From the NCBI GenBank assembly GCA_963514005.1, contig OY740792.1, positions 36,022,001-36,086,000 on the forward strand: a stretch of 64,000 nucleotides of DNA, written 5' to 3'. Of the stretch, positions 1 to 64,000 are shown piece after piece (within the stretch, counting starts at the first letter, position 1; each line of letters opens with the position of its first letter). Made by a program: the position numbers and the translations under genes. A model generated the notes under the pieces. It made no database searches, was not told the DNA's origin, and saw only the letters and a list, made by a program, of their open reading frames with translations. This DNA comes from Raja brachyura (taxonomy: Eukaryota).

Positions 1-889
1 GGTATGGAGAGAAGGCAGGTACAGGATACTGAGTTGGATGGTCAGCCATGATCATATTGAATGGCGGTGCAGGCTCGAAGGGCCGAATGGCCTACTCCTG
101 CACCTAACTTCTATGTTTCTAGAAGGGTCTAAGAAGGGTCTCGACCCGAAACGTCGCCTATCTCCTTTGCTCCTTAGATGCTGCTGCACCCGCTGAGTTT
201 CTCCAGCTTTTTGTGTAACCCTCGATTCTCCAGCATCTGCAGTTCCTTCTTTAACAATTCTATGTTTCTATGTTTCTATAATGCGTAATGGATAATGTAG
301 GGTGATTGCTGGTCGGCATGGACTCGGTGGGCCGAAGGGCCTGTTTCCATGCTGTGTCTCTAAAGTCTAAAGTTTAAGTGAATTGGAGGTGATTTAGGTT
401 GATAAGGGCGGGTTCTCATGTGAGAAACTGAAAGCACATTTAAGGAGAAAAAAAATGGCGTTTGGAAAAACTTTAATGTCTAAATTCTCAACTGAACACA
501 CGTAGTTAGTGATAGTGAACAATAATTGGTACCAATAATTGGTACCTATCTTTGCCTGGGAGTAGATGGATATTATGCTACTTCCTTCAGCTTCTTGGAA
601 CCTTGCTAATGAAGGCGTTGAGAGGCTTGCTGCTTTATTACGAAAGACAACACAATTTGCATAATCGCCTTCCCCAGAAGCTAAATCTGGCCGATAGTTT
701 CATTAGTACACACAAAAGCAGGAGAGTTATTACCCAAACTACAGCTTCTACTTCTCAGACTATGCATATTTCTAGTTTGACTTAACGAGGGCCTGTAAAC
801 AATCCAAAATTTTGATTAAAGGATTATTATTTGTTTTTGACGGTTGCTACAATTTGTAGTAGTCCAAAATCTAGGTGATTTATCTATTC

Positions 890-1610
890 AGAGTCAAAAG
901 AGAGTCAAAGAGTCAAAAGGGTTTATTGTCATGTGTCCCTGACAGGACAATGAAAATCTTTCTTTGCATAGCACAACAGAACATAGAAGGCATTGACCAC
1001 AATTCTATACGTAAATACACCCATGAATTAATAAATTAATAAAGTGCAAATAGCAGATGGAGGGATATTAATGTTCAGAGTTCCGAGCTAAGTTTTATAG
1101 CCTGATGGCTGTGGGGAAGTAGCTATTCTTAAACCGGGTTGTTGCAGTCTTCAGGCTCCTGTACCTTCTACCTGAAGGTAGCAGGGAGATGAGTGTGTGG
1201 CCAGGGTGGTGTGGGTCCTTGATGATGCTGCCAGCCTTTTTGAGGCAGCGACTGCAATAAATCCCCTCGATGGAAGGTAGGTCAGAGCCGATGATGGACT
1301 GGGCAGTGTTTACTACTTTTTGTAGTCCTCTCCTCTCCAGGGCGCTCAAGTTGCCGAACCAAGCCACGATGCAACCGGTCAGCAAGCTCTCTACTGTACA
1401 CCTGTAGAAGTTAGAGAGAGTCCTCCTTGACAGACCAACTCTCTGTAATCTTCTCAGGAAGTAGAGGCGCTGATGAGCTTTCTTAATAATTGCATCTCTC
1501 GGACCAGGAAAGATCTTCACAGATGTGCACGCCCAGGAATTTGAAGCTCTTGACCCTTTCAACCATCGACCCGTTGATATAAACAGGACTGTGGGTCCCC
1601 ATCCTACTCA
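890..1610 (-). mobile_element. Rex/Babar-type LINE 3' fragment
   Basis: ORF 1095-1562 (KKAHQRLYFLRRL...FYRCTVES...IIKDPHHPGH...LLPSGRRYRS...RFKNSYFPTAIRL) is the C-terminus typical of this clade. Short tandem tail (AGAGTCAA)n near 890-917. Similar shorter pieces at about 7220-7370, 17800-18050, 38740-39030 and 45100-45250. Confidence 0.8.
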
Positions 1611-3789
1611 GAATGATTGGTTCAGCGTTTCAGTCAAGTTTCTATTCACACTTGCACCAATTTCTGATTATTTTTTGACTAACCTGTCTACTAGTTCCAC
1701 TGTTCGCATCCTTGTTCGCATCCAGGGGGAAATCCTTTAGGACCGAGATTAGGAGGACTTTTTTCACACAGTGAGTGGTGGGTCTCTGGAACTCTCTGCT
1801 ACAAAGGGTAGTTGAGGCCAGTTCATTGGCTATATTTAAGAGGGAGTTAGATGTGGCCCTTGTGGCTAAGAGGATCAGAGGGTATGGAGAGAAGGCAGGT
1901 ACGGGATACTGAGTTGGATGATCAGCCATGATCATATTGAATGGTGGTGCAGGCTTGAAGGGCCGAATGGCCTACTCCTGCACCTATTTTCTATGTTTGT
2001 AGTCAGCACATCTTCCCCAGCCAACAATGGGCCATTATGGACTCCACCCTTCCTGAGGTAATGTGTAGCCGGCTCTGATTCTGGCCTTTTCTCGCCTCCA
2101 GCCCCTCTCTCCCCTCCCCCTCCCTCCACCTCTATCTTCTAGTCGGAAGAAGGGTCCCAACCCTAAACATTCCCGCTGAGTTACTCCAGCACTTTGTGTC
2201 TATCTTTGGCCCAGTCAAAAAAAAAACCATAAAGTGCTGGTGTAACTCAGATAGTCAGGCAGCATCTCTGGACAACATGGCTAAGTGACGGTTCGAGTCA
2301 GGACCGTCTTTTGACTGATTGTAGGGGTGGGAGAAGACTGGCCCACTCACGACTTTCCTTTGCAATTCAGGATTGATTGATTGCAAAATACAACATGGAA
2401 ACAGGCACTTAGGCCAAACGAGTCCTTGCCGACAATTGACAACCCGTTCACACTAATTCTATGTTATTCTGCTTCCTTTCATCCACTCCCTATACACTAG
2501 GGGCAATTTACAGAGGCCCAATTAACCTACAAACCTTCATGTCTGTGGGATGTAGGAGAAAACCAGGGATGATGGTTGAAGCAGATACGTTAGTGGTCTT
2601 TAAAAGACTTTTAGATACCCATAACCATCCTTGGCAGTGCGTACCAGGCACTCACCACCCTCTGTGTAAACAAATGTGCCCTGGACTTTGGTTTTTTAAT
2701 TATAAGTTTAGTGTATTGTCTCGTTTACCAAGGTACAGTGAAAAGCTTTTGTTGCCTAGTGATACTGTTAATAATTTAGAAATAAAGATCTGTAGATACT
2801 GGTTAATACATAAAGTGCTGGAGTAAGTTCATAAGTCACAGGAGCAGGATTAGGCCATTCGGCCCATCGAGTCTACTTTGTCTTCAATAATGGATGATCT
2901 ATCTCTCAAATTCATCCTCCTGCCTTCACCCTGTAACCTTTGACACTCTTATTAATCAAGAATCCGTCAATCTCTGCTTTAATAATTTACAATTTAACAA
3001 TTTAACAGTCTCGGTTAGAGACCAATGTTGGGAAGCTCCAGTCGCAAGAGGTTCGACTTGCCCCGACCCGCGGTCCGATCGCACGGCGTGGGGGACCTGA
3101 AATCCCCCCGATGCGGGAGCGTGATCGCCCCGATGCAGAGGGCTGGGTCGCCGATTACGGGAGCCAAGATCGCCCTGACAACAGAAGGCTCGAGGCCCCC
3201 GACCACAGGATAACAAAGAAGGGAGAGATTTAACTTTTATTTCGCCTTCCATCACAGCGAGAAATGTGGAGGGGTCACTGTGGTGGATGTTTATGTTAAA
3301 ATGTATTTTGTATGTCTTGTTGCTTTTTATTGGTATGACTATGGCAAATCAATTTCCTCGCATGTTGTAAAACATACTTGGCTAATAAAGTATGATTATG
3401 ATTTAGGGACAATTTACAATTTTTATTGAAGCCTATTGACCTACAAATCTGTACATCTTTCGAATGTGGGGGGGAAACTGGAGCACCCGGAGATAACCCA
3501 CTCGGACACAGGGAGAATGTACAAACTCTGTACAGATAGCACCCGTAGTCAGGATCGAACCCAGGTCTCTGGTGTTGTAAGGCAGCAATTCCACTGCTGC
3601 GCCACTGTGGCACCCTTCTTCGATTCCAAAACGTCACCTATCCATGTTAATAATCTGTTACATTATTGATTGTTTTATATTTATCTGTGTGCTATTGCAT
3701 ATACAGGCCTGTATAGCTCCAGTAAGTACGAGTTTCATTGATTTTTCAGTGACTACAACAATTAAACACTCTTGACCTGTACAGCTTTC

Positions 3790-4543
3790 ATCATAATCAT
3801 TATCATAATACCACTTTATTAGTCATGTATGTTTTGCAACATACGAGGAATTTGATTTGTCATACAGGCACACCAATAAAGAGTAACAAGACACCCAAAC
3901 AAAATTTTAACATGAACATCCACCACAGTGACTCCCCCACATTCTTCACTGTGATGGAAGGCAAAAAAAGTTCAATCTTCTTCCCTTCTTTCTTCTCCCG
4001 CGGTCGGCGCGCGGAAGGTTCATTCCGTTGTCGGGGCGATCTTGGCTCCCGCAGCCGGTGGTCGAGCAATCCACGTCGGGGCGATCAGGCCCTCACATCG
4101 GGGGGATCTCAGCTCCCCCGTGCCGGGTGATCGGACCCCAGGTTGGGGCTAGTCGAACTTCCTACGACTTTAGAGCTTCCCGACATGGTCTCTACCCGAG
4201 ACTGCGAGCTCCTCGATGTTGAAATCCGCAGGCCACGGTTGGAGCGTTGATCCCAGGCTCCGATGATAACTCTACGGCCCCGCGGTGGGGCTCAAAGTCA
4301 GTCTCGAGCAAGGCCGCCAGCTCCATGACGTTAGGCCGCAGAGCGACCGGAGATACGGTCCGGAAAACAATTGGACTCCGGCAAGGTAAGAGATTGAAAA
4401 AAAAATTCCCCCGACCCCCCCCCCCCCCACATAAAACAAACCAGAGAATGTTAACACATACTTTTAAAACACACAAAAAAATAACAAAGAAGCCGAAGAC
4501 AGACAGACCGTTGGTGAGGCTGCCATCGCTGACGGCGCCACTC
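3790..4543 (-). mobile_element. GC-rich non-coding retroposon with a Rex-like 3' end
   Basis: 3' end on the minus strand, CAAATCAAATTCCTCGTATGTTGCAAAACATACATGACTAATAAAGT plus (ATG/ATT)n tail, resembles the Rex element 3' end at 57703-57745. Related copies at about 3015-3402(+), 49660-50350(+) and 54510-55250(-). Confidence 0.7.
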
Positions 4544-6304
4544 AGTGCATATCCACAATTAGCCAGTCAGCAAGATGCACTCCCCATGAAACTAAACATA
4601 GCGCAGTGCCGCTCAGATAGCAACCTCTGGATGCTCACACATAAATCTTGCCTGAAGGGTTTGTACCATTTCTGCGACAGAAGCAGTGAATGCTCAGAGT
4701 CTCGCTTTCATCTTGACAGTAGATCGTGGCCTCTAACACAGCGCTAAGGTTTTAACAACATTACAAATTCATCTTGTACAGCCACCATTCTAATTGGAAA
4801 GATGTTGCCAGGACTCGAGGGCCCGAGAGGGAGTGGTAGAGCAGGCTAGGATTCTATTCCTTGGAGCGCAGGAGGATAAGGGATGATCTTATAGAGGTGT
4901 ATAAAATCATGAGAGTATATATTGGGTAAACACACAGAGTCTCTTGCCCAGAGTAGGGGAATCTGGAACCAAAGGACATAGGTTTAAGGTAAAGGGGGGG
5001 GGGAAGATTTAATAGGAACCCGAGGGTAACTTTTTTTACACAAAGGGTGGTGGGCGTATGGAACGAGCTGCCAGAGGTAGTTCAGGCTGGTACTATTGCA
5101 ATGTTTAAGAAACGTTTAGACAGGATATTTAGAGCGATATGACTCTGCCTCTACAAACTTAGAGGAGCTGCCTCGTGTTGAATTGGCATTTATCAGTGTA
5201 GATTGGACTCATTACAATCAGGTCCTTTGATTTAGAGTGAGCTGTTCTCGAGATTTGACACTTAACATCTTGTTTATACACAAAATGATAAAGTCAGATA
5301 CAGCATTCAGAGATGCATCAAAACAACCCGATTATCTGCAGAAACAAGGAACTGCAGATGCTGGCTTACAAGAAAATGACACAAAGTGCTGATGTAACAC
5401 TGTGGATCCGGCAGCATGTCTGGAGAACATGGATAGGTGATATTTTAGGTCAAAACCCTTTTTCGGACTGATTGTAGGGGGGGGGGGGGGGGTTGGGGAC
5501 AAAATGTAGAAACATGAAACTGCAGTTGTTGGTTTACAAAAATAATACAAAGTGCAAATGTGACAATGTGCAAACTCCGTACTGACAGCACCCAAGGTTT
5601 GGATCAAACCTGGGTCCCTGGTGCTGAGGCAGTGGCTCTACAAGCTGCACCACTGCGCCTTCTCGCTCTCCTGTCCCAGTGTATAATCTGTCCTCTGACA
5701 TTGGTTTGAAAACTGTTTAAGAAAGAACTGCAGATGCTGGAAAAATCGAAGGTAGACAAAAATGCTGGAGGATCTCAGCGGGTGAGGCAGCATCTATGGA
5801 GAGAAGGAATTGGTGACGTTTCGGGTCGAGACCCTTCTTCGGACTGATTTGTAAACTGTTCTGATTTATGCTTGCTCTTGTAAAAATATTAACTTCTTGT
5901 AAATAAATGTACAACTGACAGACACTCAAGTGCAAAAGCAAATTATGCAATTAAAGGCTGAAATTGGACTTTTAATTAAATGAATTTTAATTTTAAGAAG
6001 CCAGAAAGGTCTAAGGTTTTTATGATGATTGGACCTCCATAATGCTGTCACTAAATGAGGCAAGGGGCAAATTTTACTAAAGAATTGTAGGAAATCAAGA
6101 GAAATTAAACTGCAAAACTCAGTTTTCTCCTTCCAATTATATTAAACAACAAAGCTGTGGAAGATTAATTAGCAAACTGCAGATTTGTCTCGATATATTT
6201 TGCCATTTTGATGCATTATCAGGGTGGTAGCCATGTACATGTCCAAATGTCTTTTTAACATTTCAATAAGTAGACTTGAAAATTGTACCTGGCTCAGAAA
6301 CCTC

Positions 6305-6750
6305 TTAGAAACATAGAAAAATAGGTGCAGGAGTAGGCCATTCAGCCCTTCGAGCCAGCACCGTCATTTAATATGATCATGGCTGATCATCTAAAATCAG
6401 TACCCCGTTCCTGATTTTTCCCTTTATCCCTTGATCCCTTTAGCCCTAAGAGCTAAATCTAACTCTCTCTTGAAAACATCCGGTGAACTGGCCTCCACTG
6501 CCTTCTGTGGCAGAGAATTCCACAGATTCACAACTCTCTAGGTGAAAAACGTTTTCCTCATCTCAGTCCTAAATGGCCAACCCCATATTCTTAAATTGCG
6601 ACCCTTGGTTCTGGACTCCCCCAACATTGGGAATATTTTTCCTGCATCTAGCCTGTCCAATCTTTTAAGAATTTTATGTTTTTACAATAAGATATCCTCT
6701 CATCCTTCTAAATTCCAGTGAATACAAGCCCAGTCAACCCATTCTTTCAT
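6305..6750 (-). mobile_element. CR1 LINE 3' fragment
   Basis: Homologous to 40450-40880 (ataggtgcaggagtaggccattc...ctggactcccccaacat), with the (ACATAGAA)n tail. Confidence 0.8.
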
Positions 6751-7586
6751 CATGGAACATGGATAGGTGACGTTTCACAGAGTGCTGGAGTAACTCAGCG
6801 GGTCAGGCAGCATCTCTGGAGAACATGGATAGATGACATTTCAAAGAATGCTGGAGTAACTCAGCAGGTCAGGCAGCATCTCTGGAGAACATGGATAGGT
6901 GATGTTTCGCATCAGGACCTTTCTTCAGCCTGATTGTGGCGGGGGGGGGGGGGGGGGGGGAGGAGGAGGAAGGGCAGGGCAAACCCTGGCAGGTAGTAGG
7001 TAAACACAGGGGAGGGGAGTGTACCTGAGGAACCTGAAGGTTTAGAGGGATACGGACCAAGTGCGGGCAGGTGGGACTGGTGTAGATGGGACATTTTAGT
7101 CGGTGTGGGCAAGTTGGGCCGAAGGGCCTGTATCCACACTGTATCACTCTATGACTCCGTGAAAAGACGGAAAGTGTGTGGCAAAAGGATTTTTCCTGGC
7201 CTTGGTCCAACCATCTGCTGATCAAAGACCCGCACCACCCTGACCACGCTCTCATCTCGCTGCTGCCATCGGGAAGAAGGTACAAGAGCCTGAAAACCGT
7301 GACCTCCAGGTTCAGGTACAGCTTCTTCCCAGCAACCATCAGGCTCTTGAACACTGCACAACACTAACCCCAGCAACTGACATCTTCTATCAATTGTCTT
7401 TGGCCTGTAATAGGAAAGATGTTTGTCAAGCTGGAAAGGGCACATAGAAGATTGCCAAAACGTGAGAGTCCAAGCTATAGGGAGAAGTTGAGTAGGCTGG
7501 GACTCTATTCCTTGGAGCACAAGAGGATGAGGGGTGATCTTATAGAGATATTTATATTTATGAGAGAAATAGATGGGGTGAATGCA

Positions 7587-8623
7587 TAGTCTTGGTATGT
7601 TCCAAAACTTACCTTTAGCGGGGCTGCAGTTCCACCACTGCCCTTGTGCGCGACTTTGGCGCCTTTGAGAGGGGGGCGGGTTTAAAATGCCGTTTACTCC
7701 AGACTATTCAAATCGATTAATCTCAGGGGGTTTAGTTGCTGAAGAGAAATCGCTCCGACATTTGTTTAATGGAGTTATTTTTAGACTACGCTGGATCATT
7801 TATTAGCAGGAGTAAATTAAAAAATCATCTTCTAAAGCCGTGAACGCCGACAACGGGACGGATCTCACTTAGGGGACAAAACAAGGTACACAGTTTATTT
7901 TTACATAAAAACGTGCTTCTTAGGATGCCTTTAATCAAAATTTCACGTTGCGAAAAGGTGACTTAGAAAATATACAAACCGGCAGTATTTTTCCTGCCGA
8001 CTGGGGGTTAAATTCACCGCAAACCGCAACGTTCCAAACGATCGCGTTCCACAAAAACCCACTTGCAAGATGATTTAAATGGTCATTAATTTTTGGGAAT
8101 TAAACACTAAATTCCTTCAATTTGGCCTATAAATTCATGACATTGAGACTTAAAAATCATGTTATATTGTGAATTCTTGTGTGAATGTTATTTGGACACT
8201 TAGGCTTTTTAAAAATGTTAACCTTTTTTTAAGAAATGGATAGATGTTTAGATCTAGTAATTGAATTTTGTAATTAGCTACAATTAGGTAACTAACTAAT
8301 TATATGTTTTAATTTCAGGTCATCCAAGTAAGATTGTTTCAGAATGCTTCAATCTATAATAACTGAACATTTCATTCAGTTCTCTTAATTTTTAAGAAAG
8401 TTATGGGCTTTTGATGGTCCTTGATCACAGCTTTTGTGTTAAGTCACTGGAAAAGCAATGGGGAACAAGATGCTAATTTCTGAGTGTGAAAATGGCCATA
8501 ACGTTTTTAATACTGAAGATATGAAAGCAAATTAGGTGTCAAATTAAACTTCTTTTATGCTTTATCTGATGGGTTAAATTGCAGACTTGGTTTTTAAAAT
8601 CTCAAAATGTTGTAACATTGCTA
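7587..8623. mobile_element. Unclassified ~1-kb insertion splitting a CR1 fragment
   Basis: The CR1 host sequence ggtgaatgca...catagtctcttgcccagag is continuous across the insert. Termini are TAG...CTA, or alternatively there is a 7-bp TSD CATAGTC. No ORF. Confidence 0.65.
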
Positions 8624-10794
8624 CATAGTCTCTTGCCCAGAGCAGGTGAACCCAGAGGATATTGGTTTAAGGTGAAGGGGGAAAGATTTAATAGGAATCT
8701 GAGGGGAAACGTTTTCACACAAAAGGTGGTGGGTGTATGGAACGAGCTGCCAGCGGAGGTAATTGAGGCTGAAACTATCCAAAGATTTAGAACAGTTAGA
8801 CAGGCACATGGATAGGACAGGTTTAGAGGGATATGGACCATACACAGGCAGGTGGGACTAGTGTAATTGGGACATGTTGGCAGGTGTGGGCAAGTTGGGA
8901 CGAAGGGCCTGTTTGCACACTGTATGACTGACTCCATGACTATGACTCACTGACTGTATGTCCCAGTTTTACTGATCATTAACTTATTGTATTACTATAA
9001 TTGCACATTATGTGTGTGTTATTGTGTTCGTGGGCCTGTAAAGCTGCACCACATATAAATTTGATTGTCCCGTTATCAATACATATTGATCAAGAAATAC
9101 ATGACTTGAGTAAGGTGGAAAGAATGCAAAGATGATTTATGAGGATGTTGCCAGGACTCGAGGGTCTGCTGCTATTTACCGGAGTTGGCAGGAACCCAGT
9201 GATTCCCACGTGTGAGACACGCAAGGAATTGCAGGTGCTGGAACCTTGAACAAAACACAGTGCTGAAGGAACCTTCTGGCAGCTCTTTCCATATATATAC
9301 CCACCACTCTCTGTGTGAAGAGGTTGCCTCTAAGGTTCCTATTAAATCTTTCCCCTCTCACTTTAAACCTACTTCTGGTTCTTTATTCCCCAACCCTGTG
9401 TATAAAACTCCAGGCATGCACCCTATCTATTCCTCTCATGATTTTATACAATTCTGCAAGATCACTCCTCATCCTCCTGTGCTCCAAGGAATAGAATCCT
9501 GGTCTGCCCAACCTCTCCCTAAAGCTCAGACCCTCAAGTCCTGGCAACATAGTCATAAATAATCTTTACACTATAAAACACAGAAAACAACAATATTTAA
9601 CTCTACCAATTGGGAAAAAAAAGTGAAAAGCAATGTTTCTTAATATCCTTTTCGGAAGATGATGTGAAGTTAACTTCCCACCAAAGCTCCAACTTCATTA
9701 GTATTCAGCCTAACTGCGCTTCTGTGGAATCTTCAGGGGTCAATTCAAAAAACAGTCAACAAACAATATATACCTGAAACAGCAGCAATTTGTAAGGCTA
9801 GGGCCAATATGAGATAATGCTAAAGAACCGGGGAGAAACAGCACAATAAATGAGTCAAAATGTAATAACAAGGGACTGCAGTTGCTGATTTATACCAAAG
9901 ATAGATACACAATGCTGCAGGGTCATATACAAATGTGTATTCTCAGTACCGTTCCACTGTGTGGCAGCACAATGGCACAGCTGGTAGAGCTGCTGCCTCG
10001 CAGCACCAGAGACCCGGGTTTGATCCTAACCTCAGGTGCTGTCCATGTGTGGAGTTTGCACTGTGACTGTTTTCCCTGTGACTGGTTTCCTCCCACATCC
10101 CAAAGGCGTGCAGGTTTAGCGGTTGTAGTTTTGGATCACCAAATCCATGCCAACCATCAATCGCCCGCTCACGCACCCATTCTATGCTATCCCACTTTTG
10201 CATCCACCTCATACACATTAAGGGCAATTTGCAGAAGCTAATTCACCTACAAAAGGTTAATTGCCTGTTGTAAAATTGCTCCTAGTGTGTAAAGAAGTGA
10301 ATGAGAAAATGGGAGAATCTGGAACTAGTTTGAACGGGTGATCTATGGTCAGCGTGGACTCGGTGGGATGAAGGGCCCGTTGCCATGCTGTAGAGACACA
10401 GCAGTTTTGGTTTAGAAACTAAAGCAAAACTTACCAGCTATCAATTTCCTCAGTTAAATATCAAGCAATCTGATCTTGGGTAGGATGATGAAGTGCATGT
10501 AAATTAAACATGTAATATTAATGGATTTCTAAATAATTTGTTGGATGTGAAAATATAATTTTAATTAATTCAGGTTCTTTTTTTTAAAAATCTCATCAAT
10601 TTCAAACAGAAAATATAAGAAACACTCAGTTAGTCAGGGACTAGCTATTAGAAGAAATGGCAAGAGAGAAATCAAAGATGAATGAATATATCAAGGGTGG
10701 ATTTAGTCTGTTGGAAAAGGAAGCATAAAACATTAGTTGGAACGATCAAGGAACACTCCACAATTGGAGAATTGTGTTCATTTCTGATCAGCCG

Positions 10795-11640
10795 GCCATC
10801 GGAAGCATGCCATTAAATTGGAAAGAACGTAGTGAAAATTGACAAGGATACTGAGCTACAGGGAGAGGTCGGGCAGGATAGAATTTTATTTCTTGGAGCG
10901 CAGGAGGCTGAGAGGAGATCTTGTGGAGGTGTATAAAATCATGAGGGGAATAGATAGGGTGAATGCACAGAGTCTGTTACCCAGAGTAGGTGAATCAAGA
11001 ACCACAGGACACAGGTTTAAGGTAAGATTATTAAGGGTTTGGACACAATAGAGGCAGGAAACATGTTCCCGATGTTGGGGGAGTCCAGAACCGGGGGCCA
11101 CAGTTTAAGAATAAGGAGTAAGCCATTTAGAACGGAGACGAGGAAACACTTTTTCTCACAGAGAGTGGTGAGTCTGTGGAATTCTCTGCCTCAGAAGGCG
11201 GTGGAGGCAGGTTCTCTGGATGCTTTCAATAGAGAGCCAGATAGGGCTCTAAAAAATAGCGGAGTCAGGGGATATGGGGAGAAGGCAGGAACGGGGCACT
11301 GATTGGGGATGATCAACCAAGATCACATTGAATGGCAGTGCTGGCTCGAAGGGCCAAATGGCGTACTCCTGCACCTATTGTCTGTTGTGAGAGGAGCAAC
11401 TTTTTTCACACAGAGGGTGGTGGGTACATGGAAAAAGCTGCCAAAGGAGATAGTTGAGGCAGGTATATGGGTAGGAAAGGTTAAGGGCAAAAATAGTTAC
11501 GGGCACGTAAAAGACACATTTGGTCAGGTATATGGGTAGAAAGGTTTAGAAGAACATGTAGGCAAATGGGACTAACTTAGATGGGGCATCTTAGTCGGCA
11601 TGGACGTGTTGGGCCAAATGGCCTGTTTCCATGCTGTATG
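10795..11640 (+). mobile_element. Nested CR1 3' fragments (one subfamily inserted into another)
   Basis: A YFLERRRLRGDLVEVYKI segment is interrupted near 11025 by an FPMLGESRTGGHSL...WNSLP segment, then resumes near 11390 (FFTQRVVGTW). Confidence 0.72.
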
Positions 11641-14399
11641 TGATCTGTCAGATGAATTTTCATTGGTCCTTTTATCGTTATGCTTATGTATAGGCAGTCG
11701 TAGAGTTTTCTGTTTTGTTCAGGAACAATTCAGTTTTGAGTTCAATTTTCCATTTCTGCCGATCATAATTCTCACCTGAATGAACATACAGAACTTGCTA
11801 GTACATAACAACCCTACTAATTATTCTTTAGCTACACGTGTTTCATTATGTTTTCTCTCTTTTTACACACCTTGCCATGTAATTAATTATTATTTGTTAC
11901 AATTCAAAAGCCCAGAGTTAAAAGCAGTCATGAACATGGCTTAAAATCCATCCTTTTAAACTAGTATTTAAAAAAAAAACTATTTTTCGTTCAACAAAAT
12001 TAATATTGAAATAGTATTAGAGACACAAGGAGCTGGAATCTTATGCAAAGCACATGTATGCTGGATGCCAATTAAAAGTTGACGCCTATTTTATACAGGA
12101 GCACATCCATCAGATTTTGAGGTATTTATGTTAGATAGGAAGTGCTCCCATAAGACATACCTCCTTCTTTATTCATATTTCTACGTTATATCTGATGTTG
12201 TGAAAGGCTTCTGACGAAAATGCTCACCACAACTGAAAATAATCACTTGTCAGCATTAAATTAATGTTTTAAAAAAGCATACCCCATGTTAAAGAGGATT
12301 TGAGATTATCTGAGGCAGCTCTTGGATATTCCAATGAATTATTCGGGAGAAGGAGGTAAGAGTGAAATCTTGTATTCCCGCTTGTTCTGACAGATGGCTC
12401 GAAGCTGAACATTCATTACTACTGACACACAGGGATAGTAATTACTGCTGGAAGTCTACAGCTAGAAACACTACTAGCTACAAGCACCATTCAATTCTTC
12501 TCACAAGGTATCTGAATAAAGCTAACTCTCACATCAAGGGATGTTTAAGATGAAGAGACGACACAGATGGAAAGAGAGGAAGATAAAGATCAAGTTTAAA
12601 CAATGGACTTAGAAACGGGAGAGAGACTACGACTGATAGCGACTAAGTTCATTATGTGCGGTAGAGTTGATTAAGAAGCCTCATCAAGGTGAGGGGCACA
12701 ACAGGGAAAGTGCTGATGCAGCACAACACAGGGAGACGGACAGTGCCAGCAGTGTGATGGAGCCATGTTTCGGGACTAACTGCCTCATGTTGGGAAGTGA
12801 AACGTCACCAATCCATTTTCTCCAGAGATGCTGACTGACCCACTGAGTTACTCCAGCATTGTGTGCTTATTTTTAGCAAGAGTTTACATCATGTTTAGAG
12901 TTTAGAGATGCAGCAAGGAAACAAGCCCGTCGGCCCACCGTTCCCACGCCGACCATCGATCACCCGTTTACACCAGTTCCAAGTTATCCCACTGTCACAT
13001 CCACTCTCTACATACTAGGGGGCAATTTACAGAGGCCTATTAACCTACAGACCCGCACGTCTTTGGGATGTGGGAGGAAACCGGAGCACCTGGATGAAAG
13101 CCACACGGTCACAGGGAGAACATGCAAATTCCACACACAGACAGCACCCAAGGTCTGGATCAAACCCGGGTCTCTGGTCCTGTGAGGCAGCACCTCTACC
13201 AGCTGTGTCACCCCTTAATGGTGTCCCTGCACAAGCTACCCAATGTCTATTAGAGTAAGCGAGTAATCAGTATCTTCCAGAGGGAAAAAAGGGCTTTGAA
13301 ATGAAAATTAAACAGTACCTACTTAAAATGTATGTTGCCAACCAGGATGTATTCAATAAACACGTACGGGTATATAGAAAGAAATTGGAGCCTAATGCAG
13401 AGTTGTAAGTAATTACCAGGAAATGTGCTGCCTAAGCAGTAATAAGAATGATTGGTTCATGCATTAGACAATTAAAATATAGCCTCTCAGTGCCAGAGAC
13501 CTGGGTTCAATCCTGACCTCAGGTACTGTGTGTGTGTGGAGTTTGCACGTTCTCCCTGTGACTGCGTGGGTTTCCTCCGGTTGCTCCGGTTTTTCCCCAC
13601 ACCACAAAGACGTGTGGGTTTGCAGGTTAATTGTCCTCTGTAAATAGCCGCTAGTGTGCAGGGAGTGGATGTGGAAGTGGGATGACATAGAACTATTGTG
13701 AACAGGTGATCGACGGTCGGCGGGACTGGGTAAACCAAAGGCCCTGTTTCCACACTGAACCTTTCATTCAGAAAATTAGAATTGAACAGGGAAAGACACA
13801 AAGTGCTGGAGTAACTCAGCGGGTCAGGCAGAATCCTTGGAGAGCATGGATAGGCGACATTTCGAGTCAGGCCCCTTTCCGCTTTCCTTGCTAAACTAGC
13901 ATTTGCATTTCCTTGCTTCTGCACTGAGAATTGAGCAGCACCTATTCTAAAGGTAGACAAAATTGCTGGAGAAACACAGCGGGTGAGGCAGCATCTATGG
14001 AGCGCAGGAAATAATCGACGTTTCGGGTCTTGCACCCGCACCTATTCTAAATGTATTTTACTAAACATGATGCATTTAGCAAATGCGAATATATGGAAAA
14101 CAATTGGGCAGAAAACAGAATGCAGAATTTAACGTCATTAACAGGAAATGTGCTGTCCAAACGGTAACACGAATTAGTGTATTATAAACATGTAGATAAT
14201 TGAAATATTGTCAACCAAGTATTCAGGGCTGCAGAATGTTAATAAGGCAGCAAACAGATTTAGAAGCTTAAATGGCTTGTAATGTACAACAATACTGAAA
14301 ACATACAGGTGCCTGCAAGGCTAGACTGCAGACATATTGATGTATTAAGCCGAGGCAAGTGCATCGCTATCCGACTGAAAAAGAATCTCAGGCACTTAC

Positions 14400-14798
14400 C
14401 TGGCGGTTTGACCTTGACCTCCAGGATGTTTGACGATTTTTCCGCTTTCCTCACCCACTGCTCCATCTGATTCTGATGCCAAAGCTCTGCAATGCACTGG
14501 TATCTCCCCGCCTCCAAATCACTAGCCTTGGAGACGGTCAGCCGGACGTTATTGGGCGTCTTTGTTATCAACGTCTTGCTTTTAAAATTTGTGACCTTAT
14601 CTCCCCAAATGATAGACGTGTCGCGGGCAAATGTGACCATGTCGTAGATGTTGCCTGATTGGGATGACTGGAATTTCCACCTCCACGATACGGACACCCA
14701 GGAAGGATAGTTTGGTCTGATGAAGCACTGGAGTTCAAACGCGTTACCGTACGTCACCGAGGGTGTCCGTGTTATTGCTGTGACGCTGAAACCACTCT
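14400..14798 (-). CDS. IGSF3: IGSF3-like coding exon, Ig V-domain 5
   Basis: 399-nt exon, acceptor gactttacAG, donor GTaagt. Encodes ESGFSVTAITRTPSVTYGNAFELQC...VSWRWKFQ...NNVRLTVSKASDLEAGRYQCIAELW...NILEVKVKPP. Junction G|AG (Glu) is in frame. Confidence 0.92.
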
Positions 14799-17162
14799 CT
14801 GTAAAGTCACCAACAAAATAAAAAAGGTGTTGGTGCCAAAGTCCAATAATTTCAACATCTAAATAGTCAGTGGGAAGACATGTGAAAAAAGACGCTAGGT
14901 GCAGAAGTAACTCAGACTGTTTCTACACTGTCTCTTAAAAGTAAACCAACCTAAAAAAAAACCAACTCTGCGTGCCAGGCAGAATCTGTGGAGGGAATGG
15001 ACAGGCGGATCCGTTCCCAGCGTCAATTTCCGTGGCCGATCAGCAGGTTGAATTTGCCCCATGCGGTCGGGGCTCTGGAACCAACAGATCTGTTCTCATC
15101 GTCCACTTTGCGGGATAGATAATATGGCTAGGCTCTAGAACCAAGGAAAATCGGTGGTGGACCTGTGGCAAGATTTTTACTGAACTGTGTACAAAAAAAA
15201 ATGTCACTGTACCTAGTTCCATGTGACAATAAAATACCTCTGAACCAATGGGCATCTGAAATCTGTTTCTATGTTATTTCATATTCAAATTTACTTTCCT
15301 TTATAAAAAAAAACCTCCTTTATGCTTTTCATTACATGGGGTTGCTGAGCCTTCTGGCAGGTTATTAGTTTTTTCCTTTTGTGTAACATTATTGCCAACT
15401 TCTCTTGTTTGTCATTTTCGGCCAATCTCTCCAGTTGGGTTTTTGTGCCAGAAAGAGATGTATTTTTGTGATAAACTGCATTAATTCATGAAATGTGCAG
15501 TCATTGTGTGTTTCATCACCAACCTTTGTGGTGTAGTTCCCCAATCTCTGTAGCCAGCTCCATAATTTGCTTTGATTACATTCATGATTGAACAAAATCA
15601 TTTTCAATCTTTTCATAAAATTCTATCATGGATGGTTACTCTTTTCTACAGCCAGCTTAATTACATAATTATCAATTAACTCACTCTCTTTGTAAAACAC
15701 TAAAATAGTTGGCTCCCAAGTCAACATATGGACCTGGGAAATCTAGCCATATTGAACAATATCAGTAGCATATTACAAATATTTACATATTTAGCTCACA
15801 ACCCAATAGGATGAACATTAAGTTCTCCAGTTTTAGGATAATAATAACCAACACACATACCCCCCCCCCCCCCCCGCCCTCTTCCCTGTGCCCCAACTGG
15901 AAGTGCACACATTTCTCCCGCTACCCACTACCCTGCTCCCCTTTCCATCCCCCCACCCATCACCCCCTGTCATCTGTATCCTTTACTGGCGACACATTTC
16001 ACGACTCTTCAATCCTTCTCTCCTTACCTCACTACCTTTTGCCTCTTCATCTCTCGGCTTTGGACAACCATTAGTCAATCACCCCCCCCCCCCCCCCCCA
16101 TCTCACTTGCATCCACTCGTCTGAAGAAGGGTCACAAGCCGAAACATCACCTATTCCTTCTCTCCAGAGACGCTGCCTGTCCCGCTGAGTTACTCCAGCT
16201 TTTTGTGTCTATTATCACTTGCCAGGCTTTCTCCTGCCCTACCCATCTTCCAGCTTTTTCCCTGTACTTCATCGGTCTGAAGAAGGGTCCCAACCCTAAA
16301 CATCACCTTTCCATATCCTCCACAGATACTGTCAGATCCAGCACTCATTCCAGACCTTTGTGTCTATTTTTTTGTCAAGGAGCCTCTGCAATCCCTTGTG
16401 CCTACATCTTCCAACACTTCTTTTGGATAATCATGTACTCACCAGACTAAAACGCAAGATAGTTCAGTTAAACAACAAAGTGCTGGTGTAACTCAGTGGG
16501 TCAGGCAGGATCACAAGGAGAGGTGGCGTTTTGGGTTGGGACACTTCTTCAGAAGACTAGAAATATCACCTGTCTATGTTCTCCAGAGATGCTGCGTGAC
16601 CTGTTGAGATACTTCAGCACTTTGGGCCTTTTCCTCTAGACTACCATCTGCTGTTCCTTGTTTCTACCTTTCCCCAAATCTATTGCTGCCTTTACAAAGC
16701 ACCTCTCTCATCCAGCGCCAGCTTTAACATGAATTTGTAAAAAGGTCCCAACCCAAACCCGGCCATTGATCACCGAAGTATACTAGCCCTATCCTACACA
16801 CTAGGGACAATGTACAATTTTTACCAAGGCCAATTAACCTACAAACCTTTTTGGTCAAAGATCGCACGTCTTTGGAGTATGGGAGGAAACATGAGCACCT
16901 GGGGAAAACCCACGCAGTCACAGGGAGAACATATAAACACTGTACAGCCAGCACCTGTTGTCAGGATTAAACCCAGGCCTCTGGCACTGTAAGGCAGCAA
17001 CTCTACCGCTGCGCCACTGTGCAACCCCTTTGTTAAGTTGTTAGAGGTTATCTAAAACTGGAGAAGTCAATGTTCATACCATGCTAGATATTTTCATTTC
17101 ATATCATTTCATATCATATCACAGATATTTTCAGTTCTCAGGTCTTTGGTGCTGACACTTAC

Positions 17163-17564
17163 CAAGTGGAGTAACCACTGCGGCGATGCGGGCAGATTGC
17201 TTCCCGACCCGCTGCCAATCTCTGGCTGCACTCGAGATCCACTCAGCCATGGTGCAGATATATTCTCCGTCATCCGACACCGCTGCATTGTGGAGCTGCA
17301 ACACAAAGGAGCCTGGCCCTTGTTTGACCAGCCTGAGGTCTCCGCTGGCCCCCCGCTTGTGGTAGGATGTGTCAATGACTTGGGTACCGTCCTGTTCCCG
17401 GCTGATAATGTCACTGGCCTGACCCCGCTTGTTGGTCATCTGCCAGGTGATGGAGAGGCGATTGTGGTTGCCGATCGGCAAATGAACATTGCATACAAAC
17501 TGAAGCACGCCGCCCTCCAAAACTTTGGTGGTGTTACTGGTGACAGTCACGTTCAAACTACTCT
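17163..17564 (-). CDS. IGSF3: IGSF3-like coding exon, Ig V-domain 4
   Basis: 402-nt exon, acceptor gtattctccAG, donor GTaagt. Encodes KSSLNVTVTSN...LQFVC...SITWQ...DDGEYICTMAEWI...VTPL (EWI motif). Junction A|AG (Lys) is in frame. Confidence 0.92.
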
Positions 17565-18945
17565 CTGGAGAATACAGAACACCATTAGTACAACTGGTAG
17601 CATTAGCAAAGCAGGCGCAAGCCTTCGAGACCCACCCGCTTGCTCACCCATGATCCTCCCTTTGGTAGAGTCTATCTGCACCACGCTGCCTCGGCAAAGC
17701 CACTGCCATATTCAAGCACCAGTCCCACCCCGGTCACTCCCTCCGCTCCCCTCTCCCATCAGGCAAAATGTACAGAAGTTTGAAAATGTCTACCTCCCAC
17801 GCTCAATGCTGAAGGAGATTGCAAAAAGTGATGGACACTGTCTTGTCCATTGCTGGTACTGGCCTCCCCACCATCGAAGGGATCTATAGGAGTCGCTCGC
17901 TCAAAAAGGCAGCCAGCATCATCAGAGACCCACACCACCCTGAACACACTCACATTTCAATCCTACCATCAGGAGGAAGGTACAGGAGCATGAAAACCGT
18001 GATCACCATGTTCAATAATAGCTTCTTCCCAACAACCATCAGACTATTATAAAATATATAATCTTTGCCAAAGCCAATTAAACTCCAAACCTGTACGAAT
18101 GTGGGAGGAAACCGAAGCGTTCGGAGTAAACCCACTCGGACGTAGAGAACGTACAAACTGTACAGACAGCACCCGTTGCCAGGATTGAACCTGGGTCTCT
18201 GAGATGTGCGGGGATAGTTTTTTTTGAACAAAGAGAGTGGTGGATGCTTGGAACGTGCTGCCAAGCGTGGTGGTAGAGGCAGGTACGATTGTGGTATTTA
18301 AGAGGCTTTTAGATCGGTAAATGGATATGTAAGGAATAGCGGGGATGGGAAAGATGCAACTTGTTTCACATCATAAGAACCAATGTTTTGGATTGTATGG
18401 GAATTGTAGCCAAGTAAATCCACTAATTACTTTAAAAATGAGTTTTCTGGGTGAGATCTGTATCTATTTTTGCAACATAAGCAACGGCGTAGATTTTTAT
18501 GAGCGTAGTTTAAAATCTGATAGTAATTAATTAATTTTACTACTAATACTGCTTGAAAGATTTGTTTAATTGTGGCAGTGGAAAGCAGAATGATTGATTT
18601 AATTAGTCTTATTGTTCATAAAATAATTTTTCTATGATTGGGTCTTCATTAGTTGGCGAGGTGCCAATACTATGTGAAGAAATGCTATTACTTTTCCAAA
18701 GTGACTGGAACAATGTTTTTCTTATTCAAGATCCATCCAGCTGGATTTTTCTGCCATTGTTAATGAACACAAAATACATATCATCTTGCTTTATTTTGGA
18801 GCAAAGCACAAAGTGCTGGAGGAACTCAGCAGGTCAGGCAGCATCTGTGGAGGAAATGGACGGATGACATATCAGATCAGGAGTACACAAAATGCTGGAG
18901 AAACTCAGCGGGTGCAGCAGCATCTATGGAGCGAAGGAGATAGGC

Positions 18946-18973
18946 GACGTTTCGGGCCGAAACCCTTCTTCAG
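18946..18973 (-). ncRNA. Minimal hammerhead ribozyme core in a Penelope-derived terminal repeat (best-preserved copy)
   Basis: Minus strand reads CTGAAGA-A-GGGT(TTCG)GCCC-GAAA-C-GTC: CUGANGA box, stem II, GAAA box, palindromic ACGU stem III and a GUC cleavage triplet. Stem I is only about 2 bp by eye. Confidence 0.62.
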
Positions 18974-19113
18974 GCTGATATCAGGTCAGGACCCTTCTTC
19001 AGAGTGGGGAGGAGGAGAAAGCTGGGAAAAGAGAGGTGGGGGCAGGACAAAGCCTGGAAAGTGACAGATGGGTACAGGTGAGAGGGACATTAAATGGCAG
19101 CTGAGTGGAGTAA

Positions 19114-19303
19114 AGGGCCTGTCACACTTGGGCGTCATTTGCGCGTCACGTAGGTGGGGTGCGAGGATTTTGAGCAACCCAAACCCCTGGGGCGCCATGC
19201 GCTACCGCGCGTCACTGCATACGCCTCCACGCCTCACCATGCGCCATGCGTGCGTGACGCGTAAATGATATCGCGTAAATGACGCCCAAGGGGAACAGGC
19301 CCT
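19114..19303. mobile_element. PIF/Harbinger-type MITE (190 bp)
   Basis: About 30-bp imperfect TIRs AGGGCCTGTCACACTTGGGCGTCATTTGCGCG / CGCGTAAATGACGCCCAAGGGGAACAGGCCCT. 3-bp TSD TAA at 19111-13 and 19304-06. Confidence 0.85.
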
Positions 19304-20718
19304 TAAGTGACAAAGGCCGGAGGTTTAAAGGAGACAAAAGGATGGGGAGGGGGAGGCAGACAAGTGTAAATTAACTTTTTTTGCACAAAGGATGGTGGTT
19401 GTATGGAACGAGCTGCCAGAGGAAATAGTTGAGGCAGGTACTATCACAACATTTTAGAAACATTTTGACAGGTACATGGATAGGATAGGTTCAGGGGGAT
19501 ATGGGCCAAATGCAGGCAGGTGGGATCAGTGTTGATAGGGCATGTTGGGCGGCATGGGCAAGTTGGGCCTGTTTCCACACTGCATGGCTCTATGACGCTA
19601 TTTGTGGAAAGAGGAGGAGTAAAAGGGAACGGGGGGGGGGGGGTTTGACGATGGAAGATGGCAGATAAAGAAAATGTCAGATAAAACCAAGAATTGCCAA
19701 AAATCAGGGGCAAATATGATGCTATTTCTCCAAGTCCGTGGTAACTACAACGGGACTAGTCTAAATATTATCCATTTCTGCACATGTATATTGAAAAGAT
19801 GCCATTTTGAGGATGATAATTCTGTTTTCAAAATTGTCTGATTTGGTCGTGAAGCAACAGAATCTTACTGGAGATAAAATGCTTCATCGTTCCAGCTACA
19901 ATGTGTGCACTTTTTATTGCCTGGAGTCCTGATATGATGGGTCAGCCCACATGATTTCCAACGTTAGAGAACTCCAGTTTGACCCTGTGGCGAACCCAAC
20001 CCCAATTATTTCCTCTCGAAGATTAAGTGTCAGGTTATCGCAAACGCAGAGTTACCTATAGAAACTGACTTTTGCACTGACCGTGAATAATTACAGTTGG
20101 AAAGAATATATTGTTGTTGCGGATGGGTGAACACTTTCCTTTGGGCTTATCTCCCCACAGGGACATTTCACTATCAATTCCCTCTTTAAACAAAAAATAA
20201 AGTACTGGATTGTTTGTTGTATTCCGGGTGCTCCGGTTTCCTACCACATCCGAAAGACGTGCGGGTTTGTAAGTGAATTGGCCTCTGAAAATTGCCCCCT
20301 GGTGTGTAGGGAGTGGATGAGAAAGTGGGATAACATAGGACCAGTGTGAATGGGTGATCAATGGTCGGCATGGACACAGTGGGCCACAGGGCTTGTTTCC
20401 ACACTGTACCTCTAAACTTGTAGAACTCATTGCCATGGAAGGCTGTGGAGGGCAGGTCAATGGATATTTTGATGGTGTAGATTGACAGATTCTTGATTAG
20501 TACGAGTGTCAGGGGTTATGGGGAGAAGGCAGGAGAATGGGGTTGAGAGGGAAAGATGGATCACCCATGATTGATTTAATTGTGGAGTAGACTTGATGGG
20601 CCGAATTGCCTAATTCTGCTCCTGTAAAATGCTGGAATAACTCAGCGGGTCAGGCAGCATCTTTGGAGAAAAGAAATAGGTGACGATTTGGGTCGAGACC
20701 TTTCTTCAGGGGAGAGGT

Positions 20719-20772
20719 GGGGTGCAAGATTGCAACCTTCCCGTGGTCCGCCCTGTTTCGACTAATGCAATC
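20719..20772 (+). ncRNA. Compact HDV-like self-cleaving ribozyme (predicted)
   Basis: P1 GGGGTG/CGCCCT with a G1-U wobble, P2 GATTGCA/TGCAATC (7 perfect bp), P3 ACC/GGT, L3 TTCCCGT, P1.1 partner G20755, minimal P4 region TTTCGA, J4/2 C(20762)TAA. All elements are in the canonical nested double-pseudoknot order. Confidence 0.8.
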
Positions 20773-20855
20773 AACTCGACGTGCACAAACAGAAGATCAA
20801 ATAGAACAAGTTGTCCAACTACTTTAGGCTGTGCACGCCACACGAAAGAAGAAGA
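20719..20855 (+). mobile_element. 137-bp non-autonomous retroposon (SINE-like) with 5' HDV-like ribozyme, 3' stem-loop and (GAA)n tail
   Basis: Perfect 11-bp TSD AGGGGAGAGGT (20708-20718 and 20856-20866). Tail GAAAGAAGAAGA. It interrupts a Penelope remnant. 3' stem CGTGCACA (20780-87) pairs with TGTGCACG (20830-37). Confidence 0.85.
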
Positions 20856-21468
20856 AGGGGAGAGGTAAACTAGATGGTTCAGAAAGACTCAGAGCCGGCA
20901 CCCATGACCAAGGAAAAGTGATGCTCACAATGGTCCATTGTTGGCTGTGGAAGAGGTGATAATGAAGGGATATGAACAGTAAAACTAGCAGCTCGACTAG
21001 GGTGAGGGAGGGATGGGGAGAGAGGGAATGCGAGAGTTACTTGAAATTAGAGAAGTCTATTTTCATACTACTCGGGTGTAAGCTGCCAAAGCGAAAAATG
21101 CGGTGCTGTTCCTCCAATTTCCATGTGGCCTCATTCTGATGGAGGAGGCCCAGGATAGAAATGTCAGTATGGGAGCGGGAAGGGGAGTTAAAATGTTTGG
21201 CAAACCGGAGATCACGTAGATAAAGGCGGACTGAGCATGAGTGTCAAGCGAAACGATCGCCCAGTCCGTGCTTGGTCTCGCCGATATATAGGAGCACTCA
21301 CCTAGAACAGCGAATACAGTAGATGAGGTTGGAAGAGGTACAAGTGAACCCCTGCCTCACCTGAAAGGGCTGTCGGAGTCCCTGAATGGAGCTGAGGAAG
21401 GAGTTATAGAGGCAGGTTGTAGGAGAAAATCTGCAAGGGAGGATAAATAATTTTGAACAGTTACTTAC

Positions 21469-21858
21469 TGACAGGCAGAACAATTATTAAATGTTTCGTA
21501 GATTTGTTCGTGTCTCTGCCGATGAAATCTCCTGTCACCGTCCTCTCATGCTCAGTGGCCCGACAGTGATACTTGCCACTATCTTCCACCCGAAGGTGGT
21601 AGATCTTCAGCAGATATGTTGTATCAGTCTCTTTCGCAAACCTTATATATCCCAAACGCTCTCTCGTTGTATAGTCAGCATGGACCGTTGGCACTGCATT
21701 GCGGCCAATATTGACGATTTGCGTGCCGTTATAGATCCACAACACTGAGAAATATCGGTCCTGTATATTCTGAGCCACAATGACACACCTCAACTCCAAG
21801 CTCTCTCCCACCGTGAAGACTTTCCTTTCATTCTCCAAATGAACACTGAAGTTCTTAT
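21469..21858 (-). CDS. IGSF3: IGSF3-like coding exon, Ig V-domain 3
   Basis: 390-nt exon, acceptor ttttgttacAG, donor GTaagt. Encodes DKNFSVHLENERKVFTVGESLELRC...DRYFSVLW...LKIYHLRVEDSGKYHC...IIVLPV. The phase-1 junction G|AT (Asp) joins the upstream exon in frame. Confidence 0.93.
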
Positions 21859-23140
21859 CTGTAACAAAACACGGACATACATTTAACGGTGACTGCTTGA
21901 GAATCCTAGGTTCAGGATTTGCAACTGAAAGGCAGGAAACATGAATAGGAAAAGTTTAGAAAGATAGAGTTTAGAGGGATAGTTAGATAGAGCTCTAGGG
22001 GCTAGTGGAATCAAGGGATATGGGGAGAAGGCAGGCACGGGTTATTGACTGAGGACGATCAGCCATGATCACAATGAATGGCGGTGCTGGCTCCAAGGGC
22101 CGAATGGCCTCCTCCACGTATTTTCTATGTTTCTATGTTTCTATACAGACCAAATGCAGGGAGCTGGGAAGAGTGGAGGCAGACGTTATCAGCTCTTCCC
22201 CAGCCAACAAATGGGCCATTATGGGCTCCACCCTTCCTTGGTCATCATGTTACCAGCCTTGATTTGTTTCCGCCTTTACCTATGTCCAGTTCCCCCTGCT
22301 CTACTTTTAGTCAGAAGAAAGGTTCAGACCCGAAACATCACCCGCTCCTTTTCTCCAGGGTTGCTGCCTGCCCAGCATTTTGTGTCTAGCTTCAGTATAA
22401 ACTGGCAATCGCAGTTCCTTCCTACACTAATGGAGGCATCTTGGTTGTCATGGGCAAGATGGACTGAAGGGCCTGTTTCCATGTTGTAAGACTCTAAAAA
22501 AATGAAGCCTGTGATTGTCCAAGACTTACTTGAACATTCAAAATGTAGAAGCAAGGAAATGTACATCCTGGTTTGCACAAAAGGACACAAAGTGTTGCAG
22601 TAATTCAACAGGTTAGGCAGCATCTCTGGAGAAAAGGAGGTGGTGTTTTGGGTCAGGACCCTTATTCAGACCAAAGATGACCAGGAGGGGCAGGACAAGG
22701 CCGGGTAGGTAACAGTTGGATACAGGTGTGGAAGATTTTGTGATAGGCAGACAGTAGGATAAAGACCAGAGATACAAATACAGAAGGTCTGAGTCAAAAT
22801 TACTGATTGGACCCGCAACCTCTTTCTCTCCCCTTCCACCTACATTTCCTCTTCTAGCTTCATAATTAGCAACTCTTCATAAGTTCATAAGTTATAGGAG
22901 CCGAATTGGGTCATTCGGCCCATCAAGTCTATTCCGCCATTCATTCATGGCTGATCTATCTTTCTCTCTCAACCCCTTTCGCCTGCCTTCTCCCCATAAC
23001 CTCTGACACCCATACTCTTCGATCCTTTTGCATCTGATTTCAGGTCGGGAACCTTCATTATACGCTATTCTTTCAGACTTTGGCAATAGTGATTTTGATG
23101 TACCTTGTTGAGGAGTAATCATTCTAAAACAATGCCTTAC

Positions 23141-23548
23141 CCGTGGCTTTTACGTTGACGGTGGTCCTATCGGAGGGCTTGGTGGCTATAGTGTACCAGG
23201 ATTTATCTGGGTCTTGGATCCACTCTCTGGCCTCGCAGTAGAAGGTCCCCTGGTCAAACGGTTGAAGTCTGTAGATGGTGAGTCTGTAGGACGTAGCCCC
23301 AGTTTTGTCCAGTCGGACGTCGCCCGAAGTGTGCCTCTGCTTGTACGACTCTCCGGGACGTAGGATGAAATCCCGGGTCAGCGAAATGACCTTGAGATTC
23401 TGATCTGCCTTCTGGAGATACCACGTGACGGCCACGTGTGTGTGGTACGGCGTCTGCTCAGAAACCTCGCACACCAGCTCCAGCGAATCTCCCTCCACTT
23501 TATTCAGCTCCTGGGCTACAGATGTTGCACGGAGAGTATCTGGAATAA
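23141..23548 (-). CDS. IGSF3: IGSF3-like (EWI family) coding exon, Ig V-domain 2
   Basis: 408-nt exon. Acceptor ctctcccAG (CT at 23549-50 on +), donor GTaagg (AC at 23139-40). Encodes VIPDTLRATSVAQ...LELVCEV...VTWY...DQGTFYCEAREWIQDPDKSWY...VNVKAT, with the Ig C-W-C triad and the EWI motif. Closely resembles recalled IGSF3 domain 2. Confidence 0.93.
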
Positions 23549-24018
23549 CTGGGAGAGAACAGAACAGGACAGGAATGGTCAATAGAACATATTATAAACA
23601 ATTATTTATTCTACAGAGACTGTACGAGATTCAATGATAGCTCAGCTTTGGGCAGCACAGTGACATAGCTCATAGAGATTTAGTTTAGACACACAGAGCT
23701 AGGATAACTCAGTGGTTCAGGCAGCATCCATGGAGAAAAATAGGTGATGTTTTGTATCGGAACCCTTCTTCACACTGAAGTCTGACCCGTTTCAGACCCT
23801 GTCTGTTCTTTTTTTCCAAAGATGTTGCCTGACCAGCTGAGTAACTCCAGCACTTTGTGTCTATCTTCAGTATAAATCAGCATTAGCAGTTCCTTCCGAC
23901 GCATAAAGATTTAGTTTAGTTTAGAGATATGCCAATTTCAGAAAAGACAACATTTATAACATTATTTTCAGATATTTGTCACAATGTTGTAGATATAATA
24001 AAGACAATTCACTTGCGT

Positions 24019-24243
24019 TGTAGTGAGGACTCGCAGGAGTCCAGCCAAAAACTAGTCGGACACGAGTTGTGTGTACTCGCCGTGTTTATTCTCTCCAATA
24101 CAACTCCCTACTGCCCCGAGATCACGGGCGTCGCCCGGCCTTAAATACCAACCCAGGTACTGATCCAGTGACTAGTGCCTCCCACACTCCCTCCAGAGCC
24201 GATGGTTCGTTGTGCCCTTGGGTTGCCACCAGGTGCTGCCACA
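24019..24243 (-). repeat. 3' LTR (225 bp) of the Gypsy element
   Basis: Minus-strand termini TGTGGCAG...ACTACA (TG..CA). Adjacent polypurine tract G19 (C-run 24247-24265 on +). TATA-like TATTTAA at 24141-47 and AATAAA at 24085-90, both on the minus strand. Confidence 0.85.
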
Positions 24244-25740
24244 TGACCCCCCCCCCCCCCCCCCCAGAACCAGAGGCACCGAACCGGACGGTATGCCGAA
24301 CGAGGAGGCTGGAACGCGCAGTTACAATCCCACACTCCGGGGGCTTGCTCGGTTCGGAAGAATCTCCGGTAGTCCAGGACGGCGGACGCCCGTGACGGAG
24401 AGGTTGAGCCACGTGGACTGGCTCGCTCAGGTCCAAGCGGGCCGGTTTCAAATGAGCCATAGAAACCAAATGGGAGGCTAGCCATTTCAGGCCAGCCTCC
24501 CATGTCCAAATCGACAGAACAGGACGAGAAAGGGACATTCATATGGGCGCTGCAAGGGTGACCTGTGGGAGTTACGGCGACGAAATACGTACGGGCAGCC
24601 CATCAGTGGCAGTGGCACATGGGAAGGGGCCACACCATGACGCGACGTTGGGACGGGAGACAGGGCGTCGACCCTCTCCCGCAAGTGAATCAGCATCGAT
24701 GACGGGAGTTCCTGGGACCCATCAGCAGCAGGGACAAACTCCCCGGGGATGGTGAGGGAGCACCATATACCAACTCCGTGGGGGACGACGACAGATCCTC
24801 CTTGGGGGCCGTCCAAATACCATGGCCCATGGCAACTCGTCCATCCACCCAGGGCCCATGAGACGAGCCTTCAGGGTGGTTTCCAGACAGCGGTGGAACC
24901 GCTCCACCAACCCATTTGACTGGGATGGTACACGGTCGAGTAGAGCTGCGTCCCCAACAGGCGGGCCATGGCGGACCACAGTTCAGACGTGAACTGGGCG
25001 CCCCTGTCGGACGTGATGTGAAATGCAACCCCGAAGCGGGCAATCCAAATTGCCACGAGGGCACCAGCGCAAGACTGAGTTGAAGCGTCCGTGAGCGGGA
25101 TGGCCTCCGGCCACCGCGTAAAACGGTCAACCACCGTAAGCAGGTGTGAAACACCCTGGGACGGAAGCAGTGGCCCCACGATGTTCACGTGCACGTGTTC
25201 CAACCGCCGGCGTGGCGCTGTGAAGTCTTGAACGGGCGCCCGGACGTGTCGATGCAGCTTTGATGTCTGGCACGGGATACACGCCCGGGCGCAGCCAGCG
25301 ATCTGCTTCCGAAGTCTGTGCCGCATATACCTTGCGGCCACCATAGCGACCGTGGCCCGGATGGATGGGTGGGCCTGCCCATGGATCACCTCAAAGACGT
25401 GACTGCGCCAGGCTGCCGAAACGATAGGCCTCAGCTGACCCGTGGATACATCGCAGAGGATGGAACCCGAGGGACCCAACGGCACGTCCTCAAGCACCAA
25501 GCCAGAGATCACGGTGCGGTACACCGGCATCTCATCGTCCGCCAGCTGGGCCGCCACCAAGGCGGAGTAATCTAACCCCGACGACGTGTTAAGCACGGCT
25601 GCAATTCCAGACGGGACAAAGTATTCGCCACTAGGTTGCATTTCCCGGCGATGTGTCGGACATCCGTTGTATACTCGGAAATAGCCGCCAGCTGGCGCTG
25701 CTGGCGGGCGGACCAAGGGTCTGAGAGCTTAGCGAAATGG
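24019..25740 (-). mobile_element. Gypsy (Ty3/Gypsy) LTR retrotransposon remnant: RNase H C-terminus, integrase, PPT and 3' LTR; 5'-truncated and frameshifted
   Basis: Minus-strand translation gives the RNase H end (SDPWSARQQRQLAAISEYTTDVRHIAGK), the H2C2 zinc finger (HGQAHPS...CIPC) and the integrase core (VNIVGPL, VDRFTRWPEAIP, ITSDRGAQF, QSNGLVERFHR), split over several frames. RH-then-IN order is Gypsy-type. Confidence 0.9.
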
Positions 25741-27601
25741 CCATCCATATCGCTTTATAGACTCAATGAAATGCCATCATCAAGCTGATTCGGTTATCTT
25801 GGCATCATGTTTGGCACAGACATTGTGGGCTGAAGGCCTGTTCCTGTGCTGCACTTTATAGTTTGGAGTTTAGAGATACAGTGCAGAAACAGGACCTCCA
25901 GCCCACCATGTCCCCGCCAACCAGCAATCATCTATACACTAGGTCTATCCTACACACTAGCCCATCTTAACCTCTCTGTGATCTCCTGACATATACTGTG
26001 TGGCACTGAGGGGTTGGCAGCTGATTATTTAATAACTACATTTCAATGAGGATTTTACACAAGATGTTGCATTATGCTGGCAAGACATGCCCCGGTTTGA
26101 GTATCTGAAGGGCGCTGCTGCTCAAGTTTAGTTTAGTTTAGAGATCCAGTGTGGAACCAGGCCCTTCAGCCCACCGAGGTCGCGCCGACCAACAATTATC
26201 CTGTACACTAGTTCTACCCTAAACACTAGGGGCAATTTACAGAAGCAAATTCACCTAAAAAAAAATGGAATGTGGGAGGAAACTGGAGCTCCCGGAGAAG
26301 ACCCATGCAGTTACGAGGAGAATGTGCAAACTGCATACAGACAGCACCCATAGTCAGGGTCGAACCCAGGTCTCTGACACTGTAAGGCAGTACCTCTGTG
26401 CCACTGTGTCACACAAAACTGTTCTGTGTTTGTAAATATGTTTAATTCTGCGAGATGGTTTTGAGACATATTGATTCTGATTATAGAGACTGCTCAACAC
26501 GATGTTCTAGGATTAAAGATCCACACAGCAGGCTTGGAAAACATCGAGAAAAACATATGGAAAATAAAGATGAGATGGAATTTTGCATTACCCCAAGGAA
26601 AAACAGCCCACAGAGCTGTTTCTGTGCAAACCACTCTTCATTTTAAAGGCTTTAGAAACCACAGCATGAACATCGATCCATTAATGCATAAATCTATTAG
26701 CAGAGATATCAACACCTTCCCTTTAAAATTAAGAAATTTAGATTTAGATCAATATATTTAGCATTCATATACCCACATACCTAATGGGGCGGAAATCGGG
26801 CAATTGAACCATTCTCTCACCAACTAGAGAGCGGTCCTGACCTCCCATCTACCTCAATGAATACCCTCAAACTATCTTTAATCAAACTTTACTGGGCATT
26901 GCACGAAACGCTATTCCCCTTATCCTGTATCAGTACACTGTGGAGGCTCGATTATAATCATGTGTAGTCTTTCCGCTGATTGGATAGCACGCAACAACAA
27001 AAGCTTTTCACTGTACCTGACAATAAACAAAACATAAAACTGTGGAGTATACGGTTAGTGACGTTTTGGATCGAGACCCTTCTACAGGCTGATTGTGGAG
27101 GTGGGGATAGGGGGGAAAGCTGGATGAGAGAAGGGACAGGGCAAAGCCTGGCACGTGATAGGTGAATACACCTGAGGGGGTGGGTTTGATTAGTAAATGG
27201 GAGAAGTCTGGAGATGAACACGGTCAAAGAGTAGAAGAGTAGCAGGAATGACAGGGTCTCACAGAACCCATTGGAAAGAGGAGAGAACTTCAAAGTATCC
27301 ATACTTTGAGGAGATTTCGCAGTGGAGCAGTAAATGCTGGTAACTCAGTACTTCAAGCAGCATCTCTGGAGAACATGGATTGGTGATGTTTCACGTTGGG
27401 ACACACCTTCAGGTTTATTGTATAGGGGGTGGGGGGGGGGCAGAGGGAAGGAAATAAAGCTGGGAGAAAGGAGAGTCAAGACAAAGTGTGGCTGGTTTGT
27501 CGACATTTTGACTTGATTGTATCTTTAGTTTAATTTAGGGATACAGTGTGTAAACAGGGCTTCAGCCAACCTAGTCTGTGCTGACCAGCAATCACCTGTA
27601 C

Positions 27602-28841
27602 CAGGCACGTGCCGCCAGGGTAGGCAAGGTAGGCACTGCCTACCCTGACTAAAATTGCAACATAGTAATAACTAAATATAAATAATGAAGGCATGGGAGA
27701 ATTATGCCTATGTAAGAGACCGATCTCTTAGGTAGGCATAATTCTCTGTGCCTTTCATCCGCAGCGCTTGTAACACGGGAAGGTCTGTGCAGCCCACGTG
27801 CCGTCAGCGCTGCCTGAAGCCGTCACTTTCAATCGGGGCTGAAGGCAGCAGAAATTCTGCCTTTGCTGCACTGCGCATGCGCAGCGCATGTTTCTTGGAG
27901 GGGTTTTCAACTATGGTTTGTTGTGTACCAATGATGTGGTAAGTACATTTTGTGTTTATGTTTTTAAATACTGTATTTCCCGGGGTGTGGGGGTGGGGGG
28001 AGAGCTCCTTTCACAGCGTTTGGGGAGTCTGGCCCGGGGTAAAGTTGCGGGAAGGGCACGAATATTATGAAGGAGGGGATTGGGATAATGCCACTTGCGA
28101 CGCTCGTTGCACGGGGTCGTGCAATGACACCGCATTGAGGCCGGGGGGGGGGGGGAAGAGAGAGAAGTAACTCGGGTGGATGAGCGGCCACCGGGCCGGA
28201 CAACGGAACCAGCCGCCACCTTAGCTCCTTCTGCCGGTCCCTGCTCACCTCTGGCAGCTCTCCATCTAAAAACCTCTTTCCTGCCGTTCGTTGGCCTCAC
28301 TCATGTCCTTAAACTCCGACAGCGCGATTGAGGTTACTCAGCTGTGGGAATTTAAGGATTTGCAGGAAGCCGCTGACATGAGCGAAGTCGGCAAACGGGA
28401 GGTGACAGGTGTTCCGACGGAGAGCACTGCCAAAGGTGAGCGGGCCGGCAGAAGGCAATGAAGTGGCTGCCAGTTCTGCTGTCGGGTCCCGGTGGCCGCT
28501 CCCCGAGCTGCTTCTATCCCCAGCTACAGTGCGTGGCTTCGCACCCGGAGAGCTGCGGTAGCGGTGAGTGAGTTACTGGCAGTATCCCCGACACCCTCCT
28601 TCTCAACACTCGTGCCCTGCCCACAACTTTACCCCTGGCACAGACTCTCCACATGCTATGAATGGAACTGTTCCCCCAATTGGTCAAGGACGAGGAAGCC
28701 TAGGATGGGCAAATTGAAATGTCACTGTTTTTAATTTATTTATTTATTCAACGGAGAGAGCAATCTGCGCATACGCGGTTTAATTTTTTTTTAAAGCGGT
28801 GTGAGTGCCTACCGTGAGTAATTACTGACGGCATGTGCCTG
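27602..28841. mobile_element. hAT-type non-autonomous DNA transposon (1240 bp)
   Basis: TIRs CAGGCACGTGCCGCCAG / CTGACGGCATGTGCCTG. Perfect 8-bp TSD ACCTGTAC at 27594-601 and 28842-49. It splits a V-SINE. Confidence 0.9.
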
Positions 28842-29118
28842 ACCTGTACACTAGTTCTATGTTGTCCCAGTTTCGCATCCTACACACTAGGGGCAATTTA
28901 CAGAAGCCAATTAACGAACAAATCTGTACGTCTTTGGAATGTGGGAGGGAACCAGAGCACCCAGAGAAAACCCACAGGGAGAACGTGCAGACCGTACCCA
29001 AGGTCAGGATTGAACCTGGGCCTCTTGCACTGTGAGGCAGCAACTACCACTGCGCCGTTCCAAATCTACATATGGTATTATCTGATCTGATTGGAAACAT
29101 ACAAAACATTGGTTCATG

Positions 29119-30454
29119 CAGGGCTGCCAACTCTCATGCTTTCAGCGTGAGAATCACGCGTTGGAGCAAATTCTCACGCCCTCACGCTCATGACTGAGTT
29201 CTCACACTGAGTTCAGTCCCTGCGGCAGTTTGTGCCTTTGCGCCGGCTGCCAGCGCTCTGTGCACAAGTTTGCTTTAGTTTGCTTTAATTTGTTAGTTGA
29301 TTTTTTGTTGGCTGCCATAATTTCTGATATAAATCTTAAAGTAACTTAACTGTTATATGTGATTTTTGTCCAAACAATTGAAACTTGCATAAAATGTTTG
29401 AATTATTAGCAAGGCTGCCAACTCTCACGCATTGAGCGCGAGACTCGCGCATTTCACAAAATTCTCATGCTCTCATGCAGTAATTGCAAATGCTGGTATA
29501 AACTGAAGATAGACACTAAAAACTAGAAAAGGCAGCATCTCTGGAGAGAAAGAATTGGTGATGTTTCGAATCGAGACCTTCAGCCTGAAGAGGTTGAAAA
29601 CCAGCCATAAAACACAATGTGTGTTATCGAACTAAGGGCAGAAATCAGAATCATGTGTTCTCTTTATTCACGTGACACCATAATAAATATATTACAGAAA
29701 AAATAATTTAATGGGGTGGCACGGTGGCGCAGCGGTAGAGTTGCTGCCTTCCTACCACATGGGTTTTCTCTGGATATTCCGGTTTCTCCCATATCCGAAA
29801 GAAGTGCAGGTTTGTAGGTTAATTGGCTTCTGTAAATTGTCCCTGGCGTGATGGATGGAATTGGTGTACGATAGATTGCTGGTCGATGTGGACCTGGTGG
29901 GCGGAAGGGCCTGTTTCCATACATATTTTTACATATATATCTTAATTTAATTGAACCATATATTATTGAATATGTAGTATTATTTTCGTCTTGTTTCTAT
30001 ATTCAAAGGGTAAGGTTGAAACAGTCTGAAGAAGGGTTTCGGCCCGAAACGCTGCCTATTTCGCTCCATAGATGCTGCCGCACCCGCTGCGTTTCTCCAG
30101 CAATTTGGTCTACCTTCGATTCTCCAACATCTGCAGTTCCTTCTTGAACAAGGTTGATTGATTTATTTGTGCAGAACAGTGATGGAAGAGTGACTTTTGC
30201 TTTGGTTCTCTGCGTTTTTCTTCTATATGTATGCATAACAGCGTGAATATAATCTGATTTCCATACATGAATATAGTTAAAAGACTCACTACAGTGTGCA
30301 CCAGATTGCACAATTTCAAGCTGAAAAATGTAAAAGCTCCTTACCGTGGGAAGGGGAACGCCCCCCTCCTACACATGCCCCCCCTCCCCCCCACCGACGC
30401 TACGCTCCCTCACAATTTCTCACTCTCAACTCTCACCCAATGTTGGCAGCCCTG
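29119..30454. mobile_element. hAT-type non-autonomous DNA transposon with nested SINE and Penelope-repeat insertions
   Basis: Perfect 13-bp TIR CAGGGCTGCCAAC. Near-TSD GGTTCATG vs GTTCAAG. The left terminal motif recurs internally near 29410. Confidence 0.78.
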
Positions 30455-33400
30455 GTTCAAGTGACAATAATAAATCAAAACCTATGTCATGTAATTATAG
30501 TAGAGTCATACAGTGTGGAAACAGGCCCTTCGGCCCAACTTGCCCACACTGACCAATGTGTCCCATCTACATTTGTCCCACTTGCCTGTTTTGGGCCTAC
30601 ATCCCTCTAAACCTGTTCTATCCATGCACCTGTCTAACTGCTTCTTAAACATTATGATAGTCCCTGCCTCAACTACATCCTCTGGCAGCTTGTCCCATAC
30701 ATCTACCACCTTTTGTGTGAAAAAGCTTCCCCTCAGATACCTATAAAATTTTTCCTCCCTCACCTTAAACCTATGCCCTCTGGTTCTCGAATCCCCTACT
30801 CTGGGCAAGCGACTCTGTGCATCCAATTGCCCATAAACTGAGCCGGGCAGTGAGAGGACATGAGCCAGCCAGCAGCCCACCTCTGCTGTCAGCCTCAGGG
30901 AAAATTCATCACCTACTGTGCTGTGTTGAGGTTTGGCATCATTGAAGGATCAAAGGATATATTTTTCTCCAAAGACGGAGCGACTCCTGTCACAACAACC
31001 CGCATTTAACATTCTCTCTCATCTAGTGATGCACACCAGCACTTTGAAGCTCATCTCAAATGTCCAAATATCTAACTGCACCCTTTATTTAATTGCCTAC
31101 CGATAGTCAAATTAGATTGAACATCAAAGATTGGTGCTTCTATTTCAGGCTTATGAATTATTCTTGCAGAAGAAATTGTTCGCATGTGACAAGAAATCAA
31201 CAGGTCAAAGGTGAGCTTGTCATAGACAATCTTTGACCCAGTTATGCAAGGAAACCTCACATTAATTTTTGTTAGTTTAGAGATACAGCGCGGAAACAGG
31301 CCCTTCAGCCCACTGAGTCTGCGCCGACCAGCGATCACCCCATACATTAGTTCTATCCTACACACTAGGGACAATTTACAGAAGACAATTAACCTACAAA
31401 TTAACCTACAAACCTGCACGTCTCTAGGATGTGGGAAGAAACTCGGAGAAAACCCACACGGTCACAGGGAAGATGTACAAACCCAGGACTGGTGCTGTGA
31501 GGCAGTGATTCTACGACTGCACCATGTGGGAGTTAAATGTAGAAACAAGAAACAATAGATGCTAGTTTACAAAAAAAAGGAAACAGATTGCTGGTGTAAC
31601 TCAGCAACTAGAAATTATGTTTTGGATAATGGGTTATTATATTGGAGATGCTAACTCTGGAAAACCTGTGACATTAATTTGATAAAGGTATCAGTAAATG
31701 GTAGCAACGATCTGGTAAAGCAAAGTTTTAATTAGTTTATTCAGAATCACAAAGGAAAAAAAGCTCATGTACCAAAGGTGAGGGGGGGGGGAGGAAATAT
31801 TTAATAGGAACCTGAGGGACAACGTTTTTCACTGAGAGAGTGGTGGGTATACAGAACTAGCTGCCAGAGGAGGTAGTTGAGGCAGCTACTATAATTAAAA
31901 GACACTGAACAGATACATGGATAGGAGAGATTTAAAGGAATGTGGGCCAAATGTGGGAAAAAATGTCGACACGATGGCACGGCTGGTAGAGTTGTTGCCT
32001 CACAGTGCCAGCCACCCAGGTTCGATACTGACCTTAGGTGCTGTCTATGTGGAGTTTGCACATTTTCCTGTGACCGCATGGGTTTCCTCCGGGTACTCCG
32101 GTTTTCTCCCCATACCTAAGATGTGCGGGTTTGTCGGTAAATTGGCCTCTTTAAATTGTCCCTAGTGTGCAGAGGATGAGAAAGTTGAATAACATAGAAA
32201 TAGTGTGAACGGGTGATCGACGGTCGGCATGGACTTGATGGGCCGAAGGGCCTGTTTCCCTGCTGTATCTGTAAACCAAGCTAACTTATCTATGTGCAAT
32301 GTGTTTACAGGCCTGTTTTAAGCTGCTGCAAGTACGAATGTCATTGTATCATTGTTGGTACATATGACAATTACACACTCTTGTCTCTTGACCCTTACTC
32401 CTGCCCCAAAGGACAACACAAAAACATAAGCTTGGCATGAAGAAGGATCCCGACCTGAAACATCACCTGTCCATGTTCTCCAGAGATGCTGCCTGATCCG
32501 CTGAGTTACTCCAGCACGGTGCTGTTAGCTCAGAACACAAGGGTGGCTGGCATGTGTGGTGCAGATAGCTACTCACTGAATAAGCACACACAGCCTTCAA
32601 GGGAGACATTTATTTACTGGTTGAATTGTTTGATAGTTGACAGGATCCCAGTTTGTAAAGCTGATGTGATTGCAAGACATCAAACTTTGCTGGAACTGGA
32701 TACAGTTCATTGTGTCACAGAAAGCAGAGGATTAATTCCAGCTGTTCACATAATACCCAAATTAGACCCAAGCTAACAATTCAAATCTTTTAGGTTCAAT
32801 AAAAGCTCAAAGAATCAGCAGTAAAAACAAAGAACTGCAGATGCTGCTGTGCACACCAGGTCACAAAGTGCTGGAGTACTCCGTGAATCAGGCAGAGTCT
32901 CTGGAGAACATGGACAGGCGATATTTCAGGTCGAGATCCTTCTTCCAACCTGAAACATCACCTATTTATGTGCTCCAGTGATGCTGCCTGGGCAATTTGT
33001 ATCCATCAAATAATAAGCAACTGATGTGAAGGATCGTTTTCAAAACTGAATTGAATTAGATTGAAAGATACAGCACGGTAACAGGGCCTTCAGCCCACGG
33101 ACTCAACGCCGACCATCCATCACCTATTCACACTAGTTCTATGTTATCCCACTTTCTCATCCACCCCCTACACACTAGGGGCCAATTAACCAACATGACT
33201 TTGAGATGTGGGAGGAAACCAGAGCACCTGGTGGAAACCCACATGGTCGGTCACAGGGAGAACGTGCAAACTCCACACACAGAAAGCACCCGAGGCCAGG
33301 ATGGAACCCGGGTCTCTGGTGCTGTGAGGTAGCAGCTCTACCAGCTACGTCACTGTGCCACTCTAAACATGCTAAATGTTGATTGGAATATTTTTTGAGT

Positions 33401-34952
33401 GTGGAATTTCTGTTCGCTGTGTCTATTAATCCCCGGATTGTAGAATCGAAGGTTGTAGTAAGTTTCTTAATTTTGTCTCCTTATTCTTATGGCAATGCAA
33501 TGTTACAATATTAAATAGACTAATAAAGATAAAATTGCCACCAGGAAAAAAGTAAGTTAATTTTAAAAAAATTAAACCCGTCTGAAGAAGAGCCCTGATC
33601 TGAAATGTCACCTATTGTTAATGGTTGTGCAAAAAGAACAATGAGAAACAATCAAAGGTTAGGGAATAAATTAATCGGCACAGCCAATACTGAGAATTTC
33701 TTCCAGAGAATCAAGAACCAGAGGACATAGGTTTAAGGTGATCAGGGAAAGATTTAACAAGAACCTGAAGGGCAACTTTTTCACACAGAGGGCAGTGGGT
33801 ACATGGAACGAGCTGCCAGAGGAAGTAGTTGAGGCAGGTACTGTAACAGCATGTATAATACATTTTGGACAGGAACATGGATAGCGAAAGGGATATAGGC
33901 CAAACGCAGGAAGATGGCACTAATGTAGATGGGGCATCTTGGTTGGCATGGACAAGTTGGGCCGAAGGATTGTATTTCTGTGCTGTGTGACTATTAAGGT
34001 AAGGTACTTGATCACAGAAAGCACCATGACAATACTCAGGCAGAAATGTGATTGATAGATCAATCTGCAATCTCTGAAGCAGTAATGCCTGGAGGGTAAT
34101 AAAAATAATTGAAATTGTCCTTATTTTACCAAGCGGGAAAATAATCCATGTTTACTTTCAGTTCACTTTACCCATCTATTCCATCTAATCCAACACATGG
34201 TTTTTGATGATATGTTAATCAAAATAGTGAACAACCTATTCTCTGTACACCATGTAATCAAACGTCTGCAGTTCTAAATCTAATTTTGTGCCTATTGCTT
34301 CTAAAACAGTCATTAATTAATATTTAGCCTGCAGTCAACTGAACAATTAGCTGCCGAGCTTCCTGCCTTAACACAGTTAACATTCAAATTTGCATTTCAG
34401 TTCTGTTTGACAAAACATAGCTTCTCGGCTATTGCTCGCAAATTCTCACTCTGAACAAATCATTGTTGATAGTCTGGAGAAGGGTTCCGACTCGAGATGT
34501 CCCCCAGAGATGCCGCCTGACCCCGCTGAGTTACTTCAGCACTTTGTGTCCTTGTGCTCATATTCTCTGTTCCTTCCTCATCTTGAAATAGGCGCAGAGA
34601 AGATTCACCAGGATGTTACCTGGGCTTGCGGCCTTGAGTTATAGGGAGAGGTTGCATAGGCTGGGACTTAGGTGACACTAGTGTATATGAGGCATTTTGG
34701 TTGGCATGGACAAGTTGGGCCGAAAGGCTGTATTTCTGTGCTGAATAACTCTATTCAAAGGGAAGATGCTCACAGTCTTTTTCCCCAGGATGGAGGATTC
34801 TAAAACTGGAGGACACAGGCTTAAGGGGAGAGCTTTGAGAGAGGCAACTCTAGAAGCAACTCTTTCATTCAAAGGGAACTCTTAATCTGGATTGAGCTAC
34901 CAGAGTTTCAGAAGAGCATACAACCTACCAAATAATGAAAGGCGTGGATAGT

Positions 34953-37305
34953 CAGGGAACTTTTTTTCCCTTTTGCCAGCTGGGCAACCTCGGCAGCTTT
35001 TAAGGTTGCCAAATGACAGTTGAGGTGGTCATTTAAGATGGCTTGCATGACACGTGCAAAAATGTGCTCGAACGAAGAACGTAGTTACCAGTCGGAATTA
35101 TGGTCAATGAGGCGTTCACATATTATTTCTGCTTCAAATAAAGTCGCAAACTAAACATATTCACCAATCAAGACATGATATATACCACAATTACATGCAG
35201 CAAAATTACAATACCGTATCTCATCTCTTTTTACACGTTGCAATGAATGCAATTTCTATTATCTCTTTCCACTTCCAAACAAATATCTGGTTGGATTATT
35301 CAGCGCATGATCAACCTCAGTGAGACCAAGTGCAGGCTTGGCGATCGTTTCGCACAACACCTCCACTCAGTGTGCAATGACCAACCTGATCTCCCAGTGG
35401 CTCAGCACTTCAACTCCCCCTCCCATTCCGAATCCGACATTTCTGTCCTGGGCCTCCTCCATGGCCAGAGTGAGGCCCACCGCAAATTGGAGGAACAGCT
35501 TGGGTAGTTTACAGCCAAGCAGTATGAACATTAACCTCCAATTTCAGGTAGTCCTTGCTTTCTCCCTCCTTCCCCTCCCATTCCCAGCTCTCCCACAGCC
35601 TACTGTCTCCGCCTCTTCCTTTCTTTTTCCCGCCCCACCCCTCCCGTCTGAAGAAGGGTCTTCGCCCGAAATGTCGCCTATTTCCTTCACTCCATAGATG
35701 CTGCCTCACCTGCTGAGTTTCTCCAGCATTTTTGTCTACCCAATCACACCAGTTCTGTCATCCCACTACACATTAGGGGCAATTTTACAGAGGCTAGTTA
35801 ACCTACAAAGCCAATGCTTCTTTGGGATGTGGGAGGAAACCCACATCCCAAAGTGCCCGTGAACAGGATTGAACCAATCTCTGGCATGTGAGGCAGCATG
35901 TCCACCAGCAGTACCACTATATTTTATTTTCCAACACACAAAAAATTATACATTGATAACTTTGGTTACTAAAAAAAAACTATCCATTTTGAGTCTTAAA
36001 TCTCTATGTCCCCCTTTACGCTATGTCCCCCTTTACAGCTAGTGTATGTTTTAATTCAGTTCAAGACTATGGGACAGTACATTGGCCATAAAGGTGCTGC
36101 CTAAAAGTGCCAGAGACCCGGAATTGATCCTGAATATGGGTGCTGTCTGTATGGAGTTTTGTTTTCTCGTTTATAACATTGTTTAAAGAGTACTATGTTT
36201 ACATATTCTGTTGTGCTGCTGCAAGTAAGAATTTCATTGTTCTAACTGGGACGTGAGAGAATAAAACACTCTTGACTTACATCGCTAATGTGTGGGATAG
36301 AACTAGTGTACGGGTGATCGTTAGTCGGCGTGGACTATGTGGGTCGAAGGGCCTGTTTCCACGCTGTATCTTTAAATTAAACTAAAAACACTAAAGCCAG
36401 AGGGAGTCTAAAGAAGGATCTCTACCCGAAATCTCACCCACTTTCTTCTATCCAGAGATGCTGGCTACTCCATGGAGTTCCCCCGCACAATTAAAGCATG
36501 GAAAAGACTTCACCCAAAAGGTACCCAACCAGACAGAACTAAATTTAAGGTAGCTTTATTTTTCCCCAAGAACCCTTTTTTGCTTAAGTCCAAGTCAAGA
36601 GAGTTTTATTGTCATGTTTCCCAGACAATGAAATTCTTGCTTGCCGCAGCACACCAGAATATGTAAACATAATCCAGAACAGGAGATAAAAGTTCAGTGT
36701 GTCTGTCTATCATAGGCCATATATAGACACAATAAATAAACAGATAAAATGCAATAGGCAGTTATTTTTCAGAGTTTGGAGTATGGTGGTGGGTCCACTC
36801 CAGTTTAAATTCCATTTGGAATATTTTTGGAGGACCAAGAAACCAAGAAGCAAAAGCTACTCCAGGGAGTTACTCCAGGGAGTTATTCCAGCTCCAAGAA
36901 GTAATTCTGCATTGGTTTTCAGCGGTGGCGGTGAGGCGGCGAATGGACAGTGATGGCGGCCAGATCTCCCACAATGCAATGGGAGGGAAAAAGTGGCCGA
37001 CACCGGCCAGTTGCAGTGGCAGCGCGCATGTATGAGGCAGAGACCCGAGAGCCGAGTGGACACCCGAGACCCAAGATCAAAGAGCGGAGACCCGAGAGCG
37101 GAGACCCGAGAGCGGAGACCCGGACACGAATGGCGGGCGGGGGCGGAGAGTGACAGAGAGAGAGATAGAGAGGGGGCCCGCTCAGAATTAAATGATAGGT
37201 GTCCTGGGTGCTTGCCAAGCCGGGCAAAATGGCATGGCTTTCAGGTTGCCCGACGGGACTGTAGGTCGCCATTGGCACCCGGGCAACCGTTAATTTCGAG
37301 CCCTG
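34953..37305. mobile_element. Probable hAT-type element with nested insertions
   Basis: Ends CAGGG...CCCTG with repeated GGTTGCC/GGCAACC subterminal motifs at both ends. The flanks rejoin into one CR1 fragment (gaaaggcgtggatagt|ggatgtggaa). Only 5 bp (ATAGT) are duplicated. Confidence 0.55.
35320..35740 (+). mobile_element. Penelope-like element 3' fragment: GIY-YIG endonuclease C-terminal part followed by terminal repeat with hammerhead core
   Basis: Translation ETKCRLGDRFAQHLHSV...PVAQHFNSPSH...ISVLGL...RKLEEQ, then CTGAAGAAGGGTCTTCGCCCGAAATGTC at 35648-35675. Confidence 0.82.
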
Positions 37306-38016
37306 ATAGTGGATGTGGAAAGAATATTTTCAGTAATGGAAGAGTCTATGACTAGAGGGCACAGCCTCAGAATAAAAGGACATATCTTTAGAATGGAGAA
37401 GAGGAGGAATTTCCCTAGTTAAAGGATTGTGAATCTGTGGAATTCATTGACACAGATGGCAGTAAAGGCCAATTCATTGGATGTTTTTAAAGCAGAGATT
37501 GATTTATTGTTTAGTAAGGTTACAGGGAGAAAGTAGGAGAATGGGGTTGTGAGGTAAAGATAGATCTGCCACGATCTAATGGTGGAACAGACTTGATGGC
37601 TCGAATGGTCCAATTCTGCTCTTATGATAAGCAGATACAATTATGTTTAAAAGACATTTGGAATGACATAGAGATAGGAATGGTTTAGAGGGCTATGGAC
37701 CAAATGCAGGCAAATGGGAACAGCCCAGTATGTCAACCATGGACAAGGTACACGTCCACGACTCTAATCATTTTACTCTGATGTTCTCTTAACCTGAGGT
37801 TCAGACCACATATTAATGTGACAACTTGCTCAGAATAAGGTGTCAAAATCAATGAGATAAATAACGTTAATTGATATTCATTCCCCACCCTTTCTTCACA
37901 AGATCCCCCACCTCCTTTGGGCCCCACCTAGACTTGCACCTATTTCTCCCCTCCCCTCACGTTCCTTCCTCTAGCTAGGTGATGTTTTGAATCGGGATCC
38001 GCATGTGCTCTCTCTT

Positions 38017-38105
38017 ACACACACTCACCCACTCTCTCACACACTCACCCACTCTCTCTCACACACACTCACCCACTCTCACACACACTCACCCACTCTC
38101 ACACA
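38017..38105 (+). repeat. Minisatellite (ACACACTCACCCACTCTCTC)n, about 4 copies
   Basis: Direct tandem units of 20-24 bp are visible. Confidence 0.85.
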
Positions 38106-39052
38106 TCTTGCCAGCAATCAGCTGCCATTTAAACACTCCCTCACTCAAACCTTTTAAACAGTCTGAGGAAGGACCCTGACCCGAAACATCACCCATCCAT
38201 GTTCTCCAGAGATGCTGCTTGACCCGCTGAGTTACTCCAGCACTTTGTGTCTTTCATTTTAAACGTTAGTGTCGGCTATCCTTGTCCAGAGTGTAACGGT
38301 GTAAAATAGCCGGCTTGTTCCTGTTACGTGTTCGCCCCAGATGACTGAATGATTGATCATAAAATACAGCATAGAAACAGACCCTTCAGCCCACCGAGTC
38401 TGTGCTGACCATCGATAGCCTGTTCACAGTGGTTCTATGTTATCCCATGGATTAGACAAAAAGGGAGTTCTGCATCTCTAATAATGCAACACTTACTGAG
38501 AATTGATTTAAAGATTGGGCTGTAAACCAATAATCTTCTGGTTGCTGAGGCAAACAGAAGAAGAAACGATAAAGAAAACAAGGAGCTGTTGGAAGTGCCA
38601 CTGCAGATCAAAGTGCTGTAAACCTGTCTAAGCTCTGCATAATATACATGATGTAGATCTCAATTCAATGCATTGGACCATAACAAATTAGAACAACTTA
38701 GTAGTGCCTGGAGTGAAATTTGTCTTTGGAGCAGTGATGCACTGTAGAAAGCATTTTGTCGGATTGTATGACGGCTTGGTTTGGGAGCAGTACTGTCCAA
38801 GATTGCAAGAAATTGCAGAGATTTTAGTCCAGTCCATCACACAAACCAGGCTCCCCACCACTGACACTTCATACTGCCTCATAAAAGCAGCCAACATAAT
38901 TCAAGATTTATCCCACACTGGTCATATCTTCTTCTCCCTGCTCCCATCGAGCAGACAGTACAGAAGCTTGAAAGCGCGCACCACCAGACTCAAGAACAGC
39001 TGCTGCCCTTCTGTTATCAGGCATCTGAACAGTCCTTCCATAAGGTAGGGTA

Positions 39053-39270
39053 TGCCCCTGTCCCACTTAGGAAACCTGAACGGAAACCTCTGGTGACCTT
39101 GCGCCCCATCCAAGGTTTCCTTGAGGTTCCCGGAGGTTTTGGTCACTCTCTCTAATGGTCAAAAGTGGTTTCCGCGTAGTCGAGGCTTCTTCTATGTTCC
39201 TGCGATTATTTCAACAAAATCAAACGGTCTCGACTAAAAATAGGTTGCATGCCTAAGTGGGACAGGGGCA
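39053..39270. mobile_element. PIF/Harbinger-type MITE (218 bp)
   Basis: Perfect 19-bp TIR TGCCCCTGTCCCACTTAGG. 3-bp TSD GTA at 39050-52 and 39271-73. Confidence 0.85.
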
Positions 39271-39409
39271 GTACTATCCGATTCATCTCTACCATATTGC
39301 GAACATTGGATTTTGTCTCTGGAACTGAGGCGCTACAATGCTGAGAACTATATTCTGCACTCTATCGTCCCCTCTGCTCTACCTATTGTACTTGAGTTTG
39401 GCTTAATTT

Positions 39410-39765
39410 TATGGCACCCTTGGTTCCTAGCCTTGCCGGATTATCAATTTTTCAGGACCAACAGAGATCACTGAGAGGAGTCCAACGGTACCGGAATGGT
39501 CTGCCTCAGTTGACCGCGGAAATCAGCAATGGGACAGGATCTGCAGGCTCCAGCCGGGCAGGAGTTCCAGAGCCACGACCGCAGGAGGCAAATTCAACCA
39601 GCTGATCGGACGCGGATGTCCAGATGAGGTCGACCGCCTCACTTGGCCAATGTGCTACATTTTCGAGGGGACTTCTGGGGAGAATTTCAAGTGCGCTCCA
39701 ACAATTTTGTCCGGATTAAAGGAATTGCCGGATCCCCAGCTGCCGGAAAATCGGTGGTGGACCTG
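39410..39765. mobile_element. Tc1/mariner (Tigger/pogo-like) MITE remnant
   Basis: Right end GGAAAATCGGTGGTGGACCTG followed by TA. The same terminus occurs at about 15145-15165, and its reverse complement starts CAGGTCC. Confidence 0.5.
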
Positions 39766-40431
39766 TATATCTGATTTGATTGGATAGCATGCAAAACAAA
39801 GCTTTTCACTGTACCTCGGTACACATGGCAATAACATACCTAAACCTAACACAGATAGCACAGCACACAGTGGCGCAGCGATAGAGCTGCTGGCTCACAC
39901 CGTCAGGGACCCATGTTCGAACCTGACTATCAGTGCTGTCTGTACGGAGATTGGTCGTTCTCCATGTGAATGTGTGGGGTTTTTTTGGGTGCACTGGTTT
40001 CCTCTCTCATTTCAAATACGTGCAGGTTGAGGGTTAATTGGTTTCGGTAAAATTGTAAATTGTCCCCCATGTACATGATGGTGCTCGGGTATGGGGATCG
40101 TTGGTCGGCGTGGATTCAGTGGGCCAAATGTCCTGTTCCCTATATCTCTAATGTCTAAATCATTTACTGGAGGTGCATCATGCACAGATGTGACTTCAGA
40201 CCTTTGTCTCTGGTTGAGATAAGGCCCCATTTCAAAGGAGAGAGCTGACAAACAATGTGTAATTCAACCCACATCACACACCCACGTCCTTCATGCCGAT
40301 CATCTCAAGGTCAACAATGGAGGACGTGACTGGAACTTCAGAGACAGAAACATTCGGAGATGAAGTGGAAGTGAAAGATACAAGTCCCACACATTCTGCC
40401 CAACATCATTTTTATGGTTGTTTGTTCATAG

Positions 40432-41219
40432 AAATAAATAAATAAATAAAAATAGGTGCAGGAGTAGGCCATTCGGCCCTTCGAGCCTGCACCGCCATTC
40501 AATGTGATCATGGCTGATCATCCAACTCAGTATCCCGTACCTGCCTTCTCTCCATACCCCCTGATCCCTTTAGCCACAAGTGCCACATCTAACGCCCTCT
40601 TAAATATAGCCAATGAACTGACCTCAACTACCTTCTGTGGCAGAGAATTCCAGAGACTCACCACTCTCTGTGTAAAGAATGTTTTCCTCATCTCGGTCCT
40701 AAAGGAATTCCCCCTTATCCTTAGACTGTGGCCCCTTGTTCTGGACTCCCCCAACATCGGGAACAATCTTCCAGCATCTAGCTTGTCCAACCCCTTAAGA
40801 ATTTTGTAAGTTTCTATAAGATCCCCCCTCAATCTTCTAAATTCCAGCGAGTACAAGCCGAGTCTATCCAATCTTTCCTCATATGAAAGTCCTGACATCC
40901 CAGGAATCAGTCTGGTGAATCTTCTCTGTACTCTGCAAGGATGTCTTTCCTCAGATTTGGAGACCAAAACTGTACACAATACTCCAGGTGTGGCCTCACC
41001 AAAACCCTGCACAACTGCAGTAGAACCTCCCTGCTCCTATACTCAAATCCTTTCGCTATGAATGCTAACATACCATTTGCTTTCTTCACTGCCTGCTGCA
41101 CCTGCATGCCTACTTTCAATGACTGGTGTACCATGACACCCAGGTCTCGTTGCATCTCCCCTTTTCCTAATCTGCCACCATTCAGATAATAGTCTACCCT
41201 CATGTTTTTGCCACCAAAG
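40432..41219 (-). mobile_element. CR1-clade LINE (HER1-like) 3' fragment, young subfamily
   Basis: ORFs 40907-41203 and 40527-41012 (QRDLGV, VKKANGMLAFI, VRPHLEYCVQFWSP, LYSLEFRRLRGDLIETYKI, TRGHSL, FFTQRVV..WNSLP) plus the CR1 3' UTR and a microsatellite tail. Confidence 0.9.
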
Positions 41220-41220
41220 T

Positions 41221-41526
41221 GGGAAGGGGGGGGGAGGGGGGAGGGGGGGGGGGGGGAGGGAGAGGGGGGGAGGGAGAGGGGGGGAGGGAGAGGGGGGGAG
41301 GGAGAGGGGGGGGAGGGAGAGGGGGGGAGGGAGAGGGGGGGAGGGAGAGGGGGGGAGGGAGAGGGGGGGAGGGAGAGGGGGGAGGGAGAGGGGGGGAGGG
41401 AGAGGGGGGGAGGGAGAGGGGGGGAGGGAGAGGGGGGGAGGGAGAGGGGGGGGAGGGAGAAGGGGGGAGGGAGAAGGGGGGAGGGAGAAGGGGGGAGGGA
41501 GAAGGGGGGAGGGAGAAGGGGGGGAG
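41221..41526 (+). repeat. Pure polypurine minisatellite, unit of about 14 bp (GGGGGGAGGGAGAG)
   Basis: 306 bp containing only G and A, with tandem G3-G7 runs. Confidence 0.95.
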
Positions 41527-41889
41527 CGAGAGGAGTGGGGACACTTTTAAGAAATATAATAAAGTTTAACGGGCATTTTATCTACCGGTCGGTTTTCCCA
41601 GGTCCTGAAAACTCCAATGAGCCAATCAAAATGCCCAGTCAGCGAAGGAGATTGCCTATGGCTGCCCTCGACTGCCTGTAACTAAATAGCGACCCCACTC
41701 CACTGCACTACGAGTCAAAAAGAACCATGCCGAACAAATTGTACTGAAAATGTTTCGGCGACCCTTGAGCATGAAGGAGAGTTCCAGTGACCACATAGGA
41801 TCTCCCAGGGCCTCCTGTCGACCATGCTGTGAGTTTGGGTCGAGGGCAAACTCATCTAAACTCACAGTTGCCACAGTGGGACAGCCCCT
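41221..41889. mobile_element. Harbinger-like MITE, right portion, adjoining a G-rich minisatellite
   Basis: Right end AGTGGGACAGCCCCT followed by TTA resembles the TIRs at 19114 and 39053. No left TIR seen; it abuts the CR1 fragment. Confidence 0.5.
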
Positions 41890-44800
41890 TTAGTCTTGGC
41901 ATCATGTTCAGCACACACATAGTGGGCCGTAGGGCCAGTTCCTGTTAAGCAAACTGTTAAGCAAACTATGTTAAGCAAACTGACGAATTGAAGTTAAAGA
42001 CACCAAGCTGGGGAGTAACTCAATAGGTTAGGCAACATCTCTGGAGAATACAGATAGTCAATGTTTTGGGTCTGGCTTCAGACCCTTCTCCTTCAGTCTG
42101 ACCCAAAACATCACCTATCCATGTTCTCCAGAGATGCTGCCTAACCTGTAAAGTTCTTCCAGCACCTTGTGGGTATTTTTTTGTAATCCACCATCTGCAG
42201 TTCCTTGTTTCTCGAACAAACTGAAGTTGCTGGAACTCAGAAATAAAAGTAGAAATTGTTGGAAACTTTGCCAACTTTTATTGGTATTTATAAACTGCAA
42301 TTAAGCGGCCAGGCACTCTGAATAAATTGTGCTTTGGCTCCGCACAATTATGCAGTGAATGCACAGAGCGTCGGTAAAATTGGCCATCACACTTTTGAGA
42401 TGAGATGTTGCTATGATACCTTCACAGTATTAACACAGCTTGGGAATGGATTTTGCAGTTCAATGTTTCGTGTTTTCATGAAGGCATTTCTGCAAAATAA
42501 ATGGAGATACGAAGGACTGCAGATGCTAGAAATCTTGAGCAAAACTCAAAGTGCTGGAGGAAGTTTTACAAAGGAGATGAGGAGGAATTTCTTTGGCCAG
42601 AGTGTGTGAATCTGTGGACGGCTGTGGAGGCCAAGTCATTGGGTATTTTTAAAGCAGAGATTGACTGGTTCTTGATTAGTAATGGCGGCAAAAGTTAGAG
42701 GGAATGGGGTTGAGAGGGAAAGATGGATCATCCGTAATTGAATGGCGGAGACACGATGGGCCAAATGGCCTAATTCTGCTCGTATGATTTCTGAACTTAT
42801 GAATTCAGCGGGTCAGACAGCATCTGTGGAGGGGATGAACAGGCAACGTTGCGAATCAGGATTCAGATTCGAAGAATGGTCCTGACCCGCTAGGTCACCG
42901 GTCCGTTGCCTCCACAGATACTGCCTGACCCACTTCGTTCCTCCAACACTTTGTGATTTGACCTCTGAATAAATGCTTTGAACACCAGGACCACAATTCC
43001 AACTGTAACCACCTTTGATTTCAAATTTTCTTTAGGCAAAACATTTCTTCAGGCAAGGACCGAAAGTTAGATAATACTTACTGTACCTACAGTGTAGCTA
43101 AAAAAATGCTCACAAATATTCATGTGCACCATCTGGTAAAATGTTCCTTAGAAAACAGTGCACAAAAACAGTGCAGAAACCACAAAAAATATAGATGTTT
43201 TTATTGATTGCAATTAAAATAAATCACATTGAACGTGAAATCTTAGATTTTTAATGAATCAATTTGGATTTTATATGATGTATGATTTTAATCCATAATG
43301 TAAGTTTATTTTTCTAGGAACTGAGTTATTATTTCTGTTGATAAAGGTTAGTGAAAAGCATTGATCGTTATTGATGATAAGCTTTAGAATTCAATGAATA
43401 GAGCATCTAAGCACGTCTCATTTGCTGGCATTTAGCCCAAATCCCTCTAAACCTGTTCTATCCATGTTCCTATCCAAGTATCTTTTAAATATTGTTTATA
43501 GTACCCGCCTCAACTACCTCCTCTGGCATCTCATTCCATATATCCATCACCCTCTGTGTGGAAAGATTACCCCTGAGCTTCCTTTTAAATCTTTCCCCGC
43601 GCACCATAAACCTATGTCCTCTGGTTCTTGATTCCTCTACCCTGGGTAAAAGATTGTGCATTCACCCTATCGATTCCCCTCATGATTTTGTACACCACTA
43701 AAGTTCACTGCTCAGCCTCTTGCGCTCCAAGGAATAGAGTCCTTGCCTGCCCAAACTTTCTTTGTAGCTCAGGCCCTCAAGTCCTGGCAACATCACTGTA
43801 AATCTTCTCTGCGCCCTTTACCGGTTAACTGCATGCTTTGAAATACACCCACCTTCAACAGAATGAGTGAACAGTGATGCTATTTCTGTTACCACCAACT
43901 AAGAGAGAACAGTCATTGCATTGCAGAGGAAAAAAAATGCTACTGAGAAGCGTTGTCCAATGGTTCTTCATTATCTGCTTATTGCCACAATATTTCCTAC
44001 ACGAACCAAGTGGCTGGGGAGTTGGCAGGTGTATTTTTGATTGCAAAATTTCAATTTGGGGATGAGTTATTTCAGCACAAGTCGTGGACTTTTATTAAAC
44101 CTGCAAAATGACAGCTTTAATATTACATTAACCTTTAGCTGCCACTAGGTCTTGTTCTTTTGTAGTCGATGTCCAAGTACCGAGAGGGAAAAGGTCACAG
44201 TAAGTCAGGAATTACTGACACAATCAACAAGGCTACAACCCAAGGTAGGAAGGGTAAATTTCACACCGCACGTTCTATATTCTCACCGAAAAAGAGAGGG
44301 TTAGTACACCACACTGCAACAAGAGTTATGGAATCATGAATCACTAGTTTACCAGGGTGTTGTCAGGACTCAAGTATAGAAGTTGAGAAGTCATGTTACA
44401 GTTGTACAAATGTATATTTAGTATTGTGTTCAGTTTTGGTCACCATGTTATAGGTGGAATGGGTGCAGAGAAGATTTACCAGGATGTTTCCAGGACTTGA
44501 AGGTCGAAGCTATAGGGAGAGGTTGAGCAGGCTAGGACTTTATTCCTTGGCGCGCAGGAAGCTGAGGAGTGATCCTATAGAGATCTTATCGAGACGCATC
44601 TACAATGATCTGTCCTGGGCCAAGCACATTGATGCGATCATGAAGAAAGCTCACCAATGTCGCGACTTCCTCAGAGGTTTGTGGAGATTTGGCATGTCTT
44701 TCAAACTTCTGCAAGGGCAGCATACTGACTGGTTGCATCACCAAGTTAAGCAACGAAGGAGGTTGCAGAAAGTGCTCACCATTGCCCGGTCCACCACGGG

Positions 44801-47800
44801 TACCATCAAAGACTATTTTCCAAATGGGGAGAGAATTCAGAAATCGGTGACTTGGAAATGCAGGTGCAGGATTCCCAATAAGTTAATTTGCAAGTCGAAT
44901 CGGTAGTAAGGAAGGCAAATGCAATGCTTGCACTTATTTCAAGAACTAGAATGCGGGAGTTACGGGGAGGAGGCAGGAGAATGGGCTTGAGAGAAAATGA
45001 TAGATCAGCCATGATTGCAAGGCGGAGTAGACTGGATGGGCCGAATGGCCTAATTCTGCTCCTATAACTTATTTAACTTATGAAGGGATCTGCAGCAAAT
45101 GCTGCCTCAAGATGGCAGCTGATAGCAAGGACTCACACCACCATGACCATCCTCTCTGCTTGCTGCTACCATCAGGAAGAACGTACAGGAGCCCGAGAAC
45201 CATGGCCATCAGGTTCAAGAACAGCATCAACCTTAGGTCCTTGAACCACCCTACACAATCCAAACCCAACACCAAACACAAATAACTTTGCACTACAATT
45301 GTTACTCTATATACTTTGATCTTTGAACTTTCATGATCTAGTTTACTTTGAAAAACTGACCATTTATTGCACATTTACCGTTGCTGTTGTTACATCGAAT
45401 GTGCTTGTGAAGCTGCAGCAAGTAAGGATGTCATTGCTCTGCTTCACATCCGGCCGGTGTATATATGACAACGATAAGCTCTCTTGACCGTCTTCCCAGC
45501 TGCTGCCAGTTGTTGCTCACCATAGCAACCAGCTGACTGGATTTCATGCAACCAGCATTTGACTAATTCCGATTACCACGGCAAAAGCCATCTGTGTTAT
45601 TTATCATTCCTAACCCGATCGTGAGAAAGTGTAGATCACCCAGTGCTCTGACCAAGAGCAGCAGTTTAACTATATGAGCCCCACACTGTCAATATTGTTC
45701 ATATAAAGTAGTCAAGAAATCACAACCGAGGAGATCTACAGGAGTTGCTGCCTCAAAAGGAGGGTTACGGGGGGCCACACTCTCATTTCACCCCTGCCAT
45801 CGGGAAGAAGGTAGAGGAGCCTGAAAACTGAAACGTCCAGATTCAGGGACAGCTTGTAATAAAAAGGAACTGCAGATGTTGGTTTATGCCAAAGATAGAT
45901 ACAAAGTACTGGAGTAACTCAGTGGGTCAGGCAGCATCGCTGGAGGATGTGGATAGGCTGGGGCCCTTTGAAAGAATAGTTATCCTATCCGTTTTCTCCA
46001 AAGATGCTGCCTGACCCACTGCGTTACTCCAGTATTTTGTGTCTATCTTCAAGAACAGCTTCTTTTCTACAACCATCAGGCTATTAAACACTACAATCTC
46101 CAAATAGGCTCAGAACTATGTAAACTTGGGAGTATTGTTTTTGTCTTTGCACTATTATTGCTTGTTTCTTTTTTGTTGCTTGTGTTCACAGAGTACTATG
46201 TTTACATGTGTAGGATGGAACTGCAGTTGCCTGTTTACACCAAAGATAGACACAAAATGCTGGAGTAACAGCGGGACAGGCAGCATCTCTGGTTAGAAGG
46301 AATGGGTGACGTTTCGGGCCGATAGCCTTCTTCAGATTCAGCCCGGAATGTCACCCATTCCTTCTCTCCAGAGATGCTGCCTCTCTCGCTGAGTAACTCC
46401 AGCATTTTGTGCCCATCTACTGTGTTTACGTATCTGTTGTGCGGCACAATGGCGCAGCAGTAGAGTTGCTGCCTTACAGCACCAGAGACCCAGGTTCGAT
46501 CCTGCCCGTTCACCCTGTGACCTTGTGGGGTTCCTCCCCCATCCTAAAGGAGTGTGGGTTTGTAAGTTAATTGGCTTCTGTAAATGGTCCTGAGTGTGTA
46601 GGAGAGGGTGCAGAGGAGAATAACAAAACGGGTGGTACAATAGTACCGTGGTCGAGTAGTTGCCTTACAGCTCCAGAGCTGCAGGTTCAATCAAGACTAC
46701 GGATATTGTCTGTGCGGAGTTTGTATGTTCTCCTTGACTGTGTGGGTTTTCTCCGGATACTCTGGTTTCCTCCCACACTCCAAAGATGTGCAGGTCTGCA
46801 GGTTAATTGGCTTCTGTAAATTGTCCCTAGTGTGTAGGGCTAGTGTACGGGGCAACTGCCAGCCGGCGCGGACTCGGTGGACCGGTTTCCGCGCTGTATC
46901 TCTAATGTCTGAAGTAAAGTCTAACCTGAATGCTGCCTGGGTTAGCTACAGGATTGGTTTCTCTGGAGTGTGGGAGGTTGAGGGGAGAACTGATAGAAGT
47001 GTATAAAATGATGAGAGGCATAGATAAAGGCAGATAGTCAAAGCTTTTTTACCAGGGTAGAAATTTCAAAGACGAGAGGGCATAGCTTTAAGATAAGAGG
47101 GGCAAAGTTTAAAGGAGGTGTGTGGGCAATTACTTTTTTTTATATACAGAGAGTGGTGGGTGCGTGGAACGTGCCTCCAGGGATGGTGGTGGTGGCAGAT
47201 ACAATAGTGGTGTTTAGGAGACTTTTGGATAGGCACATGGATATGCAGGGAATGGGGAGGTATGGAACATGTGCAGGAGAGATTGTTTAACAAGACATCA
47301 TGTTGAGTACAGGCATTGCGGGCCGAAGGGCCAGTTCATGTGTCGTACTGTTCTATAGTATTGCAATAAAGGAATTCCTAATATCAGTGTAATGGTCAGA
47401 ATCTGAGTGGATCAGTTATCACTAAATTATCTTTATTTTAACAGAAGCAGCCACAGGAGGGGTTTAGAACATAGAAACATAGAAATTAGGTGCAGGAGTA
47501 GGCCATTCGGCCCTTCGAGCCTGCACCGCCATTCAATATGATCATGGCTGATCATCCAACTCAGTATCCCGTACCTGCCTTCTCTCCATACCCTCTGATC
47601 CCCTTAGCCACAAGGGCCACATCTAACTCCCTCTTAAAAATAGCATTTTACACACGCGAGGTTACTTCGATCAGTTTTATATTTTTGCAGGATCAAGTGG
47701 TAATGAAGTGTAAATATCATAAAATCTACACATTCAGTTGTTAAGTAATCTGATATGTAATTATACATAAATGGCATGCTATGCAAATTTATCCCCCAAA

Positions 47801-49097
47801 TTTTACATATCCTAATCATTTACCATTATACAATTGAGCAAAGATGATGATTACTTAAATTAATATATGTCATAATAGCAATTTGCATTTATAGTGTTTT
47901 AACTTAGTTAAATACCCCCAAAATCTTTCATAAGCCACAAATGACAACTGTTGGAGGAATGTTAGATTGATCGCAAGATACAGCATGGAAACCGGCACTT
48001 CAGCCCACGCTAACCATCGATCACCTATTCACACTAATTCTGTTATCCCACTTTCTCATCCACTCCCTACGTGCAAGGGACAATTTACAGAGACCAATTA
48101 ATCTACAAACTCACAGGTCTTTGGGATAAGGGAGGAATCTGGAGCACCCGGAGGAAACCCACAAGGTCACAGAGAGAACATGCAAACTCCACACAGTTAG
48201 CACCTGAGGTCAGGATCGAACCTGGGTCTCCAGCGCTGAGGCAGCAGTTCTACCACAGACACAAAATGCTGGAGTAACTCAGCGGGATAGGCAGCATCTC
48301 TGGAGAGAAGGAATGGGTGACTTTTCGGCTCGAGACCCTACTCCAGAGGTGCTGCCTGTTCCGTTGAGTTACTCCAGCATTTTATGTCTATCTTCGGTTT
48401 AAACTAGCGTCTGCAGTTATTTCCTACACAGTTCTACCACAATATACAAACTGCTTATTTTTAATTCTCACAGCAAAGACCAAAGCCCTAAGGACATCAC
48501 CATTCATAATGTTCCAGGCCCCACCAATGGATCCCAACCCGAAACGTCACCTATTCCATGTTCTCCAGTGACGTTGCCTAACCCGCTAAGTTACTCCAGC
48601 ACTTTGCGTCTGTTGTTGTGAACCAGCAACTGCAATTCCTTGTGTCAACAGTGCACGAGTTGTTCTACACGTCTTCTTGCACTGTACACTGTGCCATCAA
48701 ATAGCCAATGTAAATGATGTTGAACCCAATATATTTTACTACTGTGTCAATAGATCAGTGTACAACTCTAAATACTCCCTTGGGATATGATCCAAATTCA
48801 TAAAAGGCAAAATCTATAACATTATTTTCATACATTGTCACAATGTAGTGGATATAATAAAGACAATTGCATAGAAACATAGAAAATAGCTGCAGGAGTA
48901 GGCCATTCGTCCCTTCGAGCCTGCACCGCCACTCAATATGATCATGGCTGATCATCCAACTCAGTATCCCGTACCTGCCTTCTCTCCATACCCCCTGATC
49001 CCCTTATCCACAAGGACCACATCTAACTCCCACTTAAATATAGCCAATGAACTGGCCTCAACTACCTCCTGTGCTAGAGAATTCCAGAGAATACGTA

Positions 49098-49391
49098 TTA
49101 GTTTAGAGATACAACATGCAAACAGGCCCTTCCGCCCACTGAGTCAGTGCTGACCATCGATCACCAGTACACTAGTTCTATCCTACACACTAGGGGCAAT
49201 TTACAGAAACCAATTGACCTACAAACCTGCACGTCTTTGAGATGTAGGAGGAAACCGGAGAACCCGGAGTAAACCCACGCGGTCACAGGGAGAAGGTGCA
49301 AACTCCACACACAGACAGCACCTGAGGTCAAGATGGAACTCGGGTCTCTGGCTTTGTGAGGGAGTGGCTCTACCCGCTGCGCCACTGTGCC
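49098..49391 (-). mobile_element. HE1-like V-SINE (representative full-length copy)
   Basis: tRNA-like head with A box (TGGCGCAGCGG) and B-box region, V-domain (GTGGGTTT.CTCCGGGT.CTCCGGTTTCCTCC), CR1-like tail (GAAGGGCCTGTTT...GTATCTCTAAACTAA). More than 20 copies in the window, e.g. about 3400-3612, 9963-10395, 12900-13212, 16760-17025, 26130-26410, 31970-32280, 33065-33360, 39865-40160, 46440-46915, 58235-58575, 62045-62325, 62895-63185, 63575-63850. Confidence 0.85.
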
Positions 49392-50875
49392 TTTACTCCA
49401 ACACCAAGATCCACAAACATGTAATGCTTACAACACTGATATCATCACATCCTCTGACTATCTGAATCATTCACATGTGAATGTATAAGTAACCCAGACA
49501 CTCACAGCATGAAAATCAAGTTATAAACATATCTAAAAATATCTGATGTAACCAGAAAGAGAGGCTTATGCGCAAGCCAGAAATAGTTGTACCTTACACA
49601 TAGGGACGCAGATTATTGCACTGGTTTCTGGACATTTCCGGTCCAGCAGTCCAAATTTCTCAAGATGACGCCACGCGCAGCAGCCTCGCCAGCAGCTCGT
49701 GTGTTTCTTTGGACTTGTTGTTTTCAGCATGTCTGAATGTATGTCTCCCTGTGTGCCTTGTGTGGGGGGTGCGGGGGGGGAATAGGAGAAACCGTTTCCA
49801 GTTACTTACCTCGATGGAGATGTGACCTTTAGCCCTCTCGCGGCCTAACGACTGGATTGGTGCAGCCTTTCCGACCGGACACCGGCCCAGAACCCAGAGC
49901 TGTGAGCCTTTGCCGGGGGTCGCCAGTGTTGGAGCTCCGGGGGCCTGCTGACTTTACCATCGTGGAGCTCGGTCTGTGGAGCTTCTAGCCGCAGGCGCTG
50001 CGCGGACTTGGAGCATCACGGAGCTTTGCCAAGGATCACCAGAAGAAGTGCTTCGACCACGGGGCCTGTGGCCTTGGCATCATGAAGCCGCAGTCTCCAA
50101 TAGGAAGGGAACGGTTTGGGAATTCCACGCCGCGGAGTGTTCTGATCCGTCCCGACGTGGGAGTTTCGATCACCCCAGTGAGAGGGTCTGTACATCGGGC
50201 CATCTGTAGCAGCAACTGCGGAAGGTTCAAGGCCCCGACCACGGGTGAATGGAGGAGGAAGATTGACTGGACGTTTGTGCCTTCCACCACAGCAGGAGGT
50301 GCTGGTTCCTCTGTGGTGGATGTTTTTTTTTAATGTTGAATTCTGCTATGAATTCTGTTCTTTCTTGCTTGGAGAAGACTGCTCATCCGCCTAGCTTACT
50401 TGTGAGTGAAACTGCATCATGACGAATGGCTAATACAGCACCAGGACATCATGAAGCAGATGGCACCAATCAAGCCCGAGTTGGAGTGAACGCCATAGAT
50501 AGATTGATAGAACACAGGAACAGGCCCTTCAGCCCACAATATCCATGCCCAACATGAAGACAAGATAAACTAATCCCCCCTTTCCCGACTCTCAGTCTGA
50601 AGAAGGGTCTCGACCCGATACATCACCTATTCCTTTTCTCCAGAGATGCTGTCTGACCCACTGAATTACTCCAGCTTTTTGTGTCTATCTATCTTTGGTT
50701 TAAACCAGCATCTGCAATTTCTTCCAACACTCCTCTGCCTGCACCTGATCCATATGCCTGCATCCCCTACATATCCACGTGCCTCTCTAAAAGCTTTGTA
50801 AATGCCACATATCTGGGGGAGTTAAATAAAAATTGAGATACAACATTAATACGTCGGGTTGTAAGCTGTCCAAGA

Positions 50876-51716
50876 AGGGAGTTTGTCGAGTGCCTCCGAG
50901 ATGGGTTCTTAGAGCAGCTTGTACTGGAGCCTACCAGAGAGAAGGTAATTCTGGATTTGGTGTTGTCTAATGAACCAGATTTATTATTTACTCAATGTAA
51001 AGGAACCGCTAGGAGGTAGTGACCATAATATAATAAGTTTTAATCTGCAATTTGAGAGGGAGAAGGTTAAATGAGAAGTGTCAGTGTTGCAGTCGAACAA
51101 AGGGGACTATGAAGGCATGAGAGAGGAGCTGGCCAAGGTCACGAGCAGGAATGACGGTGGAACACCAATGGCAGGAATGTCTGGGAATAATCCAGAAGAA
51201 ATGCAGGATCATTTCATTCCAAAGAGGAAGAAAGATTCTACGGGGAGCAAGAGGCAACCATGGCTGACAAGGGAAGTTAGGGATGGAATAAAACTAAAAG
51301 AAAAGGTGTATAACATAGCAAAGAGTAGCGGAAAGCCAGAGGATTGGGAAACTTTCAAAGGACAACAGAATGTAACAAAAAGGGCAATATTGGGTGAAAA
51401 CATGATGTACGAGGGTAAGTTGGCCAAGAATATAAAGAAGGATAGTAAAAGCTTTTATATCTTAAGAGAGAAAGATTAGTAAATGTGGGTCCCTTGAAGG
51501 CAGAAACAGGTGAAATTATTATGGGGAACAAGGAAATGGCAGAAAGGTTGGACAGGTACTTTGGTTCTCTCTTCACTAAGGAAGACACAAACAATCTCCC
51601 AGGTATACTAGAGGACAGAGGATCCAGGGAGACAGAAGAACGGAAAGAAATTTACATTAGGCGAGAAATATTATTGGGTAGACTGATGGGACTGAAGGCT
51701 AATAATTCCCCAGGGC
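50876..51716 (+). mobile_element. CR1 LINE ORF2 internal fragment (endonuclease end and linker)
   Basis: Reads EPTREKVILDLVLSN, LGGSDH, QPWLTREV, MAERLDRYFGSLFTKED, LKANNSPGP; degenerate, with frameshifts. Confidence 0.82.
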
Positions 51717-51790
51717 CGGGAAGACTCGCTAACGGCAGGTACTCGGGAAGACTCGCTAATGACAGGTAAGCACAGGAAGACTCGTGAAGA
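51717..51790 (+). repeat. ~27-29-bp tandem repeat (GGGAAGACTCGCTAA...) x3, probably inside a MITE remnant extending to about 51890
   Basis: Three GGAAGACTCG units sit at the break point of the CR1 fragment. Confidence 0.6.
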
Positions 51791-52619
51791 TTTTTCAACA
51801 TGAGAACCGACGACTGGCCATTACCGTAAATCTCTGAGTTCAAATCAGGGCAAACTTGGGAGAACTCTTGGAATGAACTCGTACCGTGGGGTTTAAGTGT
51901 GTAGGGAGTGGGTGAGAAAGTGGGATAGCGGAACTAGTGTGAACGGGTGATCAATGGTCGGCATGGACTCAATGGGCCAAAGGGCCTGTTTCCATGCTGT
52001 ATCGCTGCACTAAACTAAACATGACTTCACTGGCTGGTGAAAGTTCCAACCCTGGATACCGTTTTCATTTTTGCATGCTGCGTTATACCAGTTGGCACAG
52101 TGAACACAAATCACCAATGGCAAACGGTACCAATTAAGGGGATGACATTTAATAAATTACAGTTAATCTCTACATACACTGACAATGGCATTTATTTATT
52201 TACCTATTAATGTATGACAAATACATTTAAAAGGATTTCAAATTATTCTATAAAACAATACAGATTGTTTATTTCTTTGTGTGGGAAAGAACTGCAGATG
52301 CTGGTTTAAATTTGAAGTAGACACAATCTTTAATGAGCTTAGAAAATCTGGGCTTTCAAATAATTGGAGTCTGTACAAAAGCATCATTCTGTTACATACA
52401 TTACATTACTGCCGGTTCCAGGTTTCAATGGATTTTCAAATCAATTTAGAATGGAGATAAATCGCAGTTTCATAAACCAGTGAAATGTGTGATGCATCTG
52501 CCTCAGTGTAAAGGAGATGGCAATAAATATTTTCACTTCAATGGTCTCAATTCGTTATTTTATTTTTTCTACCTGTACATTCCTCACCCCTTGCCCCATC
52601 CCCAAGGAATAAAGGCATA

Positions 52620-53350
52620 GATTATTTTCTAAATGGGGAAAGAATTCTGGAATGTGAGGTGCACAGGGACCTAGGAGGAGTGCTAGTGCAGGATTCCCAA
52701 AAAGTGAACTTGCAAGTTGAAGTAAGGAAGGCGAATGCAATGTTAGCATTTATTTTAAGAGGGCTAAAATACAAAAAACAGGAATGTAATGCCGAGGCTT
52801 TAAAAGGCACTGGTCAGACCACATTTGGAGTATTGTGAGCAATTTTGAGCCCAATATCTGAGGAAGGATGTGCTGGTGATGGAGAGGGACAAGAAGGGGT
52901 TTACCAGAATGATCCCAGGAATGATTGGATTAATGTATGAGAAGCATTTGAAGGCACTGGGCCTGTACTCGCTGGATGAAGGATGAGGGGACACCTCATT
53001 GAAACTTACCGAATGGTGGAGGGCCTGGATAGAGTGGACGTGGAGTGGGTGTTTCCAATAGTGGGAGAGTCAAGGACCATAGGCCATGGTCTCACAATGA
53101 AAGGACGTACCTTTAGAAAGGAGACAAGGAGCAAAAGGGTGGTGAATCTGTGGAATTCATTGCCACAGATGGCTGTGGAGGCCAAACCAATGCATATTTT
53201 TATGGTGGAGATTGATAAATAGTACAGGTGTCAGAGGTTATGAGGAGAAGACAGGAGAATGGGGTTGAGACGGAAAGATAGATCAGTCATGATTGAATGG
53301 TGGAGTAGATTTGATGGGTCAATGGCGTAGTTCTGCTCTTTGAATCTATG
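52620..53350 (+). mobile_element. CR1 LINE 3' fragment (older, degraded)
   Basis: Contains KANAMLAFI-, LVRPHLEYC- and GHLIETY-like segments followed by the CR1 3' UTR. Confidence 0.78.
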
Positions 53351-55582
53351 AGGGTCACCACCTTGTTGTTTAGTTCTTAGTTTAGTTTAGAGATGCAATA
53401 TTGAAACAGCCCCTTTGGCCCACTGAGTCTGTGCCAGACCAACGCCCACCCATTCACACTAGTTCTATCCTACACACTCGGGACAATTTTTACAGTGGCC
53501 GATTAACCTACAAACCTGCACATCTTGTGTGAGCTTCAGATCCAATTTCACATTTTAATTGGAAAATCAAGACTCCTATGGCCAGAGAAGGACTAGTACC
53601 TACTTTACTTTCTCATTTGACATTTTTACTTTTCTTTTCACTTTTTCAAAACGTTATGTTTTCTTGCTTTCTTTCCTGCCCGTTTGCAGTTAGTCTGAAA
53701 AATGATCCCGGTGCAAAACATCACCTGTCCATGTTCTCCAAAGATGCTGACTGACCCACCAAGTTACTCCAGCACTGTTTTTTTTGGTATAACCAGCAAT
53801 TGCAGTTCCTGGTTATCACTTTACCATATGTCGATTTAAAAACTCACCAGCAATAGAAGAGAAAAGGTAGAGTTTTATGGGTCCATGCCGACAAAGATGC
53901 CCCATCTACGCTAGTCCCATTTGCCTACCTTTGGCCCGATATCCTTCCAATCCTATCCTACCCATGTATATATCCAAATAGCTTTTGAATGTTATAGTAC
54001 CTGCCACAACCACCTCCTCTGGCAGCTCGTTCCATAAACCCAACAGTCTCTGTGTGGATAAAGTTGCCCCTGGGGTTCCTATAAAATCTTTCCCTTCTCA
54101 CCATAAACCTATGCCCTCTGGTTCTTGATTCCCCAGCTCTGGGTACAAGACTCTGCATTCACCCTATCTATTCTCCATTTTCTTCATTAAACAAAAGTAA
54201 AAATTGTAAGCTTGAAACAGAAGCAGAAAATCATGCAAGTCAAACAATACTCAATCAGCATCTGTGAACGAAACAGGTTAATGGTTAAGGTACATCTGCT
54301 TCATCAGCAATGTCTTGCAGCATTATGCATCACAGCTGGGATTAGAATAATGCTGACTGAAATATCTCGGCTCTTTCTGCCTTTAAGGACAGATGGGTTT
54401 GAATTAAACTGAGCCTGGGATCAAGTTTCACACAGTAGGATTACATTTCTGCAGCGACTCAACTTTCACTTCGAAGAACAGGATTTAACTTCCACCCAAA
54501 TCGGTTCAAACACCAAAGGTACAGTGATATTTGAGTTACCATGCAGCCATACAAGTAAAAAGAACACAATACACAATAGAATTTAACATAAACATCCATC
54601 ACAGTGGAATCAACATTTCTCACTGTGATGGAAGGCGATAAATTCAGTCAATTTTCCTCCTTTGGCCTTGACCCTCTGCCGTCGCCGTTACGGACGACCC
54701 GATGTACAAACCCTCTCGTCGGGATGATCGAAACTCCGACGTGGGGATGGATCAGAACACACTCCGCGGCTTGGAGTCCCTGAATCGGCCGCTTCTTACC
54801 GGAGACCACAGCTTCATGATGTTAAAGACCACGGGCCAGCGGTCGGAGCACTTCTTCTGGCGATCCCCGGCAAGGGATCCCAGGCTCTGCTATGGTAAAT
54901 CCGCGCCCGGGGCTAGAAGCTCCGAAGACCGCTGCAGTCAGCAGGCCCCCGCGGTCGGAGCTCCAACACTGGCGACCCTTGGCAAAGGATCCCAGGCTCC
55001 GCGATGGTAAGTTCACGCCGCGCCTGCTGCCAAAGTTCTGGGCCGGTCTCTGGTCTGGAGAGGCCGCACCAAACCAGGTGTTAGGCCGTGAGGGGGGCGA
55101 AGATGCAACAAGGATAAAGTTGCATCTCCATCGAGGTAAGTGAGTGAAAACGGTTTCCCTCTATATCCCCCCCCCCCCCCAACAGACATACCGAGAAACA
55201 TTAAAACATACATTTAGACGCACTAAAAATAACAAAAATAGCAGAAACAAGACCTTCGGCCTAAAGTCCTCTCAGAGGAAAGTTCTTGAGCCGAAACGAT
55301 TGTACCTCTTCATATTTCTAGTTCCCCGACTCTCAGTTTGAGGAAGGGTCTGGACCCAAAATCACCTATTCCTTTTCTCCAGAGATGCTGCCTGACACAC
55401 TGAGTTACTCCAGCATTTTTGTGTCTATCTTCAATGTAAACCAGCGTCTGCAGTTCCTTACTACACAATGATTAAGCTGTTAGCTGCTTTCCAATACCGA
55501 GCATGACACTTGACAGTCAATGCCAACAGGCCGCATCTCAATCAGAGTTTGTCCTCAATTGGTGTTGAGCTGTAAACATTGT

Positions 55583-57745
55583 CTGGTTCACTGCAGAACT
55601 CAGACAGCTCCGAAAGCCTAAAGAGGAGGCCTACAGGAGCGGGGATGCAGGCCTCTACAGGCAGGCCAAGTACCAGCTGAGAAGAAGAATCAGAGCTGCC
55701 ATGGAAAGGTTCTCTGAGAAGTTGAGGAGCAAGTTCTCAGCCAGCGACTCTTGTTCAGTTTGTAAGGGCTTGCAAGAAATTACCAGCTACAAGAGGAAAG
55801 CCCCCCGCTCTTTGGACAATCGTCAGGTGACCAACGACCTGAATGAGTTTTACTGCAGGTTTGAAATTCAGAAACGTAAGCCTGGTATCCCCTTCCCCCC
55901 TCCCCAACCAACACAGCCAGACCCCAGTCTACAATGAATGGACCCTGCACCCTCTCCTTCCCATTCATCACTTCACACCGACTTAAGGCAAGACTCCAGT
56001 ATGAAAAGACAGGACCATTTCCCACCCCAACCAACACTTCACACCCACTCACAGCCTGACCTCAGTCTGAAAAGACTGTGCCTTTCTACACCCACCCCCC
56101 TCCAATCACCACTTCACACCCAATCATCCACACCCTCTGTGCTGCACAACATAACTTATCCAATATCAACAATAAAAATAGAGGTGGAGAAGCTTTTCAG
56201 AGGACAAAAGGGCCGGAAATCTCCAGGACCTGACAATGTTTCCCCCTCTACTCTTTACCTCTGTGCCAAACAGCTGACACCGGTCTATACAGACATTTTT
56301 AACCAGTCCCTGCAAACATGTACTGTCCCTGCCTGCTTCAAAGTCTCCACTATTGTCCCTGTACCCAAAAAGGCAAGGATTACTTGTCTTAATGACTACA
56401 GGCCTGTCGCACTGACCTCTGTAGTCATGAAGACACTCGAAAGGCTTGTGCTGGCTAAGCTGAAAAATATCACAAACTCCCTGCTGGACCCTCTGCAGTT
56501 TGCATATCGGGCTAATAGATCTGTGGATGATGCAGTCAGCCTGGGCCTGCACGTCATCCTACAGCACCTAGACCGCCAGGGGACCTATGCGAGGATCCTG
56601 TTTGTTGATTTTAGCTCTGCATTCAACAACATTGTGCCAGAGCTACTAAACTTCAAACTTTCCGAGTTGACTGTGGCTGAACCCCTCTGTCAGTGGATCA
56701 CCAACTTCCTGACAGACAGGAAGCAGCATGTTATGCTGGGAAAGTACATCTCGGACCCGCAAACACTCAGCATAGGAGCATCGCAAGGCTGCGTACTCTC
56801 TCCTCTCCTCTCTCTACACCAACGATTGCACCTCCACAGACACCTCTGTCAAAGTTCTCAAGTTTGTGGACGACACAACCCTGATTGGACTGATCCAGGA
56901 TGGGGAGGAATCTGCCTACAGACAGGAGGTGTCACAGCTGGCCTCCTGGTGCCGTATCACCAACCAAGAGCTCAATGCTCTTAAGACAGTGGAATTGATT
57001 GTAGACTTTAGGAGAGATCCCCCTCTCCTCACCCCATTCACTATCAACAACACCACAGTCACATCTGTGGAGTCTTTTAAGTTCCTGGGAACCATCATCT
57101 CCAAGGACCTTAAGTGGGGGGCTACCATCGACTCCACAGTCAAAAAGGCACAACTGAGGATGTACTTCCTGTGGCAGCTGAGGAAGCACAATCTGCCACA
57201 GGCAATGATGGTCCAATTCTACATGGCCATCGTAGAGTCTGTTCTCACCTTCTCCATCATGGTCTGGTTTGGCTCAGCCCCCAAGCACGACACCTGGAGG
57301 CTGCAGCAAATCATCCGATCAGCAGAGAAGATTATTGGCTGCAACCTTCCCTCCATTGATGAACTGTACACTGCAAGGTCCAGGAAGCGAGCGGGTAAGA
57401 TCATCTCTCATCCCTCTCACCCTGCCACAAAATCTTTGAATCGCTTCCCTCTGGAAGGCGACTCCAGACTGTCAGAGCTGCCACAGCCCGACATAAAAAC
57501 AGTTTTTATCCACGAGTAGTTGCTCTCGTCAACAGCCTAAAATCTGTAGCCTCCCTGTGATCTGGTATTTTGTTGGTTCACATGCTTGATCAATGGTGTT
57601 TTATCATTAATTTCTTATTATTATTATTAATGTTTAGTGTTTTCCGAGTCATTCGTAACTGTCACTGTATGTAATGTTGTTACTTGTGGGTGGAGCACCA
57701 AGGCAAATTCCTTGTATGTGAATACTTGGCCAATAAACTTACTTA
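55583..57745 (+). mobile_element. Rex1/Babar-type non-LTR retrotransposon, 5'-truncated, with a frameshifted reverse transcriptase
   Basis: ORFs 55938-56984 and 56866-57519 carry KSPGPD, NDYRPVALTS, QFAYR, FVDFSSAFN, QGCVLSPLL, KFVDD and FKFLG. Frameshift near 56810-56820. 3' UTR ends ATACTTGGCCAATAAACTTACTTA. Confidence 0.9.
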
Positions 57746-60700
57746 AAATGTTGCTCGCTGTTTAGAGAGTCATACAGCATGAAAACAGGCCCCTCAGCCC
57801 ATCCTGCCTACACTGACCAACATGCCCTGTCTACACTAGTCCCAACTACCCAGGTTTGGCCGATATCCTTCTAAACCTATCCTATACATGTATTAGTCCA
57901 AATGTCTTTCTAATGCTATTAATGTACCTGCATCAGCTACCTCCTCCAGCAGCTCAATCCATATACCCACCACCAATGAAAATGTTCAGAGGTTCTAGGA
58001 GCAGAATTAGGCCATTCGGCCCATCAAATCTATTTCACCATTCAATCGTGCCTTCCCTCTCAACCCCATTCTCCTGCCTTTCCCCTATAATTCCTGTCAC
58101 CTGTACTAATCAAAGTTGCCCCTCAGTTTCCTATTAAATCTTGCCCTCCTCACCTTAATACAAAGGGAGTGGACTTTTCTGCAGTTTTTGGACTTTCCTT
58201 CAATACTTCTGATTCAGAGAGTGATATTTAGTTTGGAGATACAGCAAGGAAACGGGCCCCACAGTGGCCAGCAATCACCGGTTCACACTAGTTCAAGAGT
58301 CAATATGCACCGAAACAGAACAATGACATTTTTACTTGCAGTTCTGTGTTATCCCACTTTCCCATCCAACTCCCTACACACTGGGGACAATTTTACAGAC
58401 GCCAATTAACCTACAAACCTGCATGTTTTTGGGAGGTGGGAGGAAGGTGGAGCATCAGGAGTAAACCTATGTGGTCACTGGGAGAATATGCAAACTCCAC
58501 ACACACCGACAGGATCGAACCCGGGTCTCAGGTGCAGCGAGGCAGTGGGTCTACCTGCTGCTCCATTGTGTCGCTGCTGTACACCCATCTACTCTGGTAA
58601 CAGATGCCGATAGTCCTTACGCAAAGAGCACAATCTAAAACTAACACTTGATACGTAGTATTGTGTGGAATTTACCCAGCCTCCAGCAATGTTTACCAGA
58701 ATGAGAAAGAATTTTGTGTAACAGCATTAATTGTAGTGTTATCTTTGCAAGTCTGTCTTGGGGGAAAAAAAGTCATTGTTGGCGCAGCAACTTACTGTCA
58801 TTATGACAATCGATTCATCAAAAGAAGACATTACTCCCGCATACGGAATTGTATAGACAGTGGGACCAGACAGCTGTCTCAGACGGAGGGCAATTTACAG
58901 GAAAAAGTCAGTCCTGCCTTATGCGGATGTCAGCTAATAAAAAACCCATTAATGCTCTTCAATCTCTCTCTAGGTATACATCACCAAAGTGGTTCATCCA
59001 ATATAGTAAATCCTTGCAACAACGGACCGCTCTATAACTGATAGACACAAAACGCTGGAGTAACTCAGTGCGTCAGGCAGCATTTCTGGAGAAAATAGGT
59101 GCCGTTTAGGTCGAGTACCTTCTTCAGATTCTGTAAACCCACAAACGGATATAACCTATACAACGGATTTTGGTGATAGCGGACCAAGGCTCCCGTTGCA
59201 TCACCCCACCCCCCCCCCCCCCCCCCCTCACCCCCACTTCCGTCAGTTACCCAACGTGGCGGGAACTTCCGGTTGCAGGAGCGGAGAGAGCGAGCAGCAC
59301 AAAGGTGGCGTGAATACCAGGCCCGTCCCCAGCGCACTGTATGTCGGGGCGCTGCGACTCCCAGGCCTGCGATTACCCGCTTGTCCCCCCCCCCCCCAAC
59401 AAATGCAAAATTCCGATTAATTCAGTCTGCTTAAATATAGAAGTGAGGCAACTTATAACATTTAAAAACTATACTTTAGTTTAGTTTATTATTGTCATGT
59501 GTACCGAGGTGCAGTGAAAAGCTTTCTTTGCTGCGTGCTATCCTATCAGCAAAAAGACTATACGTATGAAAAAAGAATATCTGCTGTTCCTTCGTACAAA
59601 TGTGTTTAGGTTCTTGTTTATTATTGTTATGTGTACCAAGGTACAGTGAAAAGCTTTGATTTCTATGCTATCCAATCAGATCAGTTAATAGAACAAAACA
59701 CAACAAAGTCGAACTTAGTATAATAGGTAGGGCAAAGGGGAAGATGCAGAGTGCAGAATATAGTTGAGGCAGGTACTATCGCAACATTTAAGAAACATTG
59801 CACCCGAAAGTCGGAAGTACCCGACTGCTGGTGTTGTCTGTAAGGAGTTTGTACGTTCTCCCCATGACCTGCGTGGGTTTTCTCCAAGATCTTTGGTTTC
59901 CTCCCACTCTCTAAAGACGTGCAGGTTTGTAGGCTATTTGGCTTGGAATAACAGTAAATTGTCCCTGGTGTGTGCAGGATGGTGTTAACGTGTGGATGGC
60001 AGGTCGGCATGGACCCGGTGGGCCGAAGGGCCTGTATCTCTAAACTAAACATTTAGACAGGGCCCGTTTCTACGCTGTATCTCTAAACTAAATATAATAT
60101 TGAAAGTTGCTATATCATGGCAATATCATATTCATTGCTACAAAAAGTATGAAAGATTATCAAATAAATGACAAGCGTAGGGGGGCATATAAACTAACAA
60201 TAGTAGGAAAATGCAGAAATGGAAATTCAATTTATGAATACAGTACTAACATAAACGTAGCAAACGACTTTTGAATTTTGTGCAGTTATCACATATCCAA
60301 ATGCAGCTTTCAGAAGGCTTTTGCTGGGGTATTAAATAAGAAGCTTCTCTGTACAATTGAAGCCCTAGGTATTAGTGGAAAGCTAAAATTCTGAATTGAG
60401 AATGAATTTGTGGGTGGATTTGGATAAGCCTGGAGTGCCACACGCATAAATGCTGAATGTCGACTGAAGGCAATCTGCATCTACACCTTGTGTGAGGAGA
60501 CCCAGTTGGTAGGTTGGCTCATAAATATTGGTCAGAAACAGATTGTGAGGAGGATTTACAATAGACTGCATCTACACTGTTTGTATTACTCATTATCACC
60601 TTCCCCACAGCCAACAATGGACCATTGAGGGCTCCACCTTTCCTTGACCATGATTGCTGGCTTTGATCTGTCTTTTTGCATTATCTTTCATTAATTTGTT

Positions 60701-63700
60701 CTATGTACCTTTTCATATCTCTGGATTCCCTCTCCCCCGGGTCTCACTCAGAAGAACGGTCTTGATTCAAAACGTCACCTATTTCTTTTCTCCGGAGATG
60801 CTGCCTGACCGGCTGAGTTACTCCAGCTTTTTGTCTATCTTCGGTGTAAACCAGCATCTGCAGTTTCTTCCTACACAGACTGCATCACGGCCTGGTTCGG
60901 CAATTTGAACCCCCAGGAATGAAGCAGATTATGGAGAGTGATGAACTGCCGGGTCTATCATGGGTACTGACTTTCCCACCATCAAAGGGATCGACAGGAG
61001 GCATTATCAAAGACCTTGACCACCCTGGCTGTGCTCTCTTTTCTCTCCCATCATTGGGAAAAAAACATAGAAATTAGGTGCAGGAGTAGGCCATTCGGCC
61101 CTTCGAGCCTGCCCCGCCATTCAATATGATCATGGCTGATCATCCAACTCAGTACCCTGTACCTGCCTTCTCTCCATACCCCCTGATCCCCTTAGCCACA
61201 AGGGCCACATCTAACTCCCTCTTAAATAAAGCCAATGAACTGGCCTCAACTACCGTCTGTGGCAGTTGGTGCAGAAAGCCTGAAAACCATGACCACCAGG
61301 TTCATGTGCAATGTATAGTTTAATTGACCCCTGTAAATTGCCCCTAATGTGCAGGGATTGATGAGAAAATGATGGGATAACGTGGAACTAGTTAGTGTGA
61401 ACGGGTGATCGATGGTTGCCATAGACTTGGTGGGTCGAAGGGCCTGTTTCCATCCAAACTAAATTAAACCAGATCTGGATTGTGAGCTTGAATTATGGAG
61501 AAAGGTTAGATAGGCCGGGATATTTTTCTTTAGAGCATGGGAGGCTGAGGAGTGACCTTATTGAGGTGTATAAGATCATGAGGGGCATGGATAAAGTGAA
61601 TAATCACACTGCCTTTTTCCCCCCATGGTAGAAGATACTAAAACTAGAGGGTAGAGGCTTAAGGTGAAAGCTTAGAGATTGGAAACATTAATTTTGATTT
61701 ATGGTTTTTCTTGTCCCAATTCAACAAATGGAAAAATATTTAGATGGGGCCATATAGGGCAACTTTTTCCATTCAGAGGGTAGTCTGCACCTGGAATGAG
61801 CTGCCAGAGGAAGCTAGAGAAGCGGACATAATTACGACTTTTAAAAGACAATTGGACAGAGATATAGATACAAAGAGTTTACAGAGATATGGGGCTAAAT
61901 ATGGAGTTTAGCCTAGTATGCCAACTTGATCGACGTGGACAAGATGGATGGGCCGATGGTACACACCTTTGACTCTATGACCAGTGGAAAAATAATGTAA
62001 GACAAGTAATCTTTAGACTTTACTTTATATTTCAGAAATACAACACAGCGGTAGAGGTGCTACCTTACAGCGCAAGAGACCCGGGTTCGATCCCGACTAC
62101 GGCTGCTGTCTGTACGGAGTTTTATGTTCTCCCCATGACCATGTGAGTTTTCTCTGGGTGCCCTGGTTTCCTCCCACACTCCAAAGACATACAGGTTTGT
62201 AGATTCATTAGCACCAGTAAAATTGTAAATTGTCCCAAGTGTGTGTGGGATAATGTCAGTGTGTGGGGGTCGCTGGTCAACACGGTTCCAATGGGCCGAG
62301 AGGTCTGTTTCCGCGCTGTATCTTATATAAAAAATTGAACTTGGCATCATGCTTGGCATGGACATTATGGGCCGAAGGGCCAGTTCCCGTACTGTGGAGC
62401 TCTATGACTATATCTTCTTGGACTGATATTTAAAGACTCCAAAGGATAGGTTGGAGAGAATTATCTCAAAACATGAAGCTTGTACCATAGAATGGCAACG
62501 GAAATCCATCCCATCTGGAAGAGTCTTACATTATTTGTCCCACTGTAAACATGTAGCTGTGAGTGTACAAACATCGACTCTGCTCAAGAACAAAGCTGTG
62601 GAGAACTAATGTACATCTGTCCATCACCATTTGCAGTCAGGAAAATGAAACAGGATTTTGGTTTTTAATCTTCACATGCTTTTCACATTAGAGATGGCTT
62701 TGCGGCAATACTGACACGACATCAACCACATCTTACAGACTCCAACCATGCACAATACCATTGCCACCGACTGCTTGAATTATGTATCATGTCTGAGACT
62801 CATTGTAAAGCCCCAACTCCATCATATATATTTCATTGTAGTTTGACAACAGATACAGCCAATAACATAGACATAACCAGCTATACTGGATGGCCCATGA
62901 TGCAGCGGGTAGAGCTGCTGCCTTAAAACGACAGAGATCCGGGTCCGATCCTCACTACGAGTGCCGTCTGTACGGAGTTTGTATATTCTCCCCATGACTG
63001 CGTGGGTTTTCAACGGGTGCTCTGGTTTCCTCCCACACTTCAAAACTTGCAAGTTTGTAGGTTAATTAGCCGATAAAAATTGTACATTGTCCATAGTGTG
63101 TTGGATAGTGCTAGTGTACAGGGAACACTGGTCGGCACAGACCTGGTGGGCCGAAGCGCCTGTTTCGTGCTGTATCTCTAAACTCAACTATACCCGGGTT
63201 CGATCCTGTCTACGTATCTGTGTGCTTTGCAAATTCTCTCTGTGACCGCGAGGGTTACCTCTGGGTGCTCCAGTTTTTTCTTTCACATCCCAAAGACGTG
63301 CGGGTTTGTAGGTTAATTAGCCCTCTGTAAATTGCCCCAAGCGTGTTGGGAGTGGATGAGCAACTGGGATAACATTGATCTAGTGTGATGGGGTGATCAA
63401 TGGTCGGCGTGGACTCGGTGGGCTGCAGGACCTGTTTCCACGCTGTATCTATCCAACAACAAATAATGATCAGCCATGATCACATTGAATGGCGGTGCTG
63501 GCTCGAAGGACCGAATGGCCTACTCCTGCAACTATTGTCTAAAAGGATGCAGGGACTTTGGCTGTGGCTCACAGCGGCAGCACAATGGCGCACAGGTAGA
63601 GTTGCTGCCTTACAGCGTCAGTGACTTCACCACGGGTGCTGGCAGTACAGAGTTTGCACGTTCTCCCTGTGACCACGTGGGTGTTCTCTGGGTGCCCTGG

Positions 63701-64000
63701 TTTCCTCCCACACTCCAAAGACGTACAGGTTTGTAGGTTAATTTGCACCTGCAAAATTGTAAATTGCTCCCTGTGTGTAGGGTAGTGCTAGTGTACAGGG
63801 TGATCGCTGGTCAGCACAGAAGGACCTGTTTCCACACTATCTCTAAAGTCTAACGTCCATGGAGGAAGGAACTGCAGATGCTGGTTTACATGAAGATAGA
63901 CGCAAAGTGCTGGAGTAACTCAGCGGGTCAGGCAGCATCCCTGGGGAAAAGGAATAGGTCCCGACCCAAAACATCACCAATCCATGTTCTCCAGAGATGC

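Follow-up and report, generated by a model that had tools for sequence, protein, structure and literature searches.

The abundant short repeat in the 64,000-nucleotide window of Raja brachyura DNA analyzed here is the hammerhead-plus-tail end of the pseudo-LTR (pLTR) of a Neptune-type Penelope-like element (PLE), and its stub copies are probably target-primed run-off products of uncleaved PLE RNA, made from two internal starts to a fixed RNA 5′ end. A profile search detected 61 matches in the window (6,099 bp) and a refined profile 57 (5,507 bp; 30 minus, 27 plus), about 9% of the sequence, with no matches in reversed-sequence controls for either profile (Table 1). A single copy measures about 95 nt without the tail and 130 nt with it, and nine head-to-head pairs account for the longer units, so the original prediction of dozens of 120–200-bp copies was right about number and wrong about length. 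All seven 28-nt cores that it placed in the window are present, with positions and strands correct. An Rfam scan of the window gave 19 matches at E ≤ 5, none to a hammerhead family, the hairpin matches being inverted pairs of the repeat; ARAGORN found no tRNA. We estimate about 1 million end copies in the genome, with about 135,000 strict cores (extrapolated); two young patterns are matched exactly 19,634 and 33,180 times. The family accounts for about 3.6% of the DNA sampled, a third of its copies lie in fold-back pairs, and nearly all of its hammerhead-end copies are decaying.

Table 1. Copies of the PLE end repeat and related features in the window
Feature	Position	Strand	Remarks
Young-subfamily PLE end copy, tailed	127..258	+	core G5>A-type change; inside short repeat, ~13-bp duplication
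Tail-to-tail pair, tail-less copies	2140..2324	.	2140-2209 +, 2218-2324 -
Tailed copy and poly-C UTR remnant	5337..5477	-	
Tailed copy	5710..5850	-	core 5815-5842 with U4>C
Two tail-less copies, partial tandem	6776..6937	-	
3′ fragment with tail	9863..9920	-	
Copy without 5′ half of core	12799..12878	+	
Two decayed tail-less copies	13776..14029	-	13776-13877, 13947-14029
Repeat fragment	14964..15007	-	
Two copies	16119..16400	+	16119-16219 tail-less, core 16121-16148 damaged; 16271-16400 tailed
Head-to-head pair	16463..16664	.	minus arm tail-less, plus arm tailed
Three-piece tandem	18771..19006	-	strict core 18946-18973, stem I 2 bp
5′-truncated Neptune-type PLE	20626..21420	-	GIY-YIG remnant 21037-21420, UTR, hammerhead end 20626-20709
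GIY-YIG remnant	21037..21420	-	2 in-frame stops
Tailed copy and UTR remnant	22302..22430	+	
Tailed copy	22543..22673	-	
Head-to-head pair and target duplication	23679..23905	.	minus tail-less, plus tailed
Two decayed copies	27058..27412	-	27058-27096, 27328-27412
Decayed tailed copy	29476..29589	-	
Tailed copy	30020..30155	+	core 30026-30053 without U preceding cleavage site
3′ fragment with tail	31542..31605	-	
Tail-less copy	32438..32529	+	
Head-to-head pair	32824..32991	.	minus tailed, plus short
Core-only fragment	33577..33616	+	
Tail-less copy	34469..34553	+	
2.35-kb non-autonomous DNA transposon, hAT5-like	34953..37305	.	17-bp imperfect TIRs, 5-bp TSD
GIY-YIG C-terminal remnant, UTR, tail-less hammerhead end	35320..35739	+	strict core 35648-35675
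Tailed copy	38156..38293	+	
Head-to-head pair	41987..42213	.	minus tail-less, plus tailed
3′ fragment with tail	42507..42563	-	
Decayed head-to-head pair	42802..42968	.	
Head-to-head pair without cores, with target duplication	45857..46057	.	minus tailed, plus tail-less
Head-to-head pair	46204..46439	.	minus arm tailed, core 46308-46335 with stem II mismatch
Head-to-head pair and target duplication	48255..48433	.	minus tail-less, plus tailed
Tailed copy	48529..48649	+	
Tailed copy	50586..50730	+	core 50597-50624 damaged in GAAA
Tail fragment	52276..52326	-	
Tailed copy	53685..53816	+	
Tailed copy and UTR remnant	55327..55472	+	
Tail-less copy	59032..59130	-	
Tailed copy and UTR remnant	60739..60879	+	
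Head-to-head pair, interrupted by window end	63859..64000	.	

At 30 loci picked through GIY-YIG coding DNA alone, the repeat lay downstream on the same strand in 28, against 2, 4, and 2 of 30 in controls, and this linkage, along with autonomous elements that carry the identical end, bears out the proposed tie to PLEs. The genome contains young 4.2-kb elements with intact RT–GIY-YIG frames of ~1,200 aa: eight loci have open frames of 1,202–1,226 aa with RT motifs, a CX4CXXC linker, and GIY-YIG, the seven compared are 96.4–99.8% identical, and five of the eight have a complete repeat at each end. The ORF begins past the tail, 164 nt downstream of C3, contains a YIGET motif, and has its CX4CXXC at residue 1070; its Pfam matches to RVT_1 (E 5e-4) and GIY-YIG (E 2e-3) are both below gathering cut-offs. 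As in Neptune-clade EN+ PLEs (PMC8557442; PMC3846280), a single ORF joins RT, linker, and GIY-YIG, with a DKG motif and the CX2-5CxxC linker between RT and EN that defines EN+ PLEs (PMC8557442). Other features shared with that clade are pLTRs built from partial tandems, inverted copies at the 5′ side, an optional 30–40-bp tail at one end, and TSDs. Judged by its ORF features the element appears to be of Neptune type, with Nematis a possible alternative; vertebrate PLE reports concern Neptune and Poseidon only. In each of the main subfamilies examined, some members are linked to the ORF or UTR remnants are present. In the window, the GIY-YIG remnants reported at 21037-21420(-) and 35320-35499(+) are real, but at the first the repeat does not follow directly, as had been claimed, a 331-nt gap intervening, and the unit that contains the second is a transposon passenger. 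Neither gave a Pfam match because both are too short. We found no skate or shark description of this family in the openly available literature searched; the class of PLE hammerhead that it carries is known (Cervera 2014).

The ribozyme itself was expected, since minimal type I hammerheads are found in metazoan PLE pLTRs and genomic motifs are mostly single leftovers of truncated PLEs (PMC4209133); the footprint is what matters. The assignment to this class held against the text and Fig. S3 consensus of that paper, with which the skate motif shares CUGANGA plus an extra base, G10.1–C11.1, GAAA, a palindromic loop-less stem III, a pyrimidine-rich 5′ flank, a pLTR location, and mostly single genomic copies. 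It differs in its stem I (G-C plus U-A/U.G), its 4-bp stem II, and a copy number of about 1 million versus the thousands reported; cartilaginous fish are absent from the 56-motif alignment of that study, and its Fig. S3 also lists 2-bp stem I for Drosophila, Culex, and Oikopleura. All subfamily consensuses contain the core boxes, the extra base, stem II, a palindromic stem III, and NUH, and a strict descriptor was passed by 2 cores in the window and 20 in 400 kb, with none in reversed controls. The two window cores are 18946-18973(-), which had been called intact, and 35648-35675(+), which had been called near-intact; the other supposedly intact core, 46308-46335(-), fails in stem II, and the remaining four near-intact cores have core or stem III changes.

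Stem I was suspected to be short and is only 2 bp, its third position being A.C in 346 of 378 copies, which leaves it below the usual ≥3 pairs. The stem II variants said to keep pairing proved to be a one-sided change, U-A to U.G in 22 of 445 copies, with no two-sided change as a main type among these; both stems show one-sided U-A/U.G changes only, in subfamilies too close to each other. That the core is more conserved than its flanks holds weakly, at the level of source elements, because 11 catalytic positions are invariant across 5–6 subfamily consensuses and stems vary at 1 of 14 positions versus 15–17 of 58 downstream (p 0.01–0.03 for core plus stems, 0.05–0.10 for core alone). We take the hammerhead to be a true motif of the minimal type that selection has maintained in source elements; with a 2-bp stem I it would be expected to cleave poorly unless paired and protein-assisted. 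In the predicted fold of a 132-nt tailed stub the 5′ half of the core pairs with the tail end, a fold that is not significant (z −1.49; 19 of 200 shuffles equally good). A type III topology was discarded by inspection, as stem III has no upstream partner.

Copy ends fall at fixed places. Of 30 3′ ends, 20 lie at +90–95 and 8 at +127–130, two sites 35 nt apart that match the PLE tail and the two RT starts described for the PAc Poseidon element of Anolis (Frangieh 2024, PMC11167929). Among 91 young copies selected via a downstream anchor in the first 4.4 Mb of one contig, 46 begin at −5 to +1 of the core, so that half stop within 6 nt at the hammerhead 5′ edge, unlike in Neptune-clade PLEs; only 9 end across the next 289 nt (an end rate about 90-fold lower than in the hotspot), 20 reach the ORF, and none starts at the cleavage site (+29). 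Genome-wide, the 10 upstream bases are kept in only 5,898 of 19,634 exact young cores, leaving about 70% without upstream UTR. The fixed RNA 5′ end is likely a transcription start just before the core; D. virilis Penelope has an internal promoter within its pLTR. The base before the −3 A is G in 1,305 of 2,497 copies versus 29% expected, as a copied cap would give, but a cap-derived G is no more than suggestive, with clean TSD+G in 2 of 30 inspected cases; 11 of 30 'G' junctions were inverted partners, and junctions often contain filler. The 5′ ends are scattered over 6 nt, and −4 is reached by a larger number of copies (3,990) than end at −3 (2,497), which leaves the exact start uncertain.

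We suggest that the RT encoded by the PLE begins copying at two internal sites on element RNA that has not been cleaved, with priming in the upstream pLTR (the RNA 5′ leader) yielding 95/130-nt stubs and priming in the downstream pLTR yielding ordinary 5′-truncated copies. Where both nicked DNA strands prime, one per start site, the two cDNAs reaching the RNA 5′ end would join via the near-palindrome before the core to give head-to-head pairs. This model is supported by the ORF linkage, the two 3′ ends, the 5′ hotspot, the TSDs, and tailed and tail-less arms of the same source. PAc offers a parallel, since two RT start sites bound its tail, both DNA strands are primed, and its insertion uses unprocessed RNA without cleavage-site ends, while its hammerhead requires protein (PMC11167929); it belongs to another clade, however, and its ORF starts in stem II rather than 164 nt after C3.

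The inverted pairs follow a strict rule that distinguishes them from Neptune-clade PLEs: in all 42 classifiable head-to-head pairs one arm is tailed and the other tail-less, though the pairs are partly non-independent, with duplicated or three-arm clusters among them. TSDs of 10–18 bp flank 35 of the 42, and with their unique flanks the pairs were therefore formed anew each time. The arms have 21 variants in common versus 1.3 in shuffles, a common source that self-priming would also predict, and self-priming has been proposed for head-to-head PLE palindromes (PMC3846280). The hotspot could accordingly mark an RT stop or DNA-level processing at the near-palindrome rather than an RNA 5′ end, with pairs arising by hairpin fold-back, and palindromic junctions are indeed common (721 exact; an inverted arm lies next to 22 of 47 hotspot copies). 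We consider this unlikely, as the other 25 of 47 have no inverted partner yet stop at the identical place, G is in excess before −3, and on an RNA template in vitro the RT initiates at either end of the tail (PMC11167929).

A more specific version of the run-off model, which we offer tentatively, has PLE integration proceed by twin priming on a single capped RNA that remains uncleaved. An RT-endonuclease dimer would prime one target strand at each tail end, the second cDNA would displace the first, and both would run off at a start 3–5 nt before the core and anneal via the near-palindrome. If so, a single mechanism would account for the tail and the inverted pLTR as well as for roughly a million stubs, the 5′ hammerhead, left with a stem I of just 2 bp, would be protein-gated or non-cleaving, and the young intact skate family would be a Neptune system for testing.

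The stubs include the putative start site along with the two RT start sites, upstream UTR is missing from about 70% of young cores, and rotifer pLTR sequences can suffice in trans (PMC3846280), all of which would suit a SINE-like family transcribed from an internal promoter and copied in trans by PLE protein. That reading seems quite improbable to us: the haplotypes of 29 long young copies recur in 51 short ones (a small sample of one subfamily), tail frequency is alike in short and long copies (13 of 29 vs 25 of 62, p 0.82), the inverted pairs formed anew, and coding or UTR links recur across subfamilies. Even less credible is a retrozyme, in which transposition would pass through monomer or circular RNAs processed by the ribozyme. 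A type I hammerhead, an origin from PLE pLTRs, and short copies without coding capacity are shared with non-LTR retrozymes (PMC7229834; bioRxiv 2026.07.22.740005), which were reported in one chondrichthyan (bioRxiv 2026.07.22.740005), and one skate locus has a 54-bp tandem array made from part of the repeat. Retrozymes, however, are 150–450-bp head-to-tail tandems with typically canonical hammerheads and circular RNAs, whereas the skate copies are 95/130-bp ends, dispersed or arranged head-to-head, and their motif is minimal. This motif shows neither a canonical stem I nor loop contacts, and a modeled dimer fold lies 13 kcal/mol above the minimum. Adjacencies among 149 random matches were 7 tandem versus 23 head-to-head, and the core sits at the 5′ end of copies, unsplit by the cut. 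The separate, retrozyme-like non-autonomous family originally predicted is thus unsupported, given these few tandems, the shared variants and tail frequency, the lack of cleavage-site starts in 91 copies, and the existence of an autonomous source family with an identical end. The short copies are likely by-products of PLE copying, not a separately spreading self-cutting RNA, though some stubs may have been re-mobilized.

PLE integration and the role of the hammerhead are regarded as open questions (PMC8557442, PMC11167929). The ends of tens of thousands of near-identical young insertions obey sharp rules, which limit the choice of integration models and lend themselves to in vitro tests: 3′ ends fall at two sites, 5′ ends cluster at one hotspot with none at the cleavage site, and inverted pairs strictly combine a tailed with a tail-less arm. 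Such regular stub ends hint at the insertion mode of these poorly understood elements.

We also considered a spliced leader, as the CAG before the core resembles a 3′ splice site, as in D. virilis. This idea is rejected for now: 155 flanks held no shared upstream exon (83 were unmatched, 53 matched inverted copies, and 19 contained UTR in sense orientation or pieces of tandems), and the contig joints listed included no clear GT..AG joint over the UTR. Minus-strand copies had been described as sense in IGSF3 pre-mRNA, which we can confirm only for 14281-23558, where IGSF3-like exons lie on the minus strand. Cleavage of that pre-mRNA has no support because strand bias between the mapped exons is not significant (7 sense vs 4 antisense, p 0.55) and there is one strict sense core. 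Fold-back pairs in introns would yield double-stranded RNA. The hAT5-like DNA transposon carries two passengers, the unit at 35320 and a repeat copy at 36405-36482.

The repeat and all seven listed hammerhead cores of the original prediction were present at their predicted positions, and the repeat is a known kind of element: the hammerhead end of a Penelope-like element (PLE) pseudo-LTR (pLTR). A first profile search of the window returned 61 matches (6,099 bp). A second gave 57, of which 30 lie on the minus and 27 on the plus strand, together 5,507 bp or 8.6% of the window; the reversed-sequence controls yielded no repeat matches. Across 40 unselected 10-kb stretches of the 2.7-Gb genome there were 149 matches, a density of 0.37 per kb that takes up 3.6% of the bases and points, by extrapolation, to roughly 1 million copies genome-wide. 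A strict minimal-hammerhead descriptor was passed by two window copies only, at 18946 (minus) and 35648 (plus), and by 20 copies in the 400-kb genome sample; an Rfam scan of the window returned no hammerhead. We found no description of this repeat in skates or sharks in the openly accessible literature searched; the supplements of bioRxiv 2026.07.22.740005 cover one chondrichthyan.

The proposed tie to PLEs was borne out when the GIY-YIG coding DNA at 21037-21420 (which encodes a GIY-YIG domain interrupted by two stops) was used alone as query. Among the 30 best loci, one of them in the window itself, 28 carried the repeat on the same strand, 42-560 nt downstream, versus 2, 4 and 2 of 30 at control positions. 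The other linkage example, 35320-35740, does hold GIY-YIG sequence and the repeat, but as a passenger in a 2.35-kb transposon it is no independent evidence. A protein search gave 50,766 candidates, of which 150 were scored and 20 loci fetched. Eight of these carried open frames of 1,202-1,226 aa in which DKG, the RT motifs, YIGET and a CX4CXXC linker are all present; the seven that were compared are 96.4-99.8% identical. Five ORF-bearing loci had the repeat both upstream and downstream of the ORF, identifying it as the pseudo-LTR end. Because such a linker marks Neptune or Nematis (PMC8557442) and bioRxiv 2026.07.22.740005 reports only Neptune and Poseidon in vertebrates, we infer that the skate element belongs to Neptune.

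The ORF ATG lies 164 nt downstream of C3 of the hammerhead core; in the leader of one locus, L096, an out-of-frame ATG at +51 precedes it. Loci L092-L099 (G000 C3, C6, C11, C29, C1, C1476) represent a young Neptune-type family with a long Pro/Ser/Thr-rich insert ahead of the RT in an intact ORF of about 1,190 aa. Truncated copies of it are numerous and nearly identical to one another, which suggests that it was active recently or still is. The pLTR UTR between stop codon and core (35540-35647 in the window, for example) is pyrimidine-rich, differs in length between subfamilies and has CAG and a motif resembling a branch point at its 3' end, intron-like as in D. virilis; no clear spliced form of this UTR turned up among the contig joints listed.

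The 2.35-kb transposon, with its terminal inverted repeats and 5-bp duplications, was found in the window and at three of six other loci (L056-L061), and was common to about 15 of the best 20 loci of a repeat-unit search. Its cargo is a captured PLE fragment plus SINE pieces, and its TSD length makes it putatively hAT5-like (PMC12730594). A host-gene exon in the window shares 97% identity with a little-skate IGSF3-like protein, whose residues 1-136 and 716-1169 had no exons found within the window.

Coordinates of the host-gene exons and the DNA transposon in the window
Feature	Position	Strand	Remarks
IGSF3-like exons, four	14281-23558	minus	residues 137-715 of the protein map there
Non-autonomous DNA transposon, 2.35 kb	34953-37305		imperfect 17-bp TIRs, 5-bp TSDs

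The skate motif matches the consensus that Cervera and De la Pena (PMC4209133) give for PLE hammerheads; they describe most such motifs as solitary remnants of truncated PLEs whose activity is low. We clustered 452 near-full copies, some 209 of which belong to the young subfamily, on downstream columns and obtained 5-6 subfamilies. Comparing core with flank across these, as the original prediction had proposed, we found changes at 0 of 11 catalytic and 1 of 14 stem positions versus 15-17 of 58 downstream positions, which suggests that the hammerhead motif is constrained in source elements; promoter or protein-binding roles could contribute. Stem I, suspected to be short, has only two pairs, with A.C at the third position in 346 of 378 copies, and no two-sided covariation was seen in the hammerhead stems of the compared copies; the stem II variants noted as often keeping their pairing are changed on one side only. 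By nearest-neighbour energy only, the modelled dimer hammerhead fold reached -6.7 kcal/mol versus -19.7 for the best dimer fold; this and the two-pair stem I make efficient cleavage of naked skate RNA unlikely. The hammerhead of PAc, the Poseidon PLE of Anolis, needs protein according to PMC11167929.

Measured from C3, 3' ends fell at +90-95 in 20 of 30 young loci and at +127-130 in eight, two classes that reflect the optional 35-nt tail, a PLE hallmark tied in PMC11167929 to two internal RT start sites. To place the 5' ends, we used as anchor an exact sequence located 3' of the cleavage site, which matches the genome 33,180 times. Of the first 100 matches listed, 93 were fetched, all lying within the initial 4.4 Mb of a single contig; 91 remained after duplicate removal. 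Of these young copies, 46 began at -5 to +1, one at -7 and nine between -11 and -299, while 20 reached at least 400 nt into the ORF, 11 began inside the core and four at +32 to +38. No copy began at +29, the base that would directly follow the cut; the end rate per base at the hotspot was ~90 times that of the upstream region. Genome-wide counts agree with this hotspot: among 19,634 exact young 54-mers, all 10 upstream bases were kept in 5,898 and four in 9,888, with another base at -4 in 2,497 (G 1,305, A 759, T 433). The G share at -4 was 52% versus 29% expected (about 47% with inverted junctions discounted), and the contig joints of one other run also had a G inserted ahead of the -3 A. The hotspot sequence fits the initiator consensus YYANWYY. 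In D. virilis, the pLTR of Penelope contains an internal promoter (PMC2377424).

Neighbouring copies among the 149 genome-sample matches were head-to-head in 23 cases, tandem in seven and tail-to-tail in three (nine, three and one within the window). Across all fetched loci there were 45 young pairs, a few duplicated or with a common arm; all 42 classifiable ones joined a tailed to a tail-less arm, as did four long inverted insertions (L096, L101, L103, L104), and 35 of the pairs were flanked by 10-18-bp duplications at distinct targets. Both arms had 21 variants from the reference in common versus 1.3 in 10,000 shuffles (six of the 21 from one other-subfamily pair), and a single exact junction sequence, a palindrome, was counted 721 times. 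PMC3846280 and PMC8557442 give qualitative descriptions of one-sided tails and of palindromic junctions.

We infer a mechanism in which the PLE mRNA would start just ahead of the core in the upstream pLTR, and RT that begins at either of two start sites in the leader would run off at the RNA 5' end to leave 95- or 130-nt stubs. Priming at the downstream repeat would yield ordinary truncated copies, and priming of both strands, one per start site, would produce head-to-head pairs joined at the near-palindrome. Fold-back self-priming is a competing source for the copies. A SINE-like lineage is another rival, against which short and long young copies of the one subfamily sampled have the same haplotypes and tail frequency; this likewise counts against the separate retrozyme-like family originally proposed, and the skate copies depart from the retrozyme features of PMC7229834, being mostly dispersed or head-to-head and not bounded by the cleavage site.

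At one fetched locus, L100, about ten 54-bp units (662-1155) form a head-to-tail array built from the hairpin portion that follows the core and lacking the hammerhead core itself, probably a minisatellite born from the pLTR. The window also holds further abundant repeats (for example 9968-10049, 13559-13663, 32205-32284 and 40449-40656): SINEs with tRNA-like heads, a V-SINE-like core and a common LINE 3' end, presumably HE1/HER1-like, and LINE fragments. A minisatellite array with a 14-bp unit lies at 41190-41580.

What the first reader, a model, noticed from the sequence alone, without database searches (positions are those of the whole stretch)
20708..20866. Ribozyme-headed SINE: 137-bp retroposon that begins exactly at the cleavage site of a compact HDV-like ribozyme
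Seen in sequence: an 11-bp TSD (AGGGGAGAGGT) brackets a 137-bp insert. Its first 54 nt fold as an HDV-like nested double pseudoknot. P1 is G20719-G20724 with C20749-T20754, including the hallmark G1-U wobble; the 7th pair is a C-C mismatch. P2 is GATTGCA/TGCAATC and P3 is ACC/GGT. L3 TTCCCGT keeps the U20/G25 equivalents, P1.1 is a single C-G pair, P4 is tiny (TTTCGA), and the catalytic-C equivalent C20762 is followed by TAA. The insert's first base is G1, which is what reverse transcription of a self-cleaved RNA would give. The 3' half has an 8-bp stem (CGTGCACA/TGTGCACG) and a (GAA)n tail, and I see no pol III A/B boxes. Established knowledge: HDV-like ribozymes form the 5' ends of R2, RTE and trypanosomatid L1Tc/ingi retrotransposons and their short derivatives (R2 SIDEs, SIDER/NARTc). 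Inference: this is a promoter-less SINE released from read-through transcripts by self-cleavage and mobilised by an Ingi/Vingi- or RTE-type LINE. I do not know of such a family described in cartilaginous fish. It is antisense to IGSF3, so it should not cut that pre-mRNA.
Basis: partly seen in the sequence, partly recalled or inferred. Interest (0 to 1): 0.92.

Follow-up and report, generated by a model that had tools for sequence, protein, structure and literature searches.

The report
Ribozyme-headed mini-retroposon in fish intron
This 137-base insert is one worn copy of a very abundant short jumping element whose first 54 bases have the sequence hallmarks of a miniature HDV/CPEB3-type self-cutting RNA placed exactly at the element's own 5' end; LINE-type elements are known to use this trick, but here it appears in an unusually small vertebrate form and cutting has not been tested.

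Summary
An exact 11-bp repeat (20708-18 / 20856-66) brackets a 137-bp insert inside an older repeat whose sister copies read straight through the empty site. Contigs from public runs of at least three coded organisms show the insert is a high-copy dispersed family. Its similarity starts at 20717-20719 and stops at 20855-57, next to unrelated flanks.

The HDV-like fold is real in the sequence. My descriptor hits once in 128,000 positions, at 20719, and never in 300 shuffles. Two Rfam HDV models align end to end with G1 at 20719, though far below their thresholds.

The family's majority letters strengthen the fold. C20725G restores the 7th P1 pair, C20741A makes L3 TTCACGT as in CPEB3, and T20820A restores a 7-bp upper stem in the 3' hairpin. 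No A/B box, tRNA or small-RNA head was found.

The element lies antisense in an intron of an Ig-domain gene; I did not test whether that gene is IGSF3.

The scan has already noted this family many times on other DNA of this genome. It is a new variant of a known kind (SIDE / bipartite non-autonomous LINE).

The parts
20708..20718 (.). Left target-site duplication AGGGGAGAGGT. The first 2 nt, AG, could instead be microhomology with the tail.
   Evidence: It is identical to 20856-66. Host-repeat sister copies read ...GGGGAGAGG(G)AA(A/T)C... without a break.
20719..20772 (+). Minimal HDV/CPEB3-type ribozyme fold without P4. P1 is 20719-25 with 20748-54, J1/2 is 20726-27, P2 is 20728-34 with 20766-72, and P3 is 20735-37 with 20745-47. 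L3 is 20738-44. G20755 would pair with C20740 as P1.1. The linker is 20756-61, and J4/2 is C20762-TAA-20765. The predicted cleavage is 5' of G20719.
   Evidence: Sequence. The descriptor is unique in the window and gave 0 hits in 300 shuffles. Rfam RF00094 and RF02682 align over their full length with G1 at 20719. Majority letters G20725 and A20741 improve the fold.
20773..20779 (+). Linker AACTCGA between the two structured modules. Three of its 7 positions (20776, 20777, 20779) vary within the family.
   Evidence: table 3.
20780..20837 (+). 3' hairpin, the presumed LINE reverse-transcriptase recognition module. The lower stem is 20780-87 with 20830-37 (8 bp). The upper stem is 20808-14 with 20818-24, which is 7 bp with the family's majority A at 20820 and broken by T in this copy. 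The loop is CCA.
   Evidence: No variant at or above 10% lies in the lower stem. The main polymorphism, 20817, is in the loop.
20838..20857 (+). 3' end CCACACGA followed by the (AAG)3-4 tail. The last AG overlaps the right TSD.
   Evidence: Family contigs end at 20855-20857 and then continue into unlike sequence (table 8, records 3, 7, 25).
20856..20866 (.). Right target-site duplication AGGGGAGAGGT.
   Evidence: Contig coverage collapses just after it.
20626..20709 (+). Older, very abundant ~84-bp repeat that was the insertion target. Its longer subfamily resumes at 20858 and runs on to about 20980.

Best explanation
This is a decayed, intronic, antisense copy of an abundant non-autonomous non-LTR retroposon built from just two RNA modules.

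The 5' module (54 nt) is a minimal HDV-like ribozyme without P4. Its core matches the mammalian CPEB3 ribozyme:
- a G1.U wobble at the base of P1;
- a 7-bp P1 in the family majority;
- a 3-bp P3;
- L3 reading UUCACGU;
- a one-G-C P1.1 followed by U;
- a 4-nt J4/2 beginning with the candidate catalytic C.

The 3' module is a two-stem hairpin plus an (AAG)n tail, of the kind that 'stringent' LINE reverse transcriptases bind.

Proposed cycle:
1. A copy is transcribed as part of a longer host or read-through transcript (inferred).
2. The ribozyme cuts 5' of G1 and frees an RNA that begins exactly at the element's first base (inferred from the motif).
3. A partner LINE's protein binds the 3' hairpin and tail and primes reverse transcription at a nick in a purine-rich target (inferred).
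4. Copying runs to the cleaved 5' end. This gives full-length copies with a uniform 5' G and 9-11-bp target duplications (shown).

This particular copy has lost one P1 pair and one upper-stem pair, so it is probably inert.
For: - **Insertion with TSD:** the insert sits in an older repeat whose sister copies show the empty site.
- **High-copy dispersed family:** unitigs of 115-140 nt begin exactly at 20719 (table 8, records 1, 2, 18). Long contigs with unrelated upstream DNA start matching at 20717-18 (records 9, 10, 17). Joints 20606>20719 and 20623>20719/20718 appear in three runs. 3' ends fall at 20855-57, followed by unlike DNA (records 3, 7, 25).
- **Motif beyond chance:** the descriptor gives 1 hit per 128,000 positions and 0 full or 3 relaxed hits in 300 shuffles.
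- **Independent models:** the Rfam HDV_ribozyme and HDV-F-prausnitzii models align over their full length with G1 at 20719. Their E-values of 3.3 and 8.3 are computed over 4227 families. My own rough division gives about 1e-3 per family for the one family named beforehand.
- **Majority letters strengthen the structures:** C20725G makes the 7th P1 pair. C20741A makes L3 equal to CPEB3's U20/C22/A23/G25 pattern (PMC4836649). T20820A restores the upper 3' stem. With these letters the nested minimum-energy fold of the head is P1+P3, with the P2 strand left free.
- **Variation avoids stems:** family-level variable sites fall in 2 of 66 paired versus 10 of 61 unpaired positions, p=0.014.
- **No alternative head:** no A/B box above chance, no tRNA, and no Rfam small-RNA hit.
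- **Precedent:** ribozyme plus 3' end is sufficient for R2 SIDEs (PMC3414825). Natural HDV-like ribozymes without P4 exist (bioRxiv 10.1101/2023.06.13.544163, citing Riccitelli 2014).
Against: - No cleavage assay and no RNA 5'-end data exist. All runs laid were assembled contigs.
- The Rfam scores (15.6 and 11.1 bits) are far below the gathering scores (50 and 44), and the CPEB3 model gave no hit.
- The whole-element fold energy is no better than shuffles, z = +1.17.
- I wrote the descriptor after seeing the sequence, from remembered consensus features.
- The majority letters come from contigs of coded organisms that may not be the window's own species.
- The variable sites are largely CpG sites, so the stem-versus-loop contrast is weak evidence.
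- A uniform 5' end is also what a fixed transcription start would give.
- No partner LINE with the same head or tail was found in the window.
Confidence: 0.65

Rival explanations
1. This is the same abundant retroposon family, but the HDV-like head is not, or is no longer, a working ribozyme. On this view the head is a relic of a parent LINE's 5' UTR, or it acts as an internal promoter or protein-binding site (compare Pr77 of L1Tc, which is both promoter and ribozyme). The uniform 5' end would then come from a fixed transcription start.
For: A uniform 5' end does not discriminate between the two readings. The Rfam scores are sub-threshold. The missing P4 and the weak one-pair P1.1 could make catalysis poor. 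Pr77 is a precedent for a dual-role 5' end (PMC3383444).
Against: No A/B box or known small-RNA head was found. The majority letters keep every core position of the HDV/CPEB3 fold and improve the pairing. The motif is far from chance. SIDEs with the same architecture do self-cleave (PMC3414825).
Confidence: 0.22
2. The family is a SINE or retropseudogene family derived from an undescribed cellular small RNA. Its resemblance to HDV-like ribozymes would then be coincidental.
For: The size (about 125 nt plus tail) and an ACA three nt before the tail loosely recall H/ACA snoRNAs.
Against: No Rfam family matches at E<=10 other than the HDV models and noise. There is no H box in the hinge. The 5' half does not form an H/ACA-type pocket hairpin. 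The HDV descriptor match is specific.
Confidence: 0.06
3. The insert is a 5'-truncated 3' end of a LINE, or a chance direct repeat around ordinary sequence.
For: 11-mer direct repeats are common in this window. LINE 3' ends carry hairpins and short repeat tails.
Against: Contigs from other loci start at the same base, not at scattered positions, and none runs further upstream (table 8 and joints). The window holds no longer element sharing the 3' part.
Confidence: 0.03

Closest known systems
R2 SIDEs and R2/R1 hybrid SIDEs of Drosophila (PMC3414825)
   Same: Both are non-autonomous elements made only of a 5' HDV-like ribozyme and a 3' end bound by a LINE's machinery. Neither is transcribed by pol III. 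Both have a 5' end defined by self-cleavage of a co-transcript. The P3/L3 core is similar: the R2 motif CCUCCUCGUGG (PMC5035012) against CCUUCACGUGG here.
   Different: SIDEs are site-specific in rDNA, low in copy number, longer, and carry a full P4 and a long J1/2. This family is dispersed, very abundant, about 137 nt long and has no P4. Its parent LINE is unknown. Self-cleavage was shown for SIDEs but not here.
Bipartite non-autonomous LINEs of the RTE, Ingi and R2 clades, e.g. RTE-N families and RTESINE (PMC5786205)
   Same: Both have a 5'-end plus 3'-end architecture without a small-RNA head. That paper links retention of the true 5' end to a terminal ribozyme.
   Different: Those families are defined by sequence identity to a known parent LINE, and none could be found here. 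The listed examples are 195-470 bp, and their ribozymes are predicted only for some RTEs.
NARTc / SIDER and the Pr77/L1TcRz head of trypanosomatid L1Tc/ingi elements (PMC3185411, PMC4035085, PMC3383444)
   Same: In both, short non-autonomous derivatives share with their LINE a 5' terminal HDV-like ribozyme, and they are abundant and dispersed.
   Different: Those are protist elements. Their 77-nt head doubles as an internal promoter, and there is no sequence relation. No promoter role has been shown or excluded here.
Mammalian CPEB3 ribozyme (PMC4836649)
   Same: The two share core letters: U20, C22, A23 and G25 in L3; a P1.1 of one G-C plus a U-U; a 4-nt J4/2 starting with the catalytic C; and a G1.U wobble. 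About a fifth of family copies even read CGAA in J4/2.
   Different: CPEB3 is a single-copy intronic ribozyme with a P4 hairpin and is conserved in mammals. The Rfam CPEB3 model does not hit this element. The shared letters are core features of the whole HDV-like class, so they do not show common descent.
Minimal HDV-like ribozymes without P4: drz-Mtgn and theta ribozymes (bioRxiv 10.1101/2023.06.13.544163, citing Riccitelli 2014)
   Same: Both have the double-pseudoknot core with the P4 domain replaced by a short linker.
   Different: Those come from metagenomes and gut phages and process tRNA trailers. None is reported as the head of a vertebrate retroposon.
Other ribozyme-bearing short retroelements: twister variants in Schistosoma non-LTR elements (PMC8501958); hammerhead retrozymes (PMC7761336)
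   Same: In each, a self-cleaving RNA is used to process a retroelement transcript.
   Different: They use different ribozyme classes and, for retrozymes, a circular-RNA life cycle.

Membership tests
HDV-like self-cleaving ribozymes | Nested double-pseudoknot order P1-P2-P3-L3-P3'-P1'-(P1.1)-(P4)-J4/2-P2' | tested here: met
   P1 has 6 bp in this copy and 7 bp with the majority G20725. P2 has 7 bp and P3 has 3 bp, in the right order with the right crossings. P4 is absent, as in the minimal variants.
HDV-like self-cleaving ribozymes | Core letters: G1.U at the cleavage site, L3 U...C.CG with a C to pair with the G after P1', and a catalytic C in J4/2 before P2' | tested here: met
   G20719.T20754; L3 TTC(C/A)CGT; G20755; C20762-TAA. 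No variant at or above 10% occurs at these positions in the family. The consensus features are partly from memory and partly from PMC4836649.
HDV-like self-cleaving ribozymes | Score above the curated Rfam gathering threshold | tested here: not met
   RF00094 scored 15.6 bits against a threshold of 50, and RF02682 scored 11.1 against 44. RF00622 (CPEB3) gave no hit. These models expect a P4 and do not score P2 or P1.1.
HDV-like self-cleaving ribozymes | Covariation supporting the helices | tested here: inconclusive
   Only summary variant tables were available. G20750A turns U.G into U-A, C20725G restores a pair, and no stem-breaking variant reaches 10% in the head. No alignment of copies could be made.
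HDV-like self-cleaving ribozymes | Divalent-ion-dependent self-cleavage 5' of G1, leaving a 5'-OH | not testable with these tools
   This needs in vitro transcription or 5'-OH-specific RNA sequencing.
Non-autonomous non-LTR retroposon (SIDE / bipartite non-autonomous LINE) | Target-site duplication and a simple-repeat 3' tail | tested here: met
   A 9-11-bp TSD and an (AAG)3-4 tail. The empty site is seen in sister repeats.
Non-autonomous non-LTR retroposon (SIDE / bipartite non-autonomous LINE) | Many dispersed copies with the same ends | tested here: met
   contigs and joints from four runs of three coded organisms.
Non-autonomous non-LTR retroposon (SIDE / bipartite non-autonomous LINE) | 5' and 3' ends shared with an autonomous parent or partner LINE | tested here: inconclusive
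   No match was found in this 64-kb window. The only LINE RT here (55938-57519) has a different 3' end.
SINE in the strict sense (pol III head from tRNA, 5S, 7SL or snRNA) | Internal pol III promoter or a small-RNA-derived head | tested here: not met
   ARAGORN found no tRNA. The best A-box match was 5 of 9 and the best B-box match 6 of 9, both reached by most shuffles. No Rfam small-RNA hit.
RTE/Rex3-type tail | 3' end like GCG(GAA)2(GATG)n with TSDs (PMC6274825) | tested here: inconclusive
   The element ends ...CACGA(AAG)3-4. It has GAA-type repeats after a CG but no GATG repeats. This is a resemblance only.

The most novel reading that the evidence does not exclude
CPEB3-type ribozymes without P4 may be working parts of a hyper-abundant vertebrate retroposon. 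If so, a cartilaginous-fish genome would carry a very large number of potential self-cleavage sites. Sense-oriented intronic copies would cut host pre-mRNAs and so shape orientation bias. Retroposons of this kind would also be the sort of source from which the mammalian CPEB3 ribozyme was later domesticated.
Probability: 0.12. Interest if true: 0.85.

Novelty: new variant of a known kind. Interest (0 to 1): 0.64.

Why it matters
Ribozyme-processed retroelements are established for R2, RTE and L1Tc/ingi and their short derivatives. The documented cases are mostly invertebrate or protist, and the short derivatives are low in copy number or site-specific.

A dispersed, very abundant element of about 137 nt in a jawed vertebrate would add three things:
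- It would show how little a non-autonomous retroposon needs: a 54-nt ribozyme and a hairpin with a repeat tail.
- It would give HDV-like ribozymes without P4 a eukaryotic home and a function.
- It would offer a concrete, testable model for where single-copy vertebrate ribozymes such as CPEB3 might have come from.

It also predicts measurable effects on host transcripts, namely cleavage in sense-oriented copies and an orientation bias in introns. My full-text searches found no paper describing such a family in cartilaginous fish. I could not query Repbase or Dfam, so the repeat itself may already be catalogued without the ribozyme having been noticed.

Tried and rejected
- **Second copy in the window:** blastn with word size 7 and E<=10 found none. 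Other 11-mer direct repeats at about 140-150 bp spacing bracket unrelated sequence.
- **Rfam on 4 kb at E<=10:** nothing. The weak HDV hits appeared only in the 166-nt rescan. The MIR7729 minus-strand hit (E 0.045, 19.5 bits against a threshold of 92) is taken as noise.
- **H/ACA snoRNA reading:** there is an ACA 3 nt before the tail, but it was rejected for lack of an H box, a pocket hairpin or an Rfam hit.
- **tRNA or pol III head:** rejected.
- **5'-truncated LINE end:** rejected because of the shared 5' border.
- **Metagenome pattern scan for the head:** 0 matches. I did not repeat it with a looser pattern.
- **Fetching other fish loci through a transposon protein:** No alignment of copies, covariance model or partner-LINE search could therefore be made.
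- **Other (AAG)n-tailed elements in the window:** none.
- **RNA evidence:** none. The one run guessed to be RNA was judged probably DNA, and all runs were contigs.
- **Contig depth figures:** used only qualitatively, because the tool warns that they cannot rank parts of a stretch.
Full report
**1. What is in the sequence**

The exact 11-mer AGGGGAGAGGT occurs at 20708-20718 and again at 20856-20866, bracketing 137 bp at 20719-20855.
- P1 runs from G20719 to G20724 and pairs with C20749 to T20754. It includes the G1.U wobble and a U.G pair at T20723/G20750. C20725/C20748 is mismatched.
- P2 is GATTGCA with TGCAATC, 7 bp.
- P3 is ACC with GGT.
- L3 is TTCCCGT.
- A G (20755) follows P1', and C20762-TAA lies directly before P2'.

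The 'tiny P4' is not a helix. Six nucleotides (20756-61) simply link P1.1 to J4/2, so the fold has no P4. The 3' half carries the 8-bp stem 20780-87 / 20830-37, then CCACACGA and (AAG)3-4. Because the tail can be read through A20856-G20857, the TSD is 9-11 bp.

**2. It is an insertion**

The surrounding DNA is an older repeat. Its left part (20626-20709) has more than 40 relatives in the window. Sister copies of the longer subfamily, such as 60832-60576 on the minus strand, read ...GGGGAGAGG(G)AA(T/A)C(C/T)AGA... without interruption. That is the sequence obtained here once the insert and one repeat copy are removed. Both flanking copies share a T where the sisters have G, which is what a duplication would give.

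Exact 11-mer direct repeats within 60-400 bp are not rare in this window, with about 50 distinct cases. The repeat alone would therefore be weak evidence. What makes it a TSD is that it coincides with the family borders found independently in section 3.

**3. It is a member of an abundant dispersed family with a fixed 5' end**

I found no second copy in the window. Laying Logan contigs of four runs from three coded organisms on 20560-21000 at 80% likeness showed very many contigs matching only 20717-20857.
- Unitigs of 140, 124 and 115 nt begin exactly at 20719 (records 1, 2, 18).
- Three long contigs of 2485, 1765 and 657 nt carry unrelated upstream DNA and start matching at 20717-20718 (records 9, 10, 17).
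- The joints 20606>20719 and 20623>20719/20718 recur in three runs.
- At the 3' side, matches stop at 20855-57 and the contigs run on into unlike DNA (records 3, 7, 25).
- Summed contig coverage falls by about three orders of magnitude just beyond 20860. The tool warns that depth cannot be used quantitatively, so I use this only qualitatively.

There is no sign of scattered 5' truncation, which rules out a truncated LINE tail. All runs were contigs, and the one guessed to be RNA was judged probably DNA, so there is no information on RNA ends.

**4. Is the HDV-like fold more than chance?**

*Descriptor test.* I used a descriptor requiring all of the following:
- G1.U at the cleavage site;
- at least 6 bp of P1;
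- a 3-bp Watson-Crick P3;
- L3 matching T.C.CG.;
- a G after P1';
- at least 5 bp of P2;
- C.RA directly before P2'.

It hits once in both strands of the window, at 20719. In 300 dinucleotide-preserving shuffles of the whole window it never hits, and a relaxed form without P2 and J4/2 hits three times. I wrote the descriptor after seeing the sequence, from remembered consensus features, so these numbers are generous.

*Rfam test.* This test is independent of my own choices. A rescan of 20705-20870 lists five weak matches among 4227 families. Two of them are HDV models, RF00094 and RF02682, each aligned over its full length with P1 starting at 20719 and the P4 region deleted. Their scores of 15.6 and 11.1 bits are far below the gathering scores, the E-values are 3.3 and 8.3 across all families, and the CPEB3 model did not hit. 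By Rfam's criterion the element is therefore not a member.

**5. The family's majority letters strengthen both structures**

The window copy differs from nearly all contigs at three places (table 3).
- C20725>G (about 97%) makes the seventh P1 pair with C20748.
- C20741>A (about 98%) makes L3 TTCACGT. This matches U20, C22, A23 and G25 of the CPEB3 ribozyme, whose P1.1 is likewise one G-C plus a U-U and whose J4/2 is a 4-nt linker starting with the catalytic C (PMC4836649).
- T20820>A (about 99%) restores a 7-bp upper stem, 20808-14 with 20818-24, in the 3' hairpin.

With the majority letters, the nested minimum-energy fold of the first 54 nt is P1(7)+P3 at about -12.5 kcal/mol. The P2 strand is left free to pair with 20766-72, a duplex worth -7.4. 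In this copy a competing hairpin takes over.

Variants present in 10% or more of contigs lie at 20726, 20760, 20763, 20776, 20777, 20779, 20790, 20791, 20802 and 20817, all unpaired. Two further variable sites are paired: 20750, where U.G becomes U-A, and 20814. That is 2 of 66 paired positions against 10 of 61 unpaired, Fisher p=0.014. Several of these sites are CpGs, and the structures were partly derived from the same sequence, so this is weak support. T20763>G turns J4/2 into CGAA, as in CPEB3, in about a fifth of copies.

**6. What it is not**
- No tRNA.
- No A or B box above what shuffles give.
- No Rfam small-RNA family.
- The H/ACA-like ACA near the 3' end has no H box or pocket hairpin to go with it.
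- The whole-element fold energy is unremarkable, z = +1.17, as expected for a pseudoknotted RNA scored with a nested model.

**7. Context**

An Ig V-set exon lies at 23124-23582 on the minus strand (E 2.7e-11), and an Ig-like ORF lies at 14260-14757 on the minus strand. I did not test whether that gene is IGSF3.

The only LINE RT in the window (55938-57519, plus strand) ends differently, and its nearest proteins are from teleosts. No other (AAG)n-tailed element is present, so the partner LINE is unknown. The tail recalls Rex3's GCG(GAA)2(GATG)n (PMC6274825) but lacks the GATG repeats, so this remains only a lead.

**8. Mechanism and standing**

The most likely reading (0.65) is a SIDE-like element: a ribozyme to cut its RNA out of co-transcripts, plus a 3' hairpin and tail to borrow a LINE's reverse transcriptase. 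This is the logic shown experimentally for R2 SIDEs (PMC3414825) and discussed for bipartite non-autonomous RTE, Ingi and R2 derivatives (PMC5786205).
- Shown here: the insertion, the TSD, the family, the fixed ends, the motif and its conservation.
- Inferred: transcription by read-through, cleavage, and the partner LINE.

The main rival (0.22) keeps the family but denies catalysis, with a promoter-defined start or a Pr77-like dual role (PMC3383444).

**9. Novelty**

Ribozyme-headed non-autonomous retroposons are a known kind. New here are the vertebrate (reportedly cartilaginous-fish) host, the very small size, the core without P4 (so far described only from metagenomes and phages; bioRxiv 10.1101/2023.06.13.544163) and the abundance. 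My full-text searches found no description of it. Repbase and Dfam could not be searched.

The scan itself has already noted this family many times on other DNA of this genome, and three follow-ups reached the same reading. Those are unchecked AI notes, so I did not count them as evidence.

Noticed in passing
window 20626-20709 and more than 40 other places (e.g. 5759, 16204, 48263, 60832): A very abundant ~84-bp repeat (...GCTGGAGTAACTCAGCGGGTCAGGCAGCATC...CTTCTTCAG). It is often found as inverted pairs or tandem 66-bp units (6755-6902). A longer subfamily continues for about 270 bp.
   Followed up: partly
window 20572-20623: The 3' end of another high-copy element. In other loci it is followed by (ACTTATGA)n-like 8-bp repeats (loose ends), which is a CR1-type tail.
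   Followed up: no
window 20758-20822 (joints): Contigs in two runs skip about 63 nt, from inside the ribozyme linker to the upper 3' stem. This may be an internally deleted subfamily, or an assembly artefact.
   Followed up: no
window 20725-20859 (table 2, run X6): In one coded organism the head shows roughly twice the summed contig depth of the 3' hairpin. That could mean the head is shared with other elements, such as a parent LINE or tail-swapped families. The tool warns that depth cannot rank parts of a stretch.
   Followed up: no
window 23124-23582 (-) and 14260-14757 (-): An Ig V-set exon (Pfam E 2.7e-11) and a weaker Ig-like ORF on the minus strand. These are exons of the host Ig-superfamily gene, whose identity as IGSF3 was not tested.
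   Followed up: partly
window 24871-25716 (-): An ORF with integrase zinc-binding and core domains (rve, Integrase_H2C2), a remnant of an LTR retrotransposon.
   Followed up: no
window 55938-57519 (+): A LINE reverse-transcriptase ORF followed by an ORF matching Pfam ALKBH8_N. A second ALKBH8_N match lies at 1095-1562 (-). The closest database proteins are teleost proteins at up to 73% identity. The 3' end near 57700-57750 does not resemble the retroposon's tail.
   Followed up: partly
window 41226-41533: A G-rich minisatellite of (GGGGGGAGGGAGAG)n type, about 300 bp, with G-quadruplex-prone composition.
   Followed up: no
one search run table: Twenty runs from 13 studies and at least nine coded organisms hold part of the 441-bp stretch, but none holds more than 47% of its words. 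Two metatranscriptome runs, one from wastewater, hold a few words. The held parts are presumably the repeat consensus portions.
   Followed up: no
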